A stretch of 64,000 nt of DNA from contig JAWMAR010000314.1 in assembly GCA_036785375.1 (NCBI GenBank), positions 1,550,001-1,614,000 of the forward strand. The letters are read 5' to 3'. Position 1 is the stretch's first letter. Each line of letters opens with the position of its first letter. Origin of the DNA: Leucoraja ocellata (Eukaryota). The translations under genes were made by a program, and so were the position numbers. Below are positions 1-64,000 of the stretch, piece after piece. Under the pieces are notes generated by a model. The model saw only the letters and a program-made list of their open reading frames with translations. It did not search any database and was not told the origin of the DNA.

Positions 1-439
1 ACAGAGCTTGTTCAAGCATTCAGAGGAAGAGAGCCATGGGTGTCTTGTAGTTTAAAAACAAAAACGCTCCCAGAAGTGGCTCCACAAACAGCAATTCCCA
101 TTGTGTGAATTCAATAGCTTCTGCTGACCTCAGTCTGCCACCACCCTGACCATTGTGGGAGGCGCTTAGACCGGGAATCCGATGTGTTCTGAAAGGGGTG
201 ACGTGTGCCTCCCACTCATGAAGAATAACGGTTCTCATGAAATCCTGCTAAATACTGTCAGCTATGTTTCCTCGTAACATTTTGAGCAACAGCTTTCCGT
301 AATGGGAACCTGCTTGTAAACCCTGGTGAATTTTACCTGGAGGAAAAATTGCAGAAGACCTAAACTAAAATGAGCTATTCTTTCCATCTTCATGTTTCCT
401 TATAGGAATGCCACTCAGCCCATCAAGTCTATGTTGACA

Positions 440-857
440 GACAAAAGTGCTGGAGAAACTCAACGGGTGCAGCAGCATCTATGGAGCGAAGGAAATAGGC
501 AATATTTCGGGCCAAAACCCTTCTTCAGACTGATGTTGAGTGAGGGGGGAGAAAAAAGGAGAAAGGAAGAGGAGGAGCCCGAGGGCTGAGGGAGAGCTGA
601 GAAGGGGAGGAGACAGCAAGGGCTACCAGAAATTGGAGAATTCAATGTTTATGCCACTAGGGTGCAGACTGCCCAAGTGGAAAATTGAGGTGCTGCTCCT
701 CCAATTTCCAGTGGTGCTCACTCTGGCCATGGAGGAGGCCCAGGGCAGAGAGGTCGGATTTGGAATGGGAGGGGGAGTTAAAGTGCTGAGCCACCTTGAG
801 ATCAGGTTGGTTAATGCGGACCGAGCGGAGGTGTTCAGCGAAACGATCGCCAAGCTG
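440..857 (-). mobile_element. Penelope-like (Neptune-type) 3' fragment: GIY-YIG C-terminus plus pLTR with degenerate hammerhead motif
   Basis: Minus ORF reads LGDRFAEHLRSVR..VAQHFNSPSHS..LGLLHGQSEHHWKLEEQHL; followed on the minus strand by GTCTGAAGAAGGGTTTTGGCCCGAAA (plus 505-530). Confidence 0.85.
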
Positions 858-989
858 ACTCACAGAGCAATCCCAGACTCCCACTAAATTGCCAAGCAAT
901 TTATTATCACCCCATTCCCATTAACACTCCCGAGATTCTATCACGCTGAGGACAATTTGCAGTGGCCCATTAGCCCACCGACCATCATT

Positions 990-1410
990 TCACTCACCTT
1001 CTGTTCAAAGCGAGCATGAAATGCATCAAATGCATTGAGAGGGCTGCAATGTTGCAGTGATACTGGCCAACTTCAGTTTGTAGACTGTTATAGCATGCAG
1101 GATTTGCTGCAATTGTCAGGTGTCCATGTGTTTATCCCGGGATTCTAGCTTGGTCCAGAATTCTCTATCGGTATCCTCGATGGCTTTGCGAAGGTTACAA
1201 ATAGATTTTTAGTATCGCTTAAATCCTGCAGACTGGGCCTTCACGGTTCATCCATGGTATCTGTTTGGGGAACACTCATCTTGTCCTCCACATTTGCTGC
1301 TGTAGTCTTTACTGGCAGTGGCATACTCATTTAGGTTGGCTACAGAGTCCTTGGTCATGGATCAGTCCATCAACTCAAAGCAGTCACAATGCATCCCATC
1401 TGTTTTATAG
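990..1410 (-). mobile_element. Old Rex-Babar LINE ORF fragment (linker between APE and RT)
   Basis: Frameshifted minus translation ..PWMNRE..LRKAI..EFWTKLES..LHAITVYK..DAFHARFEQKVS parallels MNSEVR..QAITDY..FYGRFD of the 50060 ORF. Confidence 0.7.
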
Positions 1411-1462
1411 ACCAGCGCTGCATAACTTTATTTGCCCTATCCTCCCACTTCAGTTTCTGCTT

Positions 1463-1723
1463 GTAGTTTAGATTTTAGTTTAGAGATACAGCACGGAAAC
1501 AGGCCCTTCGGCCCACCGAGTCCGCACCGACCAGCGATCCCCGCACATTAACACTATCCTACACACACTAGGGACAATTTACATTTATACCAAGCCAATT
1601 AACCAACAAACCTGTATCTTTGGCGAAGATTTGGGCAAAAACCCACGAGAACATGCAAACTCTGTACAGACAGCACCCATAGTCAGGATTGAACCTGGCA
1701 CTGTAAGGCAGCAACTCTACCGC
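1463..1723 (-). mobile_element. HE1-type V-SINE, internally deleted
   Basis: (TAAAC)n tail, GGGCCTGTTTCCGTGCTGTATCTC 3' end, partial tRNA-like head CAGCGGTAGAGTTGCTGCC. Confidence 0.85.
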
Positions 1724-2035
1724 TGGGAGTAGATGCACAGCCAGGGGTCTTGTACTTGGCATCCACAAAACAAAAATGTCTCATTGTACTTTACTGCCCT
1801 TTGGCCATAAATGTCCACGATGAGACCCTGGAAAATGTGGATCACTTCCCATAACATTGGAGCCACGTATTAATGAAAACAAATATTGATGATGACATTC
1901 ACCACTGTCTCTAGTTCACTACCAAAGCCTCGGGATAGCGGAGTGCTTGGAGATCAAGTCCAAACACTAGATTAATGGGCTGGTCATGGGCAGCAGTGAT
2001 CCCTGCTCATGGATATCTTGCAGTAGATACTCTAA

Positions 2036-2646
2036 AGGGCCTGTCCCACTTAGGCGATTTTTTTAGGCGACTGCCGGTGACCGTCATAGTTGTAGCAGGT
2101 CGCTGAATAAACGGCGACTGGACCCCTCCCACGACAATGTCTATGACAAGCTACAACAACCTGCCACCTAGTTGACGTCAAGCTACGGCAAGCTACCGAC
2201 AACCGGCGACCCATTGGGACGTCCATCTACGACCACACCTACAACAACCTACGACCACATAGGTTGACAGCCTACGACAACCGAAGTCAACCTACGTCCA
2301 CCCGCGACAAACTACGACAAGCAACGACCCTGCCGGCAACTCAGTCGCTGGTACCTGTTGCTGGTTGACGTAGGTTGACGTAAGTAGTCGCTAATGGACA
2401 ACCTACATCACCTGGCAACAACCTACGACAGCACCTGCGTCAGGAGAAGTCAAGCTACGCTCATTGGCGTCAACCCACTGTCGCCGAAAATTTTTGAACA
2501 TGTTGAAAATCCAGCGGCAACCAGAAAGATGCTACGACTCTTTGAGCGACTGAGGAGACGACTCACGACCATACAGGCGACCCCTCGGCAACCATGTGGC
2601 AACAGCCTGTAGTCGCCTAAAAAATAGCCTAAGTGGGTCAGGCCCT
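2036..2646. mobile_element. Harbinger/PIF-like MITE, family A
   Basis: TIRs AGGGCCTGTCCCACTTAGGCGATTTTTTTAGGCGACT / AGTCGCCTAAAAAATAGCCTAAGTGGGTCAGGCCCT; flanks TAA and TAG; internal CTACGAC repeats. Confidence 0.85.
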
Positions 2647-2934
2647 TAGAGCGTTGGAATAATAGAACATAGTACAAAGAATACAGAAGAGAGCAGCACA
2701 TGAACAGGCCTTTCAGCCCTCACCATCCACAATGAACATGATGCCTGGTTACACTAATCTCCTCTGTCTGACGTGATCCATATCCCTCCATCCTCATTGT
2801 CAAAAAGATTAAAAGTACAATCCAGAACATTGTTATATGATTGCAACCAGTAGGACAAAAATCCAAATCAAACTGGAGACCCTGACACAAAATGTATTTA
2901 TTTTCACCACACATAATCAGAAAATTATTCTGTA

Positions 2935-3103
2935 TTGAAGAGATAGATATAGCTCTTAGGACTAACGGAATCAAGGGATATGAGGAGAAAGCAGGAACTG
3001 ATTTTGGATGATCAGCTATGATCATATTGAATGGCGGGGCTGGCTCGAAGGGCTGAATGACATCTATTTTCTGCACCTATTTTCCATGTTACTATGTTTC
3101 TAT
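2935..3103 (+). mobile_element. CR1-type LINE 3' end
   Basis: GATCAGCTATGATCATATTGAATGGCGG..GGCTCGAAGGGC and degenerate (CTATGTTT)n tail, as in other copies in the window. Confidence 0.8.
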
Positions 3104-3842
3104 AATGTTGGTCAAGCTCATGGGAGCACAAATGCCAAACTTCATTGGCAGCTAAGCTCGTGTTCGGCTTTCCACTGGATCACACAAGCCAAGAACAGCT
3201 TCCTCACCCGTAATGGCTGCAACACAACCGGTAATATTAAGTGCTTGATATCATAATTTACTTGAAATCATTTCTGCAACCTGGATAGGGATTTCCAGCC
3301 ACAGAGGATGGCAATGTGTTGTTACTGGTAATCACCCAAGCTGCACACTGGTGAGGGGGGTCAACATGCAATGCTTGCCCCAAAATCCACTGAAGGGGGA
3401 ATTTTGTGGGCCTTTCCTGTTTGTAGAACAGGACATCTCCAAAGATGCTTATGGCAGAGAGGTCCATCAATGGACAGGTCTATGAATGTAGCCATTCCAC
3501 GGAGGCATTGCTGTATCAACTTCAACGTACTCCCCTAGATGTTACTGAGAAAGATGTTGCAAGACCCACCGCACTGCCTCAATCTTACCCTGGTGCAAGG
3601 GTCCATTCAACTTTCCTCTTTGTATTGGTTGACTGTGATGAGGTGGTTTCCTGACGTATCTCAGGAGCTGCTGCCCAGATCGTGGGGCTGTAAAGTAGTC
3701 TAAACTGGAGGAGATGAGGGTACTCCTTTACACTGATGGCTGCCCTGTTCGAGAGAGCGTCAGTCCTTTACAAAGATGGAACCTGTGAACCTACATCATA
3801 ACAATACTACCTCCTTTGGGATAATGGGGTTCATTTAAAAGG

Positions 3843-4018
3843 TGTTTAAGAAGGAACTGCAGATGCTGGAAAATCGAGTGTCTGAAGAAGGGTTTCGGCC
3901 CGAAACGTTGCCTATTTCCTGTCTGAAGAAGGGTTTTGGCCCGAAACGTTGCCTATTTCCTTCGCTCCATAGATGCTGCTGCACCCGCTGAGTTTCTCCA
4001 GCATTTTAGCGTACCTTC
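3843..4018 (+). mobile_element. Penelope-derived short insertion with two tandem hammerhead-like motifs
   Basis: Antisense pLTR end (GTTTAAGAAGGAACTGCAGATGCTGG) then two copies of GTCTGAAGAAGGGTTTYGGCCCGAAACGTTGCCTATTTCCT (41-bp period). Confidence 0.8.
3882..3950 (+). ncRNA. Two tandem minimal type I hammerhead-ribozyme motifs (3882-3909, 3923-3950)
   Basis: CUGANGA core, helix II GGGU-UUCG-GCCC, GAAA, palindromic ACGU, GUU cleavage triplet; helix I only about 2 bp. Confidence 0.55.
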
Positions 4019-4854
4019 ATGTAGATGGTTACTTGATGAACACCATCGACATGATGGGCCGAAGGGACTGTTTCTGTGTTGCATAACTCCGTGGTTCGAT
4101 GACTTTTCAGCCAATTGCAGAAAAAACACCAATGATTTCTTGAAAGCTTGTGGCCCCCTTTTAAGCATCTTTCAGGTGTTTTGATGCCAGTCCCAGCTCT
4201 ATTTTCTGCCTTCTCCCACCTTCAATCCCAGCCTTGGATCCCACACCACCCTTCTCACAACAGTAGGAGGAGGGGTGAAGGTGTACAATTTGTCACTCTG
4301 TATTGTGTCCTTGCAAGTCACAGGATGAAAGATCTGTGGTTGGCACAGAGAAAGCTGAGTGTGCAGTAATACAGGGAGGATTACATCAGAGGTAAAGTGT
4401 CGGATGGATGATTGTCCTGTGTTGCTGCGCTACAAGAAGTGATTTTGTTAATAACGCAAGGCAGCAGATTGGTAGATGACTGCTGCATTCACCAGCGCAG
4501 GTTTAATGAGGTCTCGACACACACAACAATTGCTTTATTAACACATTTTGCCTTTTATCCATCCCCAGACAACTAAATTATTGATGTAATGAACATAGTG
4601 TATAGCTGTCCAAATCCAAATTGAGTTCTTCCTCTAATCAGTACATTGTCAAATACCAACATCCTCGAGACTTTCACTAATTAGAATCAGGCTCTTCTAG
4701 GGGAATCGACAATGGCAATTCTGCAGAGACCTTCCAGAACCTTCCTCCAGACAGCAGAGGTCATTATTGTGTGTTTGTCGTATCCCGAGTTGGACAAATC
4801 CCAGAGATAGACCCGGAAGGTTGCACTTGGTGGCAGCAGTATCGAGGACAAGAC

Positions 4855-5080
4855 CTACACCCACGCCGACTAGCGACCCCCTTACACTAACACTAATCGA
4901 CACACTTGGGGCAATTTACAATTTACAATTTTTACCAAGGTCAATTAACCTACAAGCCTGTGCGTCTTTGGAAATCGGGAGGAAACCGGAGTCCCCTGGG
5001 AAAACCCACAGCACCAGGATCAGGATCGAACCTGGGTCTCTGGCGCTGTAAGCCAACGATTCTACCGCTGCGCCATGAAG
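4855..5080 (-). mobile_element. HE1-type V-SINE
   Basis: tRNA-like head (ATGGCGCAGCGGTAGA), B-box-like GGTTCGATCC, V-domain CTCCGGTTTCCTCCC. Confidence 0.8.
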
Positions 5081-5595
5081 GGCACCTAACCCGTAGTAAA
5101 TGGTGGGGCTGGTAGCGTTGCACACCCCTCTCCGGTGGCTTCCTGCATTAACATTCTCTCACATGTGCACTGAAATCTTTCCACAACATTGTGAAGTTTC
5201 TCCTTCATTGCACTTGTTATGACTGAAGAAACACTTGATTGCGGTGTCAATAACCAGCTTGCTTCTATTTCCAGACTGTCTAGACTGTACCCACTGGAGA
5301 GAAGCAAAAATAATTAAAGTAAGGATGTTGAAGCAGGCTTTCTCTCTGGGCAGACAGCAGGGATGAGTAAAGATGCTGGTACTGTGGATGGAGTGATTGT
5401 AAGCAGTGTAAGTGCAGGATACGGTCAATGCACAGTGTGCCCACGGCTGCCTGAGCCCTGGGTAAACCACTGCCTCAGAGCTCGGCGACTGCTGAACGGG
5501 CATGTCTGGTGTGGGGGGGTGGGGGAGTTGTAGGGTCAGTGATCAAGATCGGAAACGGAGAACAAAGGAAACACTGGTGATGAGGATCAGGTTTA

Positions 5596-5801
5596 GTTTA
5601 AGAAGGAACTGCAGATGCTGGAAAATCGAAGGTACACAAACATGCTGGAGAAACTCAGCGGGTGCAGCAGCATCTATGGAGCGAAGGAGATAGGTAACGT
5701 TTCGGGCCGAAACCAAGGGTTTCGGCCCGAAACGTTACCTATTTCCTTCGCTCCATAGATGCTGCTGCACCCGTTGAGTTTCTCCAGCATTTTTGTGTAC
5801 C
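5596..5801. mobile_element. Penelope-derived fold-back insertion
   Basis: ~80-bp inverted arms meeting at GGGCCGAAACC/AAGGGTTTCGGCCCGAAACG; TSD TCAGGTTTA at 5587-5595 and 5802-5810. Confidence 0.85.
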
Positions 5802-5807
5802 TCAGGT

Positions 5808-6125
5808 TTAGTTTAGTTTAGTTTAGAGATACAGCACGGAAACTTGCCTTTCTGCCCACCGAGTCCGCACCGACCAGCGATCCCTGCACATTAACACTAT
5901 CCTACACACACCAGGGACAATGTACACTTACACCAAGACAATTGACCTACAAACCTGTGCATCTTTGGAGTGTGGGAGGAAACAGAAGATCGTGGAGAAA
6001 ACCCATGTGGTCACGGAGAGAACGTACAAACTCCATACCGACAGCACCTGTCGTGGGGATCGAACCAAGGTCTCCAGGACTGGAAACGCGCTGTAAGGCA
6101 GCAACTATACCGTCGCGCCACCTTG
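5808..6125 (-). mobile_element. HE1-type V-SINE, near full length
   Basis: (TTTAG)n tail on plus strand, V-domain, tRNA-like head at ~6095-6125. Confidence 0.9.
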
Positions 6126-6689
6126 CCGCCCTTCCCACGGTTGGAGGGGGGTACAGTTGGAGGAGGGAAGGGGCAAGTGGGTGATGGGGCCTTGGGGCTG
6201 GGGCAAGATGGGTGGGTCAGGGATCGAGACAGAGTCTGGATAAGGTTGGAGGGGGAAGCAGTGAATGGGCACGTGGATCTGGGAGCTCGGAGAGGAGTGG
6301 GTGTACGGCCAGGAGCAGGTTCTGGGATGTGTTTGGAGGGGAAAGGGTTGGTTTAGTGATCAGATCTCGGGACTGGGGGGAGATGGAAGGGTAAATTTCA
6401 GGATCCAAGGTGTGGTCGGAGTCAGAGGCAGATCAGTGGCCAGGATCAGGGGTGGGATACGGTTGGAAGGGAGGGGACAGGTCAACAACAGGTCTAAGGG
6501 CTGGGGGAAGGAATTGGGGTCAGTCAGCAGTCAGGATTTAGTCTTGGTGGGTGGGGAAGGTTGGCTTAGTTTAGTTTAGTTCAGTTCAGTTTAGTTTATT
6601 GTCATGTATACCAAGGTACAGTGAAAAACTTGTTTGTTGCGTGCTATCCAGTCAGTAGAAAGACTATACATCACTGCAGGTGTCAGAGG

Positions 6690-6800
6690 CCGGAGAATGG
6701 GATTAGGAGAGAGAGATAGATCAGCCATGATTGAATGGTGGAGTAGACATGACGGGCCGAATGGCCTAATTCTACTCCTATCACTTATGACCTTATGATT
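6690..6800 (+). mobile_element. CR1-type LINE 3' end
   Basis: GATCAGCCATGATTGAATGG..GGGCCGAATGGCCTAATTCT plus CTTATGA tail. Confidence 0.75.
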
Positions 6801-7044
6801 ACCAGTGATTGGAGTGATCATTGATGGGAGCTAATGTTCCCAAGACAGGGACTCATTTTTTCAGCGAAACTCTAAATGAATGTTCCAGGTAATTGATGCA
6901 CGTCGGAGTTGAATTTCTGGATGACAACACTACTGCAAGCTGGTTTTGCATTTAAATCACACATTTCATGTGAGCATGTCGAAGCATAGTTTGAAGTGCG
7001 ATGCATTAAGAGATAATTAGTTTGGGCAGCAAAATTCATTTTTT

Positions 7045-7290
7045 AAATTTAGTTTAGAAATACAGCATGGAACTCATCCACTCCCTACACACTAAGGGCA
7101 ATTTGTAGAGACCGCTTTACCTACAAACCCACATGCCTTTGGGACGTGGGAGAAAACCTGAGCACCCGGAGGGAAACCACGCAGTCTCATGGAGAACATG
7201 CAAACTCCACACAGACAGCACCCGAGGTTAGGATTGAACCTGGGTCTTTGGCATTATGAGTCAGCAGCTCTACCAGCTGTGCCACTGTCA
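7045..7290 (-). mobile_element. HE1-type V-SINE, degenerate
   Basis: Tail, V-domain and head remnants match the other copies. Confidence 0.75.
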
Positions 7291-7650
7291 TCCCATTGTC
7301 AAATCCCTCCACGGCCTTTCCTCTCCAATTCTTCGATCACACCAGACCAGAGCCGGGCAAAGGGTACTTGCCACAGGAGATTCCAACCACAGATCCCGCC
7401 ACCATCACCACCCTGAGGGGCGACCACCGAACAGACACTTGGCTGGACCAGCTAGAGTGTGGTTGCAGGGTTTGACCAGCCAGAGTGTAGTTACAGGGAC
7501 AAGTCAGAGGCTGGCTATCCTGCAGCGTGTCACTCACCTCCTGACACTCAATGCCTTTGCACCGTTTACTAGGCACGTCAGGAGCAAGGCAGAATGGATG
7601 GATGAGGACACCTCGAACATATTCTCAGGAAGCTCACATTATTGAGGGCA

Positions 7651-7844
7651 TGTGCAGGAAGGAACTGCAGATGCTGGTTCAAACCGACAGATAGGCATAA
7701 AAAGCTGGTGTAACTCAGCAGGTCAAATAGCATCTCTGTAGAAAAGGAATAGGATCTGAAGATGGACCTCGACCCGGAACGTCGCCTATTCCTTTTCTCC
7801 AGAGATGCTGTCTGACCCGCTGAGTTCCTCCAGCATTTTGTGTC
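7651..7844. mobile_element. Penelope-derived fold-back insertion
   Basis: Inverted arms joined just before CTGAAGATGGACCTCGACCCGGAACGTC; TSD TATTGAGGGCA / TATTAAGGACA. Confidence 0.8.
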
Positions 7845-8662
7845 TATTAAGGACACAAAAGCAGTCCCCTGGATTAGCACCCATCGTGCACCCTAAGTAT
7901 CCGTTGTTCCACCATCAGAGCACTGTAGCTGATGTTGGGCTCGCTACCTTCCTCAGCATAAAGCTATCTCCTGCTTCCACCATGATAAACGGATGGAGAG
8001 GCAGAAAAGCAACAAGGAACATGAGTCAGGAAGAGAGTGGTGAGTGCCCTGAGCGCTGAAACAAAGCAGCAAATTTGTCCAGGGAGGTGCGAACATGAAG
8101 CAGACAGCTGGCAGGCAATTCCGAGCTCCAGGCCGACAACAGACCTCCAGTGAGTTGTGCGGAGATGGTGCCAAGACAACCATCTGCTGCAGCAGTTTGC
8201 AGACAAATGGGGGACATGATCAACCTTTATTCATCCAGGCTGCTGTAGTCCCAACGCCAGTTTGTCATGGCACATGTAGGTCGCCTCCTGATGCCTTGCT
8301 CCAGCACTTTGTGCCTGGACTCTGGGATTTGTGCTGATCTTTGGCCAGTTGTAGAGGTGGCTGCCAATGTCGGAGCACTGCTTCTGGGGTAACCTAGTGA
8401 CGATGAGGTTCATGCTGCCATCGCCAATGCATAAGCAACGTCAATATGATGAAAGTGAATTAATACCTAAACGTGAGTCCCTGATCAACACTGGAAGGGC
8501 ACAGGGTGTCTGCATTTGTCATTCTTGTTGTAAGAAGGAGCAGTAATCGTTGTGCCTTGCATCGAGGTCCTGGGGTAATCGGGAGGTTATCCAACAACTC
8601 CAGATCATACCACTGCAGTCTCCCACAGGGAACAGGTCATAGGTTCATAAGTTCATAAGTCA

Positions 8663-9960
8663 CTAGACCAAGTGGGACCCGTTGGGTCCCATTCCCCCAA
8701 TGCAATATTCCACTCACCCATAGCCCCGGATTGCGCAGGCGCGGCTGACAGCTTCCCGTTGTGACGCCAGAGATCCCCGTTGTGACGCGAGTCAGGGCAT
8801 TCACCCCCAAGTGCGCCTCGCCATCCCTCTTCCTACCTCTATCCTCCTCCATTACCCCTCATCCCTCAGTACTCCCCCCTTCCCCTTCACCCTCCCTCTT
8901 CTTTCCCCTCTCATCCTCCCCTCCCTCACTCCCTCCCTCTCCTTACAACAATGTAACAAATCTCTCATTACACTGGGCAGAACACTGTTGACGGGCAATT
9001 TATGTAAATGAGATCCCATTGTGACACCATAGCTGTAACTGCCAATGCAGATGGAATTTTGTTTTCACAAAGTGGGATTTTGTAAAGTTAAAAATGTGAA
9101 TAACTTGTAAAATATTACATCAATCTGAATGAAACTTGATACACTACACCACAGGATAATGGTGAGTAAGGCAGTCCATAAATTGTAGCGCTATCGTGTA
9201 CTGTTTTGGCAAAAGTCACGTCATGACGGACATGCATGCACTTAGGCAAGGTGAGAGTTTAAGTAATATACTAGACCGAGTGGGACCCGTTGGGTCCCTG
9301 TCACACGGTAGGACTGGTCCCCAAATGCAATATTCCCAATATTCCCATTCACCCATGGCCCCCAACTGCGCAGATGGGGCTGACGAGTTCCCATTGTGGT
9401 GCTAGAGTCCCCGTTGTGACACGAGTCATGACAACAGTCCCCAATTGCGCCTCGCCATCCCTCTTCCTACCCCTATCCTCCTCCACTCACCCTTCATCCC
9501 CAACACTCACCTTCCCCTCCTCTTCACCCTCCCTCTTTTTTCCCCTCATCTCCCCCCCTCGCCCACTCCCTCCCTCTCCTTACAACAATGTAACAAATCT
9601 CTCATTGCACTGGGTTGAACACTGTTGACGGGCAGTTTATGTTAATGAGATCCCATTGTGACATCATACGCTGCTAACTACCAGTGGAGCACTGATGAGG
9701 GGCAGTTTATGTAAATTACATCCCATTGTGACATTATAGCTGATAACTGCCAGTGCAGATGAAAGATTATTTTCAAAGTAGGGTTTTGTAAAGTTAAAAA
9801 TGTGAATAACTTGTACAAACTAACATCAATCTGAACAAAACTTGATACACAACACCACAGGACTATGGTGAGTAAGGTGGTCCAAAAATGTTAGCGTTCT
9901 CGTGCATAGTTTTGGCGTAATTCAGCCCATGAATCACACACACATGTGCACAGAAACACA
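8663..9960 (-). mobile_element. Tandem non-autonomous Helitron, family H1 (units 8663-9270 and 9271-gap)
   Basis: Each unit ends on the minus strand with hairpin GGGACCC-AAC-GGGTCCC then CT(T/C)GGTCTAG|T, the Helitron 3' signature; unit bodies are similar to each other. Confidence 0.8.
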
Positions 9961-10257
9961 NNNNNNNNNNNNNNNNNNNNNNNNNNNNNNNNNNNNNNNN
10001 NNNNNNNNNNNNNNNNNNNNNNNNNNNNNNNNNNNNNNNNNNNNNNNNNNNNNNNNNNNNNNNNNNNNNNNNNNNNNNNNNNNNNNNNNNNNNNNNNNNN
10101 NNNNNNNNNNNNNNNNNNNNNNNNNNNNNNNNNNNNNNNNNNNNNNNNNNNNNNNNNNNNNNNNNNNNNNNNNNNNNNNNNNNNNNNNNNNNNNNNNNNN
10201 NNNNNNNNNNNNNNNNNNNNNNNNNNNNNNNNNNNNNNNNNNNNNNNNNNNNNNNNN
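9961..10257. other. Assembly gap
   Basis: Run of N. Confidence 1.
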
Positions 10258-10870
10258 ATTAATCTCCACTTTAAAAATACCCTTTGACTTGGCCTCCACA
10301 GCCGTCTGTGGCAATGAATTCCATAGATTTACCACCCTCTGGCTAAAAAAATCCTCCTCATCTCCTAACTAATGGTGTGTTCTTTCATTCTGGAGCTGTG
10401 CCATCTGGTCCGAGACTCTCCCACTAGTGGAAACACCCTCTCCATGTCCACGCTATCCAGGCCTTTCACTATTCGGTAAGTTTCAATGAGATCACCCCCA
10501 GTCCTTGTAAACTCTAGCATGCACAGGCCCAGTGCCTTCAAATGCTCACAATTCATAACTTATAGCAGCAGAATTGGACCATTCGGCCCATCAAGTCTAT
10601 TCCACCATTCAATCAAGGCTAATTAATTTTTCTCTCTCAATGCCATACTCCTGCCTTCTCCCCATATCCCCTGACACCATTATTTAATCATACTCATCAT
10701 ACGGTAACGCAATCATCCCCGGAATCATTTTCATAAATCTCCTCTGGAATGGATCCTCTCCAAAGCCAGCTCATCCCTCATCAGATATGGGTCCCAAAAC
10801 TGCTGACGATACACAAAATGTGATCTGACCACTCCCTGAAAAAGCCTCAGCATGACATCCCTATTCATTC
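10258..10870 (-). mobile_element. Cluster of CR1-type LINE 3' fragments
   Basis: Minus translations VNLWNSLPQTAVEA, GDLIETYRIVKGLD..FPLVGESRTR, RDVMLRLFQGVVRSHFVYRQQFWDPY. Confidence 0.8.
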
Positions 10871-11739
10871 CAGCCTCTGTGCTGTTGCAGCCTGCACCCT
10901 CATGGGTGAGTAGACTCACTGGAGGTCTATATTCTCAGGTGGAAGGTTCTACAATTTGTGCTTGCTCTATAAACAGAGTATGGGTTTAGGTTTATTAATG
11001 TCATACGTGTGATATGAGAGATGTGTGCCTAGAAATACTGCTGGGGGTGGCAGATGCAATAGTGGCATTTTAGAAACTTTTGGAAAGGCATATGGATCTG
11101 CAGGGAATGGAGGGATACAGATTATCTGCAGACATGGCAGAGTTGTTCTTATAAACATAGAAACATAGAAAATAGGTGCAGGAGGAGGCCATTCAGCCCT
11201 TCAATAATCGTCTCCAATCAATAACCAGTGCCAGCCTTCTGCCCATATCCCTTGATTCCACTCTATCTAACTCGTTCTTAGCGTCATGTTGTGGACAGAA
11301 GGGCCTTTCCTTGTGCTGAACTGTTCTATGTCCTATGCATACCGAGATACAGTGAAACGCTTTGTTTTTGCATGCTATCCTTTCAGATTAGATAATACTA
11401 AATATAAATACAATCGTCAAACTCAAGTATAATAGGGTGAGCAAAGGGGGAGATATACAGTGTATTAGTGAACAACTCCATGCTGCCCCGACCTCACTCA
11501 CACTGGGTGCGTTACCATCATGAAGCACTGGGGGTTCACCCAAGACTGAAATACTTGACCTGGGTCTCTTATCCTGACTTTGGAGTTTGCATGTTCTCCC
11601 TGTGACCACCTGGCTTTCCCTCAGGTGCTATGGTTGCCTCGTGGTAAGAGGTGGATGGATGGGTTAATCTGCTCATGTAAATTACTTGTTTAATGACAAC
11701 ATATTCAGAAAGGGGATTGGATGGATACTGTATATTAAA

Positions 11740-12165
11740 CAGTGATAAGCTTTGTTTGCATGCTATCCAGTCAAATCAAATAATACTGTACAAAAATTAC
11801 CAGAGTGCAGAATACAGTATGATAGTGTTACAGTTATGGAGAAAGTCCAGGTAAAGAAAAGTGCAAGGTCTCCAATGAGGTAGGTTGGAAGCTTGGGGTG
11901 CACCCTATATTATGAGAGGATTGATAACATACTTGCTGAATTTAGTGGTACGTGCTTTGAAGGTTTTGTACTTTCGAAGCAACCGTAGAGGGGAAAAGAG
12001 GGAATGGCCAGGGTGAAAATGGTCCTTGATTATGTTGGCTGTTTTCGCGAGGCAGCGTGAAGTGTGGGTCGAGTCAATGGGGAAGTAGCGGTTTATTTGA
12101 TGGAGGCGGATGCATCCACAACTCTCTACAATTTCCTGTGGACTTGGGCAGAACGTAACCACATG
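11740..12165 (-). mobile_element. Rex-Babar LINE 3' fragment
   Basis: FPIDSTHTSRCLAKTANIIKDHFHPGHSLFSPL, homologous to the C-terminus of the 50060 ORF. Confidence 0.75.
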
Positions 12166-12583
12166 CAGAGTTAGATGGAAATAAGGCGGGAACTGGGCTC
12201 AACGCGATTGGCCATGGGACTGATTTATCTAATGGGTTGATGGGCTGATGTCCTAACAGGTTCAGGGTCTTTGACCTGACACACTGCCTCTGAACATTTT
12301 TCTCCACAAATGCTGCCTGACCTTCTGAGTGTTTCCAGCTCTTCAAGTTTATATTGCAGACTCCCAGCATCTGATTTTCACTTTCCTGCCTTCCTCCAGA
12401 GAAATTCCTCCCTCTTCCCTCAACTCCAACGTTACATCATCTCATGATGCCATCTCAAGAATTGACAGCCTCCATCATATATTCTAAGCTCCTGTATGTA
12501 ACGCGTTGGCCTTATTAATTAGTCATAAATCATGTGAATATAACAGAGCGTGAATTCATTGTTTTTTTTTGGGAGAAGGAACA

Positions 12584-12597
12584 GTTACTATGGTAAC
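12584..12597. promoter_or_regulatory. Candidate RFX X-box in a non-repetitive island
   Basis: GTTACTATGGTAAC fits the palindromic GTTRCCATGGYAAC consensus with one mismatch. Confidence 0.35.
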
Positions 12598-12906
12598 AAT
12601 TCAGCTTTGTTAGCCAAAGTTTTATGCCTGAGCAGGAAATGTGTTCCTGACTCTGTGGAGCTTAAAGAAGGGGGTTCTTCTCCAGGATATCGAGAGCAGT
12701 TCAGAGCTTGTAAATATTTCGGGATAACACTGGCATTTGAAAGGAAACGCTAAAGCAAGTTCGGATCAGCTGCAGTGGAATTGGGGTCTCACTGACTGTT
12801 CATTCAATAACATGTGTGTGTCTATCCCAGTCCAAGGGTTAACACAAACACCATCACTTCTCTTAATTGGGCCATCTCATCTCACACTCATCCCCAAAAC
12901 AAGAAC

Positions 12907-13748
12907 TTCAAGTTCAAGTTCAAGTTACATTTATTGTCACATACGCCAATTGGTGCAGTGAAATTTGAGTTACCATGCAACCACACAAATAAAATAAAAT
13001 GATCACAACACGATAGAATTTAACATGAACATCCACCACAATGGAATCAACGTTCCCACTGTGAGGGAAGGCAATAGAGTTCAGTCATCTTCCTCGTTGT
13101 TCACCCGTGGTCGGGGCCTTTGAGCCCTCCACAGTCGCCGCTATGGACGGTCCGATGTACAGGCCCTCCCGCCGGGATGATCGAAGCACCAGTGTCGGAA
13201 CGCAAGAACACTCTCAGCAGCTTGGAGTTTCCGAATCGGCCGCTTCTTACCGGAGACCGCGGCTTCCGAAGTCCACAGGCCGAGCTGGACGGAGCTCCGA
13301 CACTGGCGACCTCGACAAAGATCCCAGGCACCGCGATGTTAGGGTCAGCGCCGCCCGCAGCTGGAAGCTCCGCAAACCACAGCTCCACGGTGTGAAAGTC
13401 GGCAGGCCCTCCGGAGCTCTAACACGGCGATCCCCGGTAAGGCATCGCCCGCTTCACGATGAAATTCAGTGCTGTGCTGCTGCTGAAGCTCCGGCCGATC
13501 TCCGGCACGAAAGTCCGCGCCAATCCAGATGGTAGGCCGCGAGGGGAGGGGGGGCGAAGATGCGACTCGGAGAATAGACGCATCCTCGACCTGGTAGTGA
13601 CTGGGAAACAGTTTCCCCTCTACCCCCACCCCCCCACATAAAAAAGACAAAGACCTCCAAAGACATACTTTTTGACACTAAAAATAACAAAAAGGGTGAA
13701 AGGACAGACAGCTGCTGGCGAGGCTGCCACACTAGATGGCGCCACCGC
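12907..13748 (-). mobile_element. CpG-rich non-autonomous composite retroposon, Rex-like tail (copy A)
   Basis: Minus 3' end GTGACAATAAATGTAAC(TTGAAC)n; body shares CACTGTGAGGGAAGGCA, CACCCGnGGTCGGGGCC and AAAGGGTGAAAGGAC with 34558-35421. Confidence 0.75.
13728..13745 (+). promoter_or_regulatory. CTCF-like motif near the 5' end of retroposon copy A
   Basis: CACACTAGATGGCGCCAC resembles the core CCACYAGRKGGCRC. Confidence 0.4.
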
Positions 13749-13851
13749 TCGAGACTTGCAGGGGGTAGTGAATGCAGTTTAGTTCACTGTGCAAACCCGC
13801 CTCCCCTTCCCTTCGGGAAAACAGCCAATATAATCAAGGTCCACTAGCATC

Positions 13852-14029
13852 CCTGGATAGAAGGAATGGGTGACGTTCCGGGTGAGACCCTTCTTCAGAT
13901 TGAAGAAGGGTCTCGACCCAAAATATCACCCATTCCTTCTATCCACGCATGCTGCCTGTCCCGCTGAGATACTCCAGCATTTTGTGTCTATCTTTGGTGT
14001 AAACCAGCATCTGTAGTTCCTTCCTACAC
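13852..14029. mobile_element. Penelope-derived fold-back insertion inside a Rex 3' fragment
   Basis: CCCTTCTTCAGA|TTGAAGAAGGG inversion centre; ~22-bp TSD ATAATCAAGG(T/A)CCACT(A/C)GCA(T/C)C at 13830-13851 and 14030-14051. Confidence 0.8.
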
Positions 14030-14660
14030 ATAATCAAGGACCACTCGCACCTCAGTCATTCTTCACCCTTCTATTCGGCAGAAGGTGCAAAAGCTTGAAA
14101 ACGTGTACCACCATATTCAGGAACAACTTCCCCACTGTTATCAGAATATTGAACGGATCTCTCATAATCTAGCCCTGTCCCACTGCACTAGTTCATTCAT
14201 GTGCTCTCCCGAGTTAAAAAAAAAATCAAACTCGTGGTAAGTACGTAGAATGAACGTAGCGGGTACGTCGGAGCTCGGGAACGTCTCTTAGTGGCTCGTA
14301 ACGCAGTAAGCTCGGAAAGACTCGTGAAGATTTTTCAACATGTTGAAGAATGTCCACGAGAGCCCCGAGTGCCTACGAGCGGACAGTACCGTAAATCTCC
14401 GAGTTCGAATCAGGGGAAACTCGGGAGAACTCTTTGAATGAACTCGTACAGTGAGACAGGGCTTTAAGGGTGTATTCCCGATCTCCCAACCTACCTTGTT
14501 GCGGCCTTGGCACTTTTTAAATCTTCAACTTCTTTGTGGATGTAACACTATATTCTTCACTGGGTAATTTTCTATTTGTACTTCCCATTGTTCTTGTGTG
14601 GCTTGATCGCACTCATGCAAGGTATGAATCAACTGGAGAGCATGTAAAACATAGTCCTGA
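14030..14660 (+). mobile_element. Rex-Babar LINE 3' fragment interrupted by a MITE
   Basis: IIKDHSH..GRRCKSLKTCTTIFRNNF-like remnant, continuing into 3' UTR after 14465. Confidence 0.6.
14171..14464. mobile_element. Harbinger/PIF-like MITE, family B
   Basis: TIRs AGCCCTGTCCCACTG..GTTCATTCA / TGAATGAACTCGTACAGTGAGACAGGGCTT followed by TAA; same family as 53528-53838 in opposite orientation. Confidence 0.8.
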
Positions 14661-15129
14661 AGTAAACAAACATCTCGGTGTCAAACAATTGGCGAATAAG
14701 CACAGAGACATGTGGCAGAAAATAGACTTGATTCACGTTGCAAGTGGGGGCTTTGGGCACCACGTTCCACAAATGATATCCTCGCCCTTTGGCGGTTCCC
14801 ACGGCAACCAAGGCATCAACAACACTGGAAATTCAACTTTCATTATTCTTCCCTGAGAGTAAATAGCGCCTGAAAAGCATAAACTGTCAGAGTAAAATCA
14901 CCTCTTGTCAGCCGCAAGGTGATTAATAATGCAGCTTCAGCAACATAAAATGTCCTGCGTTATTTACAGAGCATGATTACAAAAATTGACAATGCATTTG
15001 GGATATCAGGACAGGAAACAAAAAATTGATCAAAGACTTGAAGGAGAATCGTAAAGAAGGAGGAGAGCTTTACAGAACAAATTGCACTGAGTGACCTAAG
15101 ACACGGCAGCTCACAGCAGAGCAGTTACG

Positions 15130-15380
15130 TGTTGGAACCAACTGCAGATGCTGGTTTGTACTGAAGATAGACACAAAATGCTGCAGTAACTCAGAGGTAA
15201 GGCAGCATCTCTGGATAGAAGGAATGCGTGACGCTTCTGTATTTCCTTATCACTGTCTGCTTTGATCTGTCGTTTTCACACCTTACCTTTCCATATCTCG
15301 AGACTGAAACGCCACCCATTCCTGCTCCCCAGAGATGCTGTCTGTCCCGCTGTGTTACTCCAGCATTTTGAGTGTAGCTT
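15130..15380. mobile_element. Penelope-derived fold-back insertion
   Basis: Inverted pLTR arms AACTGCAGATGCTGG..AGAAGGAATG / CATTCC..AGAGATGCTG..TTACTCCAGCATTTTG. Confidence 0.7.
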
Positions 15381-15706
15381 CACCAGGACATAGCCTGAGA
15401 TAATGTTTCGGGTCAGAACTCCTCCTCAGAGGTAACTTTTCAGATCCAAGCCTCCCTTCCCAATTCTGATAAAGAGTCTCAGTTGTGAAACATCAAACAC
15501 TATAATGTTCCTCTCAACAGATACTGCCTGACCTGCTGTGCATTTTCAGCACTTTCTGTTTTTATTTCAGATTGCCAGCATCCGTATTTTTTTTATTTTC
15601 ATGTCTCCTGGCTTAGTTGGCTGTCAAATATTTTTGGTTGTACTGAATATTTCTGACATTCAGAAACATTAAAAAAGCTATTGAAGCATTTTGAATCTGT
15701 GGGAAA

Positions 15707-15853
15707 NNNNNNNNNNNNNNNNNNNNNNNNNNNNNNNNNNNNNNNNNNNNNNNNNNNNNNNNNNNNNNNNNNNNNNNNNNNNNNNNNNNNNNNNNNNNNN
15801 NNNNNNNNNNNNNNNNNNNNNNNNNNNNNNNNNNNNNNNNNNNNNNNNNNNNN
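15707..15853. other. Assembly gap
   Basis: Run of N. Confidence 1.
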
Positions 15854-16169
15854 CCATCCGACCGGCTGCCGTCCGGCTGCCTTTCTGCCTTTTGATTCGT
15901 TGACGGCTGTTCCTTCCTATCAGCTTCCAACACACTGCAATACAAAGTTGCAAGACAGGAACACTCTGAACTTTTCACTGCTGCAGCAGGCAGGGAGGAG
16001 CAATCGGAATTGTTTTTAAATCCACTGCTGAGGGAGGCAGGGGAGTGCTGGAATCTTACATTTGGGAACGGGTTCAGTTCCGTTGGAGGAGACGGATGCA
16101 TGGTGGAATATTGGGTTGGGGGATCACACCATTGGGGGAGCAGACCCAATGGGTCTGCACTTGGTCTAG
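15854..16169 (+). mobile_element. Non-autonomous Helitron, family H2, 3' part
   Basis: Ends GCAGACCC-AAT-GGGTCTGC ACTTGGTCTAG|T; closely similar to 22345-23091 in reverse orientation. Confidence 0.85.
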
Positions 16170-16229
16170 TATCTTTTAACGAGGACAAAAACAATTAAAA
16201 CATTGGAATAAATTCAAACATTGAAACAG

Positions 16230-16785
16230 ATCTAAAGACCCTCAGTCCGGCTTGGCCTACGTAACCTCCCGGTTGACAAAAACTTTAAATCCCCTTCCCC
16301 GCTCCAGCACTGACCTGTCTGTCCTGGGCCTCCTCCACTGTCAGAGTGAGGCCCAAAGCAAATTGGAGGAACAGCATCTCATATTTCGCTTGGGCAGCTT
16401 ACACCCCAGTGATATGAATATTGATTTCTCTACCTTCAAGTAACCCTGACATCCCATCTCTCTCCGTCTCTCCCCCACCCTTGTCGTCATACTAGTTTCA
16501 CTGCTGTCCTGTTGAGTTTCATCTGAGTTTCATCCTGATAAGTTATCTGTATAACTCGTTTTCAACTTGCACACAGCTATCAATGGCCCGTTTCATTTAT
16601 CATCGATTCTTTTTTGCATATCTTTCATTCATTAGTTCTATATCTCTCTCTGTCACATCCATATCTCTCGTTTCCCTTTCCCCTGACTCTCAGTCTGAAG
16701 AAGGGTCTCGACATGAAACATAACCTATTCCTTTTCTCCAAAGATGCTGCCTGACCCTCAGAGTAATTCCAAGTTGTTGTGTCTA
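16230..16785 (+). mobile_element. Penelope-like (Neptune-type) 3' fragment
   Basis: TDLSVLGLLHCQSEAQSKLEEQHLIFRLGSLHPSDMNIDFSTFK*, then pLTR with degenerate CTGAAGAAGGGTCTCGAC motif. Confidence 0.85.
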
Positions 16786-18080
16786 AAGACGCCATCACAT
16801 GGTCATCATTCTCCATCGATGAGATGAACAGAGAAGGTCTCGGTGTCCCAAGGTCTAATCCAATGCTGGCCATTCCAATGAATCTCCCATCCATTATAAT
16901 GCAGGGACTGCAATTGTGCTCTTGTGCTGTATTCAACGAGGAATCCCATGTCAAAGTGTAAGCAAAGAAATTCCGGCAAGCAGCTGTCAGCATGTTTGGG
17001 ACACACTTGCATCCGCACACACGTGTTGTAATTCCGGTCTTCCTGGTGCATGCACGGGGCTGCAGCAGAAGTTACATGCAGAACTGCTGCCATTTCCCTA
17101 CAGAGACCAGGCCGGCATTTTCCTACTTTAAATCAATCTTACTGCTGGCTGAGAACAGTGTGGGTAGTGTCTCTCTCAGTCTGGCTGCTGCTTTATTCCT
17201 GCATCGTATTCCAAAACCAACAGTGGAGAACGATCGAGAACCGGGGTTAACGGAGGAGCTGTCTGAATGGGCTCTGCTTTACAAGTGCACCTGAGACATG
17301 TTGCTCTCAGATGACATCCAGCAAGAATCCTAACAAGCTGTAGATTATTAAACACTGGTGGTAGGACTGGGGTTGGCAGACACAGGGACTAGTACTCAAG
17401 GTTTCTGTATATCTCTTGAATAACGTTTAATAGGCAGCTGGCAATTGCTTGGGGAAATATTATCTCTGGGACCAAGTGAGGCATATGACCATGAGGTAGA
17501 GACAGGCTGTTCGGCCTCTTGACCCTGCCCCACCATTCACAAGGAGCATCACAGGCCTAACGTTCGTCATGTTCCCGCCCGATCTTTAACCCTCGATTCC
17601 ATCACTGATTAAAAGTCTATCCATCACAGCTTTGAAGATATTCAAGCATTTTATCTTGGTAGATCTCTGAAACAAGGAACACCATAAACTCACACCCTTT
17701 GACAGATGAAATGCTTCCTCATCTCAGTATTGAGAGTGAGCTCCTTAGTCTGAGGCCAGGCAGCCTGGTCCCACAACAACCTCCTAGCATGTAGCATGCC
17801 ATGCCCTAGCAATCTTATGATCAATTCTCGTTCTTCTAAACTCGAAGAATCAAACCCTTCAAACTCTTCAATCTTTCATAGAATCATAGTCATAGAGTGA
17901 TACAGTGTTGAAACAGGCCCTTCGGCCCAACTTGCCCACACCGGCTGACATGTCCCAGCTACACTAGTTCCCTTCATACCTGGGTTCAAAATGAAACATC
18001 CCTGAATTGCCTCCAATATATTTCCTTAAATAAGGAGATCAAAATCATTCTTTGGATGTGATTCAAGTGCTCATCTAGAC

Positions 18081-18378
18081 AGGGTGGCATGGTGGCGCAG
18101 CGGTAGAGTTGCTGCTTCACTGCACCAGAGACCTGGGTTCAATCCTAACTACGGGTGCTGTCTGTACGATGTATGTTCTCCCTATGACCACATGGGTTTT
18201 CTCCATTTGCTCCAATTTCTTCCCATCTTCCAAAAGACATCAGGTTTGTAGGCTAATTGACTTCTGTAAATTGACCCTAGTGTGTAGGATAGTATTAGTG
18301 TACATGGTGATCATGGTTGGCATGGACTCAGTGGGCCGAAGGGCCTGTTTCTACACTGTATATCTAAAATCTAAAAAT
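18081..18378 (+). mobile_element. HE1-type V-SINE
   Basis: GGGTGGCATGGTGGCGCAGCGGTAGAG head, GGTTCAATCC B-box, GGGCCGAAGGGCCTGTTT 3' end. Confidence 0.9.
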
Positions 18379-19224
18379 CTTGGAAACCAAGTGCTGGAGT
18401 AACATAGCATATACGGTACTTGGAGGGTCTCCTGTTTACCTTTGTTATTGGATGTGTACAACATGAATGTGTGGGCATGCAGGCATCTTAGCAAGGCCAC
18501 TCAAGTCCATGTAAAGACAGTCTTTGTACATGTGATGCCAGCCTTCATAACCATCAAGGCACTCAACAAGATTTACTGATGAGAATTTAACGCCAAGCTG
18601 CATAACAATCAAGATTTATGGCAAGATGTTCAACATCTTCATCCAAAGAGGTAGGTTTAGAGCAACTTTATTGGAGGAAAGAAGTGTAGAGGAATTCAGG
18701 GAGAGGCTTCCAAGACCAGGCATGTCAATGTTGGACGGAGTTGTTAATGTCAGGGATTCTCAGAACTGACAACGAGAGAATAGCTAACATGGCAGCGTTA
18801 AAATCAAGATAAAATCAATATCATGGAATGATTTAGAGGGATAAGGTCATAAGGTCATAGATGACAGGAGCAGAATTAGGCCATTCGGCCCATCAAGTCT
18901 ACTCCACCATTGAATCTTAGCTGATCTATCTCTCCCTCCTTCTCCTACCTTCTCTCCATAACCCTAACACACGAACTAATCAAGAATCTATCTATCTCTG
19001 TCTTAAATAGGTGGGACTACCGCAGATGGGCAACTTGTTCATCTTGTTCAGCTTGGGCATGCCTTGCCGAAGGGCCTGTTTCCATGCTGTATAACTCTAT
19101 GTCTGCCTACGCATAAAATCCCAGCTGAGATCTAGTGCAGGTCAGGTGGCATCAGAAGTACTGAGGTGGTAATGGGAACCGACATGAGTAGACAAAGTTT
19201 TGGTTTGGAAGAGCTCATCGCCAC

Positions 19225-19425
19225 AGAGGGCCGTGGAGGCCAAGTCAGTGGATATGTGTAAGGCAGAGATAGACAGATTCTTGACTAGAACGGGTGTCAA
19301 GGGCTTTGGGGGAAAGGCAGAAAAATGGGATTAGTTGGCAGAGATCAGCCATGATTGAATGGCGGAGTAGACTCGATGGGCCGAATGGCCTAATTCCACT
19401 CCTATAACGTGAACTGGTGAACTGA
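19225..19425 (+). mobile_element. CR1-type LINE 3' end
   Basis: AVEAKSVDMCKAEIDRFL..GVKGFGGKA; GATCAGCCATGATTGAATGG; GTGAACT tail. Confidence 0.8.
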
Positions 19426-20044
19426 TTCACGATAATGGAGACGGTCGCGTAGTTTCAGCAACTGCCCAGCCGTGGGACCGCTGCATGCTGCAGAAGGTGG
19501 GCTGCTGAAGAATGAGCCCTTCAGCAATCCCGAGCCCTTCCCACAGAGAAGCGATTGGCATGGCAGCAAGAGTTAATCCAGCCTCACGTGGCCCGGACCT
19601 GGGTGCAGGTGAGAGAGAAAGCTCCAGGTCTCTGCAAGCCTGCCAAAACAACTCTGCTCACACTATGCAGAATGTCAGACTGTTATTTTACAAGACATCT
19701 TAATAGCACTTCTCCCACTCACTTTCTCCCACAGTTTGCAGCTTACAATATCTTGCCAAGAGGTGCCTTTGTCATTTTACAGTCATGTTCTCTGTGCTGT
19801 TATTGATTCTGTTAAATATTTACAGGATCAAAGCATTCCTTGCCCAGTCCTACTGCCCACAAGAAGGAAGGAGGTGGCGAGCCAGCCTCTTGCACCACTG
19901 CAATCCTTGGTGGGAAGACGGCTGCACAGAGTTAATGGACAAGGCATTGTGATAGAATGAGCATCACTTCCAAAGTGCCTCAGACACAGCAGCATCCTCC
20001 TGCGTACGACACTGGGAGGTCAGCCTGGATTATAGGTCTCTGAA

Positions 20045-20517
20045 ATCAGTCTTTTCACCCAGAGAGTTGTGAATCTGTGGAATTCGCTGCCACAGAAGGC
20101 AGTGGAGGCCAGTTCACTGGATGTTTTCAAGAGAGAGTTTTGCCCCAGTCCCACTTAGGAAACCTGAACGGAAACGTCCGGAGACTTTGCGCCTCACCCA
20201 AGGTTTCCGTGCGGTCCCCGGAGGTTTTTGTCAGTCTCTCTACCTACTTCCACTACCTGCAACCTCCGGCAACCACCTGCAACCTCCGGGAACCGCACGG
20301 AAACCTTGGGTGGGGCGCAAAGTCTCCAGAGGTTTCCGTTCAGGTTTCCTAAGTGGGACAGGGGCATTAGATTTAACTCTAAGGGTTAAAGGAATCAAGG
20401 GATATGGGGTGAAAAGCAGGAACGGGGTACTGATTTTAGATGATCAGCCATGATCATATTGAATGGCGGTGCTGGCTCGAAGGCGCCTGCACTATTTTTC
20501 TATGTTTCTATGTTTCT
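20045..20517 (+). mobile_element. CR1-type LINE 3' fragment split by a MITE
   Basis: FTQRVVNLWNSLPQKAVEA (20055-20137) resumes at 20367 as LDLTLRVKGIKGYG; (CTATGTTT)n tail. Confidence 0.85.
20141..20366. mobile_element. Harbinger/PIF-like MITE, family C, long TIRs
   Basis: ~85-bp TIRs TGCCCC(A/T)GTCCCACTTAGGAAACCTGAACGGAAAC..; inserted at TTA of the host CR1 (flanks TTT / TTA). Confidence 0.85.
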
Positions 20518-21300
20518 AAGCCACACTGTTTTGGCTCAGATTGAGTGTGCAGACACTGAGCCAGGTCTGGGCAGTGCAGAACATGAACCAGGTCAGACGC
20601 CCTGCATATATATGTATGTCTGTGTATATTAAGTGAGCTTTGTTCACTCACTAGAAACAGCAAGTCACCATAAAAAGGCAGCTGCCTTTAATTTATGATG
20701 TTACTTGGTAACTGGTTCAAATACCTCAGCGGTATTCAGGCTGCAAATTCCTTCCGGTAATGCACTGGGAGGTTCGAGAAGGGAATTGTATTTATAAGGC
20801 TATTAATTCATTAAACAAATGTCAAGCATAGGCCCATTTTTCTTCATGATATGGAGTACTCTGGTCTCTAACCTTCACGAGCTATCAATAGCCTTCTCTC
20901 TATTGACAGCATCACAGTCAATTAATTCTCGTAATTACACGCTGCAGTTTTGCTTTGCTTACACTTATAATATTGGGACTCCAAACACAATAATGGCTGC
21001 CTTGAATGAGATCAACTAATTCAGTTCTCCCAGAGGATCAAGTCTCAGAACTTCCCGTCTGCACTGGCTGGCTGCTGTCCAAGAAGCATGCAGTCATTTG
21101 CATCTGTTTTCAGACTTCCCTTAACCCAACCATTGTTTTTAATTCACATGTGCAGGCAGATGCCTTACTTAGCTTTGGTTCCTGAGATCATTTCCACGCC
21201 AACTGATCCCACTCAGATCTACAGATTCCAATTTCTTTTTTAAAGTCTTTTTAATGATGCTTTTAGGGGATTTGAAGGGAAAGTTTTTTTTTACACAGAG

Positions 21301-21631
21301 AGGCACGGTGACACAGTGGTAGAATTGCTGCCAGAGTTGCTGCCTGGTGCCAGAGACCCAGGTTCGATCCTGACTACGGGTGCTGTCTGTGAAGAGTTTG
21401 TATGTTCACCCCTGGCCCTGCATGGGTTTTTTTCTAGTGATCTCCGGTTTCCTCCCACATTCCAAAGACGTACAGGTTTGTAGGTTAATTGCTTGGTGTA
21501 ATTGGAAATTGTCACTAGTGTGTGTAGGATAGTGTTAGTATATCGGGATCGCTGGTCGGTGCGGACTCGGAGGGCCGAGAGCCCAGCTTTCGTGCTGTAT
21601 CTCTAAACTAAACTAAACTGAACTAAACTAA
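21301..21631 (+). mobile_element. HE1-type V-SINE
   Basis: tRNA-like head, GGTTCGATCC, V-domain, (TAAAC)n tail. Confidence 0.9.
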
Positions 21632-22344
21632 GTGTAGTCAGATACAATCACAACATTTAAGAGGCATTTAAACAGACACTTAATAGGCAAGGCATTGAAG
21701 CAGACGGACTTAATGCGGATAAAGTGGACATCTTAGATGGGCCGAAGAGTTACTTTCCGTACTGTACAATTCTATCATGCCTCCAGGTGGCCCTTTGTAT
21801 TTGGAAAATGCAGTTTCCATTTGAAACTAATGATTCGCTGTTGAACCACGAACATGAAAATGTAAGATGTCTTCCGAACTCATTATTGGAGGGATTCTCA
21901 AAAAAACTGAAATGTTCCACGTTTCCAAAGAAAGACAAACCTACAGGGATTGGTTGAGCTAAATGGTTCTTTCTTGGGAATGGTTTATTATGGTCATGTG
22001 TTTTAACATGTTTTGCATGCAATCCAAGCAAATCATACCGTACATGAGTAATAAAAGGGAACTGCAGATGCTGGTTTATACCAAAGCTGTACACAAAACG
22101 CTGCAGTAACTCAGCGGGTCACGCAGCGCCTCTGGAGAAAATGGACAGACGTGTTAACTGTTATTTTTCCACAGATGCTGTCTGACCTACTGAGTTTTTC
22201 CCTCATTCTGTTTTTATTTGCATCTGCATTTCTTACTCCTTCAAAGTTTTGCCATCTTATTATGTCCTTTACTCAAGAACTACCTCTGCCAGGAAGTAGT
22301 TATCAGAATGGGCCAAGCTTATATATAGATAGTTTTATTGTAAA

Positions 22345-23091
22345 CTAGACAAGTGCAGACCCATTGGGTCTGCTCCCCCAATGGTGTGATCCCCCAACCC
22401 AATATTCCACCATGCACCCGTCTCCTCCAACGGAACTAAACCCGTTCCCAAATGTAAGATTCCAGCACTCCCCTGCCTCCCTCAGCAGTGGATTGAAAAA
22501 AAAACTCCAATTGCACCTACCCTGCCTGCTGCAGCAGTTCCAATTGCAATACCAATTGGCCCTCCCCCTCCTGTTGAAGCACTTGCTGTGATATCCCATT
22601 GAGGTGAAAAGTTCAGAGTGTTCCTGTCTTGCAACTTTGTTTTGAAGTGTGTTGGAAGCTGATAGGAAGGAGCAGCGAATCAAAAGGCAGAAAGGCAGCC
22701 GGACGCCAGGCGGCAGCCACACAGTTTTAATATATAACTAGACCAAGTGCAGACCCATTGGGTCTGCTCCCCCAATGGTGTGATCCCCCAACCCAATATT
22801 CCACCATGCACCCGTCTCCTCCAATGGAACTGAAGCCTTTCCCAAATGTAAGATTCCAGCACTCCCCTACCTCCCTCAGCAGTGGATTTAAAAAAAAATG
22901 TGCATTTCACCTCCCTGTCTGCTGCAGCAGTGAAAAGTTCAGAGTGTTCCTGTCTTGCAACTTTGTTTCGAAGTGTGTTGGAAGCTGATAGGAAGGAGCA
23001 GCCGTCAACGAATCAAAAGGCAGAAAGGCAGCCGGATGGCAGCCGGTCGGATGGCACGAGGGTTTTATATATTAATAGATAGATAGATAGA
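22345..23091 (-). mobile_element. Tandem non-autonomous Helitron, family H2 (units 22345-22737 and 22738-23091)
   Basis: Minus strand A|TCTATCTATCTATCTATTAATATATAAAA ... hairpin GCAGACCC-AAT-GGGTCTGC ... CTAG|T; second hairpin plus CTAG at 22738; no TSD. Confidence 0.85.
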
Positions 23092-24264
23092 TGGACAATG
23101 AAGGGCTGAGATATAACTTCCAATTCCAACACTAAATCATGCTATGAAATGTTGATTGGGGTGCATATACACCATATTTGAGAAACCTTGCTCCTAATAT
23201 TGCAAATAACTCATTATATTGAAATGACAGCGTAAAAGTAGAGTCAAATGGAGCCATTGTATGCTCCACAAATCAATTCGACAGACATGGACTAAGCTTA
23301 CTTTGCACAATATGGTTCTTGAACGTCTGCAGTTACAGTGTATTGGAGACATATAGCACAGAAATAAGCCCTTCAGCCCAACTTATCCATGCCACATGTG
23401 AGCTAGACTCAGCTCTCCACATTTTGCCCATATTCATCTGAACCATCCCTGTCCATGTACCTGTCCAAATGCCTTTTAATTTTTTTAATTGTGCCTGCCT
23501 CAACTACTTAATTGAGCAGCTTGTTCCATATACCCACCATCCTCTATGAAGGGACCTGTGGTGCATGGAAGGCGGTCATGTAAGATTCCTTATAGGAGCT
23601 ACTTATGATGTGCTGCCATCACTGCAGAGCCTCAAACAGTGGGGACCCAGCGTGTCTCTTGTGTTCAGAGGTGGCAACGTTGAGGCTTATTTTATCAGGA
23701 TGTAGGACTATAGACAATAGACAATAGGTGCAGGAGTAGGTCATTCAGCCCTTCGAGCCAGCACCGCCATTAAATGGGATCATGGCTGATCATCCCCTAT
23801 CAGTAACCCGTTCCTGCCTTAACCCCATATCCTCTGACTCCGCTATCTTTAAGAGCCCTATCTAGCTCTCCCTTGAAAGTGTCCAGAGAACCGGCCTCCA
23901 CTGCCCTCTGAGGCACAGAATTCCACACTCACAACTCTCTGGGTGAAAAAGTGTTTCCTCATCTCCGTTCTAAATGGCTTACCACATTCTTAAACAGTGA
24001 CCCCTGGTTCTGGACTCCCCCAACATCGGGAGCATGTTTCCTGCCTCAAGCCTGTCCAAACCCTTAATAATCTTATATGTTTCAATAAGATAGACAGTAG
24101 ACAATGGAGCCAGCACCCCCTCTCATCCTTCTAAACTCCAGAGTGTACAAGCCCAGCCGTTCCATTCTCTCAGCATATAACAGTCCTGCCATCCCGGGAA
24201 TTAACTTTGAAAGCCTACGCTGCACTCCCTCAATAGCAATAATGTCCTTCTTCAAATTGGGGGA

Positions 24265-25851
24265 CTAAAACTGCACACAATACTCCAGGTGTGGTCTCAC
24301 TAGGGCCCTATACAACTGCAGAAGGACTTCTTTGCTTCTATACTCAACTCCTCTTGTTATGAAGGCCAACATGCCATTTGTTTTCTTCACTTCCCGACTA
24401 ACCTGGATTTCACTCAGTTCCTCCACCTCATTTGACCCCCGGTCCCCTGCTATTTCCGGCAGATTATTTATGTCTTCCTTAGTGAAGACAGAACCAAAGT
24501 AATTATTCAATTGGTCCTTGTTCCCCATGATCAATTCACCTGTTTCTGACTGCAAGGGACCTACATTTGTTTTAACTAACCTTTTTCTCTTCACATATCT
24601 ACAAAAACATTTGCAGTCAGTTTTTATGTTCCCTGCCAGTTTTCTTTCATAATCTATTTTTCCTTTCCGAATTAAGCCTTTTGTCCTCCTCTGCTGGACT
24701 CTGAATTTCTCCCAGTCCTCTGGTAGGCTGCTTTTTCTGGCTAATTTGTATGCTTCATCTTTTGTTTTGATACTATCCCTGATTTCCCTTGTTATCCACG
24801 CATGCACTACCTTTCCGGCTTTACTCTTTTGCCAAACTGGGATGAACAATCGTTGTAGCTCATGCATGCAGTCTTTAAATGCCTTCCATTGCATATCCAC
24901 CGTCAACCCTTTAAGAATCACTTGCCAGTCTATCTTGGCCAATTCACGTCTCATACCCTCAAAGTTACCTTTCTTTAAGTTCAGGACCCTTGTTTCTGAA
25001 TTAACAATGTCACTCTCCATCCTAATGAAGAACTCAACCATATTATGGTCACTCTTGCCCAAGGGGCCACGCACAACAAGACTGCTAACTAACACTTCCT
25101 CATTATTCAATACCCAGTCTAGAATAGCCAGCTCTCTCGTTGGTTCCTCTACATGTTGGTTTAGAAAACTATCCCGCATACATTCCAAGAAATCCTCTTC
25201 CTCAGCACCCTTGCCAATTTGATTCACCCAATCTATATGTAGATTTAAGTCACCCATTATAACTGTTTTACCTTTGTTGCACGCATTTCTAATTTCCTGT
25301 TTGATGCCATCCCCAACTCCACTACTACAGTTAGGTGGCCTGTACACAACTCCCACTAGCATTTTCTGCCCCTTAGTGTTTCGCCTCTCTACCCATATCG
25401 ATTCCACATCCTCCAAGCTAATGTCCTTCCTTTCCATTGCGTTAATCTTCTTTCTAATCAGCAACGCTACCCCATCTCCTTTCCCTTTCTGTCTATCCCT
25501 CCTGAATATTGAATATCCCTGGATGTTCAGCTCCCAGCCTTGGTCACCCTGGAGCCATGTCTCCGTGATCCCAACTATATCATTGTCATTAATAGCTATC
25601 TGCACATTCAACTCATCCACCTTATTATGAATGCTCCTTCCATTGAGACACAAAGCCTTCAGGCTTGTTTTTACAACACTCTTACCTCTTATACAATTAT
25701 GGTGAAAAGTGGCCCTTTTTGATTTTTGCCCTGGATTTTGCCCTGGATTTGTCTGCCTGCCACTTTTACTTTTCACCTTGCTACCTATTGCTTCTACCCT
25801 CATTTTACACCCCTCTGTCTCTCCGCTCAAACCCTTTCCCTTTAACTCCAT
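24265..25851 (-). pseudogene. CR1 ORF2 remnant: APE endonuclease fused in frame to the post-RT region
   Basis: LCLNGRSI, GITETWL, VVYRPP, IMGDLN, ILDWVL, GKSDH; jumps from VSREV to KKTNGMLAFITRGVEYRSKEVLLQLYRALVRPHLEYCVQF; no (Y/F)ADD. Confidence 0.9.
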
Positions 25852-25887
25852 CCTTGACTATCCCATTTGACACCCCACCCCCCTTAT

Positions 25888-26812
25888 TCAGTTTAAAACC
25901 ACCCGTGTAGCAGTGGCAAACCTGCCTGCCAGAATGCTGGTCCCCCACCTGTTAAGATGCAATCCGTCCCTTTTGTACAGTTCCTCCTTACTCCAAAACA
26001 GATCCCAGTGATCTAAGAATCTAAATCCCTGCCCCGTGCACCAGATCCTCAGCCACACGTTCAGGTCCCGTATATCCCTGTTCCTGCTCTCGCCAGCACG
26101 AGGAACTGGAAGCAAACCGGAGATAACAACCCTGGAGGTCCTGGTTTTCAGCATTTTTCCGAGCTCTCTGAAGTCACGCTGCAGAATATTCATCCCCTTC
26201 TATCCGACATCGTTTGTGCCGACATGCACTACCACTTCCGGCTGTTCACCTTCGCCCTTGTGGATTTTCTGCACTGTCCATGACGTCCTGGATCCTGACA
26301 CCAGGAAGGCAGCACACCATCCTCGAATCCCGTCTGTTGCTGCAGAAACCCCTGTCCGTACCTCTCACAATGGAGTCTCCCACTATAATGGCGTTGCCTG
26401 ACGTTGGCCTCTTTGGTTTTGGCTCAACAGCCCTTTTTTCTTCGCAAGCCAGTCCGCCGCTCGGTGTAATAACGTCTTCTGACCTGACAGCTTCTAAGTG
26501 GGTGAACCTGTTCACAAGAGGTACAACACCCGGGGACGTTTGCATTCCATGCTTCCCTCCCTTGTTCACCGTCACCTACCTTCTCTCTTCCAGTACCTTA
26601 GGTTTAACAATCTTACTGTAGGACTTGTCGAGGAATGACTCAGTTTCTCGGACGAACCCGAGGTCATCCACTTGCTTCTCCAGTTCCCCAACACGGTCCT
26701 TCAGGAGCTCTACCTGGATGCACTTCCTACATTTGTAGCAGCCAGAGGCACCAGCAATGTCCTTGACCTCCCATATACTGCAAGCATCACACTGAATCAG
26801 CTTGCTTGACAT
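25888..26812 (-). pseudogene. CR1 ORF1 (Zn finger/leucine zipper plus SGNH-type esterase), frameshifted and deleted
   Basis: CDACSIW..YKCRKC..VGELEKQV; IVGDSIVRG..CLPGVRIQDV; VVISGLLP..FLDHWDLFW..DGLHLN, split over three ORFs. Confidence 0.88.
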
Positions 26813-27361
26813 CTAGTACTATCGTCTCTCCCTCTTCAGCATTTTACGTAGCCTCCTCTCCTTGGCCTCCTCGCCAAAGACTCTCGAGCCAAAGACTCGC
26901 ACTTTTCTCACAGGGCCGCACACTCACTGCCGCTCGCTTAGAGCCGTCTTGCTTATATTGATTGATAAATTTCCTAATTTACCAATTTACAAACCAAATT
27001 CCTCCGTTTTCAACTGTTTTCCCCCCTCTGACTCACTTCTCTCCTCCCACCTGGGCTAGAGCCAATCAGTGTTTTCTCCTGCTTAACTTTGTTGCTGTTG
27101 CTTCCAAATCCACAGCAGCTCTGAGTAAAGTCTGCCTGTGCTTTGCCTCTCCTTTTCAACTGATCCTTAATCTATTGAACATTGGAAAATTATCACCAAT
27201 GCGTCCACAATTTCTAGAGCCAGTTACTTAAGTACCCTGGGATGCGGACCATCAGGCCCTGTGGATTTATCAGCCTTCAATCCCATCAGTCTACCCAACA
27301 CCATTTCCTGCCTAATGTGGATTTCCTAAGTCACCCCAGATCCTCTGGCCACTAGTGTCGG

Positions 27362-28212
27362 TATACTTGGCAGCATAACTAGGTCTTGAAATGTATAGCT
27401 GCAGCAATTGAGAGGAGGATAGCACTGTAGGCATTAGGACTGGGAGTGTAGCGATTCATTTTCTCCATCAGGGAGAGAAAGGTTGAGGAGGGAAGTTTTC
27501 AGACAGGTATGAGACAGGCTAGTTATGGGGGGCCATTGATTGGGAGATGCGGGTAGATTTGGGACGAAAATTTGTTGTTCCGCAGGAAATAATTACTACT
27601 AGTTTGAGGCCTGATATAGTGTTTTGGTCAATTAGTCAGCGGATAGTGCATTTTATAGAACTGACGGTGTTTTGAAAGAACTTAGTGGATGAGGTTTATG
27701 AAAGCAAAAGGCTTAGATTTGTAGAGTTGGCAGCAGAGGTTGAGCAGCGAGATGGAGAGTGAGACTACACCCGATAGAGGTGGGCTGTAGAGGTTTCATA
27801 GCGAGGTCAGCTACATCGCTAGGAATTTGCGGATAAAGTTTTTGTCTGGCCGTATAGGAGATGTCAGAGGCAGCAGTGCAAGGCAGTATGTGGATTTGAT
27901 GGTGAAGAAACAGTGTCAGTTGGGGGGGGCGGGGGCAGAAGGGAAATGTATAACGCATGGTAAGTATATTTTGTTGTATGTGTATTCCTTATAAGTGCAT
28001 CCCAGTTTTATATGTGAGGTTGATATTTGTGGCACTGTGATTGTTTGATGATGGGCTAGGATAAGTGTAAGACAGGATGCGAGTATTTAGCATTTGTTTG
28101 AGTGAATTAATTGTCTGTGGATATTTACATATTTAGCTGCTTAGTAGAACACACTGGTCGCATGGGTGGTAAGAGCCGCCATTGAGGAGGGTGGTTCTGG
28201 GACCCCACGATA
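27362..28212 (+). mobile_element. HERO-clade (R2-group) non-LTR retrotransposon 3' fragment with restriction-like endonuclease
   Basis: Hand translation: W(Q)HN*VLKCIAAAIE..DWEMRVDLGRKFVVPQEIITTSLRPDIVFWS..VHFIELTV..DEVYESKRLRFVELAAEVE..EVGCRGFIARS; contains stops and frameshifts. Confidence 0.8.
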
Positions 28213-28608
28213 CCATTTACTTCAGTATCACCTTCAAACTTATTAATCATGCCTTCTACATTGACGGCGTTGATATAAACTGCAAACAGCAACCGAATCC
28301 TGAGGCCCCCCAGTCCAAACAACACCCTTCCACTTCCATCCTCTGGTTCCTTCCGTGAAGCCAATTCTGTATCCAGTTTTCTAGGTCTCCCTGGAGCCTA
28401 TGTGACCTAAACCTCCAGAGCAGCCTGTCATGCGGAATCTTAACAAAGGCCTTGCTGAATCCATATAGTCTACGTCTATGACCACGCCCGTATCAACCTT
28501 CTTGGTTACTTTTCAAAAAGTTCAATCAATTTCGTGGGACACCATCACCGAAGCACAAAACAATGCTGACTATCACTAATGACCCATTGTCTTTCCAAAT
28601 GCATGTAT
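28213..28608 (-). mobile_element. Old CR1 RT fragment
   Basis: LLFAVYIN..EGMINKFEGDT; VDVDYMD.FSKAFVKIPHDRLL-like motif. Confidence 0.65.
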
Positions 28609-28612
28609 AACC

Positions 28613-29035
28613 TCAGAGCCGGATTTAGATGAAGAGAGGCCCTAAGCTATTTCACTTGTGATCCCCCCCCCCCCCCCCTCCCAATCACCCATCCCCACGA
28701 CTAGAGGACCATGACTACCTGACAGTGACAGTGTGACACGTTTAGATCCTACTGTATGTTGTCATTAAACAGTTGGTTTTAAAATACATATTGGATTCAC
28801 CGCGGAGCGGGCGATGCGTTACCTGGATCGCCGTTTGAAGCTCTGGAGTGTTGGGCCTGCTGCTTCAACATCATGGAGCTGCGGTTTGCGGAGCTCCCCG
28901 CCTCAGGCTGCGCTGATTTAAACATCGTGGAGCCCTGGGATCCCTTTGCCGAGGGCCTCCAGCGTGAATCTCCGCCCTGCTCAGCCTGCGGACTGCGGGT
29001 GGTGCGGGAGGGGAAGGAAGAATTGACCATGGAAT
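28613..29035 (+). mobile_element. hAT-like non-autonomous left end followed by a CpG-rich module
   Basis: Begins CAGAGCCGGATTTAG..AGGCCCTAAGCT; 28800-29000 is similar to the reverse complement of 13280-13450; no right TIR or TSD found. Confidence 0.45.
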
Positions 29036-30255
29036 TGCGGAGAGAGCGGTCTTTGCGGAAAGCAGACGGGTGGGGGGGGGGAGATGGGAAGATGTGGCGA
29101 GTGGTGGGGTCACGTTGGAGGTGGCGGAAAATGACGGAAGACTATTTGTTGTATGTGACGGCTAGTGGGGTGAAAGGTGAGGACTAGGGGGACTCTGCCC
29201 TTGTTGCGAGTGGAGGGATGGGGAGAGAGAGCAGTGTTACGGGGTATGGAAGAGACCCTGGTGAGAGCCTCATCCATAGTAGGGGTGGGGAACCCCCGTT
29301 CCTTGAAGAAGGAGGACATTTCCGATGCCCTCGTGTGAAACACCTCATCCTGGGAGCAGATGCGGTGTAGACGGAGGAATTGGGAGTAGGGGATGGAGTC
29401 CTTACAGGAAGCAGGCTGGGAAGAAGAGTAGTCTAGATAGCCATGGGAGTCAGTGGGTTTATAGTGGATGTCGGTCAGAAGTCTATCACCTGCGATGGAG
29501 ATAGTGAGGTCAAGAAATGGTAGGGAAGTGGCGGAAATGGTCCAGGTGTATTTGAGTACCGGATGGAAGTTAGTGGTGAAGCGGATGAAGTCAGTCAGTG
29601 GTGTGTGGGTGCAAGAGGTAGCACCAAAGCAGTCGTTGATGTGACGAAGGTAGAGGTCGGGGATGGGGCCCTGGTACGTATTGAACAAGGATTGTTCGAC
29701 GTACCCGACAAATACCTGGCGTAGCTGGCGCCCATGCGTGTGCCCATAGCTAGGCCTTGTATTTGGAGGAAATGGGAGGAGTCAAACGAGAAGTTATTGA
29801 GGGTAAGGGCCAGCTCCGCTAGGCGGAGGAGAGTATCAGTGGACGGGTATAGGTGGCTCCTCTGGTCGAGGAAGAACCGGAGGGCTTTGAGACCATCCTG
29901 GTGGGGGATGGAGGTATAGAGTGACTGGACGTCCATGGTGAAGATGAGGGGATGGTGGCCTAGACAATGGAATGCCTGGAGACGACGGAGAGTGTCTGAG
30001 GTTTCTTGAACATAGGTAGGGAGGGATTTAACCAAGGGGGGTAGGATGGAGTCAAGGTATGTGGAAATAAGTTCGGTGGGGCACGAACAGGCAGAGTCAA
30101 TGGGTCTATTGGGACAGTCAGGTTTGTGGATTTTGGGGAGAAGGTAAAATTGGGCCGTGCGGGGCTGTGGAACGATGAGGTTGGAGGCTCGGGTGGTCAG
30201 GGCCTGGGAGTTGATGAAGTTGGTGATGGTGCTGGAGATAGTGGTGGTGTGGGTG
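29035..30255 (-). mobile_element. Penelope-like element (Neptune-type) reverse transcriptase fragment, frameshifted
   Basis: IFTMDVQSLYTSIPHQDG, NNFSFD..QIQGLAMGTRMG, YLRHINDCF (degraded RYIDD), LPFLDL, YKPTD..SIPYSQFLRLHRICS. Confidence 0.92.
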
Positions 30256-30684
30256 GGGAAGAGCAGGGGTCACATAGTTAGAGGGGGATGGGGAAGACTC
30301 AGTGGAACTGCCACTGAGGTTAACAAGGCTGGGCAGACTAGCACTAGGACCCAGTGGAGTCAAACCTAGGAGAGTGTTTCCCTTTGCTCAGTTAGGTAAC
30401 ACATGGCCCACAAAATCCCAGATCTGATCCATGGTCCTTCTTGAAGGCACAGTTGACTATGGACCAAGTGAATTGGATTAGTATAGATAGTATTCATGGT
30501 TAGCATGGACACAATGGGCCAAAGGGCCTGTTTCTGTGCTGTGTGATTCAATAACCCTATGACGTTATGGAAGGTACCGTGGGGTGATGTAATTAGTTTC
30601 AGCACTCAGGAGAGAAGTCAGCTGAGCTTCCTGCTGCTGAACCCTAACCACCCGTCCGTCCATAGCTGGAAGCAAACTTCACTT

Positions 30685-31178
30685 TGGTTTAGTTTAGTTT
30701 AGTGTAGGGATACAGCGCTGAAACAGGCCCTTCGGCCCACCGAGTCCATGCTGACCAGCGATCTCCGCACATTAACACCACAGTAGGGACAATTTACAAT
30801 TTTACCAAAGCCAATTAGCCTACAAGTCTTTGGAGTGTGGGAGGAAACAGAAGCTCCTGGGGAAAAGCCACGCAGGTCACGATGAACGTACTCTTCTCAC
30901 AATACCCTTCCTTATCTCTGTGTCTCCCTCTCCCTTGACTCTCAGTCTGAAGAAGGGTCTCGATCCGAGACGTCACCCATTCCTTCTATCCAGAGATGCT
31001 GTCGGTCCCGCTGAGTTACTCCACCATTTTGTGTCTATCTTCGGTGTAAACCAGCATCTGCAGTTCCTTCCCACACATGAACGTACAAATTCCGTACAGA
31101 CAGCACCCGGAGTCAGGATTGAACCCAGGTCTCTGGCTCTGTGAGGCAGCAACGCCACCGCTGCACCATCGTGCCGCC
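30685..31178 (-). mobile_element. HE1-type V-SINE with a nested Penelope pLTR fragment (30892-31076, plus strand)
   Basis: SINE tail, V-domain and head; insert carries CTGAAGAAGGGTCTCGATCCGAGACGTC; TSD ATGAACGTAC at 30882-30891 and 31077-31086. Confidence 0.88.
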
Positions 31179-32229
31179 AACTTGTGTGAAAGTCAGGTGG
31201 GAATTGGACACTACCCGCAGTTGAATAGCCCGCTGATACTGAAACTTATCGACAATGATAAGTCTATGGAGAGCGACACAGGAGAAGTGAATCTCTTCCT
31301 GTGGCAGCGAGAAGACGTCATGGTGTACAAGCAGGGAGCTTCAATCCACCAACAGCTCGCCCAGGAGAGAAACTAATCTCTGACCTCCCTCCTCAAAAAG
31401 GCAGCAATTATCCCAATTGCCTTAAAAAACAAGAGCTGGATGGAATAAATCAGGCATGTAGACAAAAGATACGATTTACATAATGAAGACCTGAGTAACT
31501 GCAGCTCCCCAGTCACTTTGTCACATCCCCCGCCAGCCCAACTCTCCAGGGAGCAGAGGTTAGCTGGCCCTGATTTAATTACTGCAGACTCAATAACATC
31601 AGGCACAGAGCAGCTCCCTCAGCTCTGGCTGTGTGAGGAGCTCCGTGTTATCTCGGCTGATTATGAAGATACAGCAGGTCGAAAGGACGATGAGGCAAGT
31701 GATGATGGTGTCATTCACACAGTCCCCTGGACCCCCCCTGGGACCTGGCGGGATAATCGTTTAATAAATATCCCAGCGCTGGGGCTTGCGAACAATTGTT
31801 CAGACGATAGCTCTGTGGAAGGGCTGCAACCATCAGGGAATCAGCTGGGAGATCAGACAGTCAACCTGGAGGTCGAAGAGGTCATGGAGGGGGGGGTCCA
31901 TGAGGTCACTCTGGAATGAAGCCAAACTTGTGCATTAAAGACAAACTTGCATTTCTATGTCGCCCCTTTCACCATCCCTGGACCGCACAGTCCCTGACAT
32001 GTGATTCAAATGTTCTCACTGTAGCACTGTTGTAATTGCAGCAGAACGTTTCACCTAACAAGGTTTTGTGGGCGGTAATGTGATCATATTTTCATGAAAT
32101 AACGACACTGCGGGAAAAAGTGAGCAGGTCAGGCAGCAACTGTGGAGAGAGAACCAGACGTAATGGTTCAGGACCATGTCCTTATGTTATATGAACTCTG
32201 TATCTCTCTCTGTTGAGTGTTCTTTAAAT

Positions 32230-32508
32230 TTGTTTAGAGATACAGCACAGAAACAGGCCCTTCGGCTCACCAAGTCCGCGCCGACAAGCGATGCCCATAT
32301 TGTCCTACACGCTAGGGACAATTTACAATCTTTACCCGAGCCACATGACCTACAAACCTGTATGTCTTTGGAGTGTGGGAGGAAACCGGAGCACCCGGAC
32401 AAAAAACCCACGTAGAAACTACATACAGACAGCTTCCGTAGTCAAGATCAAACTCGGGTCACAGGTGCTGTAAGGCAGCAACTCTACCGCTGCGCCACCG
32501 TGCCGCCA
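32230..32508 (-). mobile_element. HE1-type V-SINE
   Basis: Head GGCGGCACGGTGGCGCAGCGGTAGAG and 3' end on the minus strand. Confidence 0.88.
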
Positions 32509-32654
32509 TATATATTGTCTGCTTTTAATCAGGTTTTCAGCATTTGCACTTTACTCCAGTTTGTCTCTCGTTGTTGCCCTTGTTTTTCCACGCTCCTATG
32601 TCCTCATTCATCTCTCTCATGCATTCTCCTGCAAATAGATTAGCAAGCGCCACC

Positions 32655-32717
32655 GTGCATTTCGTTGTCTCTGTACTGTACACCGACAATGACAATTAAA
32701 TTGAAATTGAATCTGAA
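32655..32717 (+). mobile_element. Extremely 5'-truncated Rex-Babar copy
   Basis: Near identical to the 3' terminus at 51883-51948 (TGCATTTCGTTGTCTCTGTACTGTACAC..TGAATCTGAA). Confidence 0.8.
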
Positions 32718-32762
32718 GCGTCTGCAAGCCTCCATTGCCCTCTCTCAGCCAGCACCATCATC

Positions 32763-33480
32763 CAGGGGTGGAAATCACTGTCAAAACATGGGGGGGCACA
32801 ATTTCTTGGTGGCCACACGCTCACGCACACACACACACACACACGCGCGAGGCTTCGGCCGTGGGCCCTGTGGACGGTAACCTGGTTGGTGACGGCCCGA
32901 ATCGTGGGGCTTGAATCGGCCCGTTCGCGGGACCTTTCATCGCCTGGAGCGGTTTAAAACCGGCCGCCAGATCTTCCATCGCCCGGCGAGGGCTTCAACA
33001 TCGGGAGCCTCGATCGCCTCGGCGCAGCAATATGGCCGCAGGGCGGTGGAAGATCCCGCGGCCAATTTAAGCCGCGCCGGGCGATGAAAGGTCCCACGAA
33101 CGGGCCGATTCAATCTCCGCTCTATGATCTTTGCTCCACCAGGTCGTTTCCCTCCTCCAATCACCGCGCTCTATCCTCTGTCCCACCCCCTACTTCCGCC
33201 TCCGACCGACACCTCCCTCCTCCAATCATCATGCTGAATCATGTCCCATTCTCCCCCCCACTACCTGCTGGCCGACGTCTCTCTCGTCCAATCGGCGCCC
33301 TTGATCATCAGTCCCACCCCCACTGTCTCGCGGAAAGTGGAGATTTTTAATCGATTTTTTTCACCGAATTATAAATCCGATTACAAAACATGGAGGGGAT
33401 TGGCCCCCACCTCTCAAAACATGGAGGGGGCGTGTGTCCCCGACCCCCCCCCCCCCCCCCCCCCCGGATTTTGGTCCTTG
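32763..33480. mobile_element. hAT-like non-autonomous DNA transposon
   Basis: Degenerate TIRs CAGGGGTGGAAATC / GATTTTGGTCCTTG, subterminal TCAAAACATGG, 8-bp TSD CCATCATC / CCACCATC; related to 63169-63413. Confidence 0.75.
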
Positions 33481-33813
33481 CCACCATCCCTGTGTCAGTC
33501 AGTCTCTCTTGCGCTCCACCCATCAGTCATTTCCTCTGTTATCTCCACCCCTCCACTCTCATTACAACTTCAAAGTTACTTGGTTGCAAACGTTCCCAGT
33601 TTGTGAAGAAGAGTCATCAACCTGAAATTGTAACTGTTTCTTTCTCCACGGATGCTGCCAGAAATGTATGTGAGACAGTTCAATTAAGTATTGATGGAAA
33701 CACATATGGTTTGTGCTTTCAGATTGGCCTGATCTCATTGTGTGGCTGAACAAACAAGGGTCGAACATTGACTCAGATCCTGCCACAAAAGGGTTCCAAT
33801 GGGTATACCCCTG

Positions 33814-33972
33814 CACACACGCACTTGTATACATACACGCACCACACACACACTCCACACACACACCATTTACATGAACACACACTCCACACACACCAAC
33901 ACACAAACACATGCTCACACCACAAACACACACTCACACCATGCACACACTAACACACACACTTACATAAAC
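33814..33972. repeat. Degenerate (CA)n microsatellite
   Basis: CA-rich low complexity; similar tracts at 34404-34557 and 37236-37392. Confidence 0.9.
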
Positions 33973-34557
33973 ACTGCACAGTCTCTGACATATGATTCAA
34001 ATGTTTTCATTGTTGTAAGTGCTGCAGATTGTTTCATATCACAGGGGCTTGTAGATGGTAAGATGACAATATTTCATTAAAATAAGAACACTGCTGGAAA
34101 TGTTCAGCATGTCAGGCAGCAACTGTGGAGAGAGAAGCAGAGTTAATGACTCAGGAACTTGACCTTTTATTACATTAACCCTGTTTCTCAGATTCCCTCT
34201 GATCTGCTGAGTGTTTTCTGTATTCTCTATTTGTATTTCCCAGCATCGGCACTGCTTGGCTTCTCCAGTTTGCATCTCACTGTTCCTTGTTTTATCTCAC
34301 TCCCGCTTTGTTCCTACTCGTCTTTCTCTCACGACATCTTCTCTAGATAGATCAGCAGCAGTGTGCGTGCACGCTTGCGTGTCTGTTGTGTGTCATTAGT
34401 CTCACACACCTACACAAACACGCATTCATACACACACTCACAGCACACATTCAAACTCACACACATAAACACGCACACTTAGATAAGCACATAGCCTCAC
34501 ACCACACACATAAGCACACGCACTTACATAAACACAGAATAATTTCTACACTCAAAC

Positions 34558-35421
34558 ATAATAATAATAATAATAATAATATTTATTTATATAGCACTTT
34601 TCAACAAAACCAGTATTTGAACCAAAGTGCTTTACAGAGATTGATTAAATTAATTGAACAGATCAATGCAATAAATCCATACAAATCAAAAAAAAGAGAA
34701 AAAAGAGAAAAAGAAAAAAGACACAGAAACAGTACACTATAGAAATCAACATGAAACGTCCCCCCACAGCAGAATTCACTGTGAGGGAAGGCACCAAAAA
34801 ATATCCAGTTCTCCCCTCATAGTCCACCCGAGGTCGGGGCCTATATCTGGCCTCCTCAGCCAGCCCGGTATCTTCAGGCCCTCCTGCCGTGAAGCTGGAC
34901 CATCGGCGTCGGTGAACGTCCATCAGCGGCCAGGACTGAAGCGGCCGCTTCCCCCCCGAAGACTGCAACGACCAAAGTTCACAGGCCGCGCCGGCCGAAC
35001 CCCCGACACTGGCGATCTCGGATCCCAGGCTCCGCGGTGCTGTCGACGGTCACAGTGCCCCGGAGATTACCGCAAGGCGACCCGGTAAGGCATCGCACGC
35101 TCCTTGTAGATGTCCCAGCATCTACACCGCCGTCGAAGCTGCAGTCCCGGCAGGAAACGCCGCTCCAGCGCTGCTCCAGTTTGACTAGGCCGCACAGAGA
35201 GGACGAAGATGCGGTTCGGAGAAAAACCGCATCTCCGACCAGGTAGAACTGGGGTTAAAATAGTTTCCCCCTTCCCCTCCCCCACCCACCACATAAAAGA
35301 AGTCCTCCAATAAACATTTCATACGAACAGGACTAAAAATAAAAATAAAAAAGGGTGAAAGGACGGACAGCAGGAGGAGCGGCCATACACAACGGCGCAT
35401 CACCCCCGCTGTCCGCCATCT
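34558..35421 (-). mobile_element. CpG-rich non-autonomous composite retroposon, L2-like tail (copy B)
   Basis: Minus 5' AAGATGGCGG; body homologous to copy A; 3' end GTAAAGCACTTTG..AAAAGTGCTATATAAATAAAT(ATT)n. Confidence 0.75.
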
Positions 35422-35424
35422 TGA

Positions 35425-37228
35425 ATGAACAAACTTGCACATTCTTACAATGAACATCACCAGCAATTTGTCCTTGGCCCAGCAACATGAAAGATATGGC
35501 CATGAAAGCACGCCAACTCCCTACTTCTTTAGAAGGCTTATGAAGTTCGACATGTTGTGGTGTGGCGGCACCTTTCGGCAGCGGCTCGACTACAGTACGT
35601 CTGTATTTTTTTTAATTTTTGTCTCGTTCAATGTATGTCTTGACTCTATTTTTTATTATTTTTCTTTAACTGTGTATATGTGGGTGGTGGGGGGGGGGGG
35701 GTGGGGGGGTGGGGGAAACCGTTAGTTTCTTCCCTGCACGGGGACCCGACTTTTTCCCTGTTGGGTCTCCGGTGTCATTGGGCCCAACATCGTGGAGCCG
35801 GTGGCGGCCTCCAGCCGGGACCAACCTGAGGGCTCCAGTCGCAGAGCCTGCGGACCTGACATGGCGGAGCTGGCCGTCCTCGGAGCAGGAGGAGCTGTGG
35901 TGGTGCGTGGCTGTGACCAAACTTTGGAGCTTTGGAGGCTCCGGCCGCAGGCCCGGTGGACGGTAACATCGGGAGCTCCAGGTCCCTGGTGGGTGACCGC
36001 TTTTTGGAGCTCCCACAACGGCAACTTCTCCCGCTGGAATCGCGGGGTTTAAAGGACTCGGAGCGGGGCCTAACATCACCAGGCGTGGCTTAAACGGCCA
36101 CAGGACTTACCATTGCCCGCCGGGGGCTTTAACATCGTGAGCCCCAGTCGCCTCGATGCTGCAGTTGGACTGCTGGACCACGGGAGAAGAACAAAGGGAA
36201 GAGATAAGACTTTTGCTTTCCATCACATTGCGGAGATGTTGGAGATTCACTGTGATGGATGTTTGTGTAAACTGTGTTAAGTGTGGGTCTTGGGTTTTTT
36301 TGTAATGTAAGATTGTAGAAAATGCAATGTCGTTCAAACCAAGCTGTTTGAATGACAATAAAAGGCATTCTATTCTACTCTATTCTATGTCCCCAACAAC
36401 TCTCACCAACTTCTACAGTGCACCATAGAAAGCATTTTATCGGAATGCGTCACAGACTGGTTTGGGAACAGCTCCATCCAAGCCCACATGAAATTGCAGA
36501 GTTGTAGACGTAGCCCAGGCCATAACACAAGCCAGCCTCGTGGCAGTGATGTCTCGCAGGTCGACCCATGGTCAATGAGATCATGGAGGACCGCTGTGAG
36601 GGAGGTGGGGGGAGAACAATGGACAATAGGGGGGGTGGGGGGTAAAGGACAATGGGGGCCCGACGTGGGGGGTGGGGGGGAGGAAGAACAAAAGGAGGAG
36701 CCGGTGTGTTGTAATTTTGTCAGTGCCGGAGGTGGCTGCTATTTGTGTACATTATTGGGTATGCAAGCAAAGAATCTCACTGTATTCCATTCCATCCATT
36801 CCATTCCCTTCCCTTGACTGCATCTACACCTCTCGCTGCCTCAGCAAGGCCACCAGCATAATCAAGGACCAGTCTCACCCCGCTCACTCCTTCTTCTCCC
36901 CTCTCCCATCAGGCAAGAGGTACAGGCATTTGTAAACACATACCTCCAGATTCAAAACAGTTTCTTCCCAGCTGTTCATCAGGCAATCGAATGGTCCTCT
37001 CATCAGCTAGAGTGGGGTCCTGACCACCCATCAACCTACCTCATTGGAGGCCTTTGAACCTCTTGATCAGACTTCAATGTTATATCGTGCACTAAACGTT
37101 GTGGACTTTAGCCTTTATCTGTGCAGTGTAGATGACTTGATCGTATTTGTGTGCAGTGTTTTCCTTGACTGGATAGCATGCAAAGAAAAGCTTTTGACTG
37201 TACCTTGTTAAACGTGACAATAATAAAC
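35425..37228 (+). mobile_element. Old Rex-Babar 3' segment hosting two nested insertions (35556-36388 and ~36540-36805)
   Basis: YFFRRLMKFDM | SPTTLTNFY..IESILSECVTDWFGNSS.. | PSLDCIYTSRCLSKATSIIKDQSHP..LPSGKRYR, then 3' UTR ending GTGACAATAATAAAC. Confidence 0.8.
35556..36388 (+). mobile_element. CpG-rich non-autonomous composite retroposon (copy C)
   Basis: Repeated AACATCG(T/G)GGAGC-like modules, CCATCACA..TGTGATGG hairpin, tail ATGACAATAAAAGGC(ATTCT)n; ATGT on both flanks. Confidence 0.78.
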
Positions 37229-38106
37229 AGTACAGAACACACACAAAAAACATTCACATTCAATCACAGTCATTCGCACAAACATTCGCACAAACACAAA
37301 GACACACACATATAAAGCACACACAAATAATCGCACACAGGCATGCACATATAGACACAAACGCCTACATGTCACAAACGCAAACATACATGTGTCATTT
37401 ACTCCTGGGCTCACCATTGTGTTCAGGTACTGGCAGCTGCAGCAGTGTCACACTCTACCAGCAATCCAACTCAGGAGCATTTCCCTCTTCTGGGTTTGAC
37501 CTTTGTTATCGGAGAGATTTTAATTTTTAATCTTGTTGCCATTCCTTGCTGCCCTGGTGCTCCCTCCCACATGCACCCCATCTGGTCGGCTCAGTGTTGA
37601 TTTCAAACCCACAGGCTGCACATAGGAGCGGAAATTAATACACGCAGCTGGTGGCCGGATCTTCTGTTCACTCAGTAACCAGGCCTCGAACTGGCAATTA
37701 CTTGAAACGTTTTCTCTCAAGGCTTTGGTCTTTGATCCTGTTAGAAAGCAGTGGCGTTGGCCGGGCTAACTCTGTGCTAACAATGCAGGCGGTGAATGGA
37801 AGGATGAGAGAGTGGCTCACAGGTAAAGTGAGATGGTGGTGTCAAGGGGCGGCTGCAGGGGAGAGGCTGTGTAAGGCAGACACCTGGGAAAGCGTCGCAC
37901 AGCCAAACACCACAGGACAATGCATGAGGAAGAAGCAACAGAGGTGGCCCTGTCACGGCCTAGCGGGGTGAACAAAGGTTCACATGGAAATCCAAAATGG
38001 CTGCCCGCTGTGAGTGCGTGAAGCCAGCCGCAGTGAGATGCTGCACCAAGCCAGGATCTTTCTAACGCAAGAGCGTCACAGGTGGATGTGCATTCCCCAA
38101 GCCTGC

Positions 38107-38472
38107 CTTAAGGGGTTGGACAGGCTAGATGCAGGAAGATTGTTCCCGATGTTGGGGAAGTCCAGGACAAGGGGTCACAGCTTAAGGATAAGGGGGAAAT
38201 CCTTTAAAACCGAGATGAGAAGAACTTTTTTCACACAGAGAGTGGTGAATCTCTGGAACTCTCTGCCACAGAGGGTAGTTGAGGCCAGTTCATTGGCTAT
38301 ATTTAAGAGGGAGTTAGAAGTGGCCCTTGTGGCTAAGGGAATCAGGGGGTATGGAGAGAAGGCAGGTACGGGATACTGAGTTGGATGATCAGCCATGATC
38401 ATATTGAATGGCAGTGCAGGCTCGAAGGGCCGAATGGCCTACTCCTGCAGCTAATTTCTATGTTTCTATGTC
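38107..38472 (+). mobile_element. CR1-type LINE 3' fragment
   Basis: KGLDRLDAGRLFPMLGKSRTRGHSL..FFTQRVVNLWNSLPQRVVEA..GIRGYGEKAGTGY*. Confidence 0.92.
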
Positions 38473-38527
38473 TGGGTGAAGGCAATGGTTCAAGGTTTTA
38501 GATAAACACTAAATCTAGAACAGTGAC

Positions 38528-39025
38528 ATGATACGATACGATACGACAGGGCTTTATTTATCCCAGGTGGGAAATTGGTTTGCCAACAGTCATCAGGTTG
38601 AAGATATGCTGGAGTACTCCGCACAACTGGCTGGCAAACACCTTGAGTACCCTCAGGCTGACACCATCGAGACCCTTGGCTTTGCCTGGGCAGAGTCTGC
38701 TCAGCAACTTTCTCACCTGCTCAGCCTTGATGGTCAGGTGCGACAAAGATCGGGCAGAGGAAGTGGATCAGGGGGATTGAGGGGGAGTGTCGGGGGGGGC
38801 AGGGGGTGGGCAGTGGCCCCTCCATTAAATCTGTTAAAAAAAACAGGTTTAGCTGATGGACCCAGCCTTGATTGCTTTCCCTCCCCAGGCCACTGGCCTT
38901 CTTGTAGCCTGTAACACTCTTCATACCACTCCACACATCCCTCATGTTGTTCTGCTGATGTTTCAGCTCCAGCTTCCTCCTGTGGTCATCCTTGGCCTCT
39001 CTAAGTCTCACCTTACTGGCACTCA
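38528..39025 (-). mobile_element. Rex-Babar LINE fragment with its 3' tail joined to mid-ORF sequence
   Basis: LREAKDDHRRKLE..NNMRDVWSGMKSVTGYK; KAKGLDGVSLRVLKVFASQLCGVLQHIFNL directly followed by ..GATAAATAAAG..(GTATC)n. Confidence 0.8.
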
Positions 39026-39185
39026 CATTGCACAGATCAAGCCCAGTGGAAAGTCTGGACACGGGTATTTTGAGGCTGCAGAGCCATCATTTCCCCTGCA
39101 CCCTACAATGATTCATCGTTTTATGTACTGGCAGCTGCTCAGTACACTGCCTTTACCGGTGGATCCTGTCTGTGTATCCTAAAAA

Positions 39186-39402
39186 TACCCCTGTCCCACT
39201 TAGGAAACCTGAACGGAAACCTCTGGAGACTTTGCGCCCCACCCAAGGTTTCCGTGCGGTTCCCGGAGGTTTTTGTCAGTCTCCCTACCTGCTTCCACTA
39301 CCTGCAACCTCCGGCAACCACCTGCAACCTCCGGGAACCGCACGGGTGGGGCGCAAAGTCTCCAGAGGTTTCCGTTCAGGTTTCCCAAGTGGGACAGGGG
39401 CA
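39186..39402. mobile_element. Harbinger/PIF-like MITE, family C
   Basis: Near identical to 20141-20366 with a short deletion in the right arm. Confidence 0.85.
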
Positions 39403-40215
39403 TTTTTAACTCCTCACTAGCAGCAGTGCCTGGCACAACTGTGTTACAAAGTCACGCAGACACCTGCTTGATCCATTATTTCCAGGGGCCACTCCCTTTA
39501 GTTTTCCAGAATGTTGTTCACAAGCCTTGGAATTCTCATCCTTTAGCCCTATTATTTTCTCAATCATTATTTCTTTATTAACACTGATTTCCTTGGGACC
39601 CTTAATCTCTGTAGCGTACATTCAAAATACCAGGAATATGTATGGAGTGGGGAATCTTGTAGGTCTCGGCGAAGCATTGGGCACGTCAGTGGTGTAATGA
39701 TCTGTGGTTTTTGGATGACAATACCCTCTCAAGGCAGGATGTGTGTATCCGCTGGGGTTTGTAGAATCCGGGTGATCAAAGCCCAAGCACCATTGTTCAC
39801 GTCTTGGGCTGTATGCCGTGGCTCTGTGTATTTCCTACATGTATAGACCAACGAGTCTTTGTCTTCAGTTACTCCCCATTATTTTCCTCTCACCTTCATG
39901 TTCTTGGGACAAAGTGTTTTGTATCGAATAGATCACCAGGGACTCTGAGCTAGGGTGTAATCTCTGACGTATTCCCCTGCCATTTGTCAGGGAATTTAAA
40001 AAGAAGGATATATCTCAAAAAGTTTCTCATATGTGCTGTTTCTAATCCTTTAAGCATAAAATAAGTTGATATTTAAAAAAAAGATTGGAATATCTAAAAC
40101 CAAACACATTGGCTGAATGTATTACATTCGCACTATATACTCTGTAAATTGGTCGCCACAGTATAGGAAGGATATTGGTTCTCTCGCGAGGGTGCAGAGG
40201 AGATTCACCAGGACA

Positions 40216-40492
40216 TTGTGCAGGAAGGAGCCACAGATGCCGGTTTGCACCGAAGATAGACACTAAATTGTGGAGTGACTCAACGGGACAGGAAGCATCT
40301 CTGGGTGACCTTTCTACATTTCCTTATCATCTTCAGGTTAGATCTGTGGTTTTCACACCTTACCCTTCCATACCTCTAGACTCCCGCTCCTCTGAGTCAG
40401 AAGAGGGGTCTCGACCCGAAAACATCACCCATTCCTTCTCTCCAGAGGTGCTGACTGCCCCGCTGAGTTACTCCAGCATTTTTTGTCTATCT
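40216..40492. mobile_element. Penelope-derived fold-back insertion in an old CR1 fragment
   Basis: Inverted pLTR arms; CAGAAGAGGGGTCTCGACCCGAAAACATC hammerhead-like remnant. Confidence 0.7.
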
Positions 40493-41421
40493 ACAGCACG
40501 ACATAGCCTGGGATGAGATGCTTCAGTTATGAGGAATCACAGGATAGGCTGGGTTGTTTTATTTGGAGCACAGGAGGCTGAGGGGGAACCTGACTGAGGT
40601 GCACAGGGAGAGTAGTTAGAGGAAATGTATAGATATGGTTTATTTAGATAAAGGCATTTGACAAGGTGCCCCATAAGAGGCTGGTGCATAAATGAAGAGC
40701 CTAAGGTGTTCGAGGCAGTGGGTTAGCATGTACTGGAAAATGGCTGTCACATGGAAAACAAAGAGTTGGGTCCTCTCATACATGATAGGAGCAGAATTAG
40801 GCCATTCGGCCCATCAATTACCACTCCACCATTGAATCTTGGCGGATCTATCTCTCCCTCTCAACCCTCATCACTCAGCCATGATCATATTGAAAGGCGG
40901 TGCAGGCTCGAAGGGCCGAATTGCCTACTCCTGCACCTATTTTCTATGTTTCTATGTTTCTATTCTTCTGTCTTCTCCCCATAACTCCTGACACCCATAC
41001 TCATCAAGGATCGATCTATCACTCCCTTAAAAATATCCTCTTCAGGCTGGAAGAGTGAAACTCATGAAGCCCCCCAGAGATTGATTCATGGTTCTTGGCA
41101 CTCATTTGTTTACTACATATATTAATGATTAGAGGAGGGAATAGAATGTATCCAAGGTTGCCGATGATACAAAAGGGACACATTGTGACGAGAACATCGT
41201 CATTCTGCAGTGGAGGATAGATATGTGGAGTGGGTGGGTAAAACCCTGGCAAGTGGGATTTAATGCGGGGAGGTGTTTGTGGCCAGGCGCTGGGCAAGGG
41301 AAAGCTAAAGGAAGAATATTGTCTAAATGGAGAGAGACAACAAATGAGTGAAGTCCAGTGGAATCGAGGATTTTCAGTACACAAATCACAAAACGTTAGC
41401 CGATGGGTTCAACAGGCACAT

Positions 41422-41697
41422 AACATAGAAACATAGAAACATAGAAATTAGGTGCAGGAGTAGGCCATTCGGCCCTTCGAGCCTGCACCGCCATTCAATA
41501 TGATCATGGCTGATCATCCAACTCAGTATCCCGTACCTGCCTTCTCTCCATACCCCCTGATCCCCTTAGCCACAAGGGCCACATCTAACTCCCTCTTAAA
41601 TATAGCCAATGAACTGGCCTCAACTATCCTCTGTGGCAGAGAGTTCCAGAGATTCACCACTCTCTGTGTGAAAAAAGTGAAAGAAGTTCTTCTCATC
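41422..41697 (-). mobile_element. CR1-type LINE 3' fragment
   Basis: (CATAGAAA)n on the plus strand; near-identical reverse complement of 38215-38472. Confidence 0.92.
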
Positions 41698-41865
41698 TAT
41701 AAGAAGATAAGCAGCATATCAGCAATTAACTTCTCGAACCTGCAACTCTTTGGGATGTGGGAGGAACATTTGAGCAGCCGGAGGAAATCCACTTGATCAC
41801 AGGGGGAGCATAGAAACTCCACACGGACAGAGGACAGGAGTGAAACTAGGTGTCAGGCACTGTGA

Positions 41866-42059
41866 AGATAGGCACAAAATGCTGGAGTAACTCAGCGGGA
41901 CAGACAGCATCTCTGGAGAGAAGGAATGGGTGATGTTTTGGATCGACCCAAAACGTCACCAATTCCTTCTCTCCTGAGATGCTGCCTGTCCCGCTGAGTT
42001 ACTCCAGCATTTTGTGTCTACCTTCAATTTAAACAAGCATCTGCAGTTCTTTCCTACTT
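41866..42059. mobile_element. Penelope-derived fold-back insertion
   Basis: ~75-bp arms centred on GGATCGACCC (hammerhead helix II position); perfect 11-bp TSD AGGCACTGTGA at 41855-41865 and 42060-42070. Confidence 0.88.
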
Positions 42060-42252
42060 AGGCACTGTGAGGTAGCTGTTCTAAACTGATGATTGTTTTA
42101 TTTTTTATAATGTATTACATTATCTATGAGGACTGTGTTTACAAGTCCGTTATGCTTCTGCAAGTCAGAATTTCATCGTTCCGTTGAGCGTCCATATGAC
42201 AATGAAACATTCTTGACTCTTGAATCAAATCTTGAAGAAATATCTGTAATTC

Positions 42253-42575
42253 AGTTTAGTTTAGTTTAGTTTAGTTTAGTTTAGTGATACAGTGTGGAAA
42301 CAGGCCCTTCAACCTACCGACTCCGCGGCGACCAGCGACCCCCGCATGTTACCACTACCCTACACACGCTACGGACAATTTTACATTTATACCGAGCCGA
42401 TTAACACACAAACCTGTACGTCTATGGAGTGTGGGAGGAAAGCGAAGATCTTGGAGAAAACCCACGCAGGTCACGGGGAGAATGTACAAACTCCGTACAG
42501 ACAAGTGCCCGTAGTCAGGAATGTATCCGGGTCTCTAGCGTTGTAAGGCAGTAACTCTAACGCTATGCCACCGCC
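42253..42575 (-). mobile_element. HE1-type V-SINE
   Basis: (TTTAG)n tail, V-domain, head. Confidence 0.88.
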
Positions 42576-43965
42576 CCGCTCCGTGAAATAAGGTGTTTAG
42601 TACAAATATGATGGTGAAGTATACATAACCGAAGACTCAGTGGCTTCAGATGACAGACACTTAAATAAAAGGATAATCATAACAAGTGTGGAATGGTTTC
42701 AGCATGGAACGAGGCCTTTCAGACCCTCACGCCCATGATGGTTCTATGCTAACTCAATGCGGCGGTCCCACTCCCTCACCGTCCCCCACACTGTGCAAAT
42801 TCACCCGTTCAGATACTTTCCATCTCCCTCTCGGTCCCGACCATTGAATCTGCCGCCTCTGATTCTCCCGCAGTATGATCCAGACCCACGCCAGGAGCTC
42901 TGGAGGTAGGTGTTCCTCTGGTTGCCCAATGGGATGAGTCCAGTATTGAGCTGTGACTGAGTGGTGTGGGGGTCTTCCCCCTTCTGCTGGGTCTCCACAG
43001 GCTCCTAGTGTGCAGGTGACCCGTGTAAACTGGGGAGTTGATGGGAGTGTGGGGAAGACGAGGGAATGTGGAATTAGAGTAGGAGCAGTGTAAACAGATG
43101 GTTGATGGTCAATGCTGTACATCGAGCTGGACAATCCAATGACCGGCGGAGACCAAATAATTCCCACTTTCTATCCCGTTACTCCCATTGCCATGTCCCA
43201 AAACCTCAAGTGCCCATCCCCGAACCCCTAATGCTCATTTCTTGGCCCCAAATGTCCATGACTCTTGCTACGCATGCTTCAACACACTGACCCTAATTGT
43301 CATCCTCAGACCTCTCTGACCACCCTCGAATCCCTACACCCAACACAACCCGTCCCACACTCTCACTGGCCCTTCCTTGGCCACTGAATGAATAAATTAT
43401 ACTTTATTGTCGCATGTGACAAGTCACAGTGAGATTCTTTGCTTTGTGTACCCAATGTATGCAAAGAGTCACCACATAAAGGGCGCTGAGACTGCTTCAC
43501 AACCCTTGTTATTGGGGTAAAATTGTACAGACTTTAATCCCGCCATGACCCAGACTCGATCCTCACCTCCGGTGCTGTCTGTATAGAGATACACATCATC
43601 CTGAGACCACATGGGCTTCCCCAACTACTCCATCTCCCGTCCACCCCATATACCGAAGATGTTCAGGTAGGTTAACTAGCAACCTTAAATTGCCCAGAGT
43701 GTGGGTGGGTGACAAGACAATTGAGCAGCTGGAGAGTATATATACAAGAGACAATACAGTATGGTCGATGGGATTGCCCTGAGACCAAGCACAGACTCAT
43801 TGGGCTGAATGGTCTCATTTTATGTAGTCTGAAATCAATTACTCCTAACGTGTCGGCACCTTTTGATGGCATCTTATCAACCGGTCTTTCAAGATATTTG
43901 TGCCGAATGGCAAAATGTTTTTGCAGAAGATATTTTTGCAGAACGGCAAATATTTTTGCAGAGTA

Positions 43966-44275
43966 GGCGGCACCGTGACGCAGCGGTAGAGTTGCTGCCT
44001 TACAGCGCTTTCAGTGCCAGAGCCCTGGGTTCGATCCCAAATACAGGTGTTGTCTGTACGGAGTTTTACGTTATCCCCGTGACCTGCGTGGGTTTTCGCC
44101 GAGATCTTCAGCTTCCTCCCACCCTGCAAAGATGCACAGGTTTGTAGGTTAATTGGCTTGGTAAATGTAAAAATTGGCCCTAGTGGGAGTGGGATAGTGT
44201 TAATGTGCGGGGATCGCTGGCCTGTGCGGACCCGGTGGGCTGACTGGCCTGTTTCTGCGCTGTATCTCTAAACTA
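43966..44275 (+). mobile_element. HE1-type V-SINE
   Basis: GGCGGCACCGTGACGCAGCGGTAGAG head, GGTTCGATCC, GCTGTATCTCTAAACTAA tail. Confidence 0.9.
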
Positions 44276-44292
44276 ATTCCTTTCTGTTCTGC

Positions 44293-44677
44293 ACTCCCGG
44301 TGGCTCAGCACTTCAACTCCCCCTCCCATTCCCAATCCGACCTCTCTGTCATGGGTCTCCTCCATTGCCAGAGTGCGCAATACCGGATATTGGAGGAACA
44401 GCACCTCATATTCCGCCTGGATTGCTTGCGTCCGGATGGCATGAACGTTGAATTCTCCCAGTTTTGCTATCCCTTGCTGTCTCCTCCCCTTCCTTAACCC
44501 TCGAGCTGTCTCCTCCCATCCCCCCGCCCTCGGGCTCCTCCTCCTCCCTTTTTCCTTCCTTCTCCCCCCCACCCCCCATCAGTCTGAAGAAGGGTTTCGA
44601 CCCGAAACGTCGCCTATTTCCTTCGCTCCATAGATGCTGCTGCACCCGCTGAGTTTCTCCAGCATTTTTGTCTACTT
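44293..44677 (+). mobile_element. Penelope-like (Neptune-type) 3' fragment
   Basis: VAQHFNSPSHSQSDLSVMGLLHCQS..LEEQHLIFRL..PDGMNVEFS plus pLTR; same family as 440-857. Confidence 0.88.
44584..44611 (+). ncRNA. Minimal hammerhead-ribozyme motif, best-preserved copy
   Basis: CTGAAGA-A-GGGT-TTCG-ACCC-GAAACGTC: core, Watson-Crick helix II with UUCG loop, ACGU palindrome, GUC triplet. Confidence 0.6.
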
Positions 44678-45247
44678 CCTTTCTGTACTGTGTAGGTGTA
44701 TTGTCAAAGTTTAATTAGAGGAAAGCTGTCCCAGAGATGTAATAAAGAAGGTAATAAAAATGAATCCATTCAAAGCCAGGAGCTCGCTCAAGTTGACCAG
44801 TGTGGAGATAATTAAGTGCTCATGTTGGTCGATGAGATACTTTCAGAGAGCTTAAAGTCCAAGTGCACACAGCTTCCTCCCTCAATAATAGCTTGGGGAA
44901 TATTGGTTACTTTGTGCAGAGCTGTGTGTTTAGAGTATAGATTACCATTATTCTGATTGGAGTGTGCATTTGTGAAGGAGCACAAGCTAGGCCTGTCTAG
45001 AGTCTGAAATTAGATTTATGGGGCTCGGAGTCCAATCCCACTTCAGAAACCTGTCTGTACAAACTATGCATTTCCTCTGCAGTTCCCCAGTTGATCGGCG
45101 ATGTGCCTGGCTCAATGCTATCACACCTGCCTCTGAGTCACAGTGCTGAAGGCTTGTCAGAAAGATAAGCACAAATTCTAGAGAGAGAGCTTGAACATGA
45201 ATCCTAATGTCCGCCGCCTCTTTGCTAGATGTACAGAGGTGAAATCA

Positions 45248-45490
45248 AAGATAGACACAAAAAGCTGGAGTAACTCAGCGGGCCGGACAGCATCTCTGGA
45301 GTTAAGGAAGAGGTGACGTTTCTGGTCGAGACCCTTCTTCAGACTGACTGAGAGTCATGGGGAAAGGGAAACAAGAGATGTAGATGGTGATATAGCGAGA
45401 TATATAGAACAAATGAGTGAAAGATATGCAAAAAAGTAATGATGATAAAGGAAATGGGCCAAAGACTCAGACAACTGGGCCCATTGGCAA
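45248..45490 (-). mobile_element. Penelope pLTR fragment
   Basis: Minus-strand CAGTCTGAAGAAGGGTCTCGACCAGAAACGTCACC and flanking pLTR sequence. Confidence 0.8.
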
Positions 45491-45992
45491 ATAGCCACCT
45501 GGTTGACAGATTGGTCCCAACAGGATGCCACGGAATCAGAACTGGGCTCATTTACCCACAATTTATATTAATGACTTTTTGAAAGGACAGAGTGCAACAT
45601 AGCAAGTGAACAGCTGATGGAGATCGGGAGAGGAGGAGAGCTGCATGGAGGGTCCCAGGAACCTGCAGAGACACGTGGAGAGGTCAAGCAGGCAGGCAAG
45701 ATGCTGGCAGCTGGTGTAGATAATTGGGTGGGGTGGATAAGGGGAAGGGGAGGTAATTCACCTTGACAGGAAGAAATGAAAAAAGTCATATTTTTTAATA
45801 GGTGGCAAATTAATAAATTTTGGAGTTCAGAGGGGTTTGGGCATATTGGTTCCTGAGAGGCAGCCATTAAAGATGCAGATACAGTGAATAACCAGAAGGC
45901 AAAGTTGTGTCTATTGGAAGAGTGTGGAGCGTAAAATCTTTTACTGAGGTAGAACAGACTTTGGCAGGACATCACCGGAAGCACAATTGTGA

Positions 45993-46312
45993 TTAGTTTA
46001 GTTTGTTTTAGTTTAGTTTAGTTTAGTTGAGAGATGCAGTGTCGAAACAGGCCCTTTGGCCCCCTGAGTCCACGCCAACCAACAAACACCCCTACACTGT
46101 TCTATCATGCACACTAGGGACAATTTACAACAGCCAATTAGCCTACAAACCTCTGCACGTCTATGGGATGTGGGAAGAAACCGGAGGACCCAGAGAATAC
46201 TCACACCATCACAGGGATAACATGCAAACTCCATGCAGACCGCACCCATAGTCAGGAGCGAACCTGGGTCTCTGGCGCAGTTAGGCAGCAGCTCTACCGC
46301 TGCGCCACTGTG
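45993..46312 (-). mobile_element. HE1-type V-SINE
   Basis: (TTTAG)n tail, V-domain, head. Confidence 0.85.
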
Positions 46313-46356
46313 CTGGCCAGTAGAGTTGGTGCCGGATTTGATCAGGCGCTGTCTAA

Positions 46357-46945
46357 ATAGAAGAATAGAACAGAATGCCTTTTAATGTCATTCAAACAGC
46401 TTGGTTTGAACGAAATTGCATTTTCTACAATCTTACATTACAAAAACACCCCAGACCCACACTTAACACAATTTACACAAACATCCATCACAGTGAATCT
46501 CCAACAACTCCTCACTGTGATGGAAGGCAAAAGTCTTATCTCTTCCCTTTGTTCTTCTCCCGCGGTCCAGCAGTCCAACTGCAGCGTCGAGGTGACTGGG
46601 GCTCACGATGTTAAAGCCCCCGGTGGGCGATGGTAAGTCCCGCGGCCGTTAAGCCGCGCCGGGCGATGTTAGGCCCCGCTGCGAGTCCTTTAAACCCCGC
46701 GATTCCAGCTGGAGAAGTTGCCGTTGCGGGAGCTCCGAAAAGCAGTCACCCACCGGGGACCTGCGAGTTCCCGATGTTACCATCCACCGGGCCTGCGGCT
46801 GGAGCTGCTGAAGCTCCGAAGTCGTGTCACGGCCGCGTGCCACCACAGCTCTCCACGCTCCGAAGACGGCAGCTCCACGATGTCAGGTCCGCAGGCTCCG
46901 CGACTGGAGCCCTCAGGTTGGCCCTGGCCGGATGCCGCCGCCGTC
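46357..46945 (-). mobile_element. CpG-rich composite retroposon, 5'-truncated (copy D)
   Basis: Closely similar to the reverse complement of 35800-36388; 13-bp stem at 46484-46496 / 46512-46524. Confidence 0.8.
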
Positions 46946-47632
46946 TGCGGGGAGTGTTTACATTTTCCCTGTGACCACTGGAGTTTTCCCCGGTGTTCCA
47001 ATTTCCTACCACATCCCAAAGATGGTGGATTAATTGGCTGCTATAAATTGCTCCTGGTGTGCAGGTGAGTGGTAGAACTGTTGGCCGTGTCAGAAGGATT
47101 GACTTGAGGGGCCAAATCACCTTCTTCTGTCATAAGATAATACGGAATATGGTCTATAAGGTTTATAATAGAAAATAGGAAGGTATATAATAGAAAATGC
47201 TGGGAATGCGCAGCAGATTGGGCAGCATCTGCAGAGACGGAACCAGAGTTAATGGTTCATGACATCTAAGCTTTTTGCTTGCAGCAGCATGTACTTGCCT
47301 TGGTCAGTGTCGTGTAGGTTCACTGCAGAGGATGGGAATGAGTAGCATTGGCACTCACTCTCACAATAGTTGAGAGGAATGTGGGATAATCCTATTGAGA
47401 AGTTAAGAGCTCCGAGATTGATTGAGAAGCTGATTTCCATCAGCTTCAAATCTAATACTAGGAAGCCTAGCCTCAGGTTAAGAGGCAACCATTAGGACAT
47501 GAGTTTTAGTTTTAGTTTCACAACGTGGAAACGGGCCTTTCGGCCCACCGAGTCCGCACCAACCAACCCCATAACCTAGTCTATCTCTAGTATACTCTAG
47601 CAACAATTTACAGGAGCCAATTAACTTACAAA

Positions 47633-48081
47633 GTTACAGTTACAGAGAAAGGTTGAACAAGTTAGGGCTTTATTCTTTGGAGCGCAGAAGGTTAAGGGGG
47701 GACTTGATAGAGGTTTTTAAAATGATGAGAGGGATAGACAGAGTTGACGTGGAAAAGCTTTTCCCACTGAGAGTAGGGAAGATTCAAACAAGGGGACATG
47801 ACTTGAGAATTAAGGGACTGAAGTTTAGGGGTAACATGAGGGGGAACTTCTTTACTCAGAGAGTGGTGGCTGTGTGGAATGAGCTTCCAGTGAAGGTGGT
47901 GGAGGCAGGTTCATTTTTATCATTTAAAAATAAATTGGATAGTTATATGGACGGGAAGGAAATGGAAGGTTATGTTCTGAGCGCAGGTATATGGGACCAG
48001 GGGAGAATACGTGTTTGGCACGGACTAGAAGGGTCGAGATGGCCTGTTTCTGTGCTGTAATTGTTATATGGTTATATGGTT
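47633..48081 (+). mobile_element. CR1-type LINE 3' fragment inserted into a V-SINE (47503-47632 / 48082-48205, minus)
   Basis: LNKLGLYSLERRRLRGDLIEVFKMMRGIDRVD..TRGH..NFFTQRVVAVWNELP; (GGTTATAT)n tail. Confidence 0.9.
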
Positions 48082-48906
48082 AAACTTGTAAGTCTTTAGG
48101 ATGTAGGAAGAAACCAGAGAACCAGTAGAAAACCCACACGGTCACAGGAAGAACGCGCAAACTTTGTACAGACAGCACCCATAGTCAGGATCAAACCCGT
48201 TTCATCGACCCTGTCACCAGTGGTGTGGGAGTAGCGGAGAGCTAACGAGACAGACACACACTTCTACCCGTCTATCCTCTGGGAAGCAATTTCCATCTAA
48301 TCTTGGCCGGAGTCCCAGCTGAAGGTGACGCATTATGCTGATGAAGATCAGTAGTTATAATTCAAGTGGCTGACATGCGAATCCTGATGCAATGTCATTA
48401 ACCAGAGGACCCCAGTCAATTTAATGTGCAACACGTTGGCTCCCGTTCACCAATTACCATGCAAATGAGCCCCGTGCTCACAGTCGGAATGGTCATGCTC
48501 CATTTTACATGGTGGCAACTTCATCGCTCATTAATCCACCTAACCTCTGGGACTTCCCAATTGTTAAAAAGCACCAGTATTACTTCATTAACTGCAGCAC
48601 GTCTGCAAGGAGAGATGCAATTTCACAACCGCGGGGGCCTCCCCTGAACAGTCCACCGCCGTGGGAGAAATCTTCAACCCATCCCCACTTGTAGAAGAGG
48701 CGGCCAATTTGCCCAAATGGAGAATCAGATAACAGAGAGATACCCTCGTTCAGTGATGTTGGTCTGGGGATCTACGGGCCAATGCACCAGTGCAGCTTGC
48801 CTTCACGTAGGTTTAAGGTAAGTGATGAGGGGATCTGAACAATAACTTTTTTCACTCTGAGGGTTGGGATCTCCACTGCCTGAGTAGGTGGTGGAGGCCA
48901 CGACTT

Positions 48907-49085
48907 GTAGAAATATAGAAACATAGAAAATAGGTGCAGGAGTAGGCCATTTGGCCCTTCGAGCCAGCACCGCCATTCAATATGATCATGGCTGATCATC
49001 CAAAATCAGTACCCCGTTCCTGCTTTCTCCCCATATCCCTTGTTTCCATTAGCCCAAAGACCTATATCTAACTCTCTCTTGAATG
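48907..49085 (-). mobile_element. CR1-type LINE 3' end
   Basis: ATAGAAACATAGAAAATAGGTGCAGGAGTAGGCC.. as in other copies. Confidence 0.85.
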
Positions 49086-49205
49086 CATCGCACAACATTT
49101 AAGCTGTGTCTAGATGAGCACTTCAATGCTAAAGCATGGAAGGCTTCGGACAAACTGTTGGTCAATGGGTTTAGTGTAGATGAGCGGCATAATGGTGCAG
49201 CAACG

Positions 49206-49390
49206 GGTGGCACGGTGGCGCAGCGGTAGAGTTACTGCCTTACATCGCCAGAGACCCGGGTCCAATCCTGATTACAGGTATTGTCTGTATGAAGTTTGTA
49301 TGTTCTCCCTGTGATTGCATGGATTTTCTCCTGGAGCTCTGGTTTCCTTCCACATTCCAAAAACTTACAGATTTGTAAGTAAATTGCCTT
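49206..49390 (+). mobile_element. HE1-type V-SINE 5' part
   Basis: GGGTGGCACGGTGGCGCAGCGGTAGAG head. Confidence 0.85.
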
Positions 49391-49394
49391 TGGG

Positions 49395-49690
49395 CAGGGC
49401 TGCCAACTGTCACGCTTTGAGCGTGAGACTCGCGCCCTCAAGCAAACTCTCACGCCCTCACGCTCATCAGCCATTTCTCACGCTCAGTGGTGAGAAATTT
49501 TGTGATCAACGAAAATTTAAAAACTCGGATAAACTGCATGGTCCGCAGGTGTTGGAGAGCCGGGGCTGCGGGAGGGATGGGAGCAGAACCAGCGGCGGGA
49601 ACAGATGCGGGGAGCCGGGACTAGTGAGTTTGCGGCGCTGTCGAGTGTTTGCGCGGCTAGCGAGTCGCTCGCTGCAGCTTTGGCCATGGA
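49395..49690 (+). mobile_element. Probable hAT-like non-autonomous element left end
   Basis: Begins CAGGGCTGCCAAC with subterminal CTCACGC repeats; CpG-rich; no right TIR found. Confidence 0.45.
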
Positions 49691-50055
49691 GCAGCCATGA
49701 TCATATTGAATGGCGGTGCTGGCTCGAAGGGCCAAATGGCCCACTCCTGCACCTATTCTCTATGTTTCTATGTTTCTGTGCTGTGCGACTTCCAAGCGTG
49801 TTCAAAATGGTCGCAGATAAGAGGAAATGGCCTTAGCTTAATGTCTCACCTTGAACTGGGCAGTGCTCCCTCAACATTGACTGCATCATCAGCCTAGACC
49901 TCGCCCATTAACATTACTTTCCACTTGTCATCCAAATATTATGTCGTGGTCACGATGGATGTTCATCAAGCTGTTCTGTGTAGACACACCTGCAGATCAC
50001 CCCTGGCCTTACGCCAAGCTATGTCCTGTTTTCTATTATGCTGTATCAGTTAAAT

Positions 50056-51948
50056 ATGGATGAACAGCGAGGTCAGGCTACTGCTGAAAGCACGGGACAC
50101 CGCTTTCAGGTCAGGCGATGCTCGAGCCTACAGTTCATCCAGCGCTAACCTGAAGAGGGGCATCAGGAAGGCCAAGCACTGCCATAAGCTCAGGATTGAG
50201 GAGCACTTCAACAACAAGTCCGACCCCCGACGCATGTGGCAAGGCATCCAGGCCATCACGGACTACAGACCCTCCAACATCACCCCCACATCCAGCGACG
50301 CCTCCTTCCTTGAGGAGCTTAATCACTTCTATGGCCGCTTCGACAGGGACAATCTAGAGACAGCCATCAAGGCTGTGCTACCTGCCGATCACCAACCCCT
50401 CACACTCACCACCTACGACGTGTACGTGGCACTGAGTAGGACTAATGCACGTAAGGCTGCTGGCACTGACGGCATCCCCGGGCGCGTGCTCAGGGCCTGT
50501 GCTGCGCAGCTGACAGACGTCTGGACTGACATCTTCAACCTGTCACTTGCCCAAGCAGTTGTCCCCACTTGCCTTAAAGCCACCTCCATCGTGCCAGTGC
50601 CAAAACACTCCACTGCGGCAAGCCTCAACGACTTCCGCCCAGTTGCACTTACCCCCATCATCACCAAGTGCTTCGAGAGGCTGGTCCTGGCACACCTCAA
50701 AAGCTGCCTACCCCCCACACTGGATCCCTATCAGTTTGCCTACCGCAAGAAGAGGAGTACGGAGGATGCCATCTCAACGGCACTTCACTCCGCCCTCTCC
50801 CACCTTGACAACAGAGACACTTATGTAAGAATGCTGTTCATCGATTACAGCTCAGCATTCAACACCATTATTCCATCAAAACTGATCACCAAACTCGGTA
50901 ACCTGGGCATCGACCCCTCCCTCTGCAACTGGATACTGGACTTTCTAACCAACAGACCCCAGTCTGTGAGGTTAGACAAGCACACCTCTTCAACCCTCAC
51001 CCTGAACACCGGTGTTCCTCAGGGCTGTGTGCTGAGCCCCCTCCTCTACTCCCTCTTCACCTATGACTGCACACCTGTACATGGTACTAACACCATCATC
51101 AAGTATGCAGATGATACAACGGTGATTGGCCTCATCAGCAACAACGATGAGCTGGCCTACAGGGAGGAGGTCCAGCACTTAGCAGCATGGTGCGCTGACA
51201 ACAACCTGGCCCTTAACTCCAAGAAGACCAAGGAGCTCATTGTAGACTTCAGGAAGTCCAGAGGCGGCACGCACACCCCCATCCACATTAACGGGACGGA
51301 GGTGGAACGTGTTTCTAGCTTCAGGTTCCTGGGAGTCAACATCTCCGATGACCTCTCTTGGACCCACAATACCTCTACTCTGATCAAGAAGGCTCATCAG
51401 CGTCTCTTCTTCCTGAGGAGACTGAAGAAGGTCCATCTGTCTCCTCAGATCCTGGTGAACTTCTACCGCTGCACCATCGAAAGCATCCTTACCAACTGCA
51501 TCACAGTATGGTATGGCAACTGCTCTGTCTCCGACCGGAAGGCACTGCAGAGAGTCGTGAAAATTGCCCAACGCATCACCGGTTCCACGCTCCCCTCCAT
51601 TGAGTCTGTCCAAAGCAAGCGCTGTCTGCGGAGGGCGCTCAGCATCGCCAAGGACTGCTCTCACCCCAACCATGGACTGTTTACCCTCCTACCATCCGGG
51701 AGGCGCTACAGGTCTCTCCGTTGCCGAACCAGCAGGTCGAGGAACAGGTTCTTTCCGGCGGCTGTCACTCTACTAAACAACGTACCTCGGTGACTGCCAA
51801 TCACCACCCCCCCCCCCCCGGACACTTATTATTTTTTTTATTCAAATCGTTTGCTATGTCGCTCTTCAAGGGAGATGCTAAATGCATTTCGTTGTCTCTG
51901 TACTGTACACTGACAATGACAATTAAAATTGAATCTGAATCTGAATCT
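50056..51948 (+). mobile_element. Rex-Babar LINE, 5'-truncated, probably young
   Basis: Uninterrupted RT ORF, short 3' UTR, (GAATCT)n tail. Confidence 0.93.
50060..51793 (+). CDS. Rex-Babar reverse transcriptase ORF (577 aa; APE domain absent through 5' truncation)
   Basis: [70 protein letters not shown]; no stops or frameshifts. Confidence 0.92.
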
Positions 51949-52215
51949 AAACAGCCTTTGATGGAGGGGTAGTCCACCTGTTGGCTCTAGCAGCTGCTCA
52001 CAGTCTTGTTATGTGTTCTCCATATTGGGGAATGTATTCCGGTCTCTTGCTTGCTTCTTCCTTTGGCTTCTCCTGCTCCTCAGCCATTGATGGGAGATGT
52101 GCGGTCGACAGTGAGAGGGGCTAGGCACCGTGCAGTTGGCCTCTCCTTGACCCAAGGTAATCACAAAGGGCAAGTAACCTCCAATTGACCTGTTTTGATA
52201 CATGCAGTTAGCCTC

Positions 52216-52461
52216 AGGGCCTGTCCCACTTGGGTGTCATTTGCGCATCACGCTGATGGCGCGTGAAGATTTTGTACATCCCAAAATCCTGGGGCGCCAC
52301 GTGCGACCGCGCATCACTGCCTATGTCACCACACACCATGCGCGCGTAATGCCCACCATGTGTGCATCAAATGCGCGTCATAACGTGCGCGTCGTGCGTT
52401 ATGACGTATAATTGATATCGCGTAAATTATGCGCAAATGACGCCCAAATTGGAAAGGCCCT
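52216..52461. mobile_element. Harbinger/PIF-like MITE, family D
   Basis: TIRs AGGGCCTGTCCCACTTGGGTGTCATTTGCGCAT / ATGCGCAAATGACGCCCAAATTGGAAAGGCCCT followed by TAA. Confidence 0.8.
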
Positions 52462-53199
52462 TAACTGATCCAAGGAGCAACACTATCCAATGGCTGTAAG
52501 GAGAACCCTTACATTAAACTGAGTGTCACGTTAGCAACGGAATAATAAACAGAGTATTTCATTAAGTTAGTTGGGAAGGGGAGTAAATTGGGTGTCAAAA
52601 CTTTGTCGGAAATGATATAAATGTGTACATCCAGAGACTGTGATGGTTTTCCATTGGTCATTGGGAATTTCCTGGTTGCCATGGTGGGCTTGCTACTGCT
52701 TTCATTATAATTGATACTTTATTATTACACGTGACGTGTCACTGTGAGATTCTTAGTTTTGCGTACACACGTATGCAAAGAGTGGCCACATAAAGGGCAT
52801 TGACAAAGTCACAAAGTATTCCATTTGATCTCCACCAGTCTCCCTTTGTTTCCGGCCCCCCCCCCCCCCCCCCCCGCCCACCCTACCCCCCTGCCCCCTT
52901 GTTCTCTCATGACAATAAACTAAACTAAACTTAATTAAACTAAAGACAAAATCCAGGCAGTGAGACAGAAAAATATAATTTGCAGGTCTTTCATTGCCAG
53001 GATTTCTCAGTTCATGATGAAATGTGGTTACACAAGTAGCTGCGAAGGCAGGCACGGCACCAAAGCAAGCGCAACATCATTCCTTCATTATATTTGTGAT
53101 GATGACTGAAATGACTTTGAACATCAATAAGGTAGTGCTGTTTTACGTCTATGTTTCAGTAATCCAAGGTTGAATTAACACGGGTAAGTCACTAGTTGA

Positions 53200-53490
53200 T
53201 GGGTGGCAGAGTGGTGCAGCGGTAGAGTTGCTTCCTTACAGTGCCAGGGACCTGGATGCGATCCTCACCACAGGTGCTGTCTGCATGGAGTTTGTATGTC
53301 CCCCCTGTGATCGCGTGAATTTTAACCGGTTTCCTCCCACACTCCAAAGACGTACAGGATTGCAGGTTAATTTGGCTTTGGTAATTGTACTTTGTCTCTG
53401 GTGTGTAGGATACTGCTAGTGAAGGGGGTGAATGCGGTCGGCGTGAACTAGTGGACCGAAGGGCCTGTTTCTGCGTTGTATCTCCAAAGT
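53200..53490 (+). mobile_element. HE1-type V-SINE
   Basis: Head, V-domain CCGGTTTCCTCCCACACTCCAAAGACG, 3' end. Confidence 0.85.
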
Positions 53491-53527
53491 GATGTCCCAG
53501 GTTGACATCAATAACGCCATGGGCTCA

Positions 53528-53838
53528 AAGCCCTGTGCCACTGTACGAGTTCATTCAAGAGTTCTCCCGAGTTTGCTCTGATTCAAACTCGGAGATTTAC
53601 GGTAATGGCTGCTCGGGGGTACTCGGGGCTCTCGTGGACATTTTTCAACACGTTGAAAATCTTCACGAGTCTTCCCGAGCTTACCGCGTTTCCCGAGTAC
53701 CTGCCGTTAGCGTTACGAGCCACTAAGAGACGTCCCCGAGCTCCGACGTACCCGCTACGTTCATTCTACGTGCTTACCACGATTTATTTTTAAACTCGGG
53801 AAAGCACTTGAATGAACTCGTACAGTGGGACAGGGCTT
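53528..53838. mobile_element. Harbinger/PIF-like MITE, family B
   Basis: TIRs AAGCCCTGTGCCACTGTACGAGTTCATTCAAG / CTTGAATGAACTCGTACAGTGGGACAGGGCTT; flanks TCA and TAA. Confidence 0.85.
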
Positions 53839-54444
53839 TAACTGAGCAGATGAGGGAGGCGTTGTAATGAAGAGCCATCTTGGACTCCCTGATTGAAATG
53901 GTCTCCATAATGCAGAAACTCTCCACACTCCAAGCACCAACACCAACATAGGACACTGGTAATAAATGGGGAGAGTCCAAATGAAGTATAATATTCTCTC
54001 ATTCTGGGCCATCTGCACTGATTATAGCACATCTGTGGAGCGATCCCAGATCCAGTTACTACAAAAACACTGTCCCTCCAAACATGTTGTATCACACGTG
54101 AAAAACTCACCTTCACATAAAACACACTTTTCTTGCAGGATCCCTGCTTTTCAGACGTAAACAGTTTCTGAAGGTTTGAGGGCTTTGATCTGCTATTCCA
54201 CAGATCCATTGTTGTGGTGAATGAGCTGAGAGCAGGGCACAGCACAATACGTGGATGAGATTGGCAAGCATCGTGTCGGAAGATGCACTGAAGGGCAAAC
54301 ATTTGAAGGCAATGACATGCGGACATTGAGCAACGTGAAACCCTCCATGCAACTCCAAGAGCAGTTCAGTTTATGCTTTTGCAACGTTATAACTTACACA
54401 GTAGAGCACAAGGATGAAGTGTAAGTGTTGGATTCACCTCACAA

Positions 54445-54592
54445 CTGGGTGCGCGGGTGGGAGATTGCAACCTTCACGTGGTCCGCCCTGTTTCAACGAA
54501 TGCAATCAACCTGGCATGCACAATCAAATGAGATCAAATGGAACAAGTTGTCCTACAACTTTAGGCTGTGCACGCAGTACGCAAGAAGAAAA
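54445..54592 (+). mobile_element. Possible Vingi/Ingi-like LINE 3' end
   Basis: Ends GCACGCAGTACGCAAGAAGAA, resembling ..ATACG.AAGAAG termini; family assignment is tentative. Confidence 0.3.
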
Positions 54593-54711
54593 TAACTGTG
54601 TGTGATCACTAGAGGTTTGAACACAAACAAGCTCAGCTGACTAACCGCATTACTGTTACTTTAAATTGCTCTGTAGAAAGGGGTCTCTTGGAGAACAGAT
54701 AACAACGAGCA

Positions 54712-55520
54712 AGGTTTTGCTGGAGTAGCTCAACGGGTCCCTGGAAAACATGGATAGTGACGTCTTGGGTTGAGACCCTTCTTCAGACTGATTGTAGTGG
54801 GGGGGGAGGAAGTGGGGGAAGAAAGCTGGAAGAGAGGAGGGCCAGGATAAAGCTGAGCAGGTGACGGGGGGGAGGTTTGCATAGGTAGATGGTTCAACAA
54901 ACGCCAGAGATGAAAAGACTAAAGGTGTGAGATNNNNNNNNNNNNNNNNNNNNNNNNNNNNNNNNNNNNNNNNNNNNNNNNNNNNNNNNNNNNNNNNNNN
55001 NNNNNNNNNNNNNNNNNNNNNNNNNNNNNNNNNNNNNNNNNNNNNNNNNNNNNNNNNNNNNNNNNNNNNNNNNNNNNNNNNNNNNNNNNNNNNNNNNNNN
55101 NNNNNNNNNNNNNNNNNNNNNNNNNNNNNNNAGATCCTTCGGCCCACCAAGTTTGCACTGACCAACAATCACCCATACGCTTGTGGTATCCGACACACTA
55201 GGGACAATTTACAGAAGCCAATTAATCTACAAACCTGCATGTCTTTGCAATGTGGGAGGAAACTCTGCACCTGGAGAAAACCCACGTGATCACACAGAGA
55301 ACGTGCAAACTCCGTTGTGAATGGTGAAGCCAGACAAAGGAATGTAGATGGAAGGGGAGGGAGAGGGGGTTGGGGGGGATGGTGGGTGTGCGCCCAGGTG
55401 GGGCCCAGTGAAGAGGGGGAGGGGTGGGGTGGAAGAAGGGGAAGCTAAAGTTACCTAAAATTGGAGGATTCAATGTTCACGCCATAAGCTACCCAAGTGG
55501 AATATGAGGCGCTGTTCCTC
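54712..55520 (-). mobile_element. Penelope-like 3' fragment spanning a gap, with nested V-SINE (55132-55313)
   Basis: Minus CAGTCTGAAGAAGGGTCTCAACCCAAGACGTC; GAGGAACAGCGCCTCATATTCCACTTGGG (EEQRLIFHLG) at ~55490-55520. Confidence 0.75.
54934..55131. other. Assembly gap
   Basis: Run of N. Confidence 1.
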
Positions 55521-55939
55521 AAAGTGCTTCATTTTACCAGGCAACCTTGGTCATCTTTTCCCCAGCCTCCTCCACGGTTGTGGGAGGGGAGCACGTGGTG
55601 GTGAGGTCTGGCGGGGCTCTGGGCCTTTGCAACCAGCCCTCTGTGCCGCAGTCTGCACCGCCATTGTTTCTACCGGTGACAAACCGACCTCAGGTCAGCA
55701 GCTCCCCACAAACGGCCAACTAATGTCAGCAGGAAGCCTGCTGTCTCCAACCACATGTACCCTGTACCCCTGTAGCCAGCATCCCTGCCCAATCTCCACA
55801 GGTGCCTGTGTACGCTGAGGAGGTTAGTAAGGTAGGGGCATGACTGACCCTGCACAGGAGAGACCTGTGAACCCTGACCTGCAGCCCTACTCCTGTGGGA
55901 GGGGATCTGCGCACACCTAGTATGTCAGTCACAGTGTTG

Positions 55940-56488
55940 TACTGACTAGTGATGGGTTGGATTTGATGAGCCAACTGTGCAGCGTTAATAGTCTAGCTCC
56001 AATCTCACCTGATCTGACTGCTTATCTCTCTCTGTGTCTACTGTGACCCTCTAACCCCTTCTTATCCATAACAGCCTATTGCACTTTATCTGTTTATTTA
56101 TGTGTGTGTATATATGTGGTCTATACTATATAACCATATAACCATATAACAATTACAGCACGGAAACAGGCCATCTCGACCCTTCTAGTCCGTGCCGAAT
56201 ACATAATCTCCCCTAGTCCCATATACCTGCGCTCAGACACATTGAACTGTTCTGTATTTATGCTTACTATACTCTGTTGTGCTGCAGCAAGCAAGAATTT
56301 CATTGTCCTATCTGGGACACATGACAATAAACTCTCTTGACTTGACGACTTATCTATATATTGGCCCAAGTGTCTTTTGACATTCAGAACTCAGAGAGAG
56401 AGATAGGCAGTCAGATCACGTGAGATTGGAGCTAAAACGTTAACTCTGCAAACTCGACTCATCATATTCAACCCATCACTAGCCAGTA
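55940..56488. repeat. ~95-bp inverted repeat (palindromic MITE-like relic) with younger LINE tails in the spacer
   Basis: 55940-56034 pairs with 56392-56488 (CTAGTGATGGGTTG..TAGCTCCAATCTCAC.TGATCTGACTGC.TATCTCTCTCT); spacer has a Rex-like (CTTGA)n tail and a CR1 tail. Confidence 0.8.
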
Positions 56489-57384
56489 GCCGAGGATTCT
56501 CCATAGTGAGGAGCCTCAAGATGGCAGGCCTGCTGTGCTTGATCATTCCTTCAGCCCAACAGCAGAGCCGAGCAGCTTGCAGTTGCAACACTGCATGGCT
56601 GTTGTGCCACATCAAGACAGATGCAGTGGAGGATGACCAATATACACGGCGTGATTTAGCATGGTAAGCACACGACAAAGTTTGCCTTCAATTTATCTCC
56701 TCGGAACAACCCTTGACGGCAGGTTGAAGGAGAAAATGCTTAAATAAATCATCCCTATTTAAGTGAAAGTGAATCAATTTTGTGAAGAAGATGGATGTCC
56801 AGGAGACTTCCTTATTGTGGGGACAGAGACAGTGAACAAGTCAGCTTTCCCCAAAGCCTCAACAACCTTTAGATGAGCTCATTCCAGTGATGATAATGAA
56901 ACTTCCACAAAGCCACTGCTCAGCACATTTGGAACGATGCTGCTCAATTCAAAATGCCGCCACATAAATTTCTCAACCGCCCTGCCAAACACACTCAATT
57001 ATTTCATCAATATTTGAGCTGGAGTGCTAAGTTTTAACAATTTATGATGACACCTTGCAAACAATTCCTGTATTAGCTTTTGAATGATGGCGGTGCTGTC
57101 TGCCTGCATTGTGTAGGCTGGGCTTGGAACTCTGGCTGGTTTGTATATGATGAAAAACTGGCTCTGTCTAGACTTCAGCTTGCATTGTGCACAGCAGACT
57201 TGCCTTCAAACTGAGAGTTACATCTGGCTGCATTGTACAGGTGGGGCCGGTACTTCAGCTTGCTGTGCTTGGGCAGTGCCTCCAAGTTGCATAGAATCGA
57301 CAAAGATCTTGCCAGGCTGCATAGTACAGACCAGGCCTTGGCTTCAAACTAGGCCTTGAGATCCACTGAAATGCAGTGACTGGG

Positions 57385-57742
57385 TATAGACACTAAATGC
57401 TGGAGTAACTCAGTGGGACAGGCAGCATCTCTGATGAGAACGAATGGGTCGAGAACCCTTCTTCAGACTGAAATTCAGGGGAGAGGGAGACACAGAGATA
57501 AGGAAGGGTAAGGTGTGAAAAGGAGACATCAAAGGGGATGAGGTTCAAGGAAAATATAGAATAGATCATTGTTAGCTAGGAGAAGGTGATAAAGATGCAT
57601 AAAATGTAATCAGGAGGACAGTCAGACTGGACAGAGAACTAGGAAGGGAGAGGGATGGAGCGAGAGGGAAAGCAAAGGTTGCATGAGGTTAGAGAAGTCA
57701 ATATTCATACCGCTGGAGTGTAAGCTGCCCAAGAGAAATATG
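57385..57742 (-). mobile_element. Penelope-like 3' fragment
   Basis: LIFLLGSLHSSGMNIDFSN-like C-terminus plus pLTR; perfect 10-bp TSD AGTGACTGGG at 57375-57384 and 57743-57752. Confidence 0.88.
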
Positions 57743-58973
57743 AGTGACTGGGACTTGGCTTCAAACTATCTTGACCTGGCGTGAGCCTTGATTTCAGCCC
57801 TTACACTTTGGCTGTTTTGTGCCTTGATATCAAGGTTTTTTGTGCAGTCTAGCCTTTGAATTCTGGACACACTGACTATGGACACTCCTTAATATCAGGC
57901 TGTGCCTTCACTTTAAGCTTCATGGTATAGGCAGTGCCTTGCATTGAGGCTGCACTTTACAGCTCGGTCTTTGACTAAGACTAGAGGAGAAAGGCTGGTC
58001 CATGACTTTGTTGAGGCCCCACATAGCATTGATTGGGCCCAGTTTCCAGGCTTCATTTGACATTTTAGGCCCAGTCTCAGCAATAAGGCTGCACTCAAGG
58101 TCCAGATATTTTCCCTTTGCGGTCCTGCTTTCAGGCCTATTGCTGGGACTGGACCTTGACTTCAGACTGCATTGTGCAGCCTGTAAAATACAACATAAAG
58201 ATCTGACTGCGCAGTGCAGCCTAAAGTCCCCATCTGGAGGCCTCAGGCTCTGTGGCACAGTCAGGGACCTCATGTCACCTGAATGTGCAGATGGGGTCAG
58301 GCTTTGGCTTCATGTTGTAATCTATAATCTAAACCTGGATATCATGGTCCATGAAGTGAAGGCCAGCCTGAGGTCCAAGAGGCTTGAAATGTCAAATGGA
58401 GCCTGAAAGCTGGGCCCAATCAATTCAGCCTGCATTGTGGTGGCTGAAACCAGGGCATGGCGTGTAAAATCCGCGCTGAGGATCCAGTGGTAGCCTGAGA
58501 TCCAGGCCCAACTTGTACGATGCAAAGGGAGGTGCAGACTCATCTGTGTAAGCCATCCTGGGGCAGACCGCAGTGAGGAGATACAGCATGAGGTGAAACT
58601 CCAGCCTGAAGGATGTGGATTAAAGTCACGCCCCAGCCTGTAAACGGCCAGACTGTAACATGCAACCCGAGACCAAGGCCTAACTCATAATGTGCAGCAG
58701 ATGACAAGGTCCAATGCTGCTGCAATGCAGACGGAAGTAAGGACCAATCCATGAAACCAAATCTGAACCCACTGTAGAACCCATATAATTGGTGTGAACA
58801 TAGGACCCTGCCTACATATGACAGCCTGATTTCAAAGTCAAACCTTCACAATACAGCATTATATGCAGTTACAGGCAGTAGTAAGTTGCCTAAAAACAGA
58901 CCAGGCTATGAAATCCAGCCTGGAATAAAGGCCCGAACTATAAAGAGGAACCTATAAATCAAGGGCCAGCAAG

Positions 58974-59268
58974 GTTTTGTTTAGTTTAGAGATACAGAGC
59001 GGAAACAGGCCCTTCACCCACCGAGTCCACCCCGATCCCCGCAGACTAACACTATCCTACACACACTTGGACAATTTACATTTATACCAAGCCAATTAAC
59101 CTACAAACCTGTGCGTCTTTAGAATATGGGAGGAAATCAGATATCCGGAGAAAACCCATGCAGGTCGCGGGGAGATGTAAAAACTTTGTACAGTCAGCAC
59201 CCGTAGTCAGGATCAAACCCGGGTGTCTGGTGCTATAAGGCAGCAACTCTACCGCTGCGCCACCGTGC
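58974..59268 (-). mobile_element. HE1-type V-SINE
   Basis: Tail, V-domain and head on the minus strand; another SINE head at 59782-59885. Confidence 0.88.
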
Positions 59269-60908
59269 AGCACCGGCAGATTACTGTCACGGTCTTCTGT
59301 ATTATGGAGTCTGATGGCAAATCCCAACTTCCAGCCAGTAGGTAAGCCGAGAAAGTCAAGGCCCAAGCTGTACTGTGCTGTGCTGCTGCCTGAAGCCAAC
59401 AACGTGGGCTGATGCGGATAATGTCAGCCTTCACAGTACAGCCTGATATTAGGGCCCATTCTATGCAAGGATCTATCTGTAAAACAGCAGAAGTTGCTGG
59501 AAACTGCCTGCCCTATTCCCACACTGACTTCTCTGTCCTGGGCCTCCTCCACTGTCATGCAAATTCGAGGAACACCACCTCATATTTTTCTTGGGCAGCT
59601 CACAAACCAGCGGTATGAACCTGAAATCAAGGCCACCAGCAAGCACCCCCCCCCTCTCTCCCCTCCCCATCCTAGTTATCCTACTTGTTCCACTGTTCGC
59701 AACCTTCACATCAGCACACCTTCTCCTCCACCCTTCCTGAGGTCATCTGTTGCTGGTCCTATTTTGTTCTGACCTTCTGACCAAACTCCGTACAGACAGC
59801 ACCCGTCGTCTGGGATCAAACCCGGGTCTCCGGCACTGCAAGTGCTGTAAGGCAGCAACTCTACCGCTGTGCCACCGTGTCACCCTGAATTGGTTCCGAA
59901 GGCTGAAGTAGATGCTCAAGTCTCCAACATGGGACTCGTACCAACACATTCAGAGACAGAGGCAGGGGCACTGGTGCTGAGCCAAGACCCGACACATAAG
60001 CACAGAGAGGCTGTATCCAAACCCAGACAGAGACGTTCTCTGTGCTGGTCCCTCATGCATAGCAGAATGTGTTCTGCACAGTGTCTAAAAGACTATGAAT
60101 GACTGCATTCTGATTTAGGTTGGCTGCCTGGAACCTCTCACGTTTCACTCTCCGCACATGTTGACCTTGGGCTCCTCTTTTGAATGCTATGTCCTTCTCT
60201 TACATATTGCGGTTCCCCTTGAAGGGAAGATATTTCCGTATCATCAAAATGCACCCATCTCTTGAGCACCCTGGCCAGAATTCCTGAAGGGCAAAACACT
60301 TGAGCAACTGAGCAGAGCCAACGTGCCAGTGTGATGTATCATCCCGCAAATGCCCCAACACATCAGTACTAATTGGCTCAGCTAGCTTCAGTTATCTCTG
60401 TCTGGGCTGCATCAGGCCTCCATACATTGTGTCTGCACCATCAGGTCCTTGGTCTCGGAAGGGCAAGCAAGAGAGGCTGGGAATGCATTAACTGGAGCTC
60501 TGAACCTGAAGTTGCAATATCAATGAACTACTTCATTTTGTTCATGCAAAGCAAGCACAAAACAGAATCTGCCATTTGTTACCAGTTTTCATCTCTTTCC
60601 CTTTTATCCCTTCACCCCCACCCCTGTGTGAAACAACCAACTTGTCCCTCTCTTTCCCGTGCCACTCTCATCCTTGTGTGTATCCATTCTTCCACATTCA
60701 ACCGCTTCTCCACCCACCCCTCCGCCCCCACACACACACACACGCACACGCACACAAACACCGTCTCTTTCATCTATATCCTGATCTCTGGGTTTACACT
60801 CCTCGTCTCTCCATATCCGGTTCCCTTTTGTCCCTTTTTCATCTCCAGCCTATCTGCCGCCCACCTGCAAGTGAACCCCCCACCTGTATCCACCTATCAC
60901 TTGGCAGG

Positions 60909-61091
60909 GTTTAAGAAGGAACTGCAGATGCTGGAGAATCGAAGGTTACCAAAAAAGCTGGAGAAACTCAGCGGGTGCAGCAGCATCTATGGAGCGAAGG
61001 AAATAGGCAACGTTTCGGGCCGAAACGTTGCTATTTCCTTCGCTCCATAGATGCTGCTGCACCCGCTGAGTTTCTCCAGCTTTTTTGTGTA
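60909..61091. mobile_element. Penelope-derived fold-back insertion nested in an older Penelope pLTR (60765-61255)
   Basis: Near-perfect ~68-bp arms centred on TTTCGGGCCGAAA; 17-bp TSD ACCTATCACTTG(G/T)CAGG at 60892-60908 and 61092-61108. Confidence 0.9.
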
Positions 61092-62002
61092 ACCTATCAC
61101 TTGTCAGGCTTTGGTCACCACTACTTCTCTTTTCCAGCTTTCTCCCCCTCACTCCATCAGCCTGAAGAAGGATCCTAACCCACAATGTCTTCTATCCATC
61201 CCCTCCACAGATGTTGCCTGACCGACTGAGTTACTCCAACGCCTGGTCATTCCTTGGGACTTTACCTCTCTTATATTCAGTTTGTGTTTCTGTTGCCGTT
61301 GCTAGAGCCAGTATCTGTGCACATCCCCTGCTGCCCATGATCTGCCACCATCACTGGGACAATATTCCAGTGCGGAGCAGGGTTGGAAGACTCTTGTTGT
61401 TCTTCAGGGATCAGGGATCAGCAGTGTTGCTCCTTCCACTACTCATTTTGAGAGACAGGTTGCAGTATATCTGGCAGCTTGCACAACCAACGCCATCAAT
61501 CAGAGCCACACGCTGCCACCAAGCTGTCAATGTCACAGCCGTCACCCTCTGACCACTCCACTTCCCCATTCGACCTGGTATCTCTCCTTCCCACACATCC
61601 TCGTTGTCCTATTCAGCCAGCCCCCAACTTTCTCTACAACTTAAAATTACCTTTCTTAATCTCTCTTCTCCACTTCTGATGAAGGGTCCTCTGACTTTGG
61701 TTCTCTCTCCATAGATGCTGTCCAACCCACTGGACGTTCCAAGCAGTTTCTGACTGAACGTCAGACTTCCAGCATTCCCTTTGGAATGTAGACGGATGAA
61801 GGCATCTCTTGGGGTGTGACTGTGCAGTGGAGCCACGCCACGGTGTCACACCGAAACACAACAAGTTAAAGGAAAGAACAACGGTGAGTAATGTTATTGA
61901 TCACGTCTGGCACTGAAGTTGGCAATGTGCCAGCACCTGCCAATCTGCAGCACCCTCACCACATTAACCTCTCAGGAAGCTCAGTGTATAACTTCTCATG
62001 CA

Positions 62003-62206
62003 NNNNNNNNNNNNNNNNNNNNNNNNNNNNNNNNNNNNNNNNNNNNNNNNNNNNNNNNNNNNNNNNNNNNNNNNNNNNNNNNNNNNNNNNNNNNNNNNNN
62101 NNNNNNNNNNNNNNNNNNNNNNNNNNNNNNNNNNNNNNNNNNNNNNNNNNNNNNNNNNNNNNNNNNNNNNNNNNNNNNNNNNNNNNNNNNNNNNNNNNNN
62201 NNNNNN
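62003..62206. other. Assembly gap
   Basis: Run of N. Confidence 1.
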
Positions 62207-62539
62207 CCTGTCTCTCTCTATCCTGTCTCTCGCCTCTCCCTCTCCTCTCTTACTTTCACACACATACACACACACACACATACATATATGTTCATACATA
62301 CATAGATATTAATAATTTGAAAACATATATATTTGTATTTATACGCACACACTATATTTTATGTATAAAATTGGGGGCACATTTACTAATGTGTAAAGTT
62401 ACATGATATATGTTAATAAACATAATTTGTAGCATTACCCAAACGCCACAATGCGTATAGACAGCAATTTTACAGCTCACCGTGCACTATGAGCCACATT
62501 TTTCCTTGTACTTGCAAGAAACTTACCTTTGCACTAGTA

Positions 62540-62840
62540 GGTACAGCTGGTAAAACCACTGCCTCACAGCGCCAGAGATGCAGGTTCGATCCTGACTTTG
62601 GGTGCTGCCTGTGTGTGCACATTCTCCTTGCGACCACGTGGGTTTCATACAGGTGCTCCGGTTTCCTCCTGCATCCCGAAGAAATGCAGATGAATTGTCA
62701 TCTGCAAATTGCCCCCAGTTCATCAGGAGTGGTTGCGAGTGGGATAACATAGAACTAATGTGAATGGGTGATCGATGGTCGGCATGGACTTGGTGGGTTG
62801 AACGGCCTGTTTCCATGCCGTATCTGTAAACTCACTAAAC
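62540..62840 (+). mobile_element. HE1-type V-SINE, degenerate
   Basis: CTGCCTCACAGCGCCAGAG..GGTTCGATCC, V-domain, GGCCTGTTTCC 3' end. Confidence 0.8.
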
Positions 62841-62932
62841 ACATAAGGACTGTGATATTTAAGTAATGTTCCCTAGCACTAAGGGAATACCAATACTGTA
62901 TCACTTTTCCATGCCAATGTGAACATATTTAC

Positions 62933-63103
62933 TTCAGTCGGTTTGGAATCTCATATAATGCTTGGCCAGGTTCCCTGATAATTACCCAGACTCTCAGTGG
63001 CCCTTTTATTAATTCGCAACCTGGCTGACTCAAGTGTTTGGTCTCACTCTGGCCTTTAGCAGGTTCATCTGCATCAGTCGCGGTGGGGGAAGAAGCTGCC
63101 CTC
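62933..63103 (-). other. Candidate internal exon (171 bp, phase 2-2), product unrecognised
   Basis: Pyrimidine tract plus CCATCAG acceptor; open frame RAASSPTATDADEPAKG..ALYEIPNRL; GAA|GTAAAT donor. Confidence 0.25.
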
Positions 63104-63168
63104 CTGATGGGGGACATGGAAGAAGATTTAAAGGAAACAGCAGATAAAAAGAGATATATCTTCCGTTG

Positions 63169-63413
63169 CAGGGGGCGGAAAACCTGGGGGGGCCAGAGGG
63201 GACACGTCCCCCCCCCCCCATGTTTTGAGAGGGGGGACATCCCCCCCCCCCCCCCCCCGAGTTTTTGTGATCCCGATTTTAAAAAAGCATTTTTAGCGCT
63301 GGATTGAGCCTCAGAAGCCTCGTGCGTGTGTGTGAGTGTGCGCATGCGCGAGTGGCCACCAAAACATTGTGTCCCCCGTCCCCTCCATGTTTTGATAGTG
63401 AGTTCTGTTCTTG
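63169..63413. mobile_element. hAT-like non-autonomous DNA transposon
   Basis: CAGGGGGCGGAAA terminus, CCATGTTTTGA subterminal motifs, 8-bp TSD TTCCGTTG / TTCCATTG; reverse-orientation relative of 32763-33480. Confidence 0.8.
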
Positions 63414-63846
63414 TTCCATTGTCTCCATTTATACCTCACGCTGCCTCGACAAGACAAGCAACATAATCAAGGGCAGGTCGCACCCTGGCCACTCCCACTT
63501 CTCCCCTCCCCCATCAGGCAAAAGGTATAGAATTGTGAACACGCACTCCTCCAGATTCAGGGACAGTTTCTTCCCAGCTGTCATCAGGCAACTGAACCAT
63601 CCTACTGCAACCAGGGAGCAGTACTGCAACTACTATCTACCTCATCGGGGACCCTTGGACTATCTTTGATCGGACTTTACTGGCTTCACCACGCACTAAA
63701 CGTTATTCCCTTATCATGTATCCATACACTGTGAATGGCTCGATTGTAATCATGTATTGTCTTTCTGCTGGCTGGTTAGCACGCAACAAAATAGTGAGAT
63801 TTACACACGTGACAATATATCAAACAGAACTGAACGGGACTGAACA
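63414..63846 (+). mobile_element. Rex-Babar LINE 3' fragment
   Basis: SIYTSRCLDKTSNIIK..HPGHSHFSPPPSGKRYR..RFRDSFFPAVIRQLN, 3' UTR, GTGACAAT and ACTGA-like tail. Confidence 0.85.
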
Positions 63847-64000
63847 GCAAGTCATTTGAATCAAAAATGTAGACATGGTTAAGCAAAAAACAATCTGCTG
63901 GAGGAAATAAATTACTCATACAAAATCCGTTGTCACATAGAAACATAGAAAATCGGTGCAGGAGGAGGCCATTCGGCCCTTCGAACCAGCACCGCCATTC

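Follow-up and report, generated by a model that had tools for sequence, protein, structure and literature searches.

Head-to-head hairpins derived from a Penelope-like element in Leucoraja ocellata: probable one-off products of twin priming

The window analysed here, a 64,000-nucleotide stretch of Leucoraja ocellata contig JAWMAR010000314.1, contains short hairpins, each made of two copies of the non-coding end (pLTR) of a Penelope-like element (PLE) with reverse transcriptase (RT) and GIY-YIG domains, joined head to head. Taken together, the data are best explained if the hairpins are one-off Penelope insertion products formed by twin priming, which we consider probable. Two staggered nicks in the target are likely each to prime a cDNA on the sense RNA of the element; one cDNA would start at an inner site (~+93, where +1 is the first C of the hammerhead motif) and the other at an outer site (~+128), the latter yielding a tail, and the two cDNAs would then be joined head to head. 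The outer cDNA may often halt early because the RNA is already occupied by the inner cDNA, and the junction is presumably closed by microhomology-mediated end joining of the host. The outer ends sit precisely beside a target-site duplication (TSD) of 10–18 bp, and the hairpin copies are dead-end products.

Hairpins and their parent element

The five TSD-bearing hairpins of a preliminary description of this DNA are present in the window, with arms reaching near or into the motif as claimed and TSDs of 9–22 bp, and the two looser copies that it reported are also head-to-head, with no clear TSD by eye for either (Table 1). Each of the five carries a tail on one arm only. The TSD finder, which passes 1 of 300 random sites, passed four of them, the TSD of the 7651 copy being read by eye. 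A Pfam search of the ORF pieces in the window gave no match.

Table 1. Hairpins and related pieces in the window (arm reach is the 5' extent of an arm, numbered from the first C of the motif as +1)
Feature	Positions	Strand	Structure	TSD
Hairpin, subfamily A	5596..5801		tail-bearing antisense arm 5596-5714 (reach +10), tail-less sense arm 5715-5801 (from +7)	9 bp, 5587-5595/5802-5810, direct read
Hairpin, subfamily B	7651..7844		antisense tail arm to +30, tail-less sense arm from 0	11 bp, 2 mismatches, 7640-7650/7845-7855, by eye only
Hairpin, subfamily B	13852..14029		short antisense arm, tail-bearing sense arm; reach around 0/0; junction spans quasi-palindrome centred on position 0 (~13899)	22 bp, 3 mismatches, 13830-13851/14030-14051
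Hairpin, subfamily B	41866..42059		tail-less antisense arm, tail-bearing sense arm; reach +14/+14; 4-nt palindromic junction overlap in loop II (41943-41946)	11 bp, 41855-41865/42060-42070
Hairpin, subfamily A	60909..61091		antisense tail arm, tail-less sense arm; reach +11/+11; 15-nt quasi-palindromic junction overlap 61012-61026	17 bp, 1 mismatch, 60892-60908/61092-61108
Older head-to-head pair	15130..15380		sense arm starts ~80 nt upstream of motif; most of motif lost	
Older head-to-head pair	40216..40492		sense-arm start same as in 15130 pair	
Old head-to-head pair, absent from the preliminary description	22058..22217		arms reach +35/+43; 22-nt filler	
Inverted tail with tandem	3843..4018		inverted tail alone (3844-3877), tandem sense starts at -1 (3880, 3921), tail-less end	probable 14 bp, 3 mismatches, by eye
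Plain 5'-truncated subfamily A copy	44294..44675	+	ORF 3' end, 3' UTR, motif 44584-44611, tail-less end	
Plain 5'-truncated subfamily A copy	439..845	-	alignment bounded by reference length	
Plain subfamily B copy	30895..31078	+	with tail	
Broken internal piece of parent RT ORF	29110..30269	-	83% identical to the L124 957-aa frame across 208 aa	

The Penelope origin claimed earlier is borne out by the parent loci: in 26 of 28 ORF loci the pLTR end lies ~100–140 nt past the frame, the tail being optional. The parent ORF occurs as single frames of 957 and 988 aa. Pfam gave a GIY-YIG hit at residues 861–896 (E = 0.0069; 17.1 bits, under the curated cut-off of 22.6) and no match to an RT domain; by eye, we recognised what we take to be RT motifs. 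The first fitting ATG lies ~30 nt beyond the tail, and a candidate promoter element at +28 fitted its consensus poorly and was dropped. The RT-EN linker of L123 and L124 contains a C-x4-C-x2-C cysteine motif, and a zinc-finger-like cysteine motif in this linker is given as a Neptune feature in the accessible text of PMC8557442; judged by sequence, the parent element likely belongs to the Neptune clade.

The hammerhead motif combines a minimal-hammerhead core, helix II, a palindromic 15.2–16.2 and helix I, and is a predicted ribozyme. In a set of 217 copies selected for resemblance to the motif, pairing is retained in 90–93% for helix II and in 76–84% for the two pairs of helix I, with U-A/U-G exchange at 12–17 and 0–29. 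An Rfam search did not match a hammerhead and returned only sub-threshold hairpin hits of miRNA type, and the best predicted fold of the motif monomer is an alternative hairpin.

Beyond the window, a position-picked genome sample of 1.4 Mb contained 99 head-to-head pairs, which extrapolates to ~240,000 pairs genome-wide; the hairpins supply ~70 near-perfect inverted repeats per Mb. For neighbours less than 150 bp apart, the head-to-head arrangement was found in 102/154 cases, compared with 12/134 for tail-to-tail and 10/79 and 12/95 for tandem. This excess, together with the predicted fold of 60909–61091 (z = -19), indicates that the hairpins are not chance arrangements. A TSD was detected in 30 of the 99 pairs and not detected in 69; lengths were 10–18 bp apart from one 26-bp call in a microsatellite. 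Long versions of the head-to-head layout also occur in the genome (L121, L133, L134, L137; layout only, TSDs aside).

Tails, arm lengths and junctions

Exactly one arm carries the ~35-nt tail in 29 of 30 TSD-flanked pairs, the 30th being unclassifiable, a distribution with a probability of about 2e-9 if start sites were picked independently at 50%. Over all 99 pairs, 69 combine a tailed with a tail-less arm, while 15 score as two-tailed (6) or tail-free (9), none of the latter 15 being TSD-flanked. The tail arm is shorter in 46 of the 69 pairs, longer in 13 and equal in 10 (Wilcoxon p = 3e-5). The further 5' reach of the tail-less arm extends up to 329 nt, and at the extreme the tail arm consists of the tail only or of 13–19 nt (L220, L221; window 3844–3877).

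This asymmetry opposes the earlier proposal of a template switch or fold-back within one cDNA. If a single cDNA or antisense RNA snapped back at the motif palindrome and copied itself, the tail arm would have to be the template, since the tail is present on one arm only, and a self-copy must lie within its template. In 46/69 pairs, however, it is the tail-less arm that extends further 5', and for those pairs self-priming is contradicted. Filler at 43/99 junctions and the same 5' stop in plain copies also speak against it. Self-priming is favoured by the two commonest exact junctions, which fall on quasi-palindromes, by common subfamily marks in the two arms and by the equal arm reach in 10/69 pairs. 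It could account for the symmetric minority; as the origin of the hairpins we consider it improbable.

The two arms of a pair share more non-reference sites than shuffled pairs do, in subfamily A (21 vs 8.6 shuffled, maximum 15 of 2000) and in subfamily B (70 vs 25 shuffled, maximum 43). Such concordance could also arise if the arms were copied from two RNAs transcribed from a single source locus, or if gene conversion acted later. Arms mismatch just past the cut site and also at their inner end; these mismatches were considered as signs of two templates. These variants occur in 10/66 and ~10/65 readable arms of a query-biased hairpin set and in 0/40 and 0/~43 ORF-linked copies, so that source diversity cannot supply them; they are possibly sequencing or polishing errors.

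The junctions themselves are diverse, with 92 distinct ones in 99 pairs and 30 distinct ones in the 30 TSD-flanked pairs, in line with the suggestion that the hairpins form de novo. An overlap of at least 2 nt was found in 40 pairs, a blunt junction in 16 and filler in 43. As to position, at least one arm ends within -5..+33 in 85/99 pairs, and both arms do so in only 45/99, which supports the idea that junctions lie near the motif. A part played by self-complementarity is supported by exact-junction counts, the commonest junctions lying on motif palindromes (2,135 loci on a 15-nt palindrome, the junction of the 60909 copy, and 1,683 on a 9-nt palindrome, compared with 61 for the blunt -1/-1 junction). 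As to the proposed check for recurrence of identical junctions, 2,135 loci share one, and 92 of the 99 sampled junctions are distinct.

Recurrence of this kind, and whole hairpins with 94–98% identity at many loci, would be expected of a self-propagating family, whether a DNA MITE or an RNA hairpin that is mobilised again as a whole. We regard this as highly improbable given the 92 distinct junctions and the variable 10–18 bp TSD. The hairpin termini are not inverted repeats, because one end has the unpaired ~35-nt tail; each outer end coincides precisely with an RT start site, whereas a re-copied hairpin RNA would give only one such side; and the commonest shared junction is found on several haplotypes of the subfamilies, with the two arms in agreement in each case. 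The unpaired tail, the variable TSD and the 30/30 different junctions rule out a MITE, so the earlier term 'MITE-like' applies to shape only.

Arm 5' ends and the RNA template

The 5' ends of arms concentrate at -5..+2, in 71/198 paired and 126/411 unpaired arms (Fisher p = 0.23); 102/411 unpaired arms are left after dropping those whose upstream sequence is possibly an unrecognised subfamily. Because plain and fold-back copies share this hot spot equally, it is not specific to inversion, contrary to what had been supposed. It also holds the 5' end in 11/19 TSD-flanked plain copies, and tandem jumps land at -2..+3 in 7/30 loci. Genome-wide, 5,836 of 30,775 young perfect-motif copies stop at -1 and 3,556 at -2, corresponding to a stop hazard of 19% and 14%, respectively, of the copies reaching each base.

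The preliminary description had offered hammerhead cleavage as an alternative determinant of the switch point. Self-cleavage would create an RNA end at +29, where RT would run off and switch template; one arm of the 7651 copy ends at +30, and the motif retains minimal-hammerhead features. The distribution of ends makes this extremely improbable. Only 1/198 paired and 9/411 unpaired arms end in the cleavage zone (+27..+32), and genome-wide ~2% of copies stop at the cleavage site, compared with 19% at -1; the ~2%, in which point mutations are counted too, is an upper bound, scaled from 14 of the first 100 non-T rows listed that did not carry the C allele. Most arms pass through the cleavage site, and catalytic mutants insert normally (PMC11167929). 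We infer that the hammerhead matters as a landmark and supplies palindromes, and does not act by cutting.

Under twin priming, the stop at -1/-2 would mark the point where RT runs off the RNA, whose 5' end would lie at the hammerhead's front edge; an initiator-like TCAGT is found there, and the products would thus be strong-stop-like. A G precedes -2 starts in 34% of cases vs 28% background, a weak cap-G signature, and a single untemplated G lies between TSD and element in 3/30 G-loci, compared with a single A/T in 1/40 W-loci. Four RNA runs mapped on L126 (fragmented libraries carrying another sample's label) showed no accumulation of molecule starts at -1/-2.

Two-nick priming could also be right with a different cause of the stop, namely a 3' splice site or stalling of RT at the upstream C-rich stretch, which we consider unlikely. 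A pyrimidine tract and CAG precede position 0 in all four subfamily references, and the Drosophila virilis intron ends at the 5' end of helix I (PMC4209133, accessible text). In addition, 21,383 of the 30,775 young perfect-motif copies (70%) keep C at -3 and read past -2, so that most cDNAs were not stopped, and full-length loci start away from -1/-2: the four distinct loci with a 5' pLTR running into the ORF start at +7, -545, -198 and +61, and starts at -2 are not the rule among them. Splicing, however, predicts a shared first exon, and what adjoins -1/-2 is the TSD or short local filler. No spliced first exon was found upstream of the motif; upstream flanks seldom cluster (23/173). G-1 and A-2 are kept in copies, although they would be intronic, and no GT..AG joint into position 0 occurs among the 15 joints listed (99 further joints exist).

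Joints between opposite strands, at positions typical of the hairpins, occur in RNA reads labelled as the species of another sample, indicating that some hairpin copies are transcribed. The unique flanks of the 60909 hairpin were not covered by any read in the 5% of run X24 that was analysed, and A>G changes showed no excess in reads carrying the other sample's label, taken without matched DNA. The inverted repeats are a possible source of double-stranded RNA.

More tentatively, two-nick, two-site priming on one RNA may be the normal mode of EN+ Penelope integration, with an RT dimer and a capped strong-stop RNA. The dimer would pair the inner start site with one of the nicks and the outer site with its partner, and strong-stop cDNAs of a retrovirus-like kind, copied from a short capped RNA that begins at the hammerhead front edge, would join the target, jump to a new RNA (tandems) or meet (hairpins). 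If true, this single rule would explain why there are tails, inverted pLTRs, tandems and TSDs.

Comparison with known systems

The layout of an inverted pLTR plus tail is already published: PMC8557442 describes EN+ Penelope-like insertions in which a 5'-truncated copy is inverted and one side bears a tail of 30–40 bp, and terms their mechanism undefined. Outside subscription papers, Repbase/Dfam and supplements, we found no paper on minimal head-to-head PLE insertions or on PLE twin-priming or strong-stop products; the supplements of PMC4209133 and bioRxiv 10.64898/2026.07.22.740005 may list such elements. What about a quarter of a million minimal insertions add is a set of rules (one tail, a shorter tail arm, a stop at -1/-2 and an unmarked cleavage site); these rules contradict self-priming and are directly testable in an existing in vitro system.

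The present pairs resemble published EN+ Penelope and Adineta insertions, as far as the accessible texts describe them, in the head-to-head arrangement, the tail at one end, a TSD of ~9–18 bp and the overlap or palindrome at the junction. They differ in arms of just 10–140 nt, in their ~240,000 pairs and in a one-tail rule that is near absolute in TSD-flanked pairs. Head-to-head junctions of Adineta Pen2a, Pen2 and Pen3a are read in the accessible part of PMC3846280 as self-priming on an antisense template, a reading that the arm asymmetry here opposes.

The motif matches metazoan PLE minimal hammerheads (PMC4209133, in part) in its core, the extra A before G10.1 and the palindromic 15.2–16.2, but with a helix II of 4 bp and a helix I of 2 bp this predicted ribozyme is shorter than the consensus. 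The same text describes Schistosoma motif pairs 100–700 bp apart on opposite strands. Non-LTR retrozymes (bioRxiv 10.64898/2026.07.22.740005, accessible part) are likewise non-coding, pLTR-derived and hammerhead-bearing, but form head-to-tail arrays, whereas the present copies are head-to-head with TSDs; this layout and the ends avoiding +29 rule out a non-LTR retrozyme.

The anole PLE protein PAc (Poseidon) cuts and extends both strands, is a predicted dimer, initiates synthesis at two internal positions between which the tail lies, and needs no ribozyme cleavage (PMC11167929). Two internal RT start sites ~35 nt apart likewise define the tail here. PAc belongs to another clade, and its ORF starts in stem II, unlike the ATG past the tail here; no strand difference in its start site was seen, which counts against two-site twin priming, and head-to-head products are not addressed in that paper. 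L1 twin or dual priming, in the accessible text of PMC2837659, likewise involves two nick primers, inverted pieces within one TSD (~14 bp), and microhomology and filler at the junction. The internal position used by the second L1 primer varies, and the resulting pieces do not overlap, whereas here the start sites are fixed and adjacent, so that both cDNAs would extend over the same RNA, giving a hairpin.

Element coordinates, window hairpins and the parent element

Element numbering sets the initial C of the 28-nt motif as +1, so that the bases immediately before it are 0, −1 and −2. On this scale, the hammerhead is predicted to cut between +28 and +29; the inner 3' end falls near +93, and the tail ends near +128 in subfamily A or +132 in subfamily B. 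The five head-to-head hairpins and their TSDs were confirmed at the positions reported in the preliminary description, with arms reaching in the 5' direction to +10/+7, +30/0, ~0/0, +14/+14 and +11/+11. The window spans positions 1,550,001–1,614,000 of contig C314 in a genome of 3.44 Gb, whose host is presumably a cartilaginous fish.

Features of the window
Feature	Position	Strand	Remark
pLTR hairpin	5596-5801		
pLTR hairpin	7651-7844		
pLTR hairpin	13852-14029		
pLTR hairpin	41866-42059		
pLTR hairpin	60909-61091		nested in 3' UTR of older Penelope-like copy (60870-61238, motif near 61157)
Looser pair	15130-15400		right flank presumably LINE-like, CR1-like
Looser pair	40216-40515		right flank presumably LINE-like, CR1-like
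RT remnant	29110-30269		broken
530-aa frame	24265-25857	-	apurinic-endonuclease-like start; presumably CR1-like
579-aa RT frame	50054-51793	-	unbroken, non-LTR element
Inverted-repeat elements	2035-2647, 14171-14463, 20141-20366, 32906-33118, 39180-39408, 52216-52461, 53527-53839		unrelated to pLTR

The two looser pairs have a common sense-arm start and similar right flanks, reflecting either an old duplication or a favoured target. Several of the unrelated inverted-repeat elements have similar ends, and these elements look like true MITEs.

The RT remnant has 61,510 candidate relatives. In 26 of 28 ORF-containing loci the pLTR end follows the reading frame by ~100–140 nt. The 957-aa frame of one locus (L124) matches GIY-YIG weakly and contains a cysteine linker; on these features, the parent is probably a Neptune-type Penelope-like element. 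Four pLTR references were made, for subfamilies A1, A2, B1 and B2. The 28-nt motif has the features of the minimal hammerheads described in PMC4209133; an Rfam search of the motif detected no hammerhead. At 30 loci (L259–L288), copies extending beyond the tail mostly end 94–142 nt later and are followed by the next copy in tandem, and this stop is likely the RNA 3' end serving template jumps.

Abundance, cleavage and the 5' stop

An unbiased sample of 140 10-kb stretches, located at preset positions and drawn from large contigs only (C1–C140), contains 609 arms, 198 of which form 99 head-to-head pairs. Extrapolation from these pairs gives ~243,000 pairs per genome (Poisson 198,000–296,000), 74,000 with a detectable TSD. 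Arms were paired if ≤30 nt separated them once extended against the references, which reach ~320 nt upstream, and longer inverted insertions were therefore scored as unpaired. TSDs in sampled copies measure 10–18 bp (mode 14) and were found at 30/99 two-arm insertions vs 19/411 insertions with a single arm. This gap is in part due to age and fillers, and a clean TSD may hinge on priming at both nicks.

Hammerhead cleavage had been suggested to set the turn point, which the arm ends do not bear out: one of the 198 paired arms (+27 to +32) and 9 of the 411 unpaired arms (+28 to +32) end near the cut site. Genome-wide, the base before the element body is T in 67,527 cases and another base in 13,026; the C allele accounts for 86 of the first 100 non-T rows listed, and the remainder scales to ~2%. 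In the in vitro study of PMC11167929, too, ribozyme cleavage proved dispensable.

The proposed inversion-specific hot spot at the motif was likewise not upheld, as plain copies end there too: 5' ends fall within −5 to +2 in 71/198 paired vs 126/411 unpaired arms (Fisher p = 0.23), and 102 of these 126 remain once copies with a possible unrecognised-subfamily upstream are dropped. Exact genome-wide counts of young A copies (5,836 ending at −1, 3,556 at −2 and 21,383 retaining C at −3) agree with the sample. Among 60 inspected loci with a −1/−2 stop, some are plain copies with a TSD or short filler adjoining −1/−2, and others have an inverted arm whose length ranges from 13 nt up to a full arm. 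A subset of the apparent −2 starts begin at −1, the single additional base matching the TSD; 4 of 40 inspected −2 starts are point mutants of long copies.

All four references carry TCAGT at −4 to 0, which we take to resemble the initiator consensus, and −1/−2 is the likely RNA start, the least secure step of our scheme. Initiator-like and internal promoters of other PLEs are described in PMC3846280 and PMC2377424. In favour of such a start, tandem jumps also land around −1/−2 in 7 of 30 loci. Against it, full-length loci mostly start elsewhere, the cap-G signal is weak, and no RNA start was seen in runs labelled as another species' sample. Possibly, the stop instead marks a splice site or RT stall.

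Reads from these runs include opposite-strand joints (e.g. −1/+21, −1/+92, 0/+9 and +6/+9), and therefore some hairpins are transcribed; the reads show no excess of A>G changes that would indicate editing. At L126:1816-2013, the ORF 3' end and 3' UTR of one element locus are ~8-fold more covered on one strand in single-cell RNA runs X22 and X23, which suggests genuine element transcripts in the RNA-source organism. Hairpin arms (L002–L028) show base changes directly after a G, both just past the cut site and at the inner end, and ORF-linked copies do not; these changes are possibly a sequencing or polishing artefact of hairpins.

Junctions and the single tail

Self-complementarity of the motif, the other suggested determinant, does matter for the site where the two ends join: 2,135 exact loci have their junction on the 15-nt quasi-palindrome (+11 to +25) and 1,683 on the 9-nt one around 0, vs 61 with a blunt −1/−1 junction, a rough ratio given that the patterns are unequal in length and subfamily range. 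Despite this preference junctions are diverse, with 92 kinds among the 99 sampled pairs; the ends overlap in 40 pairs, meet bluntly in 16 and are separated by filler in 43.

In 29/30 TSD-flanked pairs, one arm is tailed and the other tail-less; overall, 69 pairs have one tail, 9 none, 6 two, and 15 an eroded end. Self-priming of antisense RNA is proposed for head-to-head junctions in PMC3846280. Because a folded strand copies only its own content, the 46 of 69 one-tail pairs in which the tail arm ends sooner cannot derive from cDNA snap-back or antisense-RNA self-priming, and fold-back is ruled out for them. Two primers, both on sense RNA, would instead yield the tailed and tail-less arms. Subfamily marks are common to both arms far above shuffled expectation, which fits a single RNA template, short of proof.

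Comparison with known systems

The two-primer scheme resembles L1 twin priming as outlined in PMC2837659, and the two fixed RT start sites mapped for PAc, the Anolis Poseidon element (PMC11167929), may correspond to the tailed and tail-less arms. Membership tests placed these hairpins outside MITEs, to which they had been likened, and also outside retrozymes. In our literature search, the minimal hairpin form, a counted one-tail rule and the −1/−2 stop were not found in any paper. The hairpins' value lies in a large record that excludes two mechanisms and indicates a testable third. Their layout, an inverted truncated copy with a one-sided tail, TSD and palindrome at the junction, is present in PMC8557442 and PMC3846280; the window hairpins are real, and are a minimal, highly abundant variant of this known insertion type.

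Follow-up and report, generated by a model that had tools for sequence, protein, structure and literature searches.

The question raised by this locus is how gene-less retroposons with a common body come to carry the tails of different LINEs. In the 64-kb stretch of Leucoraja ocellata DNA analysed here (the window), four copies, A to D, had been put forward in an earlier note as members of one modular, CpG-rich group. All four were found at the places given, and the blocks and tails quoted for them were present, with the exception of the tail of D, which ends ...GACATTAAAAGG and not, as read earlier, ...GACAATAAAAGG. Two fragments had been overlooked, as had the presence of the body of A and B in C and D.

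12907..13750, minus strand: copy A, full-length, R2-type Rex tail with (TTGAAC)n (sequence, genome matches)
28791..29006, plus strand: extra A-type internal fragment, overlooked earlier (sequence comparison)
32849..33113, strand not given: C-related fragment with an inverted duplication, overlooked earlier (sequence comparison)
34558..35424, minus strand: copy B, full-length, young, L2-type tail with (ATT)n (sequence, genome matches)
35556..36388, plus strand: copy C, full-length, R1-type Rex tail with (ATTCT)n; its head resembles the 5' end of another, second Rex family (sequence, genome matches)
46357..46946, minus strand: copy D, 5'-truncated member of the C family (sequence; 89.7% to C)
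50054..51950, plus strand: autonomous Rex1 LINE (RT domain), 5'-truncated, R1-type tail, one candidate partner type

Members and abundance of the superfamily

A and B could be aligned at 62.6% over 751 columns (E 5e-47), with a local score of 477 against 68±8 in 40 shuffles. The scores were 278 for A and C (68±9) and 161 for B and C (72±12), each against 40 shuffles, and 962 for C and D at 89.7% identity over 594 nt. Searches of the genome with A, B and C each gave 40 of 40 scored matches, mostly near full length, and the possibility that the body-tail junction of B was single-copy was thus refuted. The A family (27 copies) has a mean pairwise identity of 83%, and the B family (29 copies) a mean identity of 99.3%. 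The superfamily comprises three multi-copy families of non-coding retroposons, represented by A, B and C/D, that are homologous to one another.

The composition and non-coding nature of the elements were as described in the earlier note. Observed/expected CpG was 0.71-0.94 in the elements versus 0.48 for the window. A conserved ORF in the body was rejected, as no ATG ORF was common to A, B and C, and many of the indels between their families were non-triplet. A small-RNA head (tRNA, 5S or 7SL) was likewise rejected, since ARAGORN gave no tRNA in the whole window and no Rfam match fell inside the elements at six loci (E<=1). Five Rfam matches were obtained, all within a flanking palindrome outside the elements.

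The body contains two predicted hairpins, H1 after a G-tract and H2 at the TCACAGTG box.

13556..13586, minus strand: H1 of A, after the G-tract (sequence; covariation over 23 family representatives)
13030..13074, minus strand: H2 of A, with the TCACAGTG box (sequence)
35205..35237, minus strand: H1 of B (covariation set)
34759..34794, minus strand: H2 of B; the tail swaps fall immediately 3' of its box
35740..35770, plus strand: H1 of C (sequence)
36214..36261, plus strand: H2 of C (sequence)

Among the 23 family representatives, 88.9% of H1 cells were paired, compared with 45-49% in slid controls, and double changes occupied 28 cells versus 11.3 in shuffles, a value reached by none of 500 shuffles; these figures count sequences and not events. 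In H2, double changes were confined to one pair. Both predicted hairpins are conserved, with covariation strong for H1.

A 20-mer from H2 had 19,407 exact matches in the genome (reversed control, 0). In an arbitrary sample of 599,600 bp, 29 profile matches covered 11,226 bp, at least two of the matches being non-members, and the reversed control again gave none. The superfamily amounts roughly to 10^5 pieces and about 1.9% of the 600-kb sample, which corresponds to some 2% of the genome. Family copies start at a fixed 5' position, are truncated at random from that end, finish in a microsatellite at the 3' end and have short duplications; for B, target duplications of at least 5 nt were seen in 14 of 30 copies versus 3.7 in shuffles. 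B- and C-like pieces occurred in contigs from sequencing runs of four organisms, one of which could be the very organism that was assembled, and this suggests that the superfamily is present in related species.

Heads, body and transcription

The first 30 nt or so of the B and C clades resemble the 5' end of the partner LINE.

35378..35424, minus strand: head of B (AAGATGGC, then GCGCCGTTGTGT), L2-like in that full-length L2 elements match it over their first ~30 nt (z 7-9.6)

Heads of B and of the T2 and T5 families matched the L2 5' end with z 4.8-9.6, those of the C clade matched a second Rex family (z 4.8-7.7), and A-type heads too had a resemblance to the L2 head (z 4-5). The L2-tailed family of a further body lineage, T4, has a head that is not L2-like (z 1.2-1.6), and a match between head and partner is therefore not required. 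The YY1-type start reported for B was borne out, with the refinement that AAGATGGCG is also the context of a LINE start codon. In L1, a YY1 site (GCCATCTT) directs initiation (PMC10620060).

For the remainder of the body, the possibility that it was the 5' UTR of an autonomous LINE may hold for the 5' module only. The 5' ends of young full-length LINEs of three families, Rex1 (L238, L258, L262), the second Rex family (L399-L420) and L2 (L278-L299), gave no profile match beyond the head and T-rich tract, and the G-tract and H1 were absent from them; the body as their 5' UTR was rejected. In L348, an old near-full-length Rex inserted as a single unit into the tail of another Rex, the front is formed by the superfamily's 5' module (E 5e-8; z up to 20), with the N-terminal motif of Rex immediately after it. 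As judged from this one copy, an old Rex lineage may have provided, from its front, the 5' third of the body; a second Rex of this type was not present in about 2.0 Mb, and the 5' module precedes only 1 of 149 endonuclease-bearing places.

These results bear on the strongest of the rival explanations, that the elements are plain internal-deletion derivatives of a long-UTR autonomous Rex-type LINE, which supplied the entire body, with only the tails exchanged later. L348 speaks for such an origin, as does the retention in B- and C-clade heads of the opening codons of the ORF of the partner LINE, and the alternative is partly true because the 5' third may stem from an old Rex front. However, the 3' UTR of L348 lacks H2, which followed none of 222 LINE C-termini, so that the body as a LINE 3' UTR was also rejected, and L348, represented by one copy, could be one template-switch chimera. 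None of 202 elements with the 5' module (a partly redundant set) ran into an endonuclease domain. The only body found to run into an ORF was L356, which proved to be a nested Rex insertion. The middle and H2, about 500 nt, were in none of the LINE UTRs searched and were traced to no LINE, and we regard a plain deletion origin as unlikely. The reading that we prefer, and hold with reasonable confidence as a whole, is that of bipartite, ORF-less, LINE-like retroposons with SINE-style tail swapping and Rex1 and L2 partners. In their formation, an old Rex lineage would have contributed its 5' end (head, T-tract, G-tract and H1), which was joined to the GC-rich middle and H2.

Such elements would be transcribed by Pol II from their own 5' end, with initiation at the YY1-type head, as we infer. 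RNA reads from a related species covered B and C, but their peaks adjoined internal A-tracts on the antisense strand, so that they are silent on the elements' own transcription; no start pile-up was listed among them. Alternatively, the elements could have no promoter of their own and owe their copying to read-through transcripts of the host, with the 5' end set by the hairpins or head in the role of processing signals. The resemblance of the reads to host pre-mRNA (both strands, internal A-priming) and a pyrimidine tract ending in AG near the start of B are in keeping with this, but the fixed 5' start at a YY1-type motif common to full-length L2 and Rex, the high CpG content and the lack of a ribozyme match in Rfam make it improbable. 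Poorer still are the prospects of an ordinary Pol III SINE superfamily with a small-RNA head that escaped recognition and a conserved central domain. A conserved body with exchanged tails is indeed the hallmark of HCD SINE superfamilies (PMC11481361, PMC5786205), but the absence of tRNA and Rfam matches, a length of 800-900 nt and heads that match LINE 5' ends have already largely refuted this explanation. Moreover, three to four runs of 5-7 T occur within the first 150 nt of A, B and C, and Pol III is therefore unlikely.

Swapping of Rex1-type and L2-type tails

The tails of the superfamily match autonomous Rex1 and L2 elements of the same genome, as had been sought.

12907..12968, minus strand: Rex-type tail stem of A, of the type at the 3' end of Rex copy L360
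34584..34636, minus strand: L2-type 3' stem-loop of B; the outer stem is shared with autonomous L2, the inner loop is not

In L2, ORF2 sits directly upstream of the outer stem seen in the B-type tail, and a Rex ORF lies upstream of tail types R1 (the window element and L239), R2 (L360), R3 (L354; weak, E 2e-5) and R4 (L348). For R5, no partner was found among the LINEs in 1.7 Mb searched. The inner tail loop of B is unlike that of both L2 families found in the genome, and its exact partner was therefore not found among them. L2 ORF2 binds its own 3' stem-loop, and zebrafish L2 proteins are strict in reading the tail loop (PMC4176376). It is likely that Rex1 and L2 tails let gene-less elements be copied by those two kinds of retrotransposon; the LINE ORF2 would bind the tail stem-loop and mobilise the element in trans, as the pattern of truncation, the duplications and the match of the tails indirectly suggest.

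The T4 lineage offered a view of tail exchange on one body. Among the first 30 of 4,147 matches to a lineage-specific 30-mer, bodies were 81-94% identical to an L2-tailed reference, and the tails were L2 in 8, R2 in 13, R5 in 6, other in 2 and interrupted in 1; three pairs had common flanks, leaving 7, 12, 6, 1 and 1, respectively, at independent loci. In a body-only tree of 39 rows, the L2 label took two changes in 200 of 200 bootstrap trees, and a single origin of L2-tailed bodies was rejected (AU p 4.7e-51). Tail exchange between Rex1 and L2 types across body lineages is thus shown at the level of sequence, in agreement with the interpretation in the earlier note, as are the common body with different LINE tails and the multi-copy junctions. 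Chance nested insertions as the source of the different tails are refuted, since, although such cases exist (L356, L026, L074), the B junction was kept in 40 of 40 matches at 98-100% identity and every tail type recurs on the T4 body at independent loci.

The segment 3' of H2 in the L2-tailed T4 family was 71% identical to that of the sibling family T2 (z 8.6), whereas it had no relation to the 3' UTR of the L2 LINE (z -0.4) or to the sister families with Rex tails (z 1.1-2.2). These comparisons show, for the sequences aligned, that the swap point lies just 3' of H2 and that the L2 tail of the T4 lineage came from a sibling without genes and not from a LINE. Exchange between LINE clades, as first proposed, stands, but at least one swap drew its tail from a sibling. 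Swaps could proceed by template switching during reverse transcription or by recombination at the conserved H2 box, and H1 and H2 might act at the RNA level, by stabilising the transcript, aiding its export or docking it to the LINE particle.

Significance and known systems

The superfamily would extend the ORF-less bipartite design to Rex1 and L2, with cross-clade tail exchange in the absence of any Pol III head, and its swaps are at a recent stage at which the crossover can be mapped. It could provide a natural series for asking which features (tail loop, head, H1, H2) a non-coding RNA must have to be copied by a stringent LINE. In annotations, some 10^5 CpG-rich pieces of promoter-like character have probably been classed as fragments of Rex1 or L2 or left as unknown. 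The B family, at 99% identity, should yield insertion markers for skates and rays. A joint reading of all these features, which we offer tentatively and at somewhat less than even confidence, is that these are structured, non-coding retroposons driven by Pol II, of a class not yet described, which make up about 2% of skate and ray genomes. Each would be a modular parasite, a two-hairpin RNA chassis with heads and tails from different LINE clades and sibling tail trade at a fixed crossover box. On the same tentative reading, H1 and H2 would form a general trans-mobilisation signal of a non-coding RNA competing for stringent LINE proteins, and the B family would still be active. A published description of such a family with Rex1/L2 partners was not found in the literature searched.

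Bipartite ORF-less non-autonomous LINEs include RIME/Ingi, NARTc/L1Tc, Bov-A and RTESINE with RTE, and Vingi and R2 derivatives, and a 2018 Repbase-wide survey limits their sources to four LINE clades, RTE, Ingi, Vingi and R2 (PMC5786205). The skate elements are similar in having no ORF, apparently LINE-derived 5' and 3' ends, and presumed Pol II transcription and trans-mobilisation. In contrast, their partners are Rex1 and L2, their middle and H2 lead to no LINE, and their tails move between LINE clades. Nor are two ends of one parent LINE their sole content, as the L2-tailed T4 family combines a non-L2 head with a tail of sibling origin.

With the HCD SINE superfamilies (CORE, V, Deu, Meta), as outlined in PMC11481361 and PMC5499810, they have in common one body, many families, exchanged tails and different LINE partners, as well as a 3' tail common to element and LINE. 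Unlike HCD SINEs, they are longer, carry no tRNA, 5S or 7SL head, have early T-runs incompatible with Pol III and possess a LINE-like 5' end. The origin of conserved SINE bodies was termed enigmatic in the 2018 survey (PMC5786205). Certain bird SINEs, described in PMC7245038 with reference to the AviRTE paper, have a single partner and carry, ahead of bipartite RTE sequence, heads that are rich in GC and of unknown origin; the skate elements likewise have a GC-rich 5' part of no small-RNA origin. The Rex1/L2 tails and many partners, however, set them apart from the bird elements.

SVA and LAVA are composite, CpG-rich, Pol II-type and non-coding, and SVA ends in poly(A) and uses the relaxed L1. 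Compared by description, the skate elements resemble both in being composite, CpG-rich, non-coding and, as inferred here, Pol II-type. Unlike SVA, instead of a poly(A) tail and dependence on L1, they have the stem-loop tails of stringent LINEs with microsatellite ends.

Retroposon copies and their genome-wide families

The four copies described in the earlier note were all found in place, together with further elements in the window.

12907..13750, minus strand: copy A
34558..35424, minus strand: copy B
35556..36388, plus strand: copy C
46357..46946, minus strand: copy D, a C element with truncated 5' end (89.7% identical to C)
28791-29006: further superfamily fragment
32849-33113: further superfamily fragment
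24265-26620: CR1 fragment (endonuclease, esterase-like ORF1), presumptive label by motifs
29110-30269: Penelope-like RT fragment, likewise labelled

A and B, said to share a non-coding body, aligned over 751 columns (62.6%, E 5e-47). C is a homologue of each, its local scores of 278 with A and 161 with B standing against shuffled means of ~70. CpG o/e was 0.71-0.94 in the elements against 0.48 for the whole window. The reported lack of a tRNA-like head was borne out, with no tRNA found in the window by ARAGORN and no Rfam match inside elements at six loci. A pyrimidine tract with terminal AG, splice-acceptor-like, lies near the 5' end of B (35340-35375) and recurs in several other families, C being without it. 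An inverted-end element (32780-33480), with similar pieces at the sampled loci L071 and L073, holds a C-related fragment as an inverted duplication.

When the 3.44 Gb genome of the animal, by its repeats probably a ray or skate, was searched, all 40 scored candidates matched for each of A, B and C (15,323, 4,238 and 11,158 candidates, respectively), mostly near full length, and the B body-tail junction is thus not a single-copy accident. Mean pairwise identity, in sets free of near-duplicate loci, was 83% for A (27 copies), 99.3% for B (29) and 88% for C (29). B copies share a common 5' start, the AAGATGGC motif, and a 3' end in (ATT)n; 14 of 30 carried flanking duplications of at least 5 nt, against 3.7 when shuffled (maximum 12 in 500 shuffles), and a tail-only search returned both full-length and 5'-truncated copies. 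A, B and C are genuine retroposon families. A 20-mer of the 3' box had 19,407 exact genome matches (reversed pattern, 0). A profile search of 599,600 arbitrarily chosen bases gave 29 matches, at least two of them LINE pieces and some of them split elements, covering 11,226 bases (1.9%; reversed control, 0), which scales to roughly 10^5 superfamily pieces in the genome. Clustering at 82% placed 175 elements of at least 550 nt, a sample biased towards A, B and C, in 32 clusters. The superfamily is real and abundant, and part of it is still active.

Tails and their exchange

Six tail types were seen, an L2 type and the types R1 to R5. LINE partners were named Rex1 and L2 from RT/endonuclease domains and from clade motifs, without a classifier. 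The expected match to autonomous Rex or L2 elements was obtained for L2, R1, R2 and R4, weakly for R3 (a Rex match upstream in L354), and a search for a partner of R5 in 1.7 Mb returned none. R1, the tail of C and D, is common to a Rex1 LINE of the window (50054..51950, plus strand) and to a second Rex family also ending in (ATTCT)n, R2 (copy A) is common to Rex copy L360, and R4 is the 3' end of Rex copy L348. Every matched pair had the same stem and a different loop, and the B loop matched neither the first nor the second of the autonomous L2 families found. Long open frames persist in numerous copies of the window's Rex1 family, ~50 with one and the same score, and the family is therefore very young.

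The gapped L2-type stem pattern had 6,480 genome matches; among the first 30, 11 had the autonomous L2 loop (five with a long ORF2 upstream), 18 had loops of body-bearing families (B, T2, T4 and a B variant) and one was a fragment, while a separate count gave 24 B-type among the first 100.

The claim that tails are exchanged between LINE clades was upheld by the lineage T4, for which a specific 30-mer had 4,147 genome matches. The first 30 copies, three pairs of which have common flanks, carried L2 (8), R2 (13), R5 (6) or other (2) tails, one being interrupted, on bodies 81-94% identical to the L2-tailed reference. In a tree of 39 bodies, head and tail excluded (4 of 43 representatives were dropped, having no anchor), the L2 tail was gained twice in 200/200 bootstrap trees, and an AU test rejected a single L2-tailed clade (p 4.7e-51); a smaller 27-row tree gave the same outcome. 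B, T2 and T5 grouped with A and the R4 families, and L2-tailed T4 fell within Rex-tailed T4. Swapping of tails between Rex1 and L2 types is thus demonstrated; the direction of older swaps is not fixed as the tree is unrooted. The L2-tailed T4 segment 3' of H2, the second of two hairpins of the body, matched T2 (71%, z 8.6) but not the L2 LINE (z -0.4) or its own sisters (z 1.1-2.2), and its tail therefore came from another gene-less family, with the crossover immediately 3' of H2. L391 and L392, a single duplicated locus in which a T4 body runs into another, longer 3' segment that ends in an R4-like tail, are an additional composite.

Heads, hairpins and the origin of the body

Full-length L2, Rex1 and second Rex elements all start A(A/G)ATGGC, the ATG of which opens the reading frame. 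Read on the opposite strand, this motif is the YY1 site described for L1 (PMC10620060). In L2 (L278, L282, L284) and second Rex copies (L399-L420) the frame opens within this terminal YY1-type motif, which would give almost leaderless mRNAs; the first 40 codons of the latter encode a hydrophobic stretch. Against the L2 start, heads of B, T2 and T5 scored z 4.8-9.6, A-type heads z 4-5 and L2-tailed T4 z 1.2-1.6, and five C-clade heads scored z 4.8-7.7 against the second Rex start. In further subfamilies (L125, L129, L138, L347, L352, L007) the head starts with an ETS-like (CCGGAAGTG) or CRE-like (TGACGTCA) motif in place of the YY1-type one.

The possibility that the body is the 5' UTR of an autonomous LINE failed for L2, Rex1 and the second Rex family, whose fronts did not match it past ~30 nt and the T-rich tract. 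The 5' third had a counterpart in one Rex copy. This copy, an old near-full-length Rex with R4-type tail (L348:5770-8925), inserted as a unit inside another Rex tail, has a front of head, T-tract, G-tract and a hairpin like H1, the first of the body, followed at once by the Rex N-terminal motif (profile E 5e-8; z up to 20). The module preceded 1 of 149 endonuclease-bearing places, namely L348, and this one copy suggests that the 5' third descended from a Rex front. H2 followed none of 222 LINE C-termini, and the middle of the body was matched to no LINE.

In H1, 88.9% of cells were paired (23 representatives; slid controls 45-49%), with double changes in 7 of 9 pairs and 28 cells against 11.3 shuffled (0/500), and in H2 98.2% (20 representatives), with a double change in one pair and one-sided changes in several, counts that overstate events as the rows are related. 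Their spread over distant families points to selection for pairing. The GC-rich middle between the hairpins (35796-36170, 13100-13470) holds several short ACATCG..GGAG copies, four in the C family, and looks as if assembled from degenerate repeats.

Transcription, mechanism and known systems

T-runs, which terminate Pol III, lie close to the element start and argue against Pol III transcription. RNA reads of a related species cover the element, with internal oligo-dT priming on the antisense strand, and showed no start pile-up; the suggested Pol II drive is inferred from anatomy. Transcription would start by Pol II at the LINE-type head, and the folded RNA would offer its 3' stem-loop to Rex1 or L2 ORF2, as shown for zebrafish L2 (PMC4176376). 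Insertion would follow by target-primed reverse transcription, and the tail might now and then be replaced near H2 by template switching or recombination, allowing a lineage to use whichever LINE is active. We consider this whole scheme probable.

The literature searched, outside subscription journals, Dfam and Repbase, held no description of the superfamily. For rays, sections of PMC13343379 give high Rex1 coverage and do not contain the term non-autonomous. PMC5786205 places SINE tail exchange on record and traces ORF-less bipartite elements to no LINE clades but RTE, Ingi, Vingi and R2. The superfamily works like such bipartite elements, although these are solely the two ends of one LINE and the superfamily is not. 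Its evolution resembles that of HCD SINE superfamilies (PMC5499810, PMC11481361), which are defined by a small-RNA head that it lacks.
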